A stretch of 63,975 nucleotides of DNA, filler included, from Fonticula-like sp. SCN 57-25 (Eukaryota), in the NCBI GenBank assembly GCA_001724245.1. It is 3 parts of 3 records of this genome, joined end to end, with 100 filler letters (N's around TTAATTAATTAA, not from the genome) between each part and the next. Parts side by side here need not be neighbours in the genome. Positions count along the whole stretch, not along the records: positions 1 to 23,332 come from MEDX01000070.1; positions 23,433 to 46,458 come from MEDX01000071.1; positions 46,559 to 63,975 come from MEDX01000115.1. One strand, written 5' to 3'. Numbering within the stretch: position 1 is the stretch's first letter; every line of letters starts with the position of its first letter. The position numbers and the translations under genes were made by a program. Under the pieces are notes generated by a model, which searched no databases, was not told where the DNA came from, and saw only the letters and a list, made by a program, of their open reading frames with translations. Below, in pieces: positions 1 to 63,975 of the stretch.

Positions 1-970
1 ACCGATACGACACAAAAATACACTAAAAGACATCAAAATAACATGAAAATGACACTAAAATGACACTAAACCACTCACAATAAACACAATAAATATCACC
101 ACACCACTCACTTGCTGTACCACCATCATCATAAACATTGCTGCACCGACTGTTCTTTCCCTTCCCTTCCCTTGTCTCCCCTTCCCTCCCACTGCCGCTC
201 GCACCCTCGTCCTGCAGGAGGTCCTTGAGTGTGCGCCACGCGTTCTTGGACTCGCCGCCGGACTGAGTCGACACGCGCGTGTTCACCACCCAGATGGGGT
301 TGGTCAGAACAGTCGTGATCACGCCTGCGGCAAGGTTAAATGGGTTAGTAAAGTGATGAAGGGGAGAATTACATCATCAATTACGTCATCATCAACATAC
401 ACCCGTTAACATTATCATATTCACAGTAACATTGCCGTATCGAAACATTCACGGCATCCATACCAAACACAAATCCACCCACACAGCATCATATCCCTGC
501 CATCCGTACCAGCAAAGGTGCCGACGACGAGACCGTCCAAACTGGTCAGATTCCGCGCAAGTTTCTTCACTGCAAACGCCTTGGTCGCCTCATACGAGTA
601 GAAAAAGATGCCCTGCGTCACAGCCACGCCAAACAGCGCCGATCCTATCCCGCTGCAGGCAACAACATCAGCAACAATCGGGGCGATCGGGGGGTGATGA
701 CGTACGCGTATAGAGGCGCAATGCCGTCGCGGCGAAACATCTCCATCAGGGAGTCAAGTGCGCCCTTGCGTGTGTCGAGCTGCTGAAGGCGCGTCGCGAG
801 ATTGAGCAGCGGGTACGTCAGGCCGGTGGCAATCACGCCGCCACCGGCGCCTAATCGTGGCAAAAAAGAAAACTGTGGTTAATACAAACGTACATATGGC
901 AGCCACAATACAGTTAATCTAAAGCGAACGAGCGCGCACCCGACAGCAGATGCGCCAGATTCTCGCTCAT
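1..970 (-). CDS. Mitochondrial-carrier-family protein, peroxisomal PMP34/SLC25A17/PMP47-like; spliced, 3' end runs off the window
   Basis: Joined exons from ATG 970: MSENLAHLLSGAGGGVIATGLTYPLLNLATRLQ...GIGSALFGVAVTQGIFFYSYE...GVITTVLTNPIWVVNTR. Has carrier helices and the TNPIWVVNTR motif typical of PMP34/PMP47. Confidence 0.8.
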
Positions 971-1016
971 AATGTCCAAAATGCGTCGTCGGCAACAATG
1001 GTGGTCAAAACGAAAC

Positions 1017-1050
1017 GGCGGGAAAAACGGCCGCTTGTTTGATCACGTGA
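1017..1050. promoter_or_regulatory. Candidate elements in the 117-bp bidirectional spacer: GGCGGGAAA (E2F-like) and palindromic E-box TCACGTGA
   Basis: GGCGGGAAA at 1017-1025 and TCACGTGA at 1043-1050, between divergent ATGs at 970 and 1088. CACGTG also occurs in the Hsp10/Hsp60 and Msh6/Cox10 spacers. Confidence 0.4.
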
Positions 1051-1087
1051 CCGCGTGCGTCGTTGGCTGCACGGGGATTGCGTCGTC

Positions 1088-2822
1088 ATGGCGACCAAGG
1101 CAATGATTGAAGAGTCTCTGGACCTCGAGGGTGCGCTGCTCGCCGCATTATAGTGCCATGCTTGTTCTAACCGTATCTTTTTGCTTGCAGAGATCGACGA
1201 GTGCATGTTTCGGAGCAAGTCGCTTTGGAAGCCGCTCGGTGCGCGCGGAGTGTTTGGCGGCCAGGTGGTCGGCCAATCCCTCGTCGCTGCGATGCGCACG
1301 GTGAGCGAGAAGCTTTCCGTGCACGCGCTGCACTCCTTCTTCCTCCTGCCGGGCGACTCGACGCGCCCGATCATCTACCAGGTGGCTCGCCTGCGCGATG
1401 GTGCGCATGCGGCAAGACGGCCAGTGATTGCCATGCCGGGATTGCTCACGCGTGTCTGCATCAGGTAACAGCTTTGCGACGCGCAGTGTGACGGCCGTGC
1501 AAAAGGGCCGCGCCATTTTTACGTGCCAGATCTCGTTCCACGTGGCGGAAGAGTACTACCTCGAGCATCAGGTACGCGCGGCATCATGGCCATGTCATGT
1601 CTCTCACCATGCGTCATGAACATCGTCCTTCTTCGTCATCCATAATATTTGCCCCACCACTTGCTTTCTTTGTGATCCCTGCTGCCATCTTGCGATCCAA
1701 CGCGTTGCACATCACCCGATCGCCGTGATCCCCGCAGTCCAAGATGCCCCCCGCCCCCCCGCCAGAGTCGGTCCCGAACGAGACCGAGCGCCTTCAGGAG
1801 ATCCTCGCCGACCCGCGCTTCCCCAAGCGCTCGCGCGAGTGGCTCGAAAAGCTCATGAACCAGGTGCGCATCGCCGCTTTTTTCGTTCTGTTCCTTCTTT
1901 ATGCCTTCTTTGTGCCTTCTATGTGTTGCTTGACCACCTTTGAACTACACTTCACCTGCCTTGACACCGTTTTGACACCGTTGACTCACGATAAAATCCG
2001 CATGCGTTTTGCTTGCGATTTTCTTATGCAATTAGCCTCTTCCAATTGATATTCGCATGTGCGACATGGGCGACCCGTTCGCCCCCGTGACGCGCGACCC
2101 CGTCCGCCAGATGTGCTGGATGCGCGCCAACGGCAAGCTCGGCGACGACCCGAACCTGCACCTCGCCGTGGCGGCGTACGCGAGCGACCACAGGCTGCTC
2201 ACGACGCCGCTGCTCGGGCACGGAATGTCCAACTTTAACAGCGGAGTGAAGCTCATGGCGTCGCTCGACCACTCGATGTGGTTCCATGCGCCGTTCAGGT
2301 GCGCGGGAAAATGTTGGAAGGAGGTGTGGCTAACGAGGTGTGGCGGTGATGGTAGGGCGGACGACTGGCTTCTCTACGAGTTTGACGTGCGTTTTCGTGG
2401 TGAAAATGGAGTGGAAATGCTGGGCAAAGTGGGCTTTATGCTCATTTATTGGGTTCATATCTGTTCCATATTGTCGCGTAGTTTGACTGGGTTTGACATT
2501 TTATGATAGTTTTTGGCTGTTTTTTGACACTTAAAAGTGGTTTTTGTTACATTTGTATTAGTTTTGTACTCACGTCTCTTGTGCTTGCAGAGTCATCGCA
2601 TGGCGGGAAACCGCGCCCTCACGTTCGGCAAGGTGTACGACAAGGATGGGCGCCTCGTGGTACGACTCCTTGCCCATTCTCCCCTTTCTTTTCTTTATTC
2701 TGTTCATTGCTGATTGGTCTGTTTAGGTGTCGGTGGCGCAGGAAGGTCTCATTCGGCTGGAAGAGTCGTTTGCGCAAAAGCACACAGGGCAGGCGACGGC
2801 GCGCAAGATGGCCCGCTTGTAA
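1088..2822 (+). CDS. ACOT8: Acyl-CoA thioesterase II (TesB/ACOT8/Pte1) with C-terminal PTS1 (-ARL)
   Basis: Motifs GVFGGQVVGQSL, HALHSFFL, RLRDGNSFATRSV, AYASDH, ASLDHSMWFH, RADDWLLYE, VSVAQEGLIR. The last exon reads ...ARKMARL* (TAA 2820-2822). Confidence 0.92.
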
Positions 2823-3136
2823 GTATATATTTCACCTCAATATATTTATCATTTGCACGCTACTAGTTTGTTTTTGTTATTTGGTTCATGCGCAGTAAAG
2901 TTTCAGTCGATATAGTTATAAAAAGAAACGCCGTTGCGCGCAAAAGAGCCGTTGGCGCGCTACGGATGCTGCGGATGGGCAGGGTGTGGCTGACGGGGGC
3001 GCATAATTAGTGCTGGACCAATCGAGTAATGATCGATCGTTTGATTAAAAATGGCGACCCTGATTATGCTAATTTTCAGAATAAATCAGAGTCTGCGGTC
3101 GATTTGGAGGCGCGCGCCCGTGCGGTAGGACATTGA

Positions 3137-6100
3137 ATGGCGTCTTCGCCGGACCCGTTCTCTGCCAAGGCGCAGCAGCTGAGCGATCCAAAGCTGCGTA
3201 CGTACCTTTAACGCGGTTTTAGCTTTTTTTTGATATTAATATTGACCATGCTTTTTTTCCTCAATCCTTTCAGCCATTGAAAAGCAGCTGCAGATCACGC
3301 TCGGGATCCGCGATCAGATCGAGCTGATCCAGAGCAATGATTACCCTTTATTCTTAAAGGCATTCCTTCCCGTGTTTCTTCGCATTCTTCGCGAGGTCCG
3401 CATTCAGTTTGTGGACAACACGCCCGAGCAAAAGCTCCGCAATACGGTCCTCGAGATCATCAACAAACTTCCTTCGTACGATGCGCTTCGTCCGCATGTG
3501 CCCGAGCTCGCGCGCGAGGTGATGCGCCTGCTCGAGAACGAGAACGAGGACAACGCGGCCGTGTGCCTTCGCATCATCATTGAGCTCCACAAGAACTTTA
3601 GGTCGCCTGCGATTCTCGAGGATCAGGTGCAGCCATTCTTTGAGCTCGTCCAGCGCATGTACAGGAACCTGCCGACATCGGTCCGCGTCATCATCGACAA
3701 GCACCCGGCGGAAAAGGTAACGAAACGAACGCATTTATATTTGAAGAAACGAAGAAGAGTCTTTTTGTGTGTTTTTGTGTGTTTCTTGAATCTTTTGTGG
3801 GGAATCATCGTGATCATCCTTGATAAAACGGGATCACTTTTGAATCCATTTGAGTTAAAAATTGAGCTCGACATTGGTTTCTTGAGCCAGTTTATGTCAT
3901 TTTAGTGTCATTTTTGTGCCAATTTTCCTCTTTTTCCTCACTTTCTCACCCCCCTCCCTCCAGGAATCTCCGTACGTCGGCGCCGTTTCGCCGCCGACCG
4001 CGCCCGCGCCCGCCGCCAAGGACGGCAAGGCCGCCCCCGACGCCAAGGCCGAGCCCAAGCAGCTCATCCGCAGCATGTTTTCCTTCAAAGTTCTCACCGA
4101 GTGCCCGATCCTGATCGTGCTGCTCTTCCAGCTCTACGCAAAGTTTAGCCAGACGCACCTGCCGCAGTTTGTGCCGCTCATCATTGGCGCGCTCAAGCTG
4201 CAGGCCGAGGCGCAGGAGCGCATGCACAGGGAGAACCCGCACTCGGTCGGGGTCAGCCCGGCGGTGCAGGACAAGGTCGCGTATGGCGACTTTATCGGCA
4301 CGCAAGTGAAGGTACGAAGAGGAGAAGGAGAAAAGGAAAATTAGTGAAAAATTAGTGAAAAATGAATGGAAAATGAGCGAAAAATGAGTGGAAAATGCGC
4401 TTTTGTTTTATTTAGGCTCTTTTTGTGTCACTTTTTGTGCTCTTATCCGCCACTTTCCCATCACTTTCGCCTTTTCTAACGCATTTTCCAGACTGTTTCC
4501 TTCCTCGCGTACACCCTTCGCAGCTCCCTTCAGCTGCTCGCGCCCTACCAGGCACAAATCCCCGTCTTTGTCATCCAGCTTTTGCGCAACTGCCCCGCCG
4601 AGGCGACCGCCACGCGTAAGGAGCTGCTCGTCGCCACGCGGCACATTCTGCTCGCGAACGAGTTTAGAACGGCGTTTATGCCGCACATTGACGAGCTGCT
4701 GCAGACAGAGTACATTCTCGGCACAGGACTGACGTCGCAGCAGACCCTCAAGTACGTGTTTATTTTTGGTTAATTTTGACCACTTTTGTGCACTTTCTCT
4801 CATTCTGTGACACATTTGTTTCATTTTGTGACACTTTTCTGCAACGTGTCTGCCTTCCCCCCCTCTTTTCTCCGCCTTTCCTCCTTCTCTAACCCCCTTT
4901 CCAGGTCCCCTGCCTTCAGCATCTTTGCTGACCTTTTCCACCACGTCCGCTCCGAGCTCAAGCTCCCGCAGCTCATCATGACCGTGTACATTTACACGCG
5001 CAATCTCCACGACACTTCCCTCGCCTTTAACACGCAAACAATGTCGGCCAAGCTTCTCATCAACCTTGTCGAGGCGATCCGCAAGGGCGAGCACGACCGC
5101 GCCGACCGCCGCCACCTCCTGCTGCGCATCCTCACGGCGTTTGCCAACAAGTTTACGGCGCTCAAGAACCAGATCCCGGCGCTGGTCGCGCAGAGCAAGC
5201 GTGCGAGCGAGGCGCGCGAGGCGGGCGACGACGGCGCTGCTGGCGGGGCGGCGTCGACTTCGGCGTCGGCTGTGGCGGCCGCAACGCCGCAGGCCGGCGC
5301 GGCGTCTTCGTCGGCGGCCGACGGCACCGAAGCTTCTTCCGATGCTGCTGCCGCCGCCGCTTCCTCTTCGGCCGGCGCGTCGGACGCCACGGAAGACTTT
5401 GAGATTCTGTACACGCCGCCGATCCGCACGAACGCGACGGCGAATGACGGCGGCGCCGACACGATCAAGGAGGCGCGCTTCCTGTTCCGCACGCTCGTGC
5501 TGGGCCTCAAGAACATTGTGCTCGGCATCGCGTCCATGTCGCCGCCGCCCGCCGTGCAGCAGCAGCAGGCGCAGCAGCAGGGCCAGATGCAGGGTCAGAT
5601 GCAGGGCCAGATGCCCGGTCAGCAGATGCAGGGGCAGATGCAGGGCCAGATGCAGGGCCAGATTCAGGGCGGGTTTGTGTCGGGTGGCGGCGTGGATGTC
5701 GACCTGTACATCCGGATGCTGCGCGACGGCCTGTACTGCTTTGATATCTACCTTGTGAACAAGGATGATAGCGGGAAGCGCGAGGGCGAAAAGGACGCGC
5801 TGGACGGCTTTGCGGCCGTGTTTACGGTGGTCGACCCGGCCATGTTTCAGGACATTTTCAACTCGCAGATGCAGTTTATCTTCCAGCGCATCATTGACAA
5901 CCAGCTCATCCTCACGATTATTCAGCACTTTTTGGCCAACCCGGGCGTGACGCGCACGTTTGCCGAGATGCTGCTGCGCTTTTTGGTGGACCGGTTGGAC
6001 ACGCTGGGCGAGCCCGAAAAGACGACGAGCGTGATGCTGCGCCTGTTCAAGCTTGTGTTTGGCTCGGTGGCGCTGTTTGCCGACGTGGCGGGCAACTCGA

Positions 6101-9100
6101 ACGAGCCCGTCTTGCAGCCGCACCTCGGGACGATCATCCGCACGTCGCTGCGGATGGCCGCCAAGGTGCGCGAGCCGCTCAACTATTTTATGCTGCTGCG
6201 CGCGCTCTTCCGCAGCATCGGCGGGCACAAGTTTGAGCTGCTCTACAAAGAGTTTTTGCCGCTGCTGCCCGTGCTGCTCGAGAGCCTGAACCGTCTTTTG
6301 ACGACGACGCACAAGCCGCAGATGCGCGAGCTGTTTGTCGAGCTGTGCCTGACGGTGCCCGTGCGCCTGTCGGCGCTGCTGCCGTTCCTGCACTACCTTA
6401 TGCGGCCGCTTGTGCTCGCGCTGCAGGCCGGGCCGGACCTCGTGAGCCAGGGCCTGCGCACGCTCGAGCTGTGCATCGACAACCTGACGCCGAGCTTCCT
6501 CGACCCGATCATCTCGCCCGTCATCCACGACCTCATGGAGGCGCTCGGCAAGCATCTCAAGCCGCTGCCGTACCACACAAACCACAGCCACACGACACTG
6601 CGCATTCTCGGCAAGCTCGGCGGGCGCAACCGCCGCATGCTAAAGGACCTGCGCGCGCTGCCGTTCCAAGAGTTTGTCGAGCCGGGCATCGCGCTCGAGT
6701 TTGAGTTTACCGATGGCTCGTCGCTGGCGCTGCCGCTCGAGCCGATGGTGCATGACGCGCACCGCTGGCTGCTCACGGGCAAGGACCCGGCGCGCCGCGC
6801 GCACGCGGCGCTCTTCCTCCGCAACTGCCTCATCATGCTCATCGACGCGTCGACAGGTACCGAGCGGCTCGCCACGGCCACGTACGAGGCGGTCCGCCGC
6901 GCGGCCGACGGGTCGGCGCAGCCGGTCAAGCAGGACGCGCGCAAGGCCAACGAGCGCGACAAGGTGCCGCACCACCTGCGCATCATCAACAAGCCGGTCA
7001 AGCTCGCGCACGACAAGGTGCTCGAGTCGCTGCTCGTGAGCGCGCTGCACGCCGCGGTCGTTATTGAGGAGGAGGACATGAGCGCCGAGGACGCCGCCGC
7101 CATCAAGGCCGCCGCCGCCGAAGCGCAGCAGTTCCTCGACGTGATCGCGCGCCAGTTTGCGTTTGTCAAGGTGGCCGAGGTGACGGCGCGGCGCCGCAGC
7201 GACCAGGCCAAGCCGCTCATCCTCGACACGGACATGTTCCTGTCGGCCATCGTGACGGCGCTGAGCAGCACCGAGCGCCGCTTTGCCGAGACGGTCGAGC
7301 GCACGCTGCGCATCTTTACAGAGTCGTGCGAGACGCTGCTCGGCTCAAAGGTGCTCGTCGGGCGCCTGCCCTTCTTTGACAGCCTCGCGTCGCGCCTGTG
7401 CGCCGCGTCGTACGAAAAGGAGATGAACAGCAAGACGGGTGGCAGCCTCGGCATCTCGATCGTGACGTCGCGCCTCGACCTGGGCGTCGGGTGGCTGCGC
7501 CGCCACGAGCTCAAGTTTGTGCGCGCTCTGCTGTTTATCCTTCGCGACCTGTCGACCGACATCAACACGGGCGTCGGCGAGGAGACGCAGGCGACGCTCA
7601 GCCACATCCTCAAGGTGTGCAACAAGCCCAGCGACGACGCTGAGGAGCAGGGTGCCGAGGTGCAAAAGCTCTTCCAGGAGCTCATCAAGCTGCTCATCTC
7701 GGAGCTGTCCAACTCGAGCAGCATCGTGCGCTCGACCGTGCGCGCCAGCTTCCAGGAGCTCGCCGACCTGTCGGGCAGCGAAGTCACCGAGCTGCTCGAG
7801 CCGTGCAAGGAGCGCGTCGTGCAGCTTATTGAAAACTCAAAGAACTTGCGAACGCTGCCGCTGCCGATGCAGGTCGGGCACCTCGAGGCCATCTCGTTCT
7901 GCCTCTCGCTGCGGCCGCCGATCGTCCAGTTTGACAACAACCTCACCAACGCAGTCGTCAAGATCCTCAATGACACGCTTGTCGTTGTTGAGAACGATGA
8001 CGCGGTGCCGCCCACCAAGACGCCCGGCTACAAGAACCACGCGCACTATATGCCGCTGCGCGTCGCGAGCGTTGAGTGCATGACGGCCGTGATGAACTGC
8101 TCCGACTTTCAGCATCAGGACATGCGCACGCGCGTCATCCTGGCCTTTTTCAAGGCGCTGTCGCAGACGTCGCCCGAGGTCGTCGAGGTGGCCAAGAAGG
8201 GCCTCGCGCAGGTGCTTGCCGTGTACAAGCTGCCCAAGGACCTGCTGCAAAACTCGCTGCGGCCCGTGCTGCTCAACCTCGCCGACCACAAGAAGCTCGA
8301 CGTGAACATTCTGCAGTCGCTCTCGCGCCTGCTCGAGCTGCTCACCAACTGCTTCAACGTCAAGCTCGGCGACACGCTGCTCGACCACTGCCGCAAGTTT
8401 GCCGAGGCGGCGCTCGCGCGCATGCTGACCGAGCACACGCTGCCCGACCAGCGCGAGATTGCCATTGTGACGGCCATCCTCGAGAACCTGCACCTGCTGC
8501 CCACCATGGCCGTCAAGCTGCTCGAGCCGATGGTCGCCGTCGTGCTGCAGCTCGAGCAGACGTACCGCCGCGAGGCGTCGTCCTCGTTCCGCCTGCCGCT
8601 CATCAAGTTTGTCAACAGGTACCCGACCGAGTCGGTCGAGTTTATCTTTCAGCGGCTGCACCTCAACGACTATGCGCGCCTCTTTTTCGCCGTGCTCGAC
8701 TCTGACCAGGCCGAGCCGGTGCGCGCCGAGTTTTTGCGCCACCCCGACCTTGTCCTGCAGACATGCCTCGCGGAAGGTCTGTCGCCCGAGCACCTGCACA
8801 ACGGCGTCCGCATCGTGCGCGCGCTCGTGGCGCACGAGCCCAAGTGGCTGGTCGAGAACCGCGCCATCCTCGATGCGCTGCTGCGCATCTGGCGCCAAAA
8901 GTCGCAGCAGCTGTACGCGTCGCCCAAGAACGGCGCCGACGACGCGGTGCAGCTGGCCGTGCTTGCCGAGGCCGAGTGCCTGCTCGAGTGCTTCATTGCC
9001 TACTACCGCGCCGTACCGACCGAGGTGGACCTCATCTTTGAAGTCGCGGCCGTGTTCAGCCAGCCCGTTATGATGGACGTGAGCTTTGCGCGCCGCTTCC

Positions 9101-12100
9101 TGTTCAACGACGTGGCGGCGCAGTCTTCGCCTGCGCACAAGAACCTCCTGATGCACCGCTTCCTAGCGCTTTACAAGGACGAGGCCGTACCGGACCGCCT
9201 CAAGACGATCGCGCTGCAGATGGTGATTGTCCCCATGCTTGTCTTTTCGCACCGCGCCGGCGAGCAGCTCGCGACCATCCTGGACCGCGAGGTGCTCGCC
9301 GAGGTGCACCGCGACCTCATCCTGCGCGTCGCCGAGCGCGAGCCTGGCCAGGGCGAGGGCCTCTGCGTCGAGGTGCTCCAGCTGCTCACGCTCATCGTGC
9401 ACGTCGCGCCGTCGCTGCTGCACGACCACCGCCGCGACCTCATCCGCCTCGTGTGGAACCTGCTGCGCTTCGAGGACGTCACCGTGAAGCACTCTGCCTA
9501 CGTGCTTGTCGCGCGCTTCATTGAGGCGTACGAGTCGCCGGCGGCGCTCGTGAACCAGATGTTTGCGCAGCTGCTGCGCGCGCACCAGCCCGAGGCGCGC
9601 ATTCTCGTCAAGCAGGCGCTCGACATCCTCACGCCCGCACTGCCCAAGCGCACCGCGCCCGAGCCGGGCCAGCGCCACCCGAACTGGATGAAGCTCATCC
9701 GCCGCACCATCATCGACGAGGGGCACCTGCTGCCGCAGCTCGTGCTCATCTGGCAGCTGCTCATCCGCCACGCCGACCTCATGTACCCGTACCGCGACCA
9801 GTTTGTGTTCCAGATCGTGCACTCGATCACGCGCATCGGCTTTACGATCGCCGAGAACCGCAAGCTGGCGATCGACCTTGCCGAGCTCATGCTGCGCTGG
9901 GAGAAGCGCCGGATCAGCGCCCGCGGCGCGCGCTCTGACGCCATGGAGGTGGACTCTGCACCGAGCTCGGGCCAGAAGCACCGGGCGGCCGACGAGGGCA
10001 CGCCCAGCGAGCACATGGCCAAGCGGTTCAAGAACGAGTTTGGCTCGCCAACGTCGCCGCTGCTCGGCACGCCCAGCACGCCGACGACGCCCAGCATTGG
10101 TGGCGCCGCTGGGGATGCAGAGCACCGCCTGCCGACCGTGTGCATCGAGACGGTCATCAACTACCTCATCCGCCTGTCGTGCACCTTTGTCAACGCGCAG
10201 GACAAGAAGACGCTGCTGCCGCGCTGCCTCGACCTGCTCACAGACTACCTTAGCCAGGACCTGTCGGGCGAGGTCAACATCAAGCTCGTCTACTTTGAAA
10301 AGATCCTCGGCGCGCACGAGCTGCCCAAGGACACAGGCATCATCGTGACCGCGCTGCGCCTGCTGCGCATCATCTTTACGAGCCGCCAGCCGGTCTACTT
10401 TGTCGACAACTTTGCGCTCGTCGCAAAGTGCCTCGACCGCTTCCTCAACTGCGAGCTGCCGGTCGTCGTCGACGAGGTGCAGCCGCTCATGGGCACCATC
10501 TTTTCGACGCTCGCCATGGTCGAGCAAAACATGTCGACATCGGGGACGCTCTCTGAGGAGATGCGCGCCTTCCAGGCCGAGGCGCAGACCTTCCGCGCCC
10601 GCGTCGACGAGTCGGTCCACGCGTCGCTCCAGTCGCACCGCACGCTTCACAGCGCCGTGTCGCTGTTGTCAGTGCAGCAGGAAAAGGCCGTTGACCGCTT
10701 CACCAACCTGCTTGTCCGTACGCTCAGCCGCACCGCGCAAGAGTACATTTCGTTCCTCGTGAACGCGCCGGCTGCCAACGCGGCGGCGGCAGCCTTTGCG
10801 CAGGCGCACACGCCCGCGCCGCCGGCGAACGCGCCAGGCGTCCAGGGCGCGATGCCGCACCAGCACGGCGGCGCTCCCGGCATGCCTCAGCAGCACCAGC
10901 AGGGCCAGCCCCCGCCTGTGAACCCCTTCGTGCTCCAGGCAGGCATCCCCAGCACGGGCCCCGCGCTGCTCGAGCTGCTCGTCAACTGCATCTGCTCGCT
11001 GCTGCGCCTCCTGCGCGGCCGCCTGCACCTCATGGGCGACCTTCGCAAGCTCTTTGTGAACGCGCTCGCGGTTCTCGTCGAGCGCAACACGGACGCCGAG
11101 ATCCTCAACACGGTCTTGTCGATCGCGAGCGGCTGGGTGGCCTCTCCGCAGGAGACGTACCCGACGCGCCGCGAGCAGACTTCGGTGCTCGTCAAGCTGA
11201 TGGTGCTGGAGCGCCGCGGCGATGACGCGCTCACCGAGCAGTACCTGCAGCTCGTGCGCCGCGTGTACGAGGAGCCGCAGCTCAAGGGCACCGAGCTCAC
11301 CGCCAAGCTCGAGCCGGCGTTCCTGCTCGGCCTTCACTGGAAGAACGCTGCTCTGCGCGCGTCCTTTGCGGCCATCTACGACGCGTCGGTCGGTCGGTCG
11401 CCGTATGAGCGGCTGTGCCACCTGCTCGCTGTGCAGGACTGGCAGACGCAGTGCACGCTGTACTGGATGGAGCAGGTGCTCGACCTCTCGCTGGCCATGT
11501 TCAACCCCGACGCGCCGCTGCGCCTCTCGCAGGACGGCGTGCGCACCATGCCCATCTCGTACATTGAAGAGTCGGTGCTTGACGACGACGGCAACATTGT
11601 CGACGTCATGGACGACCGTCCCGAGGCGGTGACGGCGCGCATGCAGTCGTTCGTGAGCGCGCACCAAAAGTCGCTGTCCGAGTGCTGCTCCATCACGGCC
11701 GCGTCGACGCTCTCGTCGCTGCGGTACCTCATCTTTGACAACCGCGCGGTGGCGCAGCGCATCTGGAGCGACCTCTTTGCGCTTCTGTGGGCGCGCTTCT
11801 CTGCCGACGAGCAGCGCGACATTTCGAGCGTGCTCGTGCAGCTGCTGTCCAAGGAGTACCACCTGTTCCAGCAGACGATGCGGCCCAACTGCATCCAGGC
11901 GCTGCTCGAGGGCGTCATGAAGTGCAGCCCGCCCGTGCAGCTGCCGCCGCAGCTCGTAAAGTACCTCGGAAAGATGTACAACGGCTGGTTCACGGCGATC
12001 GAGATCTTGCAGACGTACACGGTCGGCCACAGCGACGTGACCGACGACGGCAGCGACGTGACGACGCAGCGCCTGGGCGGCATGTCGCTCTCGTCCTCTG

Positions 12101-15100
12101 GCTACGACGACGGCGACCCGCGCACGCAGCTCATGGAGTCTGCGCTCGACGGCCTCGCCGAGCTGTACAAGACGCTCTCCGAGGACGACTATTACTTTGG
12201 CCTCTGGCGTCGCCGCGCGCGCTACCCCGAGACCAACGCCGCGCTGTCGTACGAGCAGAACGGCATGTGGGCGCGCGCGCAGGACCTTTACCTGCAGGCC
12301 GCGAGCAAGGGCCGCGCCGGCACGCTCCCCTACAGCGAGGCAGAGTACCACCTCTGGGAGGAGCACTGGCTCGAGTGCGCCAAAAAGCTGCAGCACTGGG
12401 ACATTGTGCTCGAGTACGCCAAGCAGAGCCAGGACCCGCAGCTGCTCCTCGACTGCTGCTGGAAGCTCTCTGAATGGAAGACGCACTCGGAGACCATCTC
12501 GCAGTACGTCAAGACCAACGGGCACCTGCGCGACCCGCGCATCAAGATCCTCGAGTGCTTTGACGCGCTCTACACTTTCGAGACGCAGGACCCGTCGCAG
12601 CCAGTCCTCAAGCGCACCGACATCCAAAAGCTCATCGACGACGGTATCCAGTGGTCGCTGCACCGCTGGTTCAGCCTCCCCGAGACGGTCGCGCAGTCGC
12701 ACATCCCGCTGCTGCAGCAGTTCCAGCAGCTCGTCGAGCTTATCGAGTCGCAGCTCGTCCTCGCCGACCTCGTGCACACCAACCCGGGCGAGCGCAACGT
12801 GAACCGCCAGCAGGTCGTCGCCGACCTCAAGGGCGTTCTGTCGACGTGGCGCGAGCGCCTGCCCAACATTTGGGACGACATCAACGTGTGGAACGACCTG
12901 CTCAGCTGGCGCCAGCACATCTTCAACTCGATCAACGAGTCGTTCTCGTCGATCCTGGGCGACCAGGCGCAGCAGGGCAACTCGCTCGCCTTCCTCGGCT
13001 GCCACGAGATGGCCTGGACAATCAACCGCTTTGCCCATGTGGCACGCGCGCACGGCCTGCTCGACGTCTGCCTCAACTCGCTGGCAAAGATCTACACGCT
13101 GCCCAACATTGAGATCCAGGACGCGTTCCTCAAGCTGCGCGAGCAGGCAAAGTGCTACTTTAACCCGTCGCTCGAGCTCTCCATGGGCCTCGACATCATC
13201 AACAGCACCAACCTGACCTACTTCCAGGCTCACCAAAAGGCGCAGTTCTTTGCGCTCAAGGGCATGTTCCTCTTCAAGATTGGCATGCAGCAGGAGGAGA
13301 ACCGCGGTAGCTACCTCGAAAAGGCCAACGAGTCGTTTACGCAGTCGGTGCACACGTGCGACGTGATCCCCAAGAGCTGGACGTCGCTCGGCTCGTACCA
13401 CGACCACCTCTTCCGCGAAAAGCCGCGCGAGATGGCTCGCGGCGCCGACGCCATCAGCTGCTACCTGCACGCCGCCACGCTCGAGCGCCCCGACCGCTAC
13501 AAGAAGCTCCTCGCGCGCGTCCTCTGGATCCTCAGCTTGGACGACTCGACCGGCTTGCTCGCGCGCTCGTTCGAGCAGTACGCAGACACCGTCCCGCCGC
13601 ACTGCTGGATCCACTTTGTCCCGCAGCTCATCAACTCGCTCATGCGCGCCGAGATGCGCCAGGCGGGCCTCGTGCTCAACTCGGTTGCCCAGGCGTACCC
13701 GCAGGCGCTCTACTACTCGCTCAGGACCGCAATGTTTGACTTTAAGGAAAAGTTTGCCGTGCGCCCCGCGCCGCAGCAGGTCCAGCAGCAGCAGCAGATG
13801 CAGCAGCAGCAGCAAATGCAGCAGCAGCAGCAGGCCCAGCAGGCTCAGCAGCAGCACGCTGCGCAGGCCTCGACGCCCGTCAAGCAGGAGGGCCAGACGC
13901 CCGTCAAGGCTGAGGGCGACGCCGCTGCGCCGTCGGACGCTTCCGGCGCCTCGCAGGTCGACGTCGGCTCGCCGAGCGTCAACCAGGGCACGCCGGCCGC
14001 CGAGCCGGCCAACTCGCCGGCCATGCCCGCGATGGTGATGCCCGCGCGCCCCGTTGCGCCCGGCGTGCCTGGCGTGCCGCCGGCGATGGCCGCGCCCGGC
14101 AGCCCCGCTGGCGCCGTGCCCGTCTCGTCGCAGTCGGCCGCGGCAGCGGCGGTCGCGTCCGCCAACGCCGCGGCTGCCGCCGCCGCGGGCGGCCACCCCG
14201 CCCGCCAGGTGATGAACGCGCCGCCGCTGCAGATGGTGTACGACATTGTGAGCAAGCTCAAGATGACCAACATGATGGTCGTCATGTCGCTCGAGACCAT
14301 CATCGAGGAGCTCGCGAACCGCTTCAAGCCAATGACGGAAGAAGAGCTCTTCCGTATTGTGCAGACGCTTCTCCACGAGTCGTTCCAGCAGTCCATCTCG
14401 CGACTCGCAGAGGGCAACCTCAACATGGAGCAGCTCCCGTCGTCGCTCGAGATCAACATTGTCAAGATCTCGAAGCAGTTCCTCAGCGCGTCGCCGACGC
14501 ACAGCCGCTTCAAGACGACGTTTGACAATGACTTTTTGCTGTCAAAGCCCACTTTTGCGCAGGTCATCGAGTCGCTGCGCCGCTGGCGCGACAAGCTCCA
14601 CCTCGCCATCGAAAAGGTATTTCTATATTGCTATTTTTTGTTGCCTTTTGTGGTTTTGTTATAGTTGCTGACTCGTCGTGCTAGCTGCCGCGTTCGATGA
14701 GCCTCGACCAGGTAAGCCGCCAGCTCGTCGAGTTCCAGCGCATCAAGTACGAGGAGGTGGACGTGCCCGGGCAGCTCATGCTCGCCCGCGACCTGCAAGA
14801 GGTCAAGGAGTTCCCCAAGATCGAGCGCTTCCAGCCGACGGTCAACATTGTCCGCAAGGTGCGTTTTTTAATCTTTTTCCGGCCTTTCCCGCTTTGCTTA
14901 CATTTTGTTTAGCACGGCACGTCGTACCGCCGCCTGACGATCCGCGGCTCGAATGGCAAGATGTACCCGTTCATTGTGCAGCACTCTTCGTCGCGCCACG
15001 CGCGCACCGAAGAGCGCGTCATCCAGCTCTTCCGCATCCTCAACGAGACGCTGGAGCGCAAGAAGGAGACGCGCAAGCGCTCGCTCGGCTTCCACACGCC

Positions 15101-16206
15101 CGCCATGATCCCGCTCAACCCGCACGTCCGCATCGTGCAGGACGACCCGAGCTACATGTCGCTGGTGCGTGTCACTTTCTTTCCGCCTTTTTTGTGTTGC
15201 TCACCGCTGGTGGCATGCAGGAGGACGTTTTCCTTGACCACTGCGCGACGGCTGGCCTGCAGACCGACCTGCCCATCATGACCTTCCACGAGCGCCTGCG
15301 CGCACTGCAGCAGCAGCCGCTCGCCACGCCCAACCGCGAAAAGGTATGGCATTCCCGCTCATTAATCATGAGCCGCCGCTGACGCACATCACAGCTCGAG
15401 TACTTGACGCACCGGCTGGACATTTTCGCCGACATTTCGTCGACGATTGTGACGCCCGACCTGCTTTCCAAGTTTGTGCAAAAGTCAATGTACAACGCGG
15501 CGGACCTGTGGCTGTTCCGCAAGCAGTTTACGTCGCAGCTCGCGACGGCCACGTTCATGACGTACTGCATGCACATTGGGCACCGCATGCCGCACCTGCT
15601 GACCTTTTCGCGCACGACCGGTCACATCCTCGCGAGCGACCTCTTCCCTGGTACGCGCGCGCGCCTCTTTTTGTGCCTCTGAGCTCACATTTGACGCGCC
15701 TTTTCACTCCAGCCCTCAATGTTGCCGGTCAGCTTGAGAGCGCCGAGCCCGTTCCGTTCCGCCTGACGCCCAACCTGCAGCACTTTGTGACGCCCGTCGG
15801 CATCGAGGCGCACTTTGGCTCGTCGCTCATGGCCATCGGCCGCACGCTCGCCGAGCCCGAGTTTGCCCTGTCGGATCTCATCGCCATCTTTTTGCGCGAC
15901 GAGGTCATCTCGTGGCTTTCGGTCCAGCGCCACGTCGGCCCTGAGGTGCCCCCGGAGGTGCCGCTGCGCGACCGCGTCAGGGTGAACGTCGAGCACGTCA
16001 ACAGCCGCGTCCGCAACTTTGCCTGCCTCCAGCCGCCGTCCGACAAGGTACGACGCGCGAACGAAATGCATGAAAGTTTTGCTGACTTTGCGCAGTTTGG
16101 TACGGCTCCGCAGCCTGTGAACCAGCAGATCGTGCGCCTCGTGTCGGCCGCGACCAACCCGCAGCAGCTGTGCCAGATGGACCCGACGTGGCACCCGTGG
16201 CTCTAG
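3137..16206 (+). CDS. TRA1: Tra1/TRRAP PIKK-family pseudokinase (SAGA/NuA4 scaffold), multi-exon
   Basis: Conserved segments ENEDNAAVCLRIIIELHKNFR, SFKVLTECPILIVLLFQLY, LFVELCLTVPVRLSALLP, LVSQGLRTLELCIDNL, WRERLPNIWDDINVWNDLLSWRQH, IYTLPNIEIQDAFLKLREQAKC, EPVPFRLTPNLQ and the FATC end MDPTWHPWL*. Includes one exon of about 9.7 kb. Confidence 0.97.
4336..4397. repeat. Degenerate ~11-nt tandem repeat (GAAAA-T-RRTG-like) inside a TRA1 intron
   Basis: gaaaattagtgaaaaattagtgaaaaatgaatggaaaatgagcgaaaaatgagtggaaaatg. Confidence 0.6.
5557..5670 (+). repeat. Coding tandem repeat (CAGGGCCAGATG)n encoding QGQM units in Tra1
   Basis: Translates QQQQAQQQGQMQGQMQGQMPGQQMQGQMQGQMQGQIQG. A second polyQ/QM tract lies near 13774-13854. 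Confidence 0.85.
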
Positions 16207-16496
16207 ATCATTGTCTTATTATGGTGAACGATTTTTTGTACAGCATCACTCTATATTCTGGACGAGCAATACGAATTCTATCAGTATTATATATGCGCGT
16301 GTTTGCGTGATATGGTTTTACTCGCTAGTGGTATAAAGTCATTGGAATACCACATTGCTTCTATCATTTCATCTGGCCATATGATATCGGCGAATGTTCG
16401 TTATGAACGGCGGCCGCTAAAGTTGTAGCTGATCAAAAAAGAGAGCACAGAATAGTTTTTGCTTTTGTATTACAGAATGCATACACGAATACCATC

Positions 16497-17557
16497 TTAG
16501 AAGGTGGTGTTCGGGCGGGCAGCCTTGAAGGTCGTGCGGAACGACTTGGACGAAGCACGGATCTGGCGGTGAGGAAGGGGGAAGCGGATCTTCGAGTTCT
16601 GTTGCATCAAGAGTCAGCCAACTGATCAAAGCCAGTGAAAAAGTAAAGGCACGCACGAGGAACTGCTGGATGTACGGGCGCTTGACATCCTCGCCCTTGA
16701 GGAGCTGGGCGACGCGGATGATCTGAATAGAGCGGAAGCGGGCGCGGTGGCGGGCAGCCATATCCTGGTCTGTAAATCGAAATCACATCAGCAACACAAA
16801 CGTAAAAGCCGAATGAAAACGCACAGCAGGCGGCAATGGCATCAGCGCGCGAGAGCTCGCGGTACTCCTTGTACATGTTGTGGGTGCCGCTGCGCGAATC
16901 GTAGCGGATCCAGACACCAAAGTTCTTCACCGTGGTCGGCTTGCGCTCGAAGATCTCCGAAACGCGGAGGATCTCACCGTGGGCGCGCTTAAGGTTCTTA
17001 AGGCGCTTCATAAAGTACCAGTACTTGCTCTTGGCGACGAGCTCATTGGGCGCAAAGACCTGCATGCGGAAGATCTTGGGCTTCGGCTCGGCCTCCGTGG
17101 GGAGGGGACGGCCCACAACCAAATACTCATGGAACTAGACAAAGGAACATACGATGTTTAGCACGGATGCGCGCAGAGAGGCGGGGAACAAGGATGCAGA
17201 TGCTGCGGATGCAGCGATGCGCCGGATACTCATCAACTACGACACGGCACACACACCAACATCCACGGCACAGACAGGTCAAACAGGCCCGACATCCAGT
17301 CGAGTAAGCGAGCGGGGTGCCACTACAGTGCTCCGCATCCAGCACGGATACGGTATTCAGCCCAGCAGAGCGCTCCCCGCAACCTACAGCGAGTGGATGC
17401 CTGCTGCACTCCGGCGGATGCACTCCGTCGCACACAAGCTAGAACCCCATCCATCTGCTCATCCCCATAACAAAAGCGATGCATCCACCGACGCGCAACA
17501 TTCGCGTTGGTGCAGACAGCACGCCGCAGATCTCCCCATAGCACGTACGTTGCCCAT
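16497..17557 (-). CDS. RPL20: 60S ribosomal protein eL20 (L18a/L20)
   Basis: Exon 1 MGN, then a ~410-nt intron, then [41 protein letters not shown]...[23 protein letters not shown]...[15 protein letters not shown]...RPNTTF*. Confidence 0.96.
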
Positions 17558-17755
17558 GGTGATGCTCCGACACTAGTGGATGCGCCGGGATGCGAAAGAG
17601 GATGTTCACCAGCCGAGTGGCCAGCGATTTGATTGAAATCGACACAATATTGTGGCAGGCTTGTGGCCGATTGTCATGATTGTCACAGGCTTGTGGGATT
17701 TGGCGCCAACAGTGCCGTTGTAACATCCAACACGGACCAGGGAGCCTCGCCAACG

Positions 17756-19632
17756 ATGGAGTCGCCAAACGTGGTCGCGGATGGGTGGATCCTGGACTAT
17801 TTGGCGCATCAGGTAGTCAAGACATTTGTTGTTACCGGTGCGGATGAGGACAACTGGGCCGAGCTGCTGCAGTGTACGGCGCTACTCTTGAGAGGCGGTC
17901 AGTCATGCTAACGGTGACGTGCAGCGTTTCTCCTGCAGGTCAAGAAGACCCGCGACAGAGTTACACCGACTGCGACGATGCACACCAGGCTGCTTTTTGC
18001 CAAGCTCATTGGCCTTGTCTGGCTGAATGAGCCGAGGGACTTGCACCTGGCCATCCCGGTGTTTCTCGAGATGCATTCGAATCAGGAGCTTCGCACGCAG
18101 CCCGTGATCTCGCTTCTGCTCATGCTATGCACGCAGGCAGTGCTCCGCCAGATGGATAGCAAAACGAGCGCAAAGGCTTTCTTTAACATGGTTGAGCGCG
18201 CCTTTGAGCCTGGTCTGCAGCTGTGCCGCGAGCTGAATCTGCCACAGGATTGGCAGCACATCTTTGAGGATGCCATCAAGGAGGTGCGTGCCGTTTTGTA
18301 AGATGGTCCGCTCTGCTAACACTGGCTTCTCGCCAGCTCATTAATATTGTGGATTCCGAAAATAGCGAAATTTACCTAGATGTTCTGGACGAACTGCGCG
18401 AGAAGCACGACGAGTCTGTTTTCCGTCGCCAGCTGATCGGCCACATTCGCGACAAAGCCAGCCAACTGGATCACCCCGTGATCCTCCAGCTGGCCGCGTC
18501 GGACAGCGCAGCCCCCTCTGCAGCTTCCTTTTCGCGTGCTCCCGGCATTAATTCCATTGGGTACGCGCTTGTCGCCAATGTCCGCGGCCGCTGATCCGCT
18601 CTTGCAGAACCCAGCCAGTCGGCCTCCAGGCCCTTCGCGCCAATTTCCGCGGCACAGAGGCCGAGTGGCAGCGCGTCATCGACATGCGCCACCGCGATGT
18701 TCAGCAATTCTACTCGGACGCACGGGACGCGCCCATGTCGCGGCGGACGCCCCTGCGCGGTTCGTCCCATGCTTGCCTTCATTCTACTCTAACCTCTTGA
18801 GCGCAGACTATGCCGGGGACGGCTACGGTGACCGCAGCTTTGCGGCCGACTACGACCGCCGCCCGATTACCCGCCCGTTTTCGTCGTTCCGCTACGACGG
18901 CGACCTTGAGAGCGACTCGTACTCTCGGCGGTCCGCCCCCCCGCCGCGCCTTCTGCCGCCGGTGGAGCAGCCGCGCCAGTTCGAGGTCGCGCGCCAGCTG
19001 CAAGCCTCGCGCCAGCAGCTCATGTCAATGGTGAATGACCCGCTCGAGGAGATTGAGCGCTCGATGACGGGGGCGCGCCCGGTGAGCGTCTCGACGTACA
19101 TCTCGCCGGTCAAGCGCTCGGCGCCGCGCCCCGTCGCGCCCCCGAGCGACGACGTGGAGGCCGAGGCCGAGGAGGACGAGGAGGAGGAGGAGCGCGCCGA
19201 GAGCTCGGCGGCGGCCGCCCGTCGTGCGCGCCGCCCGGTGCAGCCGCTTCAGATGCAGCGCGACGACGAGAGCGAGGAGGAGGCGCAGGCGAGCGGCGAC
19301 GACGAGGCGCCCAAATCGTCGCCTACCAAGCGCGTCAAGCGTACGCAAAATTTTCTGCCATATTTTTATTATTTTGCTGACGTGTGTGGCCAGTCCGCGA
19401 TGCTGACACGTCACACGTGTCGCCGCTCAAGCGTGACAAGGGAATCGGCAAGCGCGTAAAGTTCCAGCCGTGGGAGGTGAGCAATTTGCTCGAGGGCGTT
19501 CGCCAGCACGGCCGCAATTGGGAGATGATTCGCGCGCTGTACAAGTTCCAAGGGCGCACGGGCGTGGACCTCAAGGACAAGTACCGCAATCTGCAAAAGG
19601 TGGGCGCCATCCCCAAGAGCCCGTCACATTAA
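17756..19632 (+). CDS. Telomere-repeat-binding factor-like protein: N-terminal TRFH-like domain, low-complexity linker, C-terminal telobox Myb
   Basis: C-terminus RVKFQPWEVSNLLEGVRQHGRNWEMIRALYKFQGRTGVDLKDKYRNL matches the telobox. N-terminus VADGWILDYL...LCTQAVLRQM...VERAF...LINIV...HPVILQLAA resembles TRF1/TRF2 TRFH helices in order. Confidence 0.75.
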
Positions 19633-19850
19633 GGCTTTTAAGTATCACGAAACGTGTCAATTTCTTTGTATTACGCATTTGCTCTCGTCTTTTAATGTAC
19701 ATGCCAGTATGGATACGAGATATCTATGGTTAGAGTGCCACAATTATATGCCGACATAATACCCAGATCTGAAGCATATCTGTGACTCGTCCGCAGGCCT
19801 GATTTGGATTTGCTGACAAGGCGTGCCACGTCAAGTGTTCAAGTGTCGCG

Positions 19851-20654
19851 ATGGCGCTCCTCGGTTGGATCCAGTATTTCTTGTACTTGCTTGGGTTGTA
19901 CAGGCGGAACGCCACCATTGTCTTGTTGGGTACGTGCTGCTTTCCCATATATTGTGTTCTGATCGTTGTCGAGTAGGTTTGGACAATGCCGGGAAAACAA
20001 CATTGCTGTGCGAACCGTAACCCCGCCAAGATTTGCAGGCTAACGCGTGCACTAGGTACAAGCTCCGCGATGGCGTAGTCAAGTCATTTATCCCGACTCA
20101 GCGTGCCGCCGCGCATGAAATTGTACGCCCTTGTCTTCTGCCGCGTCCGCACTCTTCTAACTCGATGGCAGCAAATGGGCGCCCTCTCGATCAAGGCGTG
20201 GGATCTCGGAGGCCATGAGGTAGTGCGCGAGCTTTGGGCGGACTACTTTGCCGAAGCAGACGCTATTGTGTATATGGTTGACAGCGCGGACCACGAGCGC
20301 CTTGAAGGTACGCTATTGTGATTTTCGTTTTCGTGCATTGTTAACACGCGTCATGTCGCAGAGAGCGCGCGGGAACTCGAGGGTCTCATGGAGGTGCCCG
20401 AATTGAGCAAGGCGCCCATCGCCATCCTCGCCAACAAAAAGGACCTTCCTGTGCGCCACGTCCCTTTCTCTTTCGTTTTGCTCACCCTTTCTTCCTACCC
20501 ACAGGGCTCGATCTCCAAGAACGAGCTGATCCGCGCGTTCGATCTTGAGGCGACGCTTGCTAACCCCTCGCGGCCAATAGCCGTTTTCCGGACGTCGACT
20601 ATCGAGGGAAGCGGCTACGGTGAGGCATTCCAATGGTTATCCGGTTTAATATAA
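19851..20654 (+). CDS. Sar1-related small GTPase (ARF family), probably the SarB-type paralog
   Basis: MALLGWIQYFLYLLGLYRRNATIVLLGLDNAGKTTLL, WDLGGH (Sar1-type His), ANKKDLP and GSGYGEAFQWLSGLI*. No Gly2 myristoylation site. Confidence 0.8.
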
Positions 20655-20771
20655 AAAGTGGTATAACAAATGGTTTATCACTGCCATGATGAAAATATGC
20701 TGTAAAATGAATATTCATGATTAATAGCTCTGTAGCCTCCATTTCGGTTTAGCTGACGCGTCCGACTCGGC

Positions 20772-22193
20772 CTAAAAGATACTGCACGAGGGCGACTTGG
20801 GCCGCTCACTGCGCGCGGGCGCCGGCGTCGGTTGCGACTGCGCGTTGGCCGACCTCGCGGTCGGGCGCTGCGCCGCCCCATTGGCCGCACTGCTGCTCAC
20901 CGCCGGCCTCGCCTGAGGAGCTTGATGGGCCGCCGCCGTCACAGGAGTGGGCTGGCTGGCGCGCGCCAGCCGCTCGGCGTGCTTCCGGTCCTCCTCCTCC
21001 TGCAGCCGCCGCGCAAACGCAAAGCTAAACCAGGGTGAGCGGAGAGATACGCGAAAGGGCCGCAGCTGCGCACTCGTCTTCCGCCTCGTTGGCCGCCTCG
21101 ACGGGCGATGTCGCGGGCAAAGGGCGATCAGCGCGCACCTCAAAATTGGAGTCGACAAAGCGACCGCTGTCGGCCACGTCAATGAGCTGCTGCCATCTTT
21201 TCGCCGTGCGAGTTAGCTCACAAAACGATGTGCAAAAGGGACGCACACAACAGTCTCAAAGAGAAAGCCCTCATCCGTCAAGAGGACGTAGAGCATCCCG
21301 TCCCGCTTGAGCATCGTGTTAAAGTGGTTGTTGCGGAACAGGACGGCGATCTCGCCGTCAGACATTTGGTTGAAAAGCGCGGCAATGCCGCTCGGCGTCA
21401 ACTGGGACGCCGTCCTGTTAAGAAAGTCCTGCACGGCGGACGCTGCGGCATCAGGGGTCAGCACAGAGCGGATGCAGGAACTGAGCCGTACCATTGTCCC
21501 CGCCGCTGATGGCGAGTTCGACGGCCTGGTTGTACCCGCACGCCTAAGGAAAACTGAGCGACGGCGACAAAGGAGCTAACTGTGCGTACCTGTAGCGTCT
21601 CGTACACGTCGCTGTCCTGATCCTTGTCGGGGATCCACCCGTGCAGCAGCTGAATCTGAAGCAGGTCAAACACGGCCAACTCGGGCGTAAACTCAAAGTC
21701 TGACGACCTGCGGGCAGCATGAGCAAATAGGCCATTCGCATATAAACGTACTTTGAGTACTTGACATTCACGTCAAGTCCGGTTTGGAGCTTGGGAAAGA
21801 CATTCATGACGTCCGTGACGTTCTGTTGAAAGATGGCGCGCTGCTCCTCGCCGAGGGACTGGGCGCGAGATCGTTTAGTCAGGCATAGCCGGGGCAGGGG
21901 GCCGCGTACTTCCGCGAGGTTCATCAAATGGTCTGCCACAAGCGTCACGAGCTTTTGGTAGGAGACCTCGGTGGTCTCGAACGGTAGTGAGATCTTGCTT
22001 CGAAGCAGTAGCACATTGGCTGCCCGCGGACATTACGTCAGCGATCTGGGCGGATCTAGTGGCTATGCGCACCAATAGAAATAAGCGGGCACGGCCCATT
22101 CTTGTTTTGCGTCACGATTCTCAGCGGCTGCTCGCACCACTGGATCGCCTTGAGCCTGTACACGTCGTCAGGCCCGCTGCTGCTTCTCTCCAT
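20772..22193 (-). CDS. MINDY1: MINDY-1/2 family (Miy1-like) deubiquitinase with MIU and C-terminal CAAX (CSIF)
   Basis: YRLKAIQW...IVTQNKNGPCPLISI (catalytic Cys), LQTGLDVNV, LLHGWIPD, TASQLT, VLFRNNHF (catalytic His), LYVLLTDEGF, LQEEED, ending PSCSIF*. Confidence 0.92.
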
Positions 22194-22348
22194 CTTGGCA
22201 GGTCAAGCTTGGTCGGCCTATAAGATGACGTGTAGCCGATCCTGATTCAATCCCGATCTAAATCCGGATCGACGGGATTGCACATTTTTCTCGTCTTTGT
22301 TTAGTCCCCCAACCTCCTGTCGGTCAAGGCAAGGAAAGGCATTCGAAC

Positions 22349-23332
22349 ATGGGTTTCAAGACGTGCGGCCCTGACGGCGCGCTTGTAAAGTCGGGCTTGG
22401 GCCTTACTGAGCCTATCATTGTTGCTGGTGGATATGTGTGGACGTGGCCCTGTGTCCAGAAGGTGCGTGCTTTGGCGCTCTGAAGCGCGTCGTTGACCAA
22501 CGTACCCCGTCCTTTCTTGTAGGTTGAGCGTCTTGACCTCCGCATCATGACGCTGGACATCAACAGTCCGGTCGTGTACACCAAGCAGGGTGTCCCGATT
22601 TCGGTCAACAGCATTGCCCAGGTCAAGATTTCCCCGTGCGTGTCCCCTTCCTTTCCCCTCCCGTTCCGATTGACTATGCTGACTTTCTGCGTTCCGATGC
22701 AGTGAGAAGGAGGCGCTCAAGATCGCCGCCGGCAACTTTTTGGGCATGTCGCGCCAGATGGTTGGCCGCGCTGCCGAGCACACGCTCGAGGGTCACCAGC
22801 GCGCCATTCTCGGCACGCTCACGGTCGAGGAGGTTTTCCAGGATCGTGAAAAGTTTGCTTCGGAAGTGACGGACACTGCCGCCAAGGAGATCACCGCGAT
22901 GGGCCTCGAGATCATCAGTTTCACCATCAAGGACGTGTTTGACGCCGAGGGCTACCTCAACTCTCTCGGTAAGAAGCGCACGGCCGAGGTGAAGCGTGAT
23001 GCGCGCATCGGTGAGGCTGAGGCTGAGCGTGATGCCGGCGTTCGCGAGGCCGAGGCGAACCGCGAGAAGATGGCGCGGCGGTACGAGGCCGAGATCGCCA
23101 TCGCCGACGCGCAGCGCAAGTTCCAGCTGCAGAAGGCGGGCTTTGAGAACGAGATCAACGCCGAGGTCGCCAAGTCGGCCCTCGCCGCCGAGCTCCAGCA
23201 GGCCAAGACGCGGCAGGAGATCAAGAAGGAGTCGATGGAAGTCGAGGTCGTCGTCCGCAAGAAGAAGATTGAGATCGAAGAGCAGGAAATTATCCGCCGC
23301 GAAAAGGAGCTCGAGGCCAGCGTCAAGAAGCC
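22349..23332 (+). CDS. Flotillin (SPFH + flotillin coiled coil), truncated at contig end
   Basis: MGFKTCGPDGALVKSG...VYTKQGVPISVNSIAQVKI...TLEGHQRAILGTLTVEEVFQDREKFA...GLEIISFTIKDV...AEVKRDARIGEAEAERDA. Confidence 0.93.
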
Positions 23333-23432
23333 NNNNNNNNNNNNNNNNNNNNNNNNNNNNNNNNNNNNNNNNNNNNTTAATTAATTAANNNNNNNNNNNN
23401 NNNNNNNNNNNNNNNNNNNNNNNNNNNNNNNN
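23333..23432. other. Artificial contig linker (N44-TTAATTAATTAA-N44)
   Basis: Fixed 100-nt spacer with stop codons in all six frames. Unrelated partial genes flank it. Confidence 0.95.
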
Positions 23433-26400
23433 CGGGCCCCTTGTTTTTCTAACTTGCGTGCCTTGCTAGTTATTCTGCGTCGGATATGTGTGCTCGGTAC
23501 CACTTTATCGTTTTGGTCGAGGTTTTCCTTCGCCACGAGACCTACCCGTGCCACTTGCCGACGATGCTCAATCTGATTCTCTATAAGGCGGCGGACCCCA
23601 ACCTTGTTGTGCGCAAGTCGGCCGTGCAGCTTCTCCAGCTTATCGAGGAGCGCTTCACGCTCGCGTCCATGGTTGCGGACTATCGCATCTCGCTGACTTC
23701 TTCGCTTCCCACGACTTACAAGCAGTCGCAGACGATTCTCTCTGCGCAGCTGGCCATGGAGCATGCGGGCTTTACGTACGACCTGCTGGCCGAGGTGTCG
23801 CGCCGACTCGACTCGGTCCCGCGCGAGCGGCGCCGCGACATGCTCAACCTCATCCACCCGTGGCTGGCGCATGTGCACTTGTCGATCGAGAGCGGCGAGC
23901 ACCCGAACGAGGACCACCTCTCGCTCCCGAGCGCCATGGTCCTCAACAACCTCTTTGTTCTGACCATCAAGTGCGGCGACGAGTACAACAGCGTCGTGGA
24001 AACGCTCTGGATGCAGCTATGCGGCGACCGCGAAGCCAATGTCCCCGTCATCGTCAGCTACCTCTTGAGCGTCGGGTTGCACCACAAGAACCCCGACTTT
24101 GTGGCGCACGCCAAAAAGATCATCGTCTACATGGGGCGCTCCAAGGGGTGCGGCCCCGCCGTCGTGATGGAGCTCGTGTCCGAGATCCTCCCGGCGACCA
24201 TCCCGACGACCGCGCTGCTGCAGCTGTCCTCCAAGCAGGCCGCCGAGGGAAACCCGGGCGCCTTCTTCGCTGACCTGGACGACGTACTGCCGCAGGTGGA
24301 GGCCGACTTTATCGAGCGCCACGAGCTCGCCCTCGTGCTCCTGGTGGACCTTGCGCTTGAGGTGTCGGAGGAGCTGCGACCGCACCTCCCTGACCTACTC
24401 CACGCCATCGTGATGCAACTGGACGCGCCGAGCGACGTCATCTTTGAGCAGAGCCGCCTGCTGTTCATCAACATTATCCATTCGCTCGTGGCGCGGCATA
24501 CCGGCGGCGAGTCATCGCGTGCCACCACCCTCATTCTGCTTGCCTCGTCAAAGGAGGGCAGCCGGTGGTGGGCGCGGGAGCGTAGGGCGTCGAGCGAGGC
24601 GGTGCTCGCCAGCGAAGGCCAGCTCGCCGCGCTGGTGGCCAACACGGTCGACGTGTTTAGCGAGGATGCGGGCTTCCCCGACCTGTCCGAAAAATGGCTC
24701 GCGGTGGCGCTCCGTTGGATTGGAGCCTGCGACGTTGCCGCAAGCTGCCGCTCTGCTCAAGTGGACCGCGCGCTCAAGGTGCCTCTCTCCCAGCAGCTCC
24801 TCGGCGGGCTGCTCGACAGGCTATCGGAGGTCGTCAGCTCGCCCGACGAGAAGCGTACGCACTATCTTTATATTTTTCTTTGTTTGTTGCGTGTATCTAA
24901 CTGGGTGACTGATCAGTGCAAGCCGTGTCGAATGAATTGCTCATTTCGCTCGACAAGTACGCGTCGACGCTGAGCGACAGCAAGGTGATCCTCTTCCCGC
25001 AGCTGCTCTGGTCCATGGTGGCCCTCCTGACGTCCAACGTGGAGACGGAGTTTATCCGCGCGGCGCGCATGCTGCACAAGCTGCTGACGCGAATCAACTT
25101 TGAGGACGAGAATGTGGGCCACGTTCTGCTGTCAAAGGTGCGCCCAATTCCATTTCCATTGCATATTGGTTGTTAACATGGCATGATGCAGCTGCCGCCC
25201 GAGTGGACCCCGTCCTTCCTCGGCATCCAGCCGCTGCTCCTCAAGGGCGCTGTGAGCCCCAACACATCGACCATCACGATGGAGCTCCTCAGCGTGCTCT
25301 CGACAATCAAGTGCGCAATCGCCCCTTACCGGCCGCCTGTGCTAACGCCTGCGGCGTCGTACAGCTGCCACAATCTTGTGGACCCGTCCGAGTCGCGTCT
25401 TCTCTTTGCCGTGCTCGCAGCGCTGCCCTACCTGATGGTGTACAAGAACGAGACGGACCTTAACCACCTTTCGTTCCACCTCTCGGCAAACCTCGCCAAG
25501 CTGGCAGAGCTCAACCACCAGCCAAAGATGGCAAAGTGGCTCACCGGTACAGTTTTCGCGTTGCGGCTGGCACGGCTGACTAACGTACGTGCACGCGAAT
25601 AGGTTACAAGAAGAAGAAGACGTACGACGAGGAGATGATGAAGCATCTGATGTCGTACATCAAGGAGGCATTCTTCCCCAAGTACGAGGTGCCGGCGCTG
25701 CACTTTTTGCTGGACCTGGCGGAGCATGGCCCCCCGACGCACCGCCGCCATGTGCTCGTCATCCTCAAGAACATCATGGCCAACATCTCGCAGATGGTGC
25801 GCGCGCTTTTTGTACTTGCCTCCTCTGACATTTCTCGCGTATCAGGCTCTCCTGCCCGCGGGCGTCGAGACATCAGAGGTCGTCGGGCCGCTCTTCCGCC
25901 TCGTGCAGACCGAGTGGTTCCAGGACGCCGTCACGATTCTCGACCAGACGGTGAACATTGGCGCCGCCAAGTTGAAAGAGTGCGTTCTTGATGGTTCTTT
26001 TCTCCTATGGCGCGATCTGACACGCTTGCTCTGCAGTATTGAGCTTTTGCCGCTGACGGACGTGGCCGCCGGTGCGGGCATGTGGAATGACACCAAGCCG
26101 TGGTGGCGGGAACCCGAGGCGATGACGATGCTCTCGCACCGCCGCATGCTCCTGGTGGCCGACTCATGCTCTGGCGCGCGCCACCCCGGGCGCCACTTTC
26201 ACGCCAACTCCTTCTCGGACGACAACAGCAGCCCGTTCGCGTCGCCCGCCGGCAGCCTCGCGCGCCTGCGCGGCAGTATGGACTTTGACTCCCGCCGGTC
26301 CACTGAGCCGTCCGGCCCGCCACCGCTCCTGCTGCCTCTCCGCGGCGCCCTCGACCTCATCCACGAGCCGCTCACGCTCCTGGTCGTCTCGTACCAGTGC

Positions 26401-27757
26401 TCGGTACGCGCGCGCAGCCGCAATGGCCAGCAGCAGGGACTAACCCGTTGTGCTTGGTGCAGATATCGACGGTGGATCTGAATCAGATGGGGATGGCGGG
26501 CATGGAGCGCCTCCTGCGCTCGTCGATCAACTGCGACGTGCTTCGCGGCGACGTCGGCGTGATCATGCTCGAGGACCGCACCAAGCTCGTTCTAAAGGCG
26601 AGCGCGACGACGCGGCGCAGCAAGGACACGTCGTCCGTCCTGGTGACGCACCTCGTGAGCTGCTTTGGCCTCTCGGCGGACAGCATTGCGAGCCTGCAGG
26701 CGTTCGTCACGCAGTCGCAGCAGCCGGCCTCCCAGCTGCTCTCCAAAGAGTTCCCGTATTCCGTCGACGCGTCGTTTGCGCCCATCGGCGGCATTGGTAC
26801 GACCCGGGTGGCGGCGATCCTGCGTTTCTGACTCGCTTTTTTCTCTTTTGCAGAGACGCCCGACCGCTTCTTTGAGGCGACCGACGCGGGCCGATTCAGC
26901 GCGAGCGACATTCGCACACTGCTCGCGACAACCTTCCTCAGCGACTGGCGCCTCGCGCTGAACAACTGGATGTACTATTCCGAGGTTCGTCTCTTAGCTC
27001 TCTTTTATTTAGTGTCACTGACTTGCTGCTGATAGACGCTGAGTAAAAAGGACGTGCTTGAGGGCGGCGACCTTGCGCTCATGTTCACGACGGCGCGCTC
27101 GATGGCCAGTGAGCTGTGTTGGGAGCTGCTGATGAACCTGCAGAGCGTGCTCGCGTCCATCTCGCAGGACTATCTCGCGCTGATGCGCGGCACCGTGTCG
27201 TCGACGATTGATGTCGTCACGCGCGTGCGCGAGCAGCTGGGCCCCTCGCAGTGGTACCTGCAAAAGGACGACTTTAATGTCATCCGGACCCGCTGGGACC
27301 GCCTCGTCGCGGAGAAGAGCGACAAGGTGGCCACCTTTGTGCAGCAGTGGGGCAGGTTTGACAAGCTTATCACCGACCAGCTCATCACCTACCTGCACTT
27401 TCGCATGCGACGCTTATGTACGGCTTCGCCTTTCTTGGGCGACCTTGCAGCTAACCGCAGCGCGATACAGGCATGGTGCACTACACCGAGCAGACATACC
27501 GGACCGCAAGCATCATGGTCAGCAACCAGGCCGCGCAGCTGCTTCGCCTCATCCAATACGTCGTTTCCTTCCATTACCTCGCGGACACGCTGCTCGAGGG
27601 CGAGGTGCGCAATGCGATGGGTGTCTCTGCTCTGTTGACTGACCATTATTTGCCGCAGTCTGCAAAGCTGGAGCACATGTTTGGCGCCGCCGAGAGCGGC
27701 ATCGTGGAACTCAATGCATTTGCATACTACGCTTCGGTGGCGAGCGACGGCTTTTAG
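23433..27757 (+). CDS. TAO3: Tao3/Mor2/Furry cell-morphogenesis scaffold (RAM/MOR network), C-terminal part; 5' end missing
   Basis: LNLILYKAADPNLVVRKSAVQLLQ, YKQSQTILSAQLA.EH, HPWLAHVHL, VLNNLFVLTIK.GD, HLPDLLHA, W..VALRW...C..A.CRS.Q, FPQLLWSMVALL, F.GIQPLLLKG. Multi-exon, ending TAG 27755-27757. Confidence 0.85.
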
Positions 27758-27989
27758 CAGCCGGCAGCATCACTACCCTCTTTATGAGTGACTTTTGTTC
27801 ATACACGTGTATTATTCCCTTCTCATGGTCGTTTGGGTGCTTTCCGTTGATTTCTCGTCACATGTAAATTATTAACAATGGATTTGGTATGTATATTGAA
27901 AAGCGATAAAAGTGGGAAAATTAGTCATGTACACATTCTTGTTTTGCTCTTTTTTCGACTCGCCGAGGGCGCGCGCGCACATCTCTCGC

Positions 27990-28494
27990 TTACTTGCTGA
28001 GCTTGCCGAGGAGCTCGTTCTCGCGGAAGATCAGGTACTCGACGTTGTCAAACTTGATCGGGGTGGCGCCGTACTCGGGGAGCACGACGGTGTCGCCGAC
28101 GGCAACGTTCATGGGGATGAGCTCACCGGCCTACGTCGAGGCGCGTCAGTCATCCGTCATCTCTCAGCGAGCGCTGCGTACGTTGGTGCGGGCACCGGGG
28201 CCGATGGCGACGACCTCACCCTCGAGCGTCTTGCCGGCGTTCTTCTCCGGGATCAGGACACCACCAGCCGTCTTCTACTCGACGCGGCTGCGTTAGCATC
28301 TCGCGCTACCTCGAGTAATATTCTGCCCATGCGCACCTTGGCGGCCTCGAAACGCTTGATGAGGACGCGGTCCAGGAACGGGCGGAAACGGGCAACCTAA
28401 AAATCACCCCATCAGCCTTCTGTTCCAACCCAATTCGCAAACCCCTCCCTCTCCCTTCCCGCCTGCAAAGCGCAGCGGCACGCACCGCCGACAT
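27990..28494 (-). CDS. HSP10: Mitochondrial co-chaperonin Hsp10 (Cpn10)
   Basis: Joined exons [18 protein letters not shown]...[11 protein letters not shown]...GEVVAIGPG...[38 protein letters not shown]. Confidence 0.95.
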
Positions 28495-28666
28495 TGTCTC
28501 GTCTTTCTTTGTGGCTGACGCTAGTGGAAACGTGGAGTGAGCTGCTGCCTATTCACCACGAGGATCACGTGGTCCAGATTTTTTTCTTTTTTCTTCCTCG
28601 AGCTTCCATCACATTTTCCCTTTCACTTACACGTGCGCGTGTGTGATCGACCCACCCTTGCCTTGA

Positions 28667-30510
<1,844 letters not shown>

Positions 30511-30930
30511 GTGTGCCCGCGCCTGTCCCGTCGCTTTATTCGATTTCATCCGGCCTGCCTTGCTTGTCTCACCTTTCTTTTCGTTGTGCTCGGCGGCCAT
30601 AAAATGTACAAAGACAACCAATAATAAATATGTAGGAGATTTTGACTTTGGGATACGCGCGTATTGAGCAAAGAGGCGATTCTTCTCGAAAGATACAGAC
30701 ACTATCATGGTATCAATACTGTAGGTTCATATGTGGGCGATCGCCACTTGCAAAGTATTGGACGGCTTGTGCGCAGCACAAAGGAGCGCGCAAATAGGGG
30801 CAAAGTAATTTTTGATTTCAATGTATTTCACACACCATGCCAGGGAGACACAGCCATAATGACAACCCGCTCTTCGAAATAGAAAAACGGAGCCGCCAAC
30901 CACGCCAAGATGAGAGAAAAACACATGCGC

Positions 30931-31772
30931 TTACTTCTTCTTCGACACACCGACGGTGCGGCCACGGCGGCCGGTCGTCTTTGTGTGCTGACCGCGCACG
31001 CGGAGGCCCCAGTAGTGACGGAGACCACGGTGAGCGCGGATCTTCTTAAGGCGCTCGAGATCCTCACGGAGCTTCGAGTCGAGGCCGTTAGCGAGGAGCT
31101 GCGAGTTCTTGCCATCAACAATGTCCTGAAAAAAAGCAAATCAGTCAGCAAATGCGTTCCAAAATCACATCTCTGATCAGAGCAAAGGCGAGAATAAAAC
31201 GTAGCCGTACCTTCTGACGGTTAAGGAACCACGTAGGGACCTTGTACTGGGTGGGGTTCTGGATGATCTGGACGAGGCGATCGAGCTCCTCAGCGGAGAG
31301 CTCACCAGCGCGCTTGGTCAGGTCAATGTCGGCCTTGCGGCAGACAAGGTTGGCGTAGCGGCGGCCGCAGCCCTTGACGGCAGTCAGGGCAAAGGCAACC
31401 TTACGGCGACCATCAACGTTGGTGTTGAGCATACGCAGGATATGCTGGAACCCGCTGGCCTTCTCGTTAACGACGGCCGACTATGAACCATCACGAATTA
31501 GCACCCGCATCCAAAACCAAAACAGCCATAGCTCCCAGTGACCCAAACCCTCCAACGATGCGCCATTTGCCGCCACAGAGCAGCGGATGCGCGGATGCCG
31601 CCGCCAGAGGTATCCGCCTCGATTGGATGCACTCATCCTCGGGCACTCCCTCCAGCCCACAGGCGGCAGCATCATCCGCACATCCGCCGCTCCTCCTGGC
31701 CGTCATCTCCTCGCGGCATCGGTCCCCTCACTCCCTTCCACCACGCCCAGCAAGAGAGCGCTAACGCACCAT
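30931..31772 (-). CDS. RPS18: 40S ribosomal protein uS13 (S18); first exon is the ATG only
   Basis: ATG|GTGCGT at 31772, intron to 31481, then [32 protein letters not shown]...[10 protein letters not shown]...[33 protein letters not shown]. Confidence 0.96.
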
Positions 31773-31860
31773 CCTTCCAAGAGACGCCTCTGCGACGGAT
31801 GTGTGGGATGGGTGAAAGAGGCCGACAGCGATGCACTCGACTCGCACGACGAATCAAATT

Positions 31861-31898
31861 TTGATGACCATCAAATCGAATCTGTTGATGACCATCAG
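31861..31898. promoter_or_regulatory. Two copies of an interrupted palindrome TTGATG-AC-CATCA(A/G) in the RPS18/eIF3d bidirectional spacer
   Basis: TTGATGACCATCAA at 31861-31874 and TTGATGACCATCAG at 31885-31898. Confidence 0.5.
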
Positions 31899-31962
31899 TA
31901 CATGTGGCAAATTGGGCGACGTCCTTCCTTTTGCCTTCCTATTGCCAGCTGCTGCCTCTAGG

Positions 31963-33883
31963 ATGGCTCTCGCGTTTCCGCCTCTTTTGGTGGACGACAA
32001 CACCGAGGGCTGGGGCCCCGTCGGACTCCCCTCGGAGCTCCAGGATATCCCCTATGCGCCTTTTAACAAGTCGGACCGCATCGGGCGCGCGGCCGACTGG
32101 AACCCGCCGATGGCCATGCGCCGCACTGATTTCCGTGCGCATTCGGGGGAAAAATCGCGCTGAAAGAGCGATTGTGGCTAACCTTACGTGGCGCAGGCGA
32201 CCGCATGTACAACACGGGCGTGGCCAACCAGTCTTTTTCGTTTGCGCAGGAGGAGGACGAGTCGGCGTTCCGTCTTGTCGACAACAAGCCGGCGCGCGTT
32301 CCTGGGTTCAACCGCAATGCCCAGCAGAGCCGCGGCCGCGGTGGCAACCGCGGTGGCTTCCAGGGCCGCGGCGGAAACACCGGCGGCGCCGGTGCCCGCT
32401 CTCAATACAACCAGCGTGGAGGAAAGGGCCAGGTGCGCATTTTTCTGGTCTTTCAGTCTCGCATTCCTAACCTGGAGTCGGTAATTAGCAAAATTCGCGC
32501 CAGCCCGCTCGTGGCCGCGGCCGCTATCAGTCGTGGCGTGATTTCGACAAGCCGCAGCGCGTCCGCGAGGCGTCTGTTGACATTCGCCCCGAGTTTACTC
32601 ACATCGAGGACATTGACTTTTCTCGCCTCTCTGCGCTCGAATACGATGCCGGTGATGCCACCGACCTGTGCGTTTTCGCCACAAGCTTGTGACTAGAACT
32701 TACGTTTACTTTTTTCAGCAAACTTTGCGGTGTGCTGGAGTACTACGACAAGTCGTATGACCGCGTCACCACGAAGCTGCCCAAGACGCTGAACCCGAAT
32801 GCCCGCCCCGTGCCCATCACGACGACGAGTGAGGATCCCGAGATCCGCCGCGTACGGCTACTCCCCAACGCTGTCACTGTCACTGCGAGACTAACTTTCC
32901 TTCTTTTTGTTGCGTGCAGCTCATGGAGGAGAAGGCCGCCAGCGTGTTTGTTACTGACCGCCTTCTTGCGGTTTTGATGACGTGCTCGCGCTCTATTCTC
33001 CCGTGGGACATTGTTGTGACCCGCAAGGGCGACCAGCTGATCCTTGACAAGCGCGCCAACTCGCAGATTGACTACCTGACCGTGAACGAGACGATGGCCG
33101 GTGATCAGAGCGAGGAGAAGGATACCATCAACATGCCCGAGCACCTGTCGGTGGAGGCCACGATGATCAACAGCAGCTTTGCGCAGCAGGTGCTCCGCAC
33201 CGAGGAGCGCCTCCCGCTTCCCCACCCGAACCCGTTCGGCGACGGCGAGGACGTGGCGTCCATCGGCTACCGGTACCGCCAGTGGTCGCTCGGCGACTAT
33301 GACATTGTTGTCCGCTGCGAGATCGACGGTGTCGTCAAGCAGGGCGACAAGGACGTCTTCCTCACCATCAAGGCGCTTAACGAGATTGACCCGCGCATCT
33401 CGGGCATCGACTGGAAGCAGAAGCTCGACGTGCAGCGCGGCGCCGTCTTCGCGACCGAGCTCAAGAACAATCACAGCAAGCTCTCGAGGTGGGCCGCCGA
33501 GGCCGTCCTTGCCGGAACCGAGCAGATCAAGCTTGGGTACGACACCAAACGAGCATTGTCATGCTCTCGCCCTCGGACACCTTGACTAACCCCGCGTGCC
33601 CCGCAGTTTCGTCTCGCGCGCCTCGTCCCGCAACAACACAAGGCACGTCATCCTCGGCACCGCGTTCCACAAGCCCGCCGAGTTCGCCGTGCACTCAATC
33701 AACCTCAACATGGGCAACGCCTGGGGTATCGTCAAGGTCCTCTGCGACCGCCTCCTCAAGCTCGACGAAGGCAAGTACCTCATCGCCAAGGACCCCAACC
33801 GGGCATCCATGCGCATCTACCGCGTGCCAGAAAACGCCTTCACCGACCGCGCCGATGAGCAGGTGGTCGAGGAGGAAAAGTGA
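31963..33883 (+). CDS. EIF3D: Translation initiation factor eIF3 subunit D
   Basis: DNTEGWGP...[95 protein letters not shown]. Confidence 0.96.
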
Positions 33884-34383
33884 AAAGACGAACAACAACA
33901 AAAGTCATTCGAAAGAAAAGAATAGCCAAGGAAAATCATTTGATATATCATCTTTTTTTTTGTCGTTGTTCTTTTGTGCGTTGTGGGTACGCATGCATGT
34001 ACAGACTGTCTCTTATCCGTTGGCCTGAAATTCAAAAATACAGTCAACTATAGCTCTACTACTTCAGACTCGCTACGGCCCATATCGGAAACATAATTGT
34101 AATAAGTATATTTACGTTTCAAAACAGTACGGAGAATATGAGTGGTAAAAACTAGTATGAACGGGAAGGTTGGAGCCCAGTTGAGCTGCGACCCCCCGTG
34201 CGCCCCTGCGCATGCTTGTATCAAACACAACACATCACAAACAAGGAACTGGCGAGATTCGTCTATGAAGTAGCAATCGCTCCTCGATTGAATGACACCC
34301 AACAAACAAAAACAACAATAAACCATATAGTGAATGATTAGGCGCGAAGCACACGCCGCTGCGTCACATCGCGTCACCGATAA

Positions 34384-34609
34384 TTAAATGCTAAAGTGGT
34401 GCGATTTTGAGGACGACGTCGATGGTGCCGGGGATGCTGGCCGTGCCGGCGCATCATCAGCCTCGCCTGCACCCGAGGGGGCCGGCGCCTCCTTGTCGTC
34501 TGCGCCGGATGGGGCCGGCAGCGTCGGGAAAACAGGAATGGGCTCGTCGGGGGCCGACAAGCTCTGGCCGGCCGCAGGAGACGCGCTGCCGATGGCCGCT
34601 GGCGACGTT

Positions 34610-34648
<39 letters not shown>

Positions 34649-37600
34649 TCGTCCGGCGAGCCGGTCTTGTCAGGAGGCGACATTTCGCGCGACCTCGTTC
34701 CCTTGAGGACGGCGCGCGCGCGCTCGCCGAGCTGCTTGATGGGCTTGATGACGAGCTTTTGCGACGGCGACTCGAACGACGACGTTGACTCGCTGGCCTT
34801 TGGTGCCTTTGGCGTGCGCGTCTTTTGCGTACCGTAGAGCCGAATGAGCACGGACTGGCGGACGCCGGCGTGCGCGTCGGGGGTAGAGAAGGCAAAGGTC
34901 GAGATTGGGGGGTTCTTTCTCCCCCGCATCCACCGCGACGGGGACTTTTCGCCCACGGCCTTCTCGCTGCCCGACTCCATGTCGCGCAGCGGGATGCCGC
35001 CAGTGTCCAGCGAGACGACCGTGTCCGTCACGGGCGCGTCGGTGGTCGCCTCGGCCGACCGGTTCTTGCGCGGGAGGATGAGCGAGCTGAACCCCGAGAG
35101 AACCGCGCCGACAGACTAGAAAAGGGGGCAGACAGGCCACGTGTGAGCAAGCAAGGTGAAAGAGACACGTTCGGACGCACCGGTGACACGGCCTTTTCTT
35201 CGACATAATCGATCTCGTTTAGAATCTGATAATCGGGAGGGCTCAACATGACGCGAATGCTGCGTTCGAGATGCGTAAGTAGGCGAAGCAAGGGAGCGGC
35301 ATGGGAAGCGCACAATCGCCACGACGTCAGCGAGATGAAGATGGTGATCGTGACGAGCAGAATAATGAACCACGTGGCCGGATTGTACGCCACCTCATAG
35401 AACGTGTCGTAGTACGCGTACAGGTCGAGGTCCTCCGTGTCGTATGTGGACGAAAAGTACCACTGGCAGAATATGAACGCGGCGAGCGAGAGGAGCATCG
35501 CGGGCGTCTCATACATTGTCAGGCGCCTACAGAGAGTATGAGCAGATGTACGTCATCAAACGAGCTGGCGCACGAGATGCCGGTCCAAAGCGTCACCGTG
35601 ATAGACACCATGATGCACGAGTACATGATCGACCCAGTGGACCACACCGACAAGTTGTTGGGCTCCAGGGCGGCCAGCACAAACCCAAAGATGATCGCAG
35701 AGTGCGCCGCAGCAATCAACGCCCGACTCCAGAAAAGTCCGGTATTAAACTAAAGTACCGCGGTTCACAGTCAGCGCACATACACCAAAGAACAGCCACG
35801 CGTACCAGTTGGTCCTTGTTGTACGCCTCGGGCACCTGAAACAGCTTTCGTAGCGAAATGTGCCGGTCGAGCACAGCCGGCAACATGACAGGCAAGCCGG
35901 TAAAGGCTGTGAAGTACAGCACGTGCAGGAAGGGCTGGTACATGACCTACGGAATCTTTGGTTAGCGACAGCGGGCGACGAGTGGGCCAGAAAGCGCACC
36001 AAAATGGAGAAGCTGTTGACAAACTGAAAGTACATGAGCATCATGTTGAAGAGAATCTGGATGTAGAACTGATAGAGGATCAGCGTCGATTGGCGGTGCA
36101 TGGACCAGCTGCCGTGGACGAGAACAAGCTTGAGCAGGTATCTAAACTGGCCAATGGAAAAGTCCGACGCGCGCACGGCCTGACTTCCCTCTTCACCGTG
36201 CAGACCGACGCCAATGTTGGCCGCCTGCAGCATGCCGACGTCGTTTGCGCCGTCGCCAATTGCGAGCGTTACCGCCTTGGTGCGTTCCTTGACGAGAGCG
36301 ACCACGGTGGCCTTTTGGAGCGGCGACACGCGGCAGCAAATGACGGTCCGGAAGTAGAGGGCGTACGCCACAAAGCCGTCCTTGATGTGGTCCTGCAAGG
36401 CAAAGAAGAGGGTGGCGCCGTCAATGACAAGCGCCATGTCCTTTGGCAGCCTGTTGTTGGCAGCCTGCGTCTTCAACTCCTGCAGCTGACTGGCCAGGTA
36501 ATCAATGAGCCAGTCTTCATCGCCGTTGCAAATGCGCATGTCGGTTCGGTCGTCCATCATCCGCGAGGAGAGACCGATGTTGATGGCCGTTTCCTGCTTG
36601 TCACCAGTGAGCACCCACAGCTTGATGCCCGCGCGAAGCAGCATCGCGATCGTCTCGGGGACGCCATCCTGCAGCTTGTCCTCAATCGCTGTCGCACCGA
36701 GCAACTCCATGTCAACCTCAATCTGCTCCGCGGCCTCATCCAACTGAAAACAAGGGTGCGTCAGCGCGCCGACCAGAGACGGAAACAAGGCAGAGCACAA
36801 CGTACCCTCGCAGCGCGGTCATAAAGGGACTCGCTCGCATCAGTGTAGATCTTTTGCCACGCGGTGTGTTCGCTCTCGCTAAGCTCGCGCTTAGCAAGAC
36901 ATAGGGTGCGAAGACCGAGGCGAGAGTACGCCTATCACGGAGAGAACACATATAAGCATCTCGAGCATGATGACATGCGGGCACCGTACCATAAGGCACT
37001 TGCTGGTCTTTCGGACCATCTCTTCATCGTCGCAGGCCAGCCGCTCGAAAATAACATTGTCCGCGCCCTTGCAGTAAAGGACGATGCGGCCGTCTGGTCT
37101 GCGCACGATGATGGACATGCGCTTGCGCGTGCTGTTAAAGTCGTTCACCTGGAGTACCTCAAAGGTCTGCGGCTCCCCGAGCACGTTCACTGTCACCGTA
37201 TCCGGATTGCGAGACTAGGGGCGAGTTAAGCAAAGTACCCGACACAACGACGGGGAGGGCGTACGGAAAACACATAGCCGACCTGCTGCGCCATCAAGAG
37301 GAGTGCAAGCTCGTCGGGAGACGACGCGCGGTACTTGATATTTCCAGCATCTACGGGTCATGCGACGTTTTAGGCGCCGATTAATGCGCGCAAAGTATAT
37401 TGCGTACCATCCTGCTCGGGGATCACCGTCTGGCATACGGCCAGATTAAGGCAAAACTCTTGGAGAAGCGCCTGCTGCCGTGCGTCCGCGGCACCCTTCA
37501 GGTCCTTGATAAACTCCTCGCTCTCAAACACGGGATGCTACAGGTTCACTCGTCAGCTGCCAAAAAATCAGGAGAGGCGCAGAAACGAACCTGCTTGAAC

Positions 37601-39628
37601 GCCGCATCCGTGGACACGGGGCCTCCGTAGTAAATGCCGCCGACCACGCAACGCTGAAAGACCATCTTGTTCTGAGTAAGTGTTCCAGTTTTGTCGGAAA
37701 AGATGTGCTCGACTTGGCCCAACTGCTCGTTCAGGTTGGTGGTTCGGGCGTTCGCATACACGTCGCGATCCATGTAGTGCATGTCCTCGTCCCAATTGAT
37801 GAGCAAGCCCTGAATGAAACGAACAATTTCGAGCTGGAAAAAGAGACCAATCGGAATGATGTTTTGCAGCAGCAACACGGCGCGCAGGAATTGGAAGAAC
37901 CAGTCGCTGGATTCCGCAAAAGGAATGTACCACAATTCCCCCTCAGACTAAGCGCAACCGTAAGTGCTCGTGTTAACATAGCAAAAAAGCATCGCGTACG
38001 GAGTTTGTAATCACGCCTCCCACAACGAGTACGACAGCCAGAATCAAAATGGCCAGGAACAGCCAAATGATTTGCTTGTTGAGCTGCATCTGGAGGTTGC
38101 TCAGCTTAATTGGCGCCGGGTCGCTGTTCCTCAACTGAACCACAGTAAGCGATAACGCCAGAGAGCTGGGGTTGCGTACCAGCTTGGTCTCATGCCCAGT
38201 ATAAATGACGAGGCCGTGGACCCACGTTGTGTTTTGCAGCGTGGAGCCGCGGAGGATGAGCTCATTGGGCGTCAGCGCGATGCGTCGCGGTTCCGCCTGG
38301 ACGTCAATGTCCGCGTTAATGATGTCATAGTCGAACGACTCTGAGTGCGACACGGTCTCCTGGGGGGCAGGGCGACGCCGGTGGATGTTGTTGGCCTCCA
38401 ATCCCTGCGTTACGTGCATAAGGCCATCAAACGTGTACAGGCGGTTGTTGGGCCCTTCGCAGACCACCGTTCCTGCAATGCGGGACAAGTTTGCAGGCGT
38501 CTTGATGTGGCGACTGTCCTTGATGCACTTGCGAATTTTCAGGTTGGATTCGCCGTCAATGCTGGCGGTCTCGACGAAACACACGCCGTGCGGCTCGCTC
38601 GTTGACAGCTAATAAAAGAGCATCCCAAATCGCGTTAGCCAGGCGGGCCAAGAGATGACGACGCACCAGAATGACATCGGCGCAAAAGGCGTCGTTCTCG
38701 TGGATGAGTAGAATATCGCCAACCACAACGTCACGCCACGCCTGCGTTTGAAACTCGCCATCGCGCAAAATCTGCACAGGAGTGTCGTTTGTTCGCTGGT
38801 CGGCGCGATACTAGCAACATCGAACGTAAGGCAAAGTCGTGGTGACGCGGGCATGGTACGCACGCGGCGAAAATCTTCAATGAGCTCCTTGATGCCGGAC
38901 AGAACAAGCACAACAAGAAGGGGGGTAATTGCCAACCCTGGATTAATGATGGCGGCTTGAGGGACCATTGCAATGCATGCGCAAAAAAGGAAGAAGAAAT
39001 TGGACGCCTTTCCAAACTGCTCAAAGAAGAAGCTACAAAAAAAGAGTAAGTAAAACAAGTGTGGCGCAATCCAAGCCTTGTACCGAGGGAAGAACGAGTA
39101 GATCGAGTATTTCGTGGTGGAGACCGAGTTGTTCCTAAACTTCAAGTTGTGGTGGCGATCGTGATTGATGTACAGTGTCCGGAAAGGATCCTGAAAATTG
39201 TCGTTCTCAGGGCGCCTTCTACGGCAGCATCCGCCTTTCCTCAATCGCGCCCACGTCGTCGACGATCCAGTCTGTATCGAATTCAAAATGGCAGACGCCG
39301 CCGAGGCGATGCCGCCACTCGGCTGTGATCTCGTTTCAGTCTCGAGCACTTCGCACGATGCGTCGGGATTCTCCAATGGCGACACCCCTTGGCTTGACGA
39401 CGCAACAGGTTCCGCGTCCATCCGCAGATCTGCTGAAAGCTCCGTGTCGCTCGTCCATGCCGAGCCTATTACTCGCCGGTCGCCGTCGGCCTCACTAGGG
39501 CCGGCAGCGGGATCTGTAGCAAACCCGACATGCTTTCCGGAGACAGAAGACGGACCGGCAGGCTGATCGCTATTCTCCATCGTGGGAGTATATGGGTCCA
39601 ACTTGCTAGTTGATTCAATTCCGCTCAT
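34384..39628 (-). CDS. P4-ATPase phospholipid flippase (alpha subunit), multi-exon
   Basis: [49 protein letters not shown] (phospho-Asp), [66 protein letters not shown]. Confidence 0.96.
34613..34647. repeat. (GACGCC)n hexamer repeat encoding (SA)n in the flippase C-terminal tail
   Basis: gacgccgacgccgacgccgacgccgacgccgacgc. Confidence 0.8.
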
Positions 39629-39892
39629 TGTGTAGCCGATTCAGAGGCGAGGCATGCCTCGCGCGGGCTCACACAACGTAGGCAACTTGTGGCGCGCGGT
39701 GGGGCCAAAGATGCAGCCTGCAAGAATCTGGTGCCGATAAAGGGCAGTTAAAAGGAGTGGCAAGGGGACTGTGTATGACCGCCGATAGCCGCAATGTAAG
39801 GGCGCCTACAAACCCCTAACGTAGGCTGGAAAAAGGAGCGTCGGCGATCGGGTTCAAGGTCCGCGCCCACCAGCGGGCAATTCGTGATTGTA

Positions 39893-39969
39893 ATTGGTCA
39901 TGTGACTCATTATTCGCTACTGATTGGTCAACCTAGATCGACAAACTTGTCAGATGAAAAGGACCAATG
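39893..39969. promoter_or_regulatory. Three CCAAT/ATTGG boxes in both orientations in the flippase/CDC50 bidirectional spacer
   Basis: attggtca (~39893), ctgattggtca (~39920) and gaccaatg (~39962). CTGATTGG recurs at ~52947, ~60612 and ~63900. Confidence 0.5.
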
Positions 39970-40152
39970 GTATGATTGCATTCCTTACCTGGAAAGGCGG
40001 CGGCTTTCCGGTTCTCGCCCTGGGGTGCATCTCGACGTCTTCGTTGATCTGCTTGGATTAGCCTGGACCGAAGGGAGGAAAAAGGTAAAGGCAGCGGCAC
40101 GAGTAGGGAAGCGGAACCACCCAGATCGACGGATAACTATTTTTTTTAAAAA

Positions 40153-41583
40153 ATGGCCGACAACAGCGGGGAGGTCAAGTCGAAGAAGCCGTCCAGTGCG
40201 CCGTCGTCATTCCTTTGCGATCGCTGTGGTTACTAACTGTAGCCTGTCTCTGCTCGCAGGCTCCGCGTTCAAGCAGCAGAGGCTGAAGGCGTGGCAGCCC
40301 ATTTTGACGCCGTCTAGCGTGCTTCCGACGTTTTTCGTGATTGGCATTGTATTTATTGGTCTCGGCGTTGGGCTCTTCCTCACGTCCAAGGGAGTGCGTG
40401 ATCCCACTGGCGCCGCCTCTCTTTGCTCGTGTACTCACGCGATCTCCATACAGGTCACCGAATACGAGGTCAATTACACCAACTGCGCGAGCTATTCGAC
40501 GCCCGAGCCGTTTGATGTTGACGGCACCAAATATTCCCTCGTCGCCCTCAACAACCAGACCCAGTGCCGCATCGAGGTTCAGATCACCGACGACCTGCCC
40601 GGCCCCGTCTTCCTCTACTACCGCCTGACGAGGTGCGTCGCGCTGCGCGGATTTCTCTTTTTTTGTATTAATTTCCATTTTTGCTCCACAGCTTTTACCA
40701 GAATCACCGCCGCTATGTCAAGTCGTTTGATGCCCGCCAGCTGCAGGGCGACATGCGCACGATCGCCCAGATCCAGAGCAACTGCGACCCGCTCTACCAG
40801 GCGGAGGACCCTGTGGACAAGATCATGAAGCCGATTTACCCCTGCGGTCTCATCGCCAACTCTGTGTTCAACGACACGTTCTCCCCGATGATCGGCAAGT
40901 CGAACAACTACACCTGGCTCACCACCGGCATCGCCTGGCCGTCCGACAAGAACAAGTACGGCCCGCCCCAGTTTACGTCCGCCGACGTCGTCCCGCCGCC
41001 CAACTGGAGCAACTACAATGGGTATGCCGCACTCGTTCCTTATTTCTATTGTTTGCTTATCGCATTGCCCCGATCGCCGCAGCACGTACCAGATTGCGCC
41101 GTGGACGCTCGACACTGTTGACCTGCAGGGTAATGAGGCGTTCCAGGTGTGGATGCGCACCGCCGGTCTCCCGACGTTCCGCAAGCTCTGGGGCCGCCTC
41201 GAGACGACGCTCGCCGCCGACACCTACGAGATGATCATCGACCTGCGTGCGTTCCTCGCTTTCTGCTCCCTTTTGCCTTTGTGGCCCGTCAGCTGACGTG
41301 GCGTCCGCAGGCTTTGATGTGACCAGCTTTGGCGGCACCAAGTCGGTTGTCATCGCCACCACGTCGTGGCTGGGTGGCAAGAACCCTTTCCTCGGCATCG
41401 CCTACCTCGTGGTCGGCTGCCTCTGCGTCGCCCTGGGCCTCATCTTCCTCATCAGGCACATCAGGAAGCCGCGGTGCGCGCTCCCTCTCCCATTGCTAAA
41501 AAGCAGGGCTGCTCACATTTTGCCGTTACAGCAAGCTCGGCGACTCCAATTACCTCTCGTGGAATAAGAACAAGTCGCATTAG
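40153..41583 (+). CDS. CDC50: Cdc50/Lem3/TMEM30 flippase beta subunit
   Basis: [99 protein letters not shown]. Confidence 0.97.
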
Positions 41584-41927
41584 TTTTGTTTTCATTTTGG
41601 CCCGCGACAACAGTCGCGACTTTGCGCTGAAGGGCTCGAGGTATCTGATATTTCCTACTTTTCTGTCCCCTTTTGCTTTCTTTCACTTTCCACACTTTCT
41701 CCCCCTTTGGTCTCGTTGATTCAATTTTTATGCAAATTGGTGCGGTGTCGTCTATTGTTTGCACTGTAATTCTGGTCATATATCCGCCAGTAAACATTGA
41801 GAAAACTCTAGTCGATCAATCAGCGCCGACGACAGGCAATGTCTGTTCATATAATGAATCATCATCTGTACAGGTTGGCGAGCCAACGAAACAACAAAAA
41901 GAAACAAACAGAGAAGCGCCCGCGGCT

Positions 41928-44900
41928 TTATCCAAACGACTGCGACTGGCCACGATGCATGCGCTGCTTTGAGGGGCGCCACTCGTTGGGGGTTTCCCAT
42001 TTGTTGTGCAGCGGCTCGAGCTTTTCCGCGCGCTTCCGCCTGCTGAGCTTGTTGGGATCGGCCTGCTGGAAAAAGGTGGGCGCGACCTCGACGAGCCACT
42101 TTGGCTCGATGGCGAGGACCTCGCGCATGTACTCTTTTGTCGTGAGAACGAGCTCGTGGTAGATGACCCACTCGGCGCCCTTGTTGAAGAGGGCACTGGA
42201 CGGGTGGATGTACACGGGCGTCCCCTCGACGAGCGTCTTATATCCCTCCTGTGGGTCCTTCTTGGCGGCGTGGCTAAAGTACCCAGAGCAGATGGCCTTG
42301 CAGACGCGGACATAGTTGCGGCCGCACGAGACGACCTCGTGCTTGTACCGGTCCATGATGGTGAGCAGCTGCTTCCGAATGTCCTGTGCCTGCCGCATCG
42401 AGCGCGCCTGAATAAAGTTTTCAAAGCACCACGGGTTGGAGAACTTGTTCTGCTTGTAGGCGTTGTACACACAGAGCAGCGTGAGGTGATCGCCTTCGGG
42501 CTGGTGGAACTTTGCCTTTTTCTGGTCCGCCTGCGCCTGCTTCTCCTTGGGGCGATAGAAAACGCCGTCCACCGAGAGCATCGCCACCACGGTCAGCACC
42601 TCTTCGCTGCAGCCCAGATCAAACGAAGCAATGAGCTACGACCGCAATCATTAGCAACGCAAGAAATTAAAAGGGCACGCGTACCATCTTGGAGAGCGGC
42701 GGTTCGAGCGGGAACTCGGCCATCTTGCGGCCCTCGCGCGTGAGCAGGCCCTCGTTGTCGAGCGCACCCAAGGCGTAGAGCTGCTGCAGCGCCGTGACCA
42801 GGGTCTGCAGCGGTGGCGGGTCCATAAAGTCAAACGTGATGAGGTCGTTGATGCCGAGCGCCTTGAGCATGAGCACAGTGTTGCCCAGATTGGTGCGCTG
42901 GATTTCGGGGACGCTGTTCTCCATCATTTCGTTGCGGAAAGCACTTTCAGTGTAGAGGCGGTAGCACTTGCCCGGGCCGGTACGGCCCGCACGGCCGGCG
43001 CGCTGCTTTGCCTGCGCCTTTGAGATCGGGATGACGACGAGGGAGTCCATGCCAAGCTTGGCGTTGTAGGCCTTTTGCTTGACGAAACCGGGGTCCACGA
43101 CGTAGTAGATGCCGTCGATCGTGATGGACGTCTCGGCAATGTTGGTCGCGAGCACCACCTTGCGGCTTCCCGGCGGCGCGGGGTCAAAGATACGCGACTG
43201 CATTTCGGACGGGAGGGCCGAGTACACCGGGAGGATGATGAGCTCGGGGACCGACGGGCCCAGCGCCTTCATGCGCTCATAAAGAATCTGACATGACGTA
43301 TCAATTTCTTCCTGTCCAGTGAGGAATACGAGAATGTCACCCGGCGGCTCCGACAGGTGAATCTGCATCACGGTGATGAGCGACGCGTCAAGGTAATCGC
43401 TCTCGGGCTCCTTGGTGTAGAGCACCTCCACCGGGAAAGCACGACCCGGAATTGTGAAGATAGGGCACCCGAAAAAGTACTGCGAAAACTTTTCAGCATC
43501 AAGCGTGGCGGACGTGACGATCAGCTTGAGGTCCTTGCGACGGGCCACGGTCTGCTTCAGCAACCCAAAGAGAACGTCCGTATTGATGGTGCGCTCGTGC
43601 GCCTCGTCAAGGATAATGCACGAGTATTGCGAAAGGTCGTTGTCCACCAGCGACTGGCGCAAAAGCATACCATCCGTCATGTAGACAATCTTGGATTCAG
43701 GCGAAGTACAGTCCTCGAAACGAATTGTGTAGCCGACCTCCTGGCCGAGGCGACACCCGACTTCTTCTGCCACGCGCTTCGCCACCGACATGGCGGCCAC
43801 GCGGCGGGGCTGGGTGCAGCCAATGCGGCCGCGGAGCGTGAACCCTTCCTCAGCGAGATACTGCGTCATCTGTGTTGTCTTGCCAGAGCCAGTGTCACCG
43901 ACGACAACAAGGATCTGGTTGTCGGCCACGGCGCGGACCAGCTCGTCGCGAAGCTTGTACGTCGGCAGCGACTCGCGCTGCTCCTTGATCGACATTTTCG
44001 TGATTTTTCCAAAAGTAACATTCTTGCCCAAAGAAGACTTTTTCCACTCTGGCATGTCCTCTGGCGCAGCGGCGTTCCGCGCATCCTGAGCAAACGTCCG
44101 CTCTCCCGGCTTGGGCATCGGGTCAACCCACGCCTTGCCCATGTCCTGCGAAAAGGCGTCTCCTTGCTGCTGCTGCTGTTGCTGCTCGCGCATGTCGCGG
44201 CGGTCCTTGGCTAGCGCAGCCTGCACGGTCGCCGCGCGCTGCAGCGAGCCGTCGGGGTTCTTGACGATCTTGACGGGGGACATGTCCAGCACTTGCTGCG
44301 TCTTTCCCCTACAAGCGGCCGAGAATCAGAAACCAAACTACAAAAAAGCAAAGCGCGCACCTAAGAAAGCTCGGCTCCTCCTCGACAAGCTCAATTTCCA
44401 AGTCCTCTTCGCGGTCCTCCTCGTCAAACTGTTCGACCATCCCATCATCGTCGGCGTACGGATTCGCCTCGCTCGGGTCCAAAACTCCGGCAGCAGCGAG
44501 CTGCTTGAGTTCCCAGCGCTGGGGCGACGATAGGCGTTTCCTTGTCGCCGCTGTGCGCCCAGAACCGGGTGCAGGGCCATCCACCACGCGCACACCGCCG
44601 TCGCGAGGCATCATTGGCGCTTCGGGATTCGAGAAACTGTCGCGCGGGTTGAGGTCCCGGCCAGTCATCTGATCCACGTCGCGCATCGAAAGGCTAATAC
44701 GCGAACCGGCAATGCTCACGACCTTGACCTTGATAGTCTGGTTGCGCTTGACCACGTCCTGCACCGCCCGAACGCGTTCGCCACCGGGTGCCGACAGTTG
44801 CGAAATGTGCACGAGGCCTTGGCGGTTGCCCCGCACTCCACGAAGCTGCACAAAAGCACCAAATTCCTTCGTATCCATGACAATACCATCATAAATGGAG

Positions 44901-45448
44901 TTGATGACGGGTTCGTCGTCCTCCCTGCGGCGATCCCGTGGCGGCGAGCGCGAGTAGCGCCGGCGATCATAGTCAGGCGACCGACGGCGCCCATAGCCGC
45001 GCGGGGAAGGGCTGCGTCCCCTCCCCCCGCGCTCGCTACGGCTGTCGCGACGAGGACTGCGGCTTCGGCTGCGACTGCGGCTACGCCGCCGAGCGGGGCT
45101 ACGAGGCCGCGGCGGCAGGGCTGACGAGGACGTTTGCGGCAGAGAGTCAGCGGGCGTGCGACCGTACGAGGCGGACGCGGCCTTGGAAGACGATGCACTT
45201 GTTGTCGTCTTGGACTGCGACGGTTTGAGGCTTTGGATAATGCGGAAGAGGTTAGCCACGAATGACGGCGTGAACGCGCCGCCGTTCTCTTCGAGAACCT
45301 TGCTAAAGTCGTCCTCGGTGGCCGATTTCAGTCCCATCTGGACGATGAACTCGGCCAGCGTCTTGTCATTGATGCCAACATGGTTCTCCAATTCTACAAC
45401 GACCTTGGACACCACGGAAAGCCGCTCAAACTCAAAGAGGCTTCCCAT
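41928..45448 (-). CDS. PRP22: Pre-mRNA splicing DEAH helicase Prp22/DHX8
   Basis: N-terminal [28 protein letters not shown]-rich tract, S1 domain, [25 protein letters not shown] and the C-terminal HA2/OB region. Confidence 0.97.
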
Positions 45449-45587
45449 CGTCGTCAGCACGCACCGCGCCGGTGCCGGTGGTGCGACAAGGCGAGAATTG
45501 AGTGCCCCGCAAGTAAGCTGATCTGGATTCTACATGGATTGTGTCATCTCAGTCGTGCTTGCACCGGGAAGTCTCTCCGCACTCGCC

Positions 45588-46458
45588 ATGGAGGACGAGC
45601 TCAACGTGACGCCCTTGGAGGAGACGTGGGACCAAGAGGCCGGTACGGGCATGCACGCTCGTTATATTTGGTATATATTAACTAGATTTGTCACCCATTC
45701 CAAGTGCAAAACACTGTTGCTACGCTTAGACGGTACCTCGGCCCTATAATTGCAGACAATCCGCAGCCGTCGTCCGAGCAGCATGCACATGCGCGGTACG
45801 TTCCTTGCCACGTTGCGAGAGCATTTGCTAATATACACATTTGAATTTAGCGAAAAGCTGTTACGTCTATCCACATGGCAGTTTCAGGAGCTTGCTGTCG
45901 ATGTGCTTGATGAGATGAACCGCCGCGAAAGCGCCGCCACCGACATTATGGCGCCGGCCATGCTCCCTCCGAGCGAGCACTACAACGCCAAGCGTAACCA
46001 AGCTCGCCAGAAGCTTGCCACGCTTCCAGAGACTCGCTTTAAGGATCTTGCGTCGGATGTCTATGTTGACCTCAAGCGCCGAGCGGCTCGTCTGTGTGCG
46101 TTCTCACTATGGCTCGAGTCTTGCGCTGATCTGTGCATTTTCCAGTGTCAGGGACGCTCGATAGAAGCCTAGGGAACCTCATCAGGGCGACGGCCCCGGC
46201 TCCCATTGATGTTTTTCCTTCAGCATCGCCGGGGCGCCGCAGCGCTCCTTCGTCGCCTGCAAAAGGCGTCCCGGTCACGCCAGTCAAGACCGTTCTCGAC
46301 AAGGACGAGCTGTACGAGTCCCTCGACGAGCTTTTGGTAGATCTCGGTTCCATGATTGGCTCTCAAATTACGGGCTTTACGTCTCCGAGCGAAGTGCAGA
46401 GCCCCCGCTATCTCGAGCCTGCGTCGCCCCGCTATCTCGAGCCCTCAGCGCAGCAGCA
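45588..46458 (+). CDS. Spa2/GIT-homology-domain protein with fungal Spa2-like N-terminal tandem SHD; truncated at contig end
   Basis: AREKLLRLSTWQFQELAVDVLDEMNRRE...KRNQARQKLATLPETRFKDLASDVYVDLKRR. No ArfGAP or ankyrin region upstream. Confidence 0.85.
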
Positions 46459-46558
46459 NNNNNNNNNNNNNNNNNNNNNNNNNNNNNNNNNNNNNNNNNN
46501 NNTTAATTAATTAANNNNNNNNNNNNNNNNNNNNNNNNNNNNNNNNNNNNNNNNNNNN
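46459..46558. other. Artificial contig linker (N44-TTAATTAATTAA-N44)
   Basis: Identical in length and sequence to the linker at 23333. Confidence 0.95.
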
Positions 46559-48120
46559 GCTTCGAGGACGACCACGCCAAAGGAAGGCGGCTCGCTGGCG
46601 GTGCCGCCGCGCTGCTCCTTGATGGAGATGCAGTAGCTGGCCATGTCGTTGGTGAGGACGGAAGAGTAGACGAGCGTGCCAGAGGTGAGGATGGAGGTGA
46701 GCTTGCGCTGGATGATTTTTTCTTTTTTGGCGCCGGCTTTTTCGCGCATGGCTTTGCTGACAGAGTTTTCAAGTTCATCAACGCGCGCCACCTTGTAACT
46801 GAAAAAGTAGGAAAAAGTGTAGGAAAAGATGGTCAAATAGAAGGAAAACCATTATAATATTAGCTCATTATGTCATGAATGAAGTCTGCGTACCCGGCAG
46901 CGAGGACTTTGGCGGCCCATTCTTCGAGGCGAGAAGTGGGAAAGCCGGCGCAGCGCATCTCGCCGGCGCGCGCCATCTTGGTGTAGTTCAAGTCAAACTG
47001 GCGCACACCAACATCTATCAAAGTAATTAGATATACAAACACATATCTTTTTTGATACGAACCGGCGTCAACTTCGTAGAGCTCGTAGAAAAAGCCTTTC
47101 TTGAAAAACACGATCGTGTCAAAGTGCTGCGCCTTGATTTCCCAGTACTGCTTCTCAAACGGCTTGAAAGTGGCCCACGCGCTGGGGGGAATGTACAGCG
47201 TACGGGGATCATAATCGGGGTCATCTAATGAGAGGTCAGCATAGCACAGCATATTAGAGAAGAACAAACCTTTGGTGCGCTTTTGGGCATCGCGGACATC
47301 GGTGAGGAAAGAGTAGCGTTTTGCGTTGTGCTCCGAGGCAACCGTGCCGGCCTGCTCAGTAGACCATTAGCAACGAAAAAGTGGCAGTGGCAGTCGTACA
47401 GCGCCGGTCGAGGACGGCGTGATCGGGGACGCAAGGGATCGCGTCGGAGTGGTCGACGATGGCGAACCAGACATGAACTAATAAAACTTAGTAAATGCGC
47501 TTATAACACGAGAAAACATACCTTTGAAAGCTTCTTTTCCGATGCCGATGGAGTGCTCGCGCTCGAGCGCGACTTGCTGCTCGACGGCGAGCCAATCTCC
47601 GTCTCAAGATCGTCAAACTCGAGATCGTCCTCGTCAATGTCCATGCCGCCATCTGACAGGGATCAGACACAGAAAAACCAAAAAGGTGCACGCCGTACCT
47701 TCATAGGCGTCGTCGTCGTCCTTCTTGGACCGCTTGGGCTTTGACTTGGCGGCCTTGGGCGTGCGGGGCGCGGCCGCCTCGTCATCGTCGCTCTCCTCTT
47801 CCACGTACGAGATGCGCTTGCGCGTGCGGTTCACCTACATATAACGCGTCAGCATGGCACATAAAAATATACACGCGTACCGTGGGGGAGTCAAATTCGA
47901 CGTCGCCATCGACCTCGTCCGTGGTCGCCGTGCTCGGCGGTGACACCACGGGAGGCGCAAGGGCAGCCGGCTTGGCGACGGGGGGATCAGCAACGGGAGA
48001 CTCCTCCGGCGGCGCCGTTTCGGCCGGCGGCTTTGTCGGAGGCGACTTTGTAAAGAACGACATGATGTTGCGCTGCGTCATTGGCGATGAGCCGCTGCTG
48101 CGAGCCGGTCCGGGCGCCAT
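46559..48120 (-). CDS. MSH6: DNA mismatch repair protein Msh6, N-terminal part (truncated by linker)
   Basis: N-terminal PIP box QRNIMSFF, then DPDYDPRTLYIP...PFEKQYWEIK...FFKKGFFYELYE (Phe-X-Glu), GYKVARVDELE, IIQRKLTSILTSGTL. Confidence 0.93.
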
Positions 48121-48141
48121 GCCTGCCCCAGCCGGTTTGGA

Positions 48142-48160
48142 TTTTCGCGCCAAATTCGAC
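48142..48160. promoter_or_regulatory. E2F-like site TTTTCGCGCCAAA followed by CHR-like TTCGAC, upstream of MSH6
   Basis: Read directly. Related sites lie at 17699, 51304 and 63924. Confidence 0.5.
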
Positions 48161-48248
48161 TGAAAAAAGCAAAGTAAAATCGCATGCGATTATTGAGACT
48201 TGGTCACGTGCCGGTTGTGCTGCGTTGTTAGACTTCTTCCGAGCACCA

Positions 48249-49661
48249 ATGCTGCGCGGAACGTTGCTGCGTGTTGGGTATGCGCATGCATAGCCTCTCT
48301 CTCCCCGCTCGGATCTAACTGTATTCCAGGCTTCCGCTCACACACAGAACGGTCCTATCGTCCGGTTCGGCGGGTTTCCGGAAGGAGTGGGTCTCGTCGG
48401 CGGTTTCCCCGTCCATTGCCGGCCCCCTTCCCACCGCCGCCTCGACGACCGATGATGACGCCGAGGAGAAGCAGCTGAAGCGGTTCAAGCCCGCGTATGA
48501 CACGCCCCTGACGGCCCTCCCGGGCGTGTACCTCGAGCTGTCCAAGGCGCGCCTGGCGGGCCTTGTCACTCTGAGCACGATGGCCGGCTATGCGCTCGCG
48601 CCGGGCGCGGTCAATGTCCCAACGCTGCTCGCGACGACGGTGGGCACTGCTCTCTGCGTCGCGTCGGCCAACTCGTACGCACTTGTTTTAACATAGCCAC
48701 TTGCTTTGCATACTCACACGGGCGTGGCGAATAGGATGAACCAGTGGATCGAGGTACCTTACGATGGGCAAATGTCGCGCACGCTTCAGCGCCCGCTCGT
48801 GCGAATGGCCATTTCACCCCTTCACGCCTTTAATTTCAGCATGGGTACGCTGCCATTTTTCTATCCTTTCTTTTCTGACACGCTTGTTTCTCTGCAGCGA
48901 CCGCTCTGGCTGGCACGGGGATCCTCTACTCGCTTGTGAACCCTCTGACTGCCGTCCTCGGCGCCTGCAACATCATCCTCTACTCAATGTGCTACACGCC
49001 GATGAAGCGCCTCGGCATTTCCAACACGTGGATCGGCTCCGTCGTGGGCGCGATCCCGCCCATGATGGGCTGGACGGCGTGCATCAACGACATTGACGCC
49101 GGAGCGCTCCTGCTCGGATACATGCTCTACGCGTGGCAGTTCCCGCACTTTAACGCCCTCAGCTGGCGCATCAAGGGGTGCGAATCAGCCACTTTTTGAC
49201 TAAAAAGCCTTTGGCTAACGACGGTTTTCAGCGAGTACTCGAGGGCAGGATACCGCATGGCCGTCGTGACTGACCCGGCGCTCAACTCGCGCGTGGCGCT
49301 CCGGTACTCTGCTGTGCGCCTCATCTTGCCCTCTCGCCTTTTGCTGACTCTGTGATGACAGCTGCTGCTGCCGACATGCCTCGCCTTTTCGTATGCAGGC
49401 GTGACCACGGACATGTTTGCCATCGATTCGACGCTCGTCAACCTGGCGCTCATGTACGCAGCAGCATTTTTATGTCTTCTTTGCTGACCTTTTTGTAGTG
49501 TCGCCGCGTTCCAATTCCACAAGAACCCGTCTGACAAGTCGTCCAGGCGGCTCTTTTTCGGGAGTCTCTTTTATCTGCCGCTCATCTTGATCCTGATGCT
49601 GGTGCACAAGCGCAAGCGGCGGATCGTGGAGGAAGTGCCCGAGGGCGAGATTGAGCTATGA
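48249..49661 (+). CDS. COX10: Protoheme IX farnesyltransferase (heme O synthase)
   Basis: [91 protein letters not shown]. Confidence 0.95.
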
Positions 49662-49811
49662 GAAAGAGTAGCTCACCATCTTCAAATAATTGGCCGCAAG
49701 GCAAAAGTAGCCTGAATGATGTGTACAGACATTGTAACATTCAAACATATTGGAAATATATTATACTCGTATCATTACACCTTGAGCGTCGCGCGCGAAC
49801 TTGTATTGTCG

Positions 49812-51243
49812 CTACGCGTTGTAGAGGATCCGTGTGCGGATGCTCTCTGCCATATTGTCCATGGACTCTTGGAGCGCCTCGATCTCGGCCACGTTCTTGC
49901 ATGTGATGTCTGCCATCAAGTACGCGACGTTGTCGTTCGAATCCTGCACCTGCCGCTCGATGTTGAAAGGCGCGAGGTACCTGTTGACCTGCTTGAGGAC
50001 ACCGGGCACGTTGGCGTGGATGTTTAGCAGGCGCACGCTCCTGGCCTCGGGCGCGGGCCGCTTGAGGTCGAGGTCGGGGAAGTTGACCGCGCCGATTGTG
50101 CTGCCCGTGTTGATGAAGCGGATGATGGCCTGCGCCACCTCGACGCCGATGGCGCGCTGGGCCTCCTCGGTCGAGCCGCCAATGTGCGGCGTGAGGATGA
50201 TGTTGGGGCAGTCGCGCAGCTCCGTCTCAAAGCCAAGGCCGTTCTCCTTGGGCTCTTTCGGGAAAACGTCGACGGCGGCGCCGGCGAGGTGGCCCGACTT
50301 TAGCGCGCGCGCGAGGGCCGAAATGTCCACCACGGAGCCGCGCGAGTTGTTGATCAGAAAAGCGCCCTTCTTCATCATGCCCAGCTGCTCCTCGCGGATC
50401 ATCAGCTTAGTCGTCGATGTCTCGGGGACGTGCAGCGTCACAAAGTCAGAGGTGGAGAGGAGCTCCTCGAGCGACACGGGGCGCGCAGAGCCGAGCGGCA
50501 TGAGGGCAAGGATGTCGTAGAAAACAACGCGCATGCCAAAGGCGTCGGCCATGACTGAAAGCTGAGAGCCAATATGGCCGTAGCCGATGATGCCGAGCGT
50601 CTTGCCGCGGACTTCGTGGCATTGAAGCGTGTCGGCATTCCACTCGCCATTGTGCATCTCGCGGTTGCGCTCGCCGACCTGGCGCGCGAGGGCAATCACC
50701 TCGGCAAGCGTGAGCTCGGCTAGAGAAATACGATCAGCGACAGGCAGGCAAGTAAAGGGTAGACGTACCGACGCTGCGACTGTTGCTAAAGGGAGAGTTG
50801 AAGACCGGGACGCCGCGCTCGGCCGCGACCTTGAGGTCGATCTGGTTCGTGCCGATGCAAAAGGCGCCTGCGACGAGCAGCTTGGAGGCCGCGTTCAGCA
50901 CGGCGGGCGTCAGAAGCGACTTGCTGCGGATGCCAACGGCGTGGACATCCTTGATCTTTTCAATTAGTTCTGGCTCTGAAAGCGAACCCTTGAAGAACTG
51001 AACCTCAAAGCCGGCACGCTCAAACAGATCGACTGCCGTCTGGCTGACGTTCTCAAGTAGGAGGATGCGCGTGGGCTCCTCCTTGCCAAGCGGCTTCATC
51101 GCCGGAGCCGCATCCTCGCGAAGCGACGGGGGAGATAGAACCGGGAAGAAACCAACAGTGGTGCGCGGAGCGAGGGAGCCAGGCGGCGATGTGAGCGACT
51201 GGGCCGGGTGCGCCGGCGTCGGCACCGGGATCGGCGTGCTCAT
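49812..51243 (-). CDS. SER3: D-3-phosphoglycerate dehydrogenase, SerA/Ser3 type with C-terminal ACT domain
   Basis: ILLLENV, GIRSKS, GAFCIGTNQIDL, FNSPFSNSRSVAEL, EVRGKTLGIIGYGHIGSQLS, TPHIGGSTEEAQ, H.NVPGVL, IRTRILY. Confidence 0.96.
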
Positions 51244-51321
51244 GCCCGCGTGAATATGCGGATGCCAAACACGAATTGTGCAAACTCGCGTGCAAACTGA
51301 AAGTTTTGGCGGGAAATCAGC

Positions 51322-52586
51322 ATGGAGGCGCCGCGCGTGTTCGCCGTCGAGGATGGCTGGGCGGGCCTCGTCCGCTGCCAGGGCCGGCGCTTTTGGGCGA
51401 GCGTCGCCATGAAAAACGGCGAGGCAAAGCTTTCTATGGAGGCGGAATTGGCGCTTTTGTTGCGAGGACAGGAGGGGCTCTTACAACAGGTACGGCCGCC
51501 GTGTTTGAAAGTGTCGCTCACGATGCGCAGCGACTGGTAAACAGTGTTGACTTTGATGCCTTTTTGGTCGAGTTGACGGAACTGGCGGACCGTACATTAT
51601 CACCGCTGCCGTCGGTGGGAGCAATGACTGCGCCGCCGCTGCTCATCCTCCGGCTTATACCCGAGCTCGATGCCGTCGGGTGGGATCGCGTCGAAATGGG
51701 CGACGCCCAACTGCAATCACTTTCGCTACGCAGCACGGATGCCGGCGGGCGCGAGCATTTGCTACACATTTCCGTACCGCTTACCTACCCCAACGCTCCA
51801 GTGCGCCTCGCCTTTCTGTTTATCTTGTGCTAACAAGAACCTCGCAGCTGGCATGCCGGTCGCAAGTGCCCGATTCCACGACGGAAACGTGGCCGGCCGC
51901 AAACATCGCCGAGGCTAATGAGACCTTTTCGCGCCAGTTGAAAACTTTTCAGCGCTTCTGGAACGAGCTGGACGAGCTGCACGCGCGCTGCTGGGTGCTG
52001 GAGCCGCAGCGCGATCAGCGCGACCGGACCATGCTTCGCGTCGCTGTGGACCAGACCGTCTCGGTGCAGCTCCTGCTGGACGCGAAAGAGCCCACGAGCC
52101 TTCCTTCCATCCGCTTCCTCGGGCCCGACGTCTCGGTCGGCCCCCTCAAAGACCTGCTTAACAAGAACATTAGCGCGTGGAGCCGCGCCCTGTCCGTGCG
52201 GGCAAACCTCGAGGCCTGCCTGGAGCGGTCGCTGCCACCAAAGCCGTCTGCCACGGACGCGTCGGCCGCTCTGCTGCAGATGGAGTGCGCGGTTTGCTAC
52301 GCGTTCCACTTGGGCGACGAGATGCCGACAAAGTCGTGCAACAATGCGGCGTGCGGCCGGTCGTACCACCAGACCTGCATCGCAGAGGTGCGCCTCGGCA
52401 ATATATTGGGAATTTGATGACTTAATTATTTATTTATAGTGGCTACGCGCATTGCCGTCGACGCGCGTGTCGTTCCAGTCGCTTTTTGGTGCCTGCCCTT
52501 ACTGCCAAGAGGTACGAATTTGCTGTTTCTGGCCTCGGCGCTGACAACCATGGTAGCCAATCAACGTCCAGCTCGCCCTGGCCTAA
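51322..52586 (+). CDS. FANCL: Fanconi anemia E3 ubiquitin ligase FANCL
   Basis: ELDAVGWDRV, DAGGREHLL, FWNELDELHARCWVLEP, FLGPD..V, WS...SV..NL, RING ECAVCY...CNNAACGRSYHQTCIAEWLRALPSTRVSFQSLFGACPYCQEPI. Confidence 0.93.
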
Positions 52587-53036
52587 GCAGAGTTTTCTTA
52601 TTGATATTATTATGATGCCTTTAATTTCCCTATTGTACTCTTATTTGTTGATCTCGCGCAGGGCGCGCTGTGTACTCTTTGCACTTCACTTCACTTCAGT
52701 TGATTCACACGATCAAGAATCTACCTTGGAAATATAATTTATCATGGAAATTCTAGCCAAAAGACACCCATACAGCCGCGCTTGTGCAGCTTCACCCATT
52801 CTACCTAGTTTATACTTCATTGCCGGCTACCTGGCCCTGCCCCTTCAGTAGGAGCAACTTGTGGACGGTCCCCTGCGGCCAGCTTTGCTGAGCTGATTCG
52901 AGCGTGGTGACGGATTCGAATCCCCCCAATCGGGTAATCCGATGCGCTGATTGGTTGATCCTCCCCTACACATGGTTTGGAGAGTTTTGACCTTTGGGTT
53001 AGCCTTTTACCCTTTTGTTGTGGTGGGGAAAGAAGC

Positions 53037-56000
53037 ATGGCGATGAGGCGCGCGGCTACCTTCGGGTTGCTCGTCGCCCTTTTGGCCGTGTTTGCGGGCT
53101 CTTCGCTAGGTGCGCCTTGGGTTTGATCTATTTTCTAGTGGTTTTCTCACGACTTTCCTTGTCTTCTTGGCGGGTTTGCCTTTCTCTTCACTTGCAGTCG
53201 AAGCAGCCGGTTCAACTGTGCCGCACTGCAAGACCTACAATTACGAGCTGCAAGTCGACTACACGCAGTGCCTGTGGACTGGCTGCGAGTCGGGCGGCTG
53301 CCCCAGCGATGGCAACACGTACACCAAGATGTGCGAGTCATGGCCCTGCACCGAGTGCACGGTAAACGGTCAGTCGAGCGGCACCCGCTGCTGCCTCTTC
53401 TACCAGGATGCCTACTGCTGCAAGTGGACCAACCAAATCAGCACCTGTAACACGTGCGAGGACGGCTACGCCCTCCAGAACAACGTTTGCACTGGTACGT
53501 TTTTGCTTTCTTTCTTCCATGGGCGCTGACATGGCGCGCGCGCAAAGACATCAACGAGTGCGCTGCCGCGACCCCGCCTTGCGACTCCCACCGCGAGTGC
53601 GTCAACTCGGCCGGCGGTTTCTCGTGCCTTCCCTGCTCGAGCGGCTACAAGGACAATGGTCCTTTTGGCTGCTCGGCGTGCGAGGCCGGCACCTGGGGCC
53701 CGCAGTGCGTCAATAACTGCACCTGCACGCAGGGCGCTTGCGACATTGTGACTGGCGCCTGCCTCTGCGAGGACGGCTGGTACGGCGATGACTGCACCGA
53801 GACCCAGTGCGGCGACGGCATGATCCGCGGCGACGAGGAGTGCGAGAACCTCTCGGACTCTTGCTGCGACCAGGTCACCTGCAAGTTCAAGGTCGCCGGC
53901 TCTGCCTGCGAGTCCGACTCGAACCGCTGCACCATCGATGTTTGTGAGAGCTACTCGGGTGTCGGCTCCCAGACCGTTTGCACGCACAACGTCAACGCGA
54001 CCGAGTGCTTCTGCGGCAACAACGTTGTCGATCCCATCGGCGAGACCTGCGACGAGGGCAACCTTGTCACGCCGCCGTGCCCCTACGGCGAGGAGTCCTG
54101 CGTCGTTTGCAGCGAGCTTTGCCAGGCCACCAACGGCACCACTTCGTATTGCGGCGACGGCGTTCTCCACGCCGACAATGGCGAGCAGTGCGACGACGGC
54201 AACTCGCTTGACAACGACGGCTGCTCCTCGACCTGCACCAAGGAGCCCGGCTTCAAGTGCGTCAACGCCGGCGAGGCTTGCTCTGCGTGCAGCCTCCTCG
54301 ACCCGCGCTCGTACGGCATCGACTGCGCGCTGACCTGCACGGTGTGCTCCAACAACGCGACCTGCGGGAGCGTTGACGGCTCCTGCATCTGCCAGGCCCC
54401 CTGGATCGGCACCACGTGCACGAACCTGCCGCGCCCCGGCACCACCGACGTGACTGCCATCGTTCCGACCACCATCCAGGTTGACGACCGCGCCATGTTT
54501 ACGCTCACCGGCGCCTTCCCGTCGTCCTTTAGCAGCTTTGCGTTCGTGCCCACGACCATTTCCAGCAACATTTGCGATCGCGCCAACATGCTCGGCGTGT
54601 CGCAGTACGAGACCGAGTATGCGCAGATGAGCAGCGCGCTCGCCAACGCTGGCACCTACCACGTGTGCTACTCGACCAACCCCTCGGACGCGTCGTACGT
54701 GCACCAGGTCGGCCTCGTGCTGAACGTGACCGCCAAGACCGCCACTGAGGGCTCCATCACGTCGATCGCGCCCTCGACCGTCAGCTCTGGCCGCCAGCCG
54801 TCGATCACCTTCAACGGTGCCATCCCGTCTGCCCAGACCTACATTGGCTTCTCCAACGACGGCTGCGGCACCGTTCACCTCAAGACGGCCATTCCCCAGG
54901 GCCTCACCCGCCCGCCGACCGTCAAGGTTGGTCCGTTCGAGTCGGCCGTCATGCCCGACGGTCCGTACACGACCTGCTACTCGGTCGACGACGGCGTGAT
55001 GTGGTCGCCGCAGAGCACCCCGGCCGCCACGCTGACGATGCTCACGTCGACCCCGAACGAGCTCGTTGTCACCGCCATCAACGGCGCCACCGACGTCTCG
55101 TTTGTTATCGGCGAGACCGTCGCCCTTGACCTGACTGGCCCCACCCCGAACCCCGTTAGCCTTATCGGCCTGACCAAGTGGCCGTCGTACAGCTGCGGAT
55201 CGCCCGACTTTGTGACCACGTATGACAACCCGCCGGTCAACATTGGCACGTTCAGCACCTTTGATGCTGGCCTGTACACGCTCTGCTACTCGGCCAACGG
55301 CGACTCGTCGGCCTACACGAACCAGGCCCTCGTTACGGTCACGGCCCTCGCGCCCGTCCCGACCGCCACGTCAATCTCCAACATTGTGGTTGGCGGCGGC
55401 ATGCCCGCGATCATGACGACCGCCATGGCCACCGCCACGATCACGGCGCTTTCGTCGACCTCGATCCAGCTCGTCGGCCTGACCCCGTCGCCGACGACCA
55501 TGATTGCGCTCGTGCCGACCGGCTCGGTCAACTGCGACGCGAACCGCGTGTCGGAGACCCCGGTCCCCGGCCCGACTGACCTTGTCACGATCCTCGTCTC
55601 GACCGCCGGCGAGTACAACCTGTGCTACTACACTGGCACCGCCGGCTCCTCGTGGGTGATGCAGACCAGCGTGTCGCTCGAGGTCCTCCCCGCCGCCGCC
55701 TCGGGCTCGACCATCTCGTCGATCTCGACCTCTGGCACCGTCCCCGCCGCCGACGCCATCTACGCCGGCGTCTCTGCCTCGTTCGTGTTCAACGGCGGAT
55801 CGCCGTCGACACACACTGTCGTCGCCTTTGTCCCCGGCGACAAGACCTGCGCCGATGCGTCGGATATCTGCCCGCCCAACCTTACGGGCAAGTACTGCCA
55901 CATTGACTCCCCCGACACGCCCAACCCGGTCCCCGAGGGCGAGTTCCCGCTGTACGCCAAGGGCCTCTACGCCATGGCGCCCGTCTCGCTCGTCGACTCG

Positions 56001-58585
56001 CGCATGGTGGCCGGTGAGTATGCCGTCTGCTACTCGACCGACGATGGTGTCACGTACACGCAGCAGGACGCGTCGCTGCGTCTCCGCGTGCTCGCCCCGC
56101 CCGCCCAGGCCGACAGCATCTCTGCCGTCTCCCTGACGTCGTACATTCGTGGCGCGACCGCTGATGCCACGTTCACCGGCGCGATGGCGTCGCCGCTCAC
56201 CTACGTTGCGTTCTCGCGCGACTCGTGCGCGACCGTTTCGTCGCAGACCTTGCTCAGCACCTCCAACACGGTCTCGCTGACCGTCCCCGCCGCCGCCGAC
56301 TCGTGGACTGTCTGCTACACCACGTCGATCTCGAGCGGCTGGGTCGCCCAGGGCGTCTCCATCCTGGTGCTGCCCGTCCCGGCGTCGACCACCTCGGTCA
56401 CGTCCGTGTCGCCCAACACCGTCTTTGTTGCCGACTACACCGTGACCCCCACCTTTGCCCTCCTCGGCGCCGACAAGTCCGCCACCTCCAAGTATGCGCT
56501 CACGCGCACGACTGATGGCTGCGCCGCCGCCGAGACCCGCTTTGCCGTGTCGGACTATGGCCTCACGTCGCAGCAGCTGAGCGCGCCGCTCGGCCGCCTC
56601 ACTGGCGGCACGTGGTATGTGTGCTACAGCACGGACAGCGGTGCCACATGGTTCCAGCAGGCCACGGGCTCGATCGTCGTGCGCCCGGCGCTCACCGACT
56701 CGGACGTCCAGATCACTGAGGTGTATGACCGCTTCTACAGCAACACGACGAGCGGCGAGATGATGGCCGGCAGGCCCGTTCTCCTTGACTTTGTCCCGCT
56801 CATGCCGTCGCCGTTCACGGTCGTCCGCATCTCGATCACGGACGACTGCGCCGGCTCGGCTTCGACCACCGTGCCGTACACCACCGAGACGGTCCTCGTC
56901 CCCGGCTTTAACGTGGCCGCCGACGTTGTCCGCATGTGCGTGTCTGTGGACGCTGGCAACACCTTTACGCCCCAGAACCTGCGCTTCTCCGTGTTCCCGC
57001 CCGAGGCCACCCCGACGACGATCACGTCCATGTCCAGCTCGTCGTTCAACAGCGGCGTGCCTACCACGGCGATGACGCTGAGCCACAAGTCGGCGCCGTT
57101 CGTCTCGTTCAACGGCGCGTACCCGTCGCCGCACACTGTGCTCGGCTTTGTCCGCACCGGCGACGACTGCGACCCGCAAAAGTTTGTGCCGATCACTGGC
57201 GGCCCCGTGTTCGCCGTCAACCTGACCGCGACGCCCGTCCCGCTCTTTGGCCAGGACATTGCCGGCTCGTACGAGCTCTGCCTGACCACCGCGCGCGGCG
57301 GTGTCGGCGCCCTCTTCAAGCAGACTGGCCTCACGCTGACGGTCGTCCCGGCGACCGCCACGCCCGGCGAGATCACCGCCCTCAGCCCGATGCACTGGAT
57401 CGTGCAGCAGCCCAACGTCACCGTGACCATCACGGGCGGCCTTCCGTCGACGCTCTCGCGCTTTGGCGTTGTCCTGCCGACGGCCCCGAACTGCTCGCCG
57501 ACCAACTTTATCACGTCGGCGCTGTTCACGTCCCGCAACGTTGTCTTTGCCGCCAGCCTCCCGTCGGCCGGCACCTACCACCTGTGCTACTCGACCAACA
57601 ACGGCGGCTCCTACATTGCCCAGACCGCCGTCACCATCCAGGGTGTCCGTACGTAGAGTGTTTTTTGTTTGGAGGCGCGGTTTGGTTTATCTAACTTTTG
57701 TGCGTTTTCGCAGCTCCGCCGTCGACCGCCACGACCGTGACTGCTCTTAGCCCGCCGTGGATCAATGCCGGCAGCGCCTTTACGATGAGCTTTATCGGCG
57801 TGATCCCCTCTGCGCAGACGTACGTTGGCTTTGTCAAGATGGGCGAGCCGTGCTCTGCCGCCCAGGGCCTTCGCTACGCCGAGTCGGCCGTCTCTTTCGC
57901 CGCGATTGACACTGTCGGCACGTACGAGCTGTGCGTGTCGACCGGCGTGGACTCTGGCTCGTTCATCAAGCAGACGCTCGTCACTCTCGAGGCGCGCGTG
58001 CCGCCGGCGTCGGGCAGCTCGATCTCGCAGATCTCGCCGCGCTCGGTCATTGCCGGCGCCAGCGTCGAGATGACGTTCTACGGCTTTGTGCCGTCGTCGT
58101 CGAGCAAGGCGGGCTTTATTGTGACTGAGCTCAACACGCCGCCGACGTGCTCTGACAAGAACAAGATCATGAACGTTGTCGACCTGAACAAGCTGTCGTC
58201 GTACGACCTGCCGACGCCGTTCGAGTATGAGAACAGCGTGTACCGCGTGTGCGTCTCGGCCGACGGCGGCAACAACTACGTCCTGCAGACGAACGCCCTC
58301 ACGTACCTGAACGTGACGAGCGCCGCCAGCGTGCAGTACCTGCGCGACACGAGCGCGCTCGACGGCGTCTACATTGTGGCCGGCGTCTTCCTCGTCGTTT
58401 TCATCGCCGTCATCGTCGGCGCCGTGTACTACCTCAAGCACAAGAAGGACCAGGAGAACACCAAGCTGGCCGAGGACATTGTCGGCATGCCCTACACGAC
58501 GGCGAGCACCGCGTCGATCGACCAGATGATGACGTCCAACCCGCTCTACCAGGAGAACGCGCAGGTCGAGCACAACGACGAGTAG
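53037..58585 (+). CDS. Large type-I membrane protein: signal peptide, Cys-rich head, EGF modules, disintegrin-like and Cys-rich repeats, 12 x ~100-aa two-Cys domains, TM helix, NPLY tail
   Basis: Signal MAMRRAATFGLLVALLAVFAGSSL; DINEC...C.NSAGGFSC (Ca-EGF); CGDGMIRGDEEC...CC..TCK; CGDGV...GEQCDDGNSLDNDGCSSTC; repeated G.Y..CYS.D.G..Y..Q; TM GVYIVAGVFLVVFIAVIVGAVYYL then KHKK; tail MTSNPLYQEN. Confidence 0.85.
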
Positions 58586-59160
58586 ACAGCGCCTTAGTAT
58601 TCCGTAGGTTTTTCTTTTCTACTTTCCTTGCCCAGCGCTCTTTCTATATCTTTTCAACGGCCCAGCACCCGATGATTCATGTACTTTTCACGGCGACCGC
58701 CCGCCTGGGCGTCCCTTAGGGGACAATGGGCGTCCTGCTGCCACCCTCTATTTCACTGTAATAGTACAGAACCTCTTTGCCCCTTTCGTCGAATACATCG
58801 TATCTTACCGTAATCGTATTGAAGAGAAAAAGTACAGTTAAACGTGTTTTATCGTGTTTTTATCGTGTTTTTATGTCTTTTTGTACTCTTTTTGTGTGCA
58901 AATCAGCTCCAAAGCAAGTCGTCAAAATGGGTCACACAAAGATATCATACATTAACAGTGGCAGAAATAAAAGAAACACGGGGATGGTAATAGGCTACAA
59001 ATGCTACAACTATGGCGCGCGGCGCGCTCTGCGCCCGCCCCCTCGCTGCATCACACCAAAATTGCAACCCGAGCACGCAGTGCCCGTCAAATCAATCGGT
59101 CCATCAATATATAAAGTCAAGTCAGTCGGTCAATCAATCAATCAACATTCGGTAAGATCA

Positions 59161-59193
<33 letters not shown>
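59161..59193. repeat. (CAT)11 microsatellite, preceded by TCAA-rich repeats
   Basis: Read directly, in the convergent intergenic region downstream of the response regulator. Confidence 0.9.
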
Positions 59194-59194
<1 letters not shown>

Positions 59195-59268
59195 TTGTTG
59201 CTGTTGCCTGCTGGCGAGTGTGCGGTAAAAAGGTCATCGTGAAGTTGCTTGTGGTATCAAAAGTATAT

Positions 59269-60225
59269 CTAGGAGGATGCTTGCTTGCCTGGGGTCGGTG
59301 GCCCGTCTGCCACCTTGTCCCCTTCTATTGGCGACGACGTGCTGCCGCGCCGCGTCGGCAACGCGCCAGCCTCGTCCTTGCGGTCCGGCTTGGCCGCCGC
59401 CGCTGCAGCCGCCGCCGCCGCCGCCGCCGACACCTTGAGCGTGACGCCGACCGGGAGTGCCGCCGCTGGCGCGACGACCCACTTTTGCATCATCTTCTCC
59501 AGCTCGAGCTTTGTGAACGGCTTGGAAAGAAAGTCGGTGATGCCCGCCTCGTTGAGCGCGGCGTCGCACGAGCCCATTGCGCTGACGGCGACGATGACGG
59601 TGTTTTGGTTTGGGCCGATCTCGGTGCGGATGCAGCGCGTCGACTGCAGGCCGTCCATGATCGGCATCATAATGTCCATCAGGATGATGTCGTAGTGATG
59701 CTCGCGCGTAAAGCCGAGCGCCTCCTCGCCATTGTTGGCCATGTCGATCTGGCGGATGCCGAGGCGCTGCAGGAAAGAGTGCGCCACGCGGCGGTTGATC
59801 TCATTGTCCTCGACGACAAGGCAGCGGATCGCGTTGGGGGGGAAGGCGGGGACGGAATCGGCGGTGCGCGAGGAGGAGGGGAGAGCACTGCGGCTGCGGT
59901 AGGAGGAGGAGGACGTACGGCGCTGGTACGGTGAGCTGAGAGAGAAGATGTCAGCATCGGAATCAGGAGAAAAAACACACGACATCAGGGGAAATCACCA
60001 AAACCATCAACAGCATGACCATCGGCCATGCCCGGAATCAAGACACAAAAAAATATACACGAGAAAGAGGATCAACACAAGAGCAAAGCACTAAAAAAGC
60101 GGCCCAAAAGGCCACGTGGAAAAGCAAGGAAACAAAAGATGGCGCGTCATCATCCCTTCTCAATCACTCCCATCCCATCCTACCGAGTCCGCCGCGCACC
60201 TGCTTGGGTGTGTAGCCATCGCCAT
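59269..60225 (-). CDS. Stand-alone response regulator (single receiver domain)
   Basis: CLVVEDNEINRRVA...ANNGEEAL...YDIILMDIMMPIMDGL...IVAVSA...AGITDFLSKPF, with acidic pocket, phospho-Asp and Lys intact. Probable exon 1 MAMATHPS, spliced at AG|GTGCGC. Confidence 0.85.
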
Positions 60226-60693
60226 TCGGTCGTCCACTCGCTTGCACTTGAAAGGTAGAAGCGCCAATACGGCGTCGAGCACCGAGAGCGACGAGCTGTC
60301 CGCTTCCTGCGCGCTGTTCAGTTTTCCACTTCTGCCTGGCCTTGACCAGTTAGTTCTGCTAGCCTGATTGCCGAGCTAGCCGAGAATCACTCGAGCGAAA
60401 GGATTGGCGACGTTGAGCCAGGTGGCCAGAAGAAAAGTGAGCGCGATCCAAAAGTCTCCGCTGTCTTTGTAATTGCGGCGTCGCGGCCGTGGACCAGGTC
60501 GGGTAGGTAATAGCTCGAGACTTGGTTCCGGTCGCCGGAGCCTCAAAAGTGTGGGCCGCGCCGGTCAGCCTCGAGCGTCCTTCTACGCCCAAAAAGGAAA
60601 TAGGCACGACGCTGATTGGTCGAGCAATCGTCGGCAAAGTGGTCTGCGGGCCTAGACACCGCGTTCGAGTCGAACAAAAGTTTCCGAGATCGC

Positions 60694-60876
60694 AGGGGCA
60701 GAGTCGGGGGTGCAGTCGGGGGCAGAGTCGGGGGTGTTTCTGGGGTAAAGTTGATCGCTTTGTTTAGGGTTTGGTGTCGGGGGCAGAGTCGGGGGTTGCG
60801 CCACTTCACGTGCGAGTCCGGGGTGGAATCGAAGCTTTCACTTTAGCGGCGGAGTCTGGGGTGGAATCGAAGCTTC
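60694..60876. repeat. G-rich direct repeats: GGGGCAGAGTCGGGGGT x3 and GAGTCYGGGGTGGAATCGAAGCTT x2
   Basis: Read directly, in the spacer between the response regulator and AHA1. Confidence 0.75.
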
Positions 60877-60882
60877 TCGAAC
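60868..60882. promoter_or_regulatory. Perfect three-unit heat-shock element (cGAAgcTTCtcGAAc) upstream of AHA1
   Basis: GAA 60869-71, TTC 60874-76, GAA 60879-81, about 50 nt before the ATG of an Hsp90 co-chaperone. Confidence 0.7.
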
Positions 60883-60930
60883 GCTTTCGCGCAGCAGCAG
60901 CGGCAGGCAGGCTAGCGATCAGAGGAAAGG

Positions 60931-62215
60931 ATGGCAAAGTGGGGAGAGGGAGACCCGCGGTGGATCGTGGAGGACCGCCCGGACAGCACCAACGTGAACA
61001 ACTGGCACTGGTACGCGAGTATGTGCAGAGGGTGGCGGGCGATGCTGACGAGCGATGCGCAGGTCCGAGCTCAACTGCTTCAGCTGGGCGCAGACCTACG
61101 TCAAGGACAACCTCAAGGGGCTCTTTGTCCATGAGAATGGCCAAAAGGGCGATGTCACGTCCGTGTCGGACGTCAAGGGCGACGTGAGCATGGCCAACCG
61201 CAAGGGCAAGGTCCGCACCTTCTTTGACCTGACGCTCACGCTCGAGCTGGCCGGTGCGTGCTTTGACCGCGTGATGATCCCTGCTAACATGCCGCAGTAA
61301 TAATCGACGGCACGCCGCTAAAGACAACGCTCACGATGAACGACGTCAACCAGGACGAGGATGCGGACGACTACACCGTGCGCAGACCAGCATCCTCTTT
61401 TTTCTTTGTTTGCCTAACTTGCCGCCGTCATCAGGTCGACCTTTCGACTGCCGATGCCGATGCCGGCCAGAAGAAGAAGATCCGCGAGGTGGTCCGCGCT
61501 CTCCTCGAAAAGATCCACGACGTCCTCGCCGTGAAGATGCTCGCCGATCTGCGCGCCGTGCACGAGAAGAAGGTTCTCCTGCCGCTCGCCGAGGGCAAGA
61601 CGGCCAATGGCGCCGCACCCGCCGCCGCCGCGCCCGTCGCCGCCTCGTCGACCGCTTCGACCGCCGCCGCCGCCGACAAGACGCCCAAGGGAATCAAGAC
61701 GTCGACCGTCCGCCTCGATGTCGAGATGCTCGCCTCGTGCGTCCTGCTTTCCGCTCCTTTTCATGCATTACTAATGCTGTGTCATAGCGCCATGGACGTG
61801 TCGCAGGCGTTCACTGACCTGAACCGCGTGCGCATTTGGACCCAGAGCGACGCGACCGTGACTGCCAAGGCCAACACGCCGTTCTCCTTCTTTGGCGGCA
61901 ACCTCAGCGGCGAGATCCAGTCGCTGGACCCCGGCCGCTCGATCGTCATGTCGTGGCGCGTCGGCTCGTGGCCGTCGGGTACGCGCCCTTTTTGACTCTT
62001 TTGGCTGTGTTTGCTAACGGGACGGCGGCGCAGGACACCACTCGACCGTCACGCTGACCTTTGAGCAGGGCTACTCGAGCACCACGGTGCGCGTCGTGCA
62101 GGCCGATGTGCCCGCCGACCAGGCCGACAGCACCAAGATGAACTGGCACCGCATGGTGTTTGACCGCATGAAGCAGACGTTCGGGTGGGGCTTTGCGCAC
62201 CACGAAGAGTCGTGA
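60931..62215 (+). CDS. AHA1: Hsp90 co-chaperone Aha1 (AHSA1)
   Basis: MAKWGEGDPRWIVEDRPDSTNVNNWHW, NRKGKVRTFFDL and a C-terminal START-like domain (FSFFGGNLSGE...IVMSWR..SWPSGHHS). Confidence 0.96.
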
Positions 62216-62366
62216 GCGGCGCACCCAGACTAGATCACAGGCATCATCGCACCAGCCAGCAAAATGTTTTGAAAACTCTTTTTCTTGTCATTTCATTAAT
62301 AAACCACACATTTTTCCACAGCAAAAAACAACGACAGCAACATTATGTTCTAAAAGGGGCCGCCTC

Positions 62367-62790
62367 TTAAGCGGACACCGGGCGCTTGGCAATGTACACC
62401 TTGGAGTCGGAGATGGAGACGACCAGCTGGTAGTCGGCCATGACGACTAGGGTTGGGTGAGCTACAATGCGGGAAAGGAGAGGCAGCGTACTCGACAAGC
62501 GACGGAAGGCGTCGTTCTTAACAGAGGAAACAATGCGCTGGCTGCTCAGAAGCATGCTGTACACCGCGTCGGCCACCTTCTTGTCGTTCTCGAGCTCGCC
62601 GGTCGACTGATGCCGTGCGGTTAGAACCAGCAAACAGGGCACAACAGGATGCGTACCGAAAGAATGTCGCCCTTGGAGTCAAGAACCATCGTCCCCGTCT
62701 GGTCCGCAATGCCCATCAAAACATCGCTGTCAGCCTACACAAAGCGGGCGTCGTTAGCAAGCCGCGCGAAAGGGGGCGGCGGCGCACCAT
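62367..62790 (-). CDS. LAMTOR4: Ragulator subunit LAMTOR4 (roadblock fold); ATG-only first exon
   Basis: M-ADSDVLMGIADQTGTMVLDSKGDILSSTGELENDKKVA...AFRRLS.VMADYQLVVSISDSKVYIAKR parallels human IPDQLGYLVL...SSGDLENDE...FKRLSV...VFVVKR (recalled from memory). Confidence 0.88.
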
Positions 62791-62866
62791 TGTGCGACCG
62801 ATCCAACACCGCCGGAGCTCTCAGTATGTAAACTTTACCGAAACGCTGACACATCATTACATCGTG

Positions 62867-63556
62867 ATGGACCTTGCGGGCGTTCTGCTCGCGAAGGGCG
62901 GCCTTCCGAGCGATGTGCGCGTCGCTGTCGTCACCGACACGGCCGACGCAGAGGGCGCGTTTGTAGTACACGAGTGGCTTCAAGTGTGCCTGGCGAGCGG
63001 CATGCGCGCGCTTCTTTTCAACACGGTGAGCACGCATCGCTCGGCTGCGCTGCGCACCGCCGTGACGTCTGGGCTGCTCAGCATCGTGGACTGCACGTCG
63101 CTTTGGTATGATTCGGCGGCTCTTCTGACAACATTAAAGTCGCACGTGGACGCCTTTGTGGCGGGCGGCGAGTCCAAGCCGGTCTGCATCGCCATCGAGA
63201 GCGCGAGCCCTCTCTTGGCCTCCCTTGGCAGCGCCGGCGTCGAGGCCTTGATGCAGCAATGCGCCTTCGCGGCAAACAAAACCAAGGGCAACTTTGTCAT
63301 TGTGCTTCCCGTGGACACTGACCTCGCGGCAGAGTCGCTGAGCGTTGTTGCGGGCGCACTCCACGCGGCGGATCTGGTGCTCCAGGTTCGGCCGATGCCG
63401 AGCGGGTACTCGCCGCAGATCAACGCCCACCTCAGCATCATCACGCCGGTCGCGCGTCCGGCACTCAAGAATATTGCAGGTGACTTTCATGTGGTGCTGC
63501 GGCCGAATGCCAATGCGCAGCTCTACGCACGCGGCCACGCCAAGGGCATTCTGTAG
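62867..63556 (+). CDS. ELP6: Elongator subunit 6, intronless
   Basis: VTDTADAEGAFVVHEWL, IAIESASPLL, ADLVLQVRPMPSGYSPQINAHLSI and the C-terminal LYARG pattern of ELP6. Confidence 0.75.
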   Translation: MDLAGVLLAKGGLPSDVRVAVVTDTADAEGAFVVHEWLQVCLASGMRALLFNTVSTHRSAALRTAVTSGLLSIVDCTSLWYDSAALLTTLKSHVDAFVAGGESKPVCIAIESASPLLASLGSAGVEALMQQCAFAANKTKGNFVIVLPVDTDLAAESLSVVAGALHAADLVLQVRPMPSGYSPQINAHLSIITPVARPALKNIAGDFHVVLRPNANAQLYARGHAKGIL

Positions 63557-63899
63557 AGGCGCGGTCCGAGATTATGTTGTAGATACTTTTTTGTACAGTT
63601 CAGTTTTTTATTCACAGCCTTGGCTGCAACAATAACAATGTCATATATTGCAAAAAATCTTTACTTTTGGAAGTCTCGTTAAGGAGTATGCTGAAAGTCA
63701 TAGGCATTTTCCCGCATTTTCTATAGACATTTTTTACTATTATACGATAATTTCAATACCAACACCTTTCTCTATACACCACTCGTGACATGTGTTGAAG
63801 AGCACAGTGCATATAAACTGTACATTAATTAGTATACCTTATGTATGGGTCGTCCGAAGGTAGCGCCGATTTATCACTTGACATCTGCAATTCTGCGAT

Positions 63900-63941
63900 C
63901 TGATTGGTCGACGCGATTGACCGTTGGCGCGCAAATTCAAA
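63900..63941. promoter_or_regulatory. Composite promoter of an unseen downstream gene: CCAAT box, ACGCGA, Myb-like CCGTTG, E2F/CDE-like GGCGCGC and CHR-like TTCAAA
   Basis: ctgattggtcgacgcgattgaccgttggcgcgcaaattcaaa. Confidence 0.5.
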
Positions 63942-63975
63942 AAATTGTCGTTGAGCGTTTGACGCCGTTTTGCGG

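Follow-up and report, generated by a model that had tools for sequence, protein, structure and literature searches.

A preference for opposite-strand neighbours is known from other compact genomes. In the rows of Table S1 of PMC2871058 (2010), from which we computed the percentages given here, opposite-strand adjacency amounts to 63.2% in Cryptococcus, 64.7% in Monosiga, 65.8% in Cyanidioschyzon and 61.1% in Thalassiosira. The alternation seen in Nannochloropsis gaditana has been attributed to compaction or to bidirectional promoters (PMC3566019), and lower limits of 78-255 bp are given for yeast divergent spacers (PMC3128071). As for individual pairs, HSPE1/HSPD1 is conserved from human to Capsaspora and fungi (PMC3514665), and the partner pairs listed as conserved in the supplement of PMC2871058 and in PMC3514665 include HADHA/HADHB and the fungal carboxyltransferase/biotin carboxylase pair. 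Linked noise is a tested reason for such adjacency (co-fluctuation model; Xu et al., 2019, PMC6785257).

The stretch of DNA analysed here, hereafter the window, is 63,975 nucleotides long and comes from Fonticula-like sp. SCN 57-25. Our results indicate that its genome has a moderate genome-wide bias to alternating strands, as in other compact genomes, and that the window is an upper-tail stretch of this bias.

Head-to-head pairs in the window

The window consists of three unlinked contigs (C70, C71 and C115) joined by two N-padded linkers; its real adjacencies number 23, of which 11 are divergent, 9 convergent and 3 tandem (Table 1). With a self-trained gene finder, neutral as to orientation, 27 models were obtained; joining a split TRRAP reduced them to 26 genes, 15 on the plus and 11 on the minus strand. 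As described in the earlier note, all 11 minus-strand genes are divergent, 5' to 5', from an upstream plus-strand neighbour, 22 of the 26 genes being paired, and the eleven spacers are all reproduced between CAT and ATG. Seven spacers were given by the gene finder itself; the four others (198, 190, 524 and 705 bp) use the earlier reader's ATG, read by eye, and the 524 bp between P4-ATPase and Cdc50 become 572 bp if the in-frame ATG that follows, at 39580, is used instead. The distances of 76-705 bp between the paired genes are those of start codons, not of transcription starts, to which the limit of 1 kb for bidirectional pairs applies. The ATG-only first exon of uS13 and its intron (31481-31769) agree with spliced contigs in two of three runs; these assembled contigs, from three small-share runs covering 8, 6 and 2 of 30 bins, were used for intron joints only.

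Table 1. Genes, motif and linkers of the window, with the head-to-head pair to which each gene belongs
Feature	Position	Strand	Pair (spacer, bp)	Remark
Mitochondrial-carrier-family gene	121..970	-	1 (117)	3' end uncertain, contig edge close by
TCACGTG motif, spacer 1	1043..1049	.		further copies at 28565-28571 and 48204-48210
TesB/ACOT8-type acyl-CoA thioesterase	1088..2822	+	1	C-terminal ARL, presumably PTS1-like
TRRAP/Tra1	3137..16206	+		tandem, no divergent partner
Ribosomal protein eL20 (L18A)	16497..17557	-	2 (198)	exon 1 assigned by eye
Protein with C-terminal Myb domain	17756..19632	+	2
Arf/Sar-family GTPase	19851..20654	+		tandem, no divergent partner
MINDY deubiquitinase	20772..22193	-	3 (155)
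SPFH/flotillin-like gene	22349..23332	+	3	truncated by contig end
Artificial N-padded linker C70/C71	23333..23432	.		flanking genes not biologically adjacent
Furry/MOR2-PAG1 gene	23470..27757	+		5' part absent
Hsp10	27990..28494	-	4 (175)
Hsp60	28670..30510	+	4
uS13 (RPS18)	30931..31772	-	5 (190)	first exon is ATG only
eIF3d	31963..33883	+	5
P4-ATPase	34384..39628	-	6 (524)	best PDB match Drs2
Cdc50	40153..41583	+	6
DEAH helicase	41928..45448	-	7 (139)	presumably Prp22/DHX8 type
GIT/Spa2-homology-domain gene	45588..46458	+	7	truncated by contig end
Artificial N-padded linker C71/C115	46459..46558	.		contig join
MutS-family gene	46559..48120	-	8 (128)	truncated by contig start; taken by us as MSH6 type
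UbiA prenyltransferase	48249..49661	+	8	assumed COX10 type
D-2-hydroxyacid dehydrogenase	49812..51243	-	9 (78)	presumably SerA type
FANCL	51322..52586	+	9
Large cysteine-rich EGF/DUF4215 membrane protein	53043..58585	+		tandem, no divergent partner
Stand-alone response-regulator receiver gene	59269..60225	-	10 (705)
Aha1	60931..62215	+	10
Small gene, no Pfam match	62367..62790	-	11 (76)	presumably LAMTOR4-like
ELP6-like gene	62867..63556	+	11

The carrier at the start of the window presumably resembles the PMP34/PXN subtype. As for the PMP34 name, Pfam and Atlas support the carrier family only, and homologue searches with single short exons as queries matched nothing.

The pattern is, as had been claimed, unlikely under random orientation: 20 opposite-strand adjacencies out of 23 have a probability of 2.4e-4, and at least 11 divergent pairs one of 7.5e-5 by simulation. 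When the genome's own 64% rate is taken as reference, P is 0.015 and 2.3 such windows are expected among 149; the opposite-strand rate of the window differs from that of the rest of the sample (P=0.04). A sliding stretch of contig C5, the best of 110 overlapping ones, also reaches 20/23. Caution is called for, since a bias that is only moderate can appear universal over 64 kb.

Strand alternation and spacers across the genome

The genome sample covers 980 kb outside the window, i.e., about 10% of an incomplete assembly, in long and mid-size contigs only. Its genes are our own predictions, curated by hand (eight split genes joined, two doubtful models dropped and two merged models separated), at a density of one gene per 2.07 kb. 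The orientation statistics beyond the window, which the earlier note had proposed, place the divergent fraction above random: 285 of 443 adjacencies (64.3%, CI 59.8-68.7) are on opposite strands (P=8e-10 versus random), with 144 divergent, 141 convergent and 158 tandem pairs. The bias repeats in sample 1 (211/337, P=2e-6) and, with fixed parameters, in the independent sample 2 (74/106, P=9e-6), and is found among pairs with both genes named (111/170). The pairing described as near-universal holds for the window and not for sample 1, in which 214 of 340 genes are divergent from their upstream neighbour. Named, conserved genes are not more often divergent there than the others (156/243 versus 58/97, P=0.46). 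The longest alternating run in the sample has 14 genes. Opposite-strand rates range by contig from 0.43 to 0.79 (chi-square P=0.064) and no autocorrelation of alternation is detected along contigs (P=0.29); this genome may contain domains of stronger alternation.

Outside the window, median spacers are 201 bp for divergent, 187 bp for convergent and 381 bp for tandem pairs, divergent spacers being shorter than tandem ones (P=1e-7 in sample 1). Divergent lengths peak sharply in a short mode of 50-150 bp. Spacers of at most 150 bp separate 59 of 144 divergent pairs and 7 of 156 tandem ones, and the number of these short divergent pairs is close to the excess over chance, 66. Spacer motifs depend on orientation, irrespective of the coding model and again in the held-out sample: tandem spacers contain both promoter-type and 3'-end motifs, divergent ones the former and convergent ones the latter. 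AATACA is present in none of 72 short divergent spacers and in 54 of 108 convergent ones, while TCACGTG is found in only one of 108 convergent spacers. Short divergent spacers contain about one promoter's worth of motifs, which suggests that they are single shared promoters. TCACGTG was also tried as a mark of bidirectional promoters and rejected, as its enrichment on discovery (19/72 short divergent versus 10/122 tandem spacers) is absent from the held-out sample (4/21 versus 5/27); it is a general promoter motif in this genome, not specific to divergent spacers.

The best explanation, which we hold to be likely, is that of a gene-dense genome with an alternation bias of about 64% and with shared short promoters and 3' zones, in which the window is a lucky stretch. 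A short divergent spacer would be one minimal promoter firing both ways, and a convergent spacer one common 3'-end zone. With both elements shared, alternation would save about 190 bp per junction; the observed tandem median, 378 bp in this comparison, is nearer to the 452 bp predicted for shared elements than to the 226 bp predicted for unshared ones. A pair resting on a common promoter of 60-200 bp would be hard to break or to invert, regardless of functions, and most pairs would therefore join unrelated genes. If this is confirmed, the spacers of 76-200 bp would act as natural two-way promoters of very small size.

The bias could alternatively arise from the 3' side or from tandem avoidance (read-through, promoter occlusion), head-to-head pairs being an arithmetic by-product, which we regard as unlikely. 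Since the divergent and convergent excesses are necessarily equal, as the two counts are by construction, counts of orientation do not suffice to implicate promoters. Convergent spacers are moreover no longer than divergent ones, at most one copy of TGTACA is present in 70 of the 73 short ones, and tandem spacers are hardly ever of 150 bp or less. This explanation is opposed by the short divergent mode, about as large as the excess, and by the strict partner pairs of the sampled DNA and the window, five of six being divergent and none convergent.

Functional partners among the pairs

Four window pairs had been called functionally coherent. Hsp10/Hsp60 and P4-ATPase/Cdc50 are indeed strict partners, and the links of carrier/thioesterase and uS13/eIF3d are loose. 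What uS13 and eIF3d have in common is translation in general.

The claim that pairing often joins partners finds no support: strict partners, assigned by judgement, form 2 of the 11 divergent pairs of the window, and outside it they account for 3 of 144 divergent pairs, for 1 of 158 tandem pairs and for none of the 141 convergent ones. Among the 58 divergent pairs of sample 1 with both genes named, one has a strict link. The three divergent pairs are isocitrate lyase/malate synthase (contig C1), PCCA/PCCB (C64) and an ABC ATPase with a FetB-like permease (FetA/FetB-like, C66); HADHB and HADHA are adjacent but tandem. IP3 receptor and phospholipase C are divergent on contig C34, as judged by position. 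Literature searches for single pairs returned matches on bacteria for isocitrate lyase/malate synthase, and no match for PCCA/PCCB. Strict pairs make up four of the 443 adjacencies, where assumed numbers of partners predict 0.06-0.49 (P not above 0.002), and true partner pairs are thus commoner than an assumed chance rate. Their head-to-head lean outside the window (3/144 divergent versus 1/299 others) has P=0.10, and P=0.017 once the selected window is added.

Two-gene regulons, in which bidirectional promoters would co-regulate partners as a rule and drive the orientation bias, had been proposed in the earlier note. Strict divergent pairs do exist, in the window and on C1, C64 and C66, as well as on C34 by position, and adjacent strict pairs taken together exceed the assumed expectation. 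As a rule, these regulons are nevertheless largely refuted, and we judge them improbable as an explanation: of the 144 divergent pairs beyond the window, 141 reveal no strict link, the HADHB/HADHA partners are tandem, and the genes of complexes are dispersed. Proteasome loci lie on seven contigs (seven loci), CCT loci on six (six) and MCM loci on four (four), none of these 17 having a family partner on its contig; eIF3 a, d, g and i are on four contigs, RPA1 is apart from RPA2 and eRF1 from eRF3. Loose links also join convergent neighbours (RPS26/eRF3) and tandem ones (Rad21-Rec8/SMC4), and the motif tried as specific to paired promoters, TCACGTG, is not so in the held-out sample. That the window arose by chance from random gene orientation, or reflects a gene-prediction artefact, is highly improbable: the window was selected after the fact and a merged three-gene model on C66 indicates that merges can hide tandem pairs, but the bias repeats in both samples and in pairs with both genes named, it survives the worst case in which all 84 predicted introns of at least 200 bp (6 of them with the 3'-end motif) are hidden gene borders (54%, P=0.03), and spacer motifs sort by orientation.

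The gene adjoining Rad21-Rec8 on contig C6 was considered for a cohesin pair and rejected, being the condensin gene SMC4. Succinyl-CoA ligase, searched as a two-subunit case, gave one locus, uninformative on pairing, and the histone-fold loci are spread over six contigs, one of them lying at the edge of its contig.

In the shared-promoter explanation that we prefer, the small minority of divergent pairs made up of true partners, about 2% and for the most part two-subunit enzymes, was probably retained because linked expression steadies the subunit ratio, by analogy with published yeast and animal work. The lasting lead is these few true partner pairs, foremost the flippase head-to-head with its Cdc50 subunit. 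The best match of Cdc50 is from Fonticula alba (55% identity); no other CDC50 locus was found in the assembly, which has at least six P4-ATPase loci including the paired one. No P4-ATPase was found beside Cdc50 at 80 metagenome loci, of which 20 have at least 2 kb upstream and 60 less, and none is shown to be from a close relative. The literature search for this head-to-head pair returned matches on other subjects; outside that search are the 595 conserved animal gene pairs of the PMC3514665 supplements, which may bear on the novelty of single pairs. The pair is absent from the rows found in the PMC2871058 supplement, whose single CDC50 row has a kinase as partner. The flippase pair is apparently unreported.

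One bolder possibility, on balance doubtful, is that this lineage pairs obligate two-part enzymes and two-step pathways on bidirectional promoters far more than other eukaryotes, as a stand-in for the operons of bacteria. Its cases would be Hsp10/Hsp60, PCCA/PCCB, the FetA/FetB-like pair, isocitrate lyase/malate synthase, IP3 receptor/phospholipase C and P4-ATPase/Cdc50, the last being the eukaryote-born one. If this were true, candidates for new partners would be found among the unnamed genes head-to-head with heterodimer subunits, and the single Cdc50 would mainly serve the flippase paired with it.

Comparison with known systems

Alternation in Nannochloropsis gaditana, where most neighbours alternate in runs of up to 15, is close to what we observe, with a longest run of 14; this species is however a stramenopile alga in which one two-way promoter is proven by experiment (PMC3566019), whereas those proposed here are putative. 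As in yeasts (Chen et al., 2011, PMC3128071), the short divergent mode is read as one shared promoter, but it coincides there with the tandem peak and is here about one third of the tandem median, and convergent regions, much shorter in yeasts, match the divergent ones in length here. Arnone et al. (2012, PMC3500266) described yeast regulons in which, as here, a minority of related genes are adjacent, in any orientation; co-regulation is measured there and inferred here.

With regard to single pairs, isocitrate lyase/malate synthase does not appear at the malate-synthase places covered in the PMC2871058 supplement, two of four. HADHA and HADHB adjoin, but in tandem, whereas they are divergent in the chordates listed. 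The acyl-CoA carboxylase alpha/beta pair is head-to-head, like the fungal carboxyltransferase/biotin carboxylase pair, and Hsp10/Hsp60 has the known conserved arrangement of HSPE1/HSPD1 (PMC3514665).

Finally, the 64% found here, with 144 divergent and 141 convergent pairs, resembles the 61-66% and equal divergent and convergent counts of the PMC2871058 genomes, although it concerns a different lineage and comes from predicted genes in 10% of the assembly. A protist lineage related to fungi and animals thereby joins, now with a figure, the few genomes with an alternation bias of 61-66%.

Gene orientation in the window and in the sampled genome

The window, which comprises two whole contigs (C70 and C71) and the start of a third (C115), is made of eukaryotic DNA with a G+C content of 59% and short introns (median 53 bp). 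The assembly, of 9.51 Mb in 749 contigs, looks incomplete, because just 7 proteasome, 6 CCT and 4 MCM loci were found, these counts being lower bounds of the search. The Cdc50 exon has its top match in Fonticula alba (55% identity), with fungi next; there is only a hint that the source may be an opisthokont on the fungal side. The sampled part of C15 could be a stretch poor in introns or could stem from another source within the bin.

Genes were predicted by a purpose-written generalised HMM that gave the two strands equal priors and was self-trained on the window and 740 kb of the same genome. Sample 1 covered all of C1-C8, 50 kb of C15 and 10 kb from the start of nine other contigs; sample 2, predicted with frozen parameters, covered 20 kb from the start of each of twelve mid-size contigs. 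Names came from Pfam matches of single exons in sample 1 and the window (278 of 390 models) and, for all 116 models of sample 2, of the longest exon. Hand curation joined eight split genes (seven in sample 1, and TRRAP), removed two doubtful models and separated two merged ones.

An earlier note had described near-universal head-to-head pairing, improbable under random orientation. Among the 26 window genes, a plus-strand gene indeed lies upstream of all 11 minus-strand genes, and the eleven ATG-to-ATG spacer lengths of that note are all reproduced. The 289-bp first intron of uS13 is confirmed by spliced contigs in two of three public runs, and so therefore is the 190-bp uS13/eIF3d spacer; an eIF3d intron is confirmed by spliced contigs of one run. 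Inside contigs, 11 junctions are divergent, 9 convergent and 3 tandem; under random orientation, 20 opposite-strand junctions out of 23 have P=2.4e-4, near the chance first estimated.

The note had also proposed a genome-wide orientation count, which, run on the samples, places opposite-strand neighbours above random expectation. Outside the window, sample 1 contains 107 divergent, 104 convergent and 126 tandem junctions (62.6% opposite-strand; 61% before curation), and sample 2 contains 37, 37 and, after one correction, 32 (raw 30), which gives 285/443 when pooled (64.3%, CI 59.8-68.7, P=8e-10). If the six long introns with a 3'-end motif are taken as hidden gene borders, the share becomes 63.5%; if all 84 long introns are, it is 54%. 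The bias is real, but the window overstates it, with 85% of genes paired vs 63%. Against the 64% background the window has P=0.015, 2.3 such windows being expected among 149, and a stretch on C5, the highest of 110 overlapping ones of 23 junctions in sample 1, likewise has 20 opposite-strand junctions. At the 64% rate, 4,600 genes would yield some 0.6 runs of 19 alternating genes if contig breaks are ignored. As the share per contig spreads from 0.43 to 0.79 (P=0.064), there may be some regional variation in alternation.

Loci and features in the window and in the sampled contigs
Contig	Position	Feature	Observation
C1	13516-17708	isocitrate lyase/malate synthase	divergent, 780 bp; strict
C64	3904-8150	propionyl-CoA carboxylase PCCA/PCCB	divergent, 213 bp, two TCACGTG between; strict
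C66	14709-16805	ABC ATPase/FetB-like permease	divergent, 245 bp; strict, family-level match only; bacterial-type split transporter (stand-alone ATPase gene, UPF0014/FetB-like permease gene)
C4	13642-18120	HADHB then HADHA	tandem, 433 bp apart; strict; SCP2 gene two genes upstream
C6	24402-30557	SMC4 directly after Rad21/Rec8 kleisin gene	subunits of different complexes
C4	33713-44200	five related tandem genes	~320-400 residues, without Pfam match
C15	1-50000	sampled region	intron density 0.72/kb vs 2-3 in most other long contigs; same codon bias
C1	53912-55234	D-Ala-D-Ala-ligase-like ATP-grasp gene	intronless; bacterial-type Pfam match
C61	13604-15600	IucA/IucC siderophore-synthetase-like gene	bacterial-type Pfam match
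window	17135-17557	eL20	three-codon first exon, then ~410-bp intron
window	31481-31772	uS13	ATG-only coding exon precedes the intron
window	53043-58585	cysteine-rich single-pass protein of 1,778 residues	front part with EGF and DUF4215 repeats
window	60695-60875	repeats in 705-bp response-regulator/Aha1 spacer	16-bp unit x3 (60695, 60719, 60780); 18-bp unit x2 (60820, 60858)
window	23333-23432, 46459-46558	N-padded linkers between the contigs	

Functional partners among neighbours

A pair was called strict when its two products make up the same enzyme or chaperone machine as subunits, or act at successive steps of one pathway, as judged from established biochemistry. Among the four coherent pairs that had been singled out, Hsp10/Hsp60 and P4-ATPase/Cdc50 are strict, but uS13/eIF3d and carrier/thioesterase are loose only, the carrier being putatively peroxisomal. 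The long introns of uS13 and eL20 may hold snoRNAs. In the cysteine-rich protein, Pfam gave no match for 55350-57149 or the last exon.

Outside the window, strict junctions amount to 3/144 divergent, 1/158 tandem and 0/141 convergent; where both genes are named in sample 1, they are 1/58, 1/59 and 0/53, and a few more may involve unnamed genes. Four pairs are more than the 0.06-0.49 expected if a gene is assumed to have on average 1-5 partners (P at most 0.002). The lean of strict pairs towards divergence is significant when the selected window is counted (P=0.017) but not when it is left out (P=0.10). An IP3 receptor gene and a phospholipase C gene are also divergent on C34 (positions and strands checked), outside the unbiased sample. 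That pairing often joins functional partners is not supported for divergent neighbours at large; a few true pairs occur, above assumed chance, and the window overstates functional coherence (strict 2/11 vs 3/144, P=0.04).

Every proteasome, CCT and MCM locus found lies on a separate contig, none together with a family partner, and no named partner adjoins ETF, Ku, glucosidase II beta, prenyltransferase beta, RAI1, PAN2, Dcp2, FANCI, Rad4 or SRP68, a few of whose neighbours are unnamed. Dispersed complexes and genes with no named partner beside them count against a general pairing rule, and with so few strict divergent pairs a genome built of two-gene regulons, as had been suggested, is not likely.

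The two-subunit partner pairs, a small set, deserve further attention. In bacteria, groES-groEL, aceB-aceA, fadI-fadJ and fetA-fetB are operon neighbours, to which we take four of the five strict pairs besides P4-ATPase/Cdc50 to correspond. HADHB/HADHA is tandem here, whereas it is divergent in chordates. P4-ATPase/Cdc50 is also one of the two-subunit pairs: the only Cdc50 found faces one of at least six P4-ATPase loci, and for this P4-ATPase the nearest solved relative is Drs2. This head-to-head pair seems unreported, being absent from a full-text literature search and from a search of the PMC2871058 supplements, where the sole CDC50 row has a kinase as its pair; it was found at none of 80 metagenome Cdc50 loci, just 20 of which have 2 kb upstream. 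The head-to-head arrangement of Hsp10/Hsp60 extends from humans to Capsaspora and fungi, and human HADHA and HADHB form a co-expressed pair (PMC3514665). Nine fungi are listed as having a carboxyltransferase/biotin carboxylase pair in divergent orientation (PMC2871058 supplements). Neighbouring co-regulated genes of yeast are found in every orientation (PMC3500266). Linked expression noise has been tested as a reason why partners stay together (PMC6785257).

Spacers, promoter sharing and comparison with other genomes

Median spacers are 201 bp (divergent), 187 bp (convergent) and 381 bp (tandem). Spacers of at most 150 bp separate 59/144 divergent vs 7/156 tandem pairs, and these 59 are close to the 66-pair excess of divergent pairs over chance. 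With its own promoter and terminator for each gene, the predicted tandem median is ~226 bp, and ~452 bp if opposite-strand neighbours share; the observed value set beside them is 378 bp.

CCAATCA, words that we presume to be E2F-like, CAGTTTGC and TCACGTG are present in divergent and tandem spacers and rare between convergent genes. TGTACA and AATACA are found in convergent as well as tandem spacers, with hardly any in short divergent ones; this sorting was repeated in held-out sample 2. Frequent words of the sampled spacers are CAGTTTGC(A) on the promoter side and TGTACA/AATACA at 3' ends. As promoter words are no commoner in short divergent than in tandem spacers (CCAATCA 11/72 vs 29/122), one promoter fits, not two, per short divergent spacer. 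Lengths and motifs suggest that such a spacer would be one promoter serving both genes, and minimal promoters are likely shared between divergent neighbours. The repeat units of the response-regulator/Aha1 spacer have no further copies in the 1 Mb examined.

The initial observation is correct, and the layout is real, moderate and of an already described kind. The reading of short divergent spacers as shared promoters agrees with that proposed for short divergent regions in yeasts (PMC3128071) and for Nannochloropsis (PMC3566019). Opposite-strand shares, worked out from rows of Table S1 of PMC2871058, are 63.2% in Cryptococcus, 64.7% in Monosiga, 65.8% in Cyanidioschyzon, 61.1% in Thalassiosira, 55.9% in S. 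cerevisiae and 50.5% in Batrachochytrium. At 64.3%, this genome groups with the first four of these rows.

What the first reader, a model, noticed from the sequence alone, without database searches (positions are those of the whole stretch)
58364..58585. Integrin-beta-like NPLY tail on a non-integrin receptor
Seen: a single TM helix, a KHKK stop-transfer and a ~50-aa tail containing MTSNPLYQ (NPLY at 58538-58549). Established: NPxY/NPLY in beta-integrin tails binds talin and other PTB/FERM proteins, and Dictyostelium Sib adhesion proteins use similar tails. No vWA/beta-I domain is visible here. Inference: a candidate alternative adhesion or prey-capture receptor coupled to talin, and the best candidate for a new system in this window. 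NPxY could instead be a plain endocytosis signal.
Basis: partly seen in the sequence, partly recalled or inferred. Interest (0 to 1): 0.75.

Follow-up and report, generated by a model that had tools for sequence, protein, structure and literature searches.

The report
Surface receptor with conserved NPxY tail
The flagged stretch is the membrane anchor and short inner tail of a very large surface protein of an unidentified microbial eukaryote, and its NPLY motif recurs in distant relatives, so it probably docks an adaptor protein, though which one is not known.

Summary
Window 58364-58585 encodes a transmembrane helix, a KHKK stop-transfer and a 50-residue tail, with NPLY at 58538-58549. It ends a four-exon gene (53037-58585, +) for a 1,780-residue type I protein: a signal peptide, a cysteine-rich head (EGF_CA, TIGR02232 repeat) and 12 repeats of about 100 residues. 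The repeats match no Pfam or NCBIfam model. One repeat folds confidently as a seven-strand sandwich closest to IPT/TIG domains. There is no vWA or beta-I domain.

All 7 listed strain differences in the last exon are synonymous.

Three of the four homologue clusters that keep a membrane anchor end in NPx[YF] tails: DNPIF in P0005 and P0016, FVNPVY plus DNPIF in P0010. The fourth, from Thecamonas, carries a RasGAP domain instead. The motif is therefore conserved, and the Y/F exchange argues for recognition without phosphorylation.

Talin coupling could not be tested. No genome is held, the lineage is unresolved, and no talin, FERM or PTB sequence was available. Internalisation and cytoskeletal anchoring both remain open. 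This is a new variant of a known kind of receptor (Sib, Acanthamoeba MBP1, CED-1, LDLR-type tails).

The parts
53037..53109 (+). Exon 1: start codon and signal peptide (MAMRRAATFGLLVALLAVFAGSSL), ending in phase 1
   Evidence: A hydrophobic segment lies at residues 5-30.
53110..53197 (+). Intron 1, 88 nt, GT..AG, phase 1
   Evidence: Inferred from frame continuity; no RNA data.
53198..53494 (+). Exon 2: N-terminal cysteine-rich module (residues 25-123) with no family match
   Evidence: Pfam finds 0 families. The single-sequence AlphaFold2 model is poor, pLDDT 41.3.
53495..53547 (+). Intron 2, 53 nt, GT..AG, phase 1
53548..57648 (+). Exon 3: rest of the cysteine-rich head and repeats 1-10
53547..53657 (+). 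Calcium-binding EGF domain (residues 124-160)
   Evidence: Pfam EGF_CA, 29.4 bits against a cut-off of 27, E 9.8e-07.
54144..54260 (+). Cysteine-rich acidic repeat (TIGR02232 myxo_disulf_rpt / DUF4215)
   Evidence: NCBIfam TIGR02232, 52 bits against a cut-off of 20.8. Pfam DUF4215 scores 24.8 bits, below its cut-off of 27.
54429..57647 (+). Repeats 1-10 of the ~100-residue 'G.Y.CYS' repeat (residues 418-1490)
   Evidence: An HMM of the repeat finds 10 domains here, i-E 3e-29 to 5e-23.
57649..57713 (+). Intron 3, 65 nt, GTACGT..CTAAC..CAG, phase 1
   Evidence: A variant strain (run X2) has 3 substitutions and two deletions (1 and 5 nt) here.
57714..58585 (+). Exon 4: repeats 11-12, juxtamembrane stretch, transmembrane helix, tail and stop
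   Evidence: 7 of 7 listed variants are synonymous.
57716..58315 (+). Repeats 11 and 12 (residues 1492-1691)
   Evidence: i-E 1.2e-28 and 2.2e-28.
58364..58432 (+). Transmembrane helix GVYIVAGVFLVVFIAVIVGAVYY (residues 1708-1730)
   Evidence: It holds the strongest hydropathy peak of the protein, 2.93.
58433..58582 (+). Cytoplasmic tail, 50 residues, starting with the LKHKK stop-transfer
   Evidence: A synonymous variant lies at 58462.
58538..58549 (+). NPLY (residues 1766-1769), 11 residues before the C-terminus
   Evidence: NPx[YF] is also present in the tails of P0005, P0016 and P0010.

Best explanation
The stretch is the membrane anchor and cytoplasmic tail of a 1,780-residue type I surface glycoprotein of an unidentified, GC-rich microbial eukaryote known only from metagenomes.

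Shown: the protein has a signal peptide, a disulphide-rich head (one EGF_CA, one TIGR02232-type repeat and an unmatched N-terminal module) and a rod of 12 divergent Ig-fold repeats. These repeats are closest in fold to IPT/TIG domains. Each has two invariant cysteines, presumably forming one disulphide. One helix and a 50-residue tail follow.

Also shown: NPLY is this protein's copy of a C-terminal NPx[YF] motif with hydrophobic x. The motif is kept in the short tails of distant family members, while the rest of the tail diverges.

Inferred: because Y and F interchange, the motif is read without phosphorylation by a PTB-like pocket. That pocket could belong to a Dab/ARH/CED-6-type PTB domain or to the F3 lobe of a FERM domain.

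Inferred, and my commitment: the head and stalk bind a surface, a particle or another cell, and the tail recruits an adaptor that takes the loaded receptor into the cell by clathrin-type or phagocytic uptake. Anchoring to actin through talin or a MyTH4-FERM myosin is the main alternative. As with integrin beta tails, the two are not exclusive.
For: Gene model and topology.

Coding constraint: 7 of 7 listed exon-4 variants are synonymous. Indels lie only in the intron and after the stop.

Domains: EGF_CA and TIGR02232. The 12 repeats have invariant C49, C80 and Q92. The AlphaFold2 model of one repeat has pLDDT 85.5, pTM 0.78 and seven strands. The best structural matches are IPT/TIG domains: EBF3 Z 8.6, EBF1 Z 8.3, plexin-A1 IPT Z 8.2. 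True TIG domains sit beside the same repeat in 3 of 5 homologues scanned (P0008, P0014, P0023); six further homologues scanned had no Pfam family at all.

Motif conservation. I judged 20 of the 24 hits to be real relatives, after setting aside the window's own two fragments and P0019 and P0026. Four clusters among them have a membrane anchor followed by a cytoplasmic part. P0005 ends ..FLSDNPIFESSPTYESKNPDPFKK. P0016 ends ..FLSDNPIFESSPMYQSTTKDPFKK. P0010 ends ..VSFVNPVYLRLSQSQTEDATDNPIFTEP. P0008 has a RasGAP domain instead. The tail of P0016 aligns with ours better than all but 2 of 5,000 shuffles.

Leaning towards uptake. DPFKK is conserved at the C-terminus of P0005 and P0016, and P0010 has FVNPVY. 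As recalled, DPF is an AP-2 appendage ligand and FxNPxY is the LDL-receptor signal. No integrin-type HDR[RK]E motif or second NxxY is present.

Precedents. CED-1/Draper-type receptors appear with NPxY and CED-6 in the search listing only; those papers were not read. SibA and Acanthamoeba MBP1 are single-pass receptors with two NPxY or NPLF motifs (PMC12686525, passages; PMC9692275, passages).
Against: No binding partner was tested, and none could be.

Only three other tails are known, and two of them (P0005 and P0016) are 48% identical to each other, so they are not independent.

The best local alignment places our NPLY on their SP[MT]Y, not on their NPIF. The match to P0005 is not significant (266 of 5,000 shuffles). 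Positional homology of the motifs is therefore uncertain.

Our own motif has T, not F or Y, two residues before the N, so it is not a canonical FxNPxY. Our tail has no DPF.

Very long rod-like ectodomains are more typical of adhesins than of cargo receptors.

The fold assignment rests on Z of about 8, which the tool's own note calls borderline. Foldseek found no PDB match at E <= 0.001. The Pfam TIG model does not match the repeats.
Confidence: 0.45

Rival explanations
1. One reading: an integrin-independent adhesion receptor. Its NPLY binds the F3 lobe of talin, or of a kindlin or MyTH4-FERM myosin. This links the receptor mechanically to actin, as SibA does in Dictyostelium.
For: The motif is NP[L/I/V][Y/F], as in the membrane-proximal motif of integrin beta tails (recalled). 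SibA, with two NPxY motifs, bears talin-A force (PMC12686525, abstract and passages). Acanthamoeba MBP1 has two NPLF motifs and has been proposed as a talin partner. P0010 has two motifs 13 residues apart. The 12-domain rod with a cysteine-rich tip has the architecture of an adhesin. The closest named relative of the repeat is a Thecamonas trahens protein. Kang et al. (bioRxiv, passages) discuss integrin beta of apusomonads. That Thecamonas has talin is recalled, not seen. Weak leads place the window's organism near fungi: HSP60 matches fungal chains best, and a Spa2-type GIT_SHD gene lies in the window.
Against: Talin could not be sought. The lineage is unresolved, and talin is reported only from Amoebozoa and opisthokonts and their kin (PMC10846614, passages). 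A family member also occurs in the cryptophyte Hanusia phi (P0023). There is no vWA domain, no HDR[RK]E-like motif, no aromatic residue about five places before the N, and only one NPxY in our tail. The DPFKK ends of P0005 and P0016 point to endocytic machinery (recalled meaning).
Confidence: 0.25
2. The motif is a phosphotyrosine docking site of the Shc/IRS PTB type, used for signalling after tyrosine phosphorylation.
For: NPxY is the core of such sites (recalled). Ours has a tyrosine, and a second tyrosine lies in GMPYTT.
Against: Relatives carry F at this position: NPIF in P0005, P0016 and P0010. F cannot be phosphorylated. No tyrosine kinase is known for this organism, and none is in the window.
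Confidence: 0.05
3. NPLY has no function of its own. The tail is only a short stop-transfer stub, and the recurrence of NPx[YF] in relatives is shared ancestry plus chance.
For: Only three other tails are available, and two of them are close kin. The N is not kept at the best-aligned position, where the relatives have SP[MT]Y. 0.6% of shuffled tails carry NPxY, so a proteome will hold a few by chance.
Against: P0010's 120-residue tail shares nothing obvious with ours except the motif, which it carries twice near the C-terminus. The background rate outside tails is 3 in about 21,000 residues. Every one of the three short-tailed homologue clusters has the motif within 20 residues of the C-terminus.
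Confidence: 0.1

Closest known systems
Dictyostelium SibA-E ('similar to integrin beta')
   Same: A single-pass type I protein with a large repetitive ectodomain, a short tail with NPxY, and no integrin alpha partner. SibA couples to talin-A (PMC12686525).
   Different: Sib proteins have a vWA domain and two NPxY motifs. Kang et al. (bioRxiv) report them only from dictyostelids. Our protein has no vWA, one NPxY and a different repeat (IPT/TIG-like fold).
Acanthamoeba mannose-binding protein MBP1
   Same: A signal peptide, a cysteine-rich ectodomain, one transmembrane helix and a short tail with NPLF motifs. It has been proposed, but not shown, to bind talin (PMC9692275; PMC12686525).
   Different: MBP1 has CXCXC repeats and DUF4114. 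Our protein has an EGF/TIGR02232 head and 12 Ig-fold repeats.
Integrin beta subunits
   Same: Type I topology, cysteine-rich EGF-type modules, and an NP[L/I]Y-type motif in a tail of about 50 residues.
   Different: Our protein has no beta-I/vWA domain, no PSI or hybrid domain, no HDR[RK]E-like motif and no second NxxY. It is not a member.
CED-1 / Draper / MEGF10 and LDL-receptor-family tails
   Same: An EGF-containing single-pass receptor whose NPxY recruits a PTB adaptor (CED-6/GULP, Dab2, ARH) for engulfment or endocytosis. This rests on recall and on the search listing. P0010's FVNPVY fits FxNPxY.
   Different: Our motif is TSNPLY, with no aromatic residue at -2. Pfam found no EMI, LDL-A or YWTD modules. 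The stalk is made of Ig-fold repeats.
IPT/TIG-repeat receptors (plexins, Met; Dictyostelium TgrB1/TgrC1)
   Same: The ectodomain rod is built of IPT/TIG-like sandwiches. Homologue P0008 of Thecamonas trahens combines the same repeat with a true TIG domain, a transmembrane helix and a cytoplasmic RasGAP domain, which is a plexin-like layout. TgrC1 is a single-pass adhesion glycoprotein with a short tail, and a reference title cites binding through IPT/TIG domains (PMC4404348, passages).
   Different: The Pfam TIG model does not match our repeats. No Sema or PSI domain was found by Pfam, and there is no cytoplasmic GAP domain. Instead there is a 50-residue NPLY tail.

Membership tests
Integrin beta subunit | Beta-I (vWA-like) head domain with metal-ion sites | tested here: not met
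   Pfam scan of exon 2, exon 3 (1,367 residues) and exon 4 at E <= 0.1 gave only EGF_CA and DUF4215.
Integrin beta subunit | Tail with a membrane-proximal charged HDR[RK]E-type motif plus NPxY and a second NxxY (NPXY/F and a charged motif as named in Kang et al.; exact consensus recalled) | tested here: not met
   The tail reads LKHKKDQENTKLAEDIVGMPYTTASTASIDQMMTSNPLYQENAQVEHNDE. It has one NPLY, no HDR[RK]E and no second NxxY.
Sib family (Dictyostelium) | Extracellular vWA domain | tested here: not met
   No VWA hit.
Sib family (Dictyostelium) | Two NPxY motifs in the tail, with talin binding | tested here: not met
   Our tail has one NPxY. Talin binding is not testable with these tools.
IPT/TIG domain (Pfam PF01833) | Match to the sequence model | tested here: not met
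   No TIG hit at E <= 0.1 in 1,367 + 289 residues. TIG is found in homologues P0008, P0014 and P0023, but in other parts of those proteins.
IPT/TIG domain (E-set Ig fold) | Seven-strand Ig-like sandwich superposable on solved IPT/TIG domains | tested here: inconclusive
   The model has pLDDT 85.5. The top VIA-align rows are IPT/TIG domains (EBF3 Z 8.6, rmsd 2.3, 82 aligned; plexin-A1 Z 8.2), but Z of about 8 is borderline by the tool's note. Foldseek's best match is a SKICH domain at E 2e-3.
Plexin-like receptor | Cytoplasmic RasGAP-type domain after the transmembrane helix | tested here: not met
   The tail is 50 residues with no domain. Homologue P0008 has RasGAP at 86.9 bits.
LDL-receptor-type FxNPxY internalisation signal | Aromatic residue two places before N (consensus recalled) | tested here: not met
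   Ours is T-S-N-P-L-Y. P0010's first motif, F-V-N-P-V-Y, does meet it.
Unmodelled 'G.Y.CYS' repeat receptor family (this report) | Tandem ~100-residue repeats with two invariant Cys and a G-x-Y-x-x-C-Y-S-x...Q motif | tested here: met
   12 repeats. Relatives are found at E 1e-24 to 1e-3, including Thecamonas trahens AMSG_02044 and a Hanusia phi protein.
Unmodelled 'G.Y.CYS' repeat receptor family (this report) | Short tail ending in NPx[YF] | tested here: met
   Ours plus 3 of the 4 anchored homologue clusters.

The most novel reading that the evidence does not exclude
Diverse protists, including an apusomonad-related or fungus-related lineage known only from metagenomes, have a family of giant non-integrin receptors. 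These are built from an undescribed IPT/TIG-like repeat. Their conserved C-terminal NP[ILV][YF] motif is a talin or FERM-F3 docking site. If so, this is a second, independently built 'integrin-like' force-coupling receptor class beside Sib, with sister proteins (Thecamonas AMSG_02044) that carry a plexin-like RasGAP domain in place of the short NPx[YF] tail.
Probability: 0.2. Interest if true: 0.75.

Novelty: new variant of a known kind. Interest (0 to 1): 0.5.

Why it matters
How cells outside animals attach surface receptors to the cytoskeleton or the uptake machinery is an open question. The paper behind asks explicitly for more non-integrin, NPxY-tailed receptors to test.

This gene adds a concrete candidate with a conserved motif. 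It also defines an ectodomain repeat family that neither Pfam nor NCBIfam models. I found no paper on it: a search for 'TIG domain' with 'NPxY' gave 0 papers, and 'AMSG_02044' gave 0 papers. The library searched is partial.

A relative that couples the same repeats to a RasGAP domain hints at modular swapping of cytoplasmic outputs on one type of ectodomain. The value is limited for now by the unknown organism and the lack of any binding or expression data.

Tried and rejected
**Whole-genome search for paralogues.** No genome is held for this window, so talin, PTB and FERM genes could not be sought either.

**Word-based protein searches.**
- The 'near' search found only the window's own fragment.
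- The 'longer' search found nothing.
- The profile of three C-termini found only P0016 and the window's own fragment.

**Collection scans.**
- Metagenome scan with A1: 147 pattern matches, none confirmed.
- Metagenome scan with A3: only L001, the locus of the P0016 cluster. L001 gave no lineage clue.
- Genome scan with P0006: 37 pattern matches, none confirmed. Whether the signal-peptide-only relatives (P0006, P0007, P0020) are bacterial stays open.

**Expression.** No RNA holder was listed among 22 runs. The laid runs were DNA contigs only, so the splice sites rest on frame logic and variant patterns.

**Earlier notes of this scan.** Nothing was returned.

**ESM Atlas.** For the C-terminal exon the best hit was a TIG/Anth_Ig cluster at 0.82, below the tool's 0.9 bar, so it is a lead only.

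**Fold and family searches for the repeat.**
- Foldseek against PDB gave no match at E <= 0.001.
- The repeat profile against PDB sequences gave one hit at E 0.91.
- AlphaFold2 of the N-terminal module without an alignment gave pLDDT 41.3, which is unusable, and it was not searched.

**Lineage.**
- HSP60 scores best against fungal chains: 622 and 612 bits against 550 for human.
- DHX8 scores best against human.
- eIF3d is uninformative.
- The nearest Tra1 Atlas clusters are 'commonest Basidiomycota'.
- Rfam and tRNA scans were empty.
- None of this settles the lineage.

**Rejected idea.** I checked whether the big ORF at 4780-14664 is a paralogue. It is Tra1/TRRAP-like. The repeat HMM finds no copy outside this gene.
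Full report
**1. The observation**

That sequence is ...SALDGVYIVAGVFLVVFIAVIVGAVYYLKHKKDQENTKLAEDIVGMPYTTASTASIDQMMTSNPLYQENAQVEHNDE, followed by a stop.

The coordinates match the finding exactly:
- Transmembrane helix: 58364-58432.
- Tail: 58433-58582.
- NPLY: 58538-58549.
- Stop: 58583-58585.

After the stop the sequence turns AT-richer.

**2. The gene**

The tail belongs to a four-exon gene on the + strand. The exons are 53037-53109, 53198-53494, 53548-57648 and 57714-58585. The three introns are 88, 53 and 65 nt long, run GT..AG and are all in phase 1. The last one carries GTACGT and a CTAAC branch-like site.

The product has 1,780 residues, with:
- exactly two hydrophobic segments, the signal peptide and the anchor at residues 1702-1734;
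- 12 N-glycosylation sequons;
- 84 cysteines, 58 of them in the first 417 residues;
- only one NPx[YF];
- no Yxx-hydrophobic or dileucine motif in the tail.

No RNA run was listed, so the splice sites are inferred. Natural variation supports them. In contigs of other runs laid on 57600-58700, the 7 listed differences that fall in exon 4 are all third-position and synonymous, one of them in the tail. The 65-nt intron carries 3 substitutions and deletions of 1 and 5 nt, and one insertion lies 10 nt after the stop. Caveat: table 8 counts 14 differing letters for the two X2 contigs, and table 3 places only 9 of them. Five near contig ends are unplaced.

**3. The ectodomain**

Pfam finds EGF_CA at residues 124-160 (29.4 bits) and a sub-threshold DUF4215. 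NCBIfam finds the TIGR02232 cysteine-rich acidic repeat at 52 bits. Exon 2, the N-terminal module, matches nothing. Folded without an alignment it gave an unusable model, pLDDT 41.3. There is no vWA or beta-I domain.

Residues 418-1691 are 12 tandem repeats of 93-135 residues. They share a G-x-Y-x-x-C-Y-S motif, two invariant cysteines and an invariant glutamine. An HMM of the repeat finds these 12 copies and no other in the six-frame translation of the window. Neither Pfam nor NCBIfam recognises the repeat, here or in 11 relatives.

With the 12 copies as its alignment, AlphaFold2 gives a confident seven-strand sandwich: pLDDT 85.5, pTM 0.78.
- Foldseek finds no PDB match at E <= 0.001. Its best is a SKICH domain at E 2e-3.
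- In the full VIA-align pass most of the top rows are IPT/TIG domains: EBF3 Z 8.6, EBF1 Z 8.3, plexin-A1 IPT Z 8.2, then ANTXR2, NFAT, Met and CAMTA1.
- Z of about 8 is borderline by the tool's own note, so I call the repeat 'IPT/TIG-like in fold', not a member of the family.
- The ESM Atlas gave the same lead at a sub-threshold score.
- True TIG domains lie elsewhere in 3 of 5 relatives scanned.

**4. Relatives and the tail motif**

The exhaustive phmmer search with the last exon found 24 proteins at E <= 0.001.
- Two are the window's own fragments (P0002, P0004).
- I set two aside as unrelated: P0019, a bacterial repeat protein, and P0026, an Ig protein matched on its membrane segment.
- The rest share the repeat at about 26-38% identity.
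- Nearly all are unnamed metagenome proteins.
- The named ones are Thecamonas trahens AMSG_02044 (P0008) and a Hanusia phi protein from EukProt (P0023).

I scanned all stored proteins except P0003, P0035, P0019 and P0026 for a strong hydrophobic segment followed by more sequence. Four homologue clusters have a membrane anchor and a cytoplasmic part:
- P0005 ends ...FLSDNPIFESSPTYESKNPDPFKK.
- The P0016 cluster (5 members) ends ...FLSDNPIFESSPMYQSTTKDPFKK.
- P0010 is a 7,017-residue protein with a signal peptide and a 120-residue tail ending ...VSFVNPVYLRLSQSQTEDATDNPIFTEP.
- P0008 has a RasGAP domain after the helix.

So each of the three short-tailed relatives carries NPx[YF], with hydrophobic x, within 20 residues of its C-terminus. 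Ours lies 11 residues from the end. Outside tails the motif occurs 3 times in about 21,000 residues of 11 relatives.

Qualifications:
- P0005 and P0016 are 48% identical to each other.
- Smith-Waterman alignment of our tail is better than all but 2 of 5,000 shuffles for P0016, but 266 of 5,000 shuffles reach the score for P0005.
- That alignment places our NPLY on their SP[MT]Y rather than on their NPIF.

What is conserved is therefore a C-terminal [N/S]Px[Y/F] element, with NPx[Y/F] present in every tail. A strictly alignable position is not conserved. The Y/F exchange argues against a requirement for tyrosine phosphorylation.

**5. Surroundings and organism**

The window holds ordinary eukaryotic genes:
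- Tra1/TRRAP
- a Furry/MOR2 homologue
- mitochondrial HSP60
- eIF3d
- a P4-ATPase next to CDC50
- DHX8
- a Spa2-type GIT_SHD gene
- a MutS fragment
- a 2-hydroxyacid (phosphoglycerate-type) dehydrogenase
- FANCL
- a response-regulator receiver
- AHSA1
- ELP6

There is no FERM, PTB or talin gene among them.

The DNA is found in bioreactor, wastewater, aquatic, soil, manure and 'fungus metagenome' runs. No genome is held.

Lineage leads are weak and partly conflicting. HSP60 is nearest to fungal chains. DHX8 is nearest to human. The Tra1 Atlas clusters are mostly Basidiomycota. The nearest named repeat relative is from an apusomonad. I leave the lineage open. This matters because talin is reported only from Amoebozoa, opisthokonts and their kin (PMC10846614, passages).

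**6. Mechanism**

Shown: this is a type I surface protein under purifying selection. It has a disulphide-rich tip, a 12-domain Ig-fold rod and a short tail, and the only recognisable element of the tail is a family-conserved NPx[YF].

Inferred: the motif is a phosphorylation-independent ligand for a PTB-like pocket.

Two outputs are plausible.
- Uptake is favoured by the DPFKK ends of P0005 and P0016 and by FVNPVY in P0010. As recalled, DPF binds AP-2 appendages and FxNPxY is the LDL-receptor signal. It is also favoured by the missing integrin-type tail elements and by the family's presence in a cryptophyte.
- Cytoskeletal anchoring is favoured by the adhesin-like rod, by the integrin-like NP[L/I]Y form, and by the precedents of SibA (force-bearing with talin-A; PMC12686525) and Acanthamoeba MBP1 (two NPLF motifs; PMC9692275).

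I put uptake at about 0.45 and talin/FERM anchoring at about 0.25. As with integrin beta tails (recalled), one motif may serve both.

**7. Comparison and novelty**

The protein is not an integrin beta subunit, a Sib protein or a plexin. In each case a defining feature was tested and not met (see Membership tests). It works like the class of single-pass receptors with NPxY-type tails: Sib, MBP1, CED-1/Draper and the LDL-receptor family.

Two things are new: the ectodomain repeat family has no model, and the tail motif recurs across that family. I found no paper on either. A search for 'TIG domain' with 'NPxY' gave 0 papers, and 'AMSG_02044' gave 0. The library is partial and supplements were closed.

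**Verdict.** This is a new variant of a known kind, and the interest is moderate (0.5).

Noticed in passing
window 53826-53834: An RGD tripeptide (residues 217-219...CGDGMIRGDEECEN...) sits in the cysteine-rich head of the same protein. It may be chance.
   Followed up: no
window 53110-53197, 53495-53547, 57649-57713: All three introns are in phase 1, so exon 2, which encodes the unmatched N-terminal cysteine-rich module, is a symmetric 1-1 exon. That is the pattern expected for a shuffled extracellular module.
   Followed up: no
P0008 (Thecamonas trahens AMSG_02044, 1,951 aa): This relative combines the same repeat with a true TIG domain, a transmembrane helix and a cytoplasmic RasGAP domain. 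It is a plexin-like receptor layout in an apusomonad.
   Followed up: partly
P0010 (7,017 aa, from a 24.7-kb contig): A giant relative with a signal peptide, one anchor near the C-terminus and a 120-residue tail. The tail carries FVNPVY and a terminal DNPIF. It was too long for the Pfam tool, so its domains were not scanned.
   Followed up: partly
window 35745-39640 (-) and 39800-40828 (+): A P4-ATPase (flippase) gene and a CDC50 gene, its usual beta subunit, lie head to head about 160 nt apart.
   Followed up: no
window 45750-46172 (+): An exon with two Spa2-homology (GIT_SHD) repeats lies close to the start of its gene, with no room upstream for an ArfGAP domain. That is a Spa2-like rather than a GIT-like layout, and a weak hint of a fungus-related lineage.
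   Followed up: partly
window 4780-16206 (+): A Tra1/TRRAP-like gene has a 3,294-codon uninterrupted ORF with long Q-rich runs, followed by a PI3K/FATC end in a separate ORF.
   Followed up: partly
window 59269-59994 (-) and about 59161-59194: The next gene downstream, on the opposite strand, encodes a response-regulator receiver domain. A (CAT)n microsatellite lies just beyond its 3' end.
   Followed up: no
P0006, P0007, P0020: Some relatives of the repeat have only a signal peptide and no anchor, and they look bacterial. No match was confirmed in the prokaryote genome collection with P0006, so their origin is open.
   Followed up: partly
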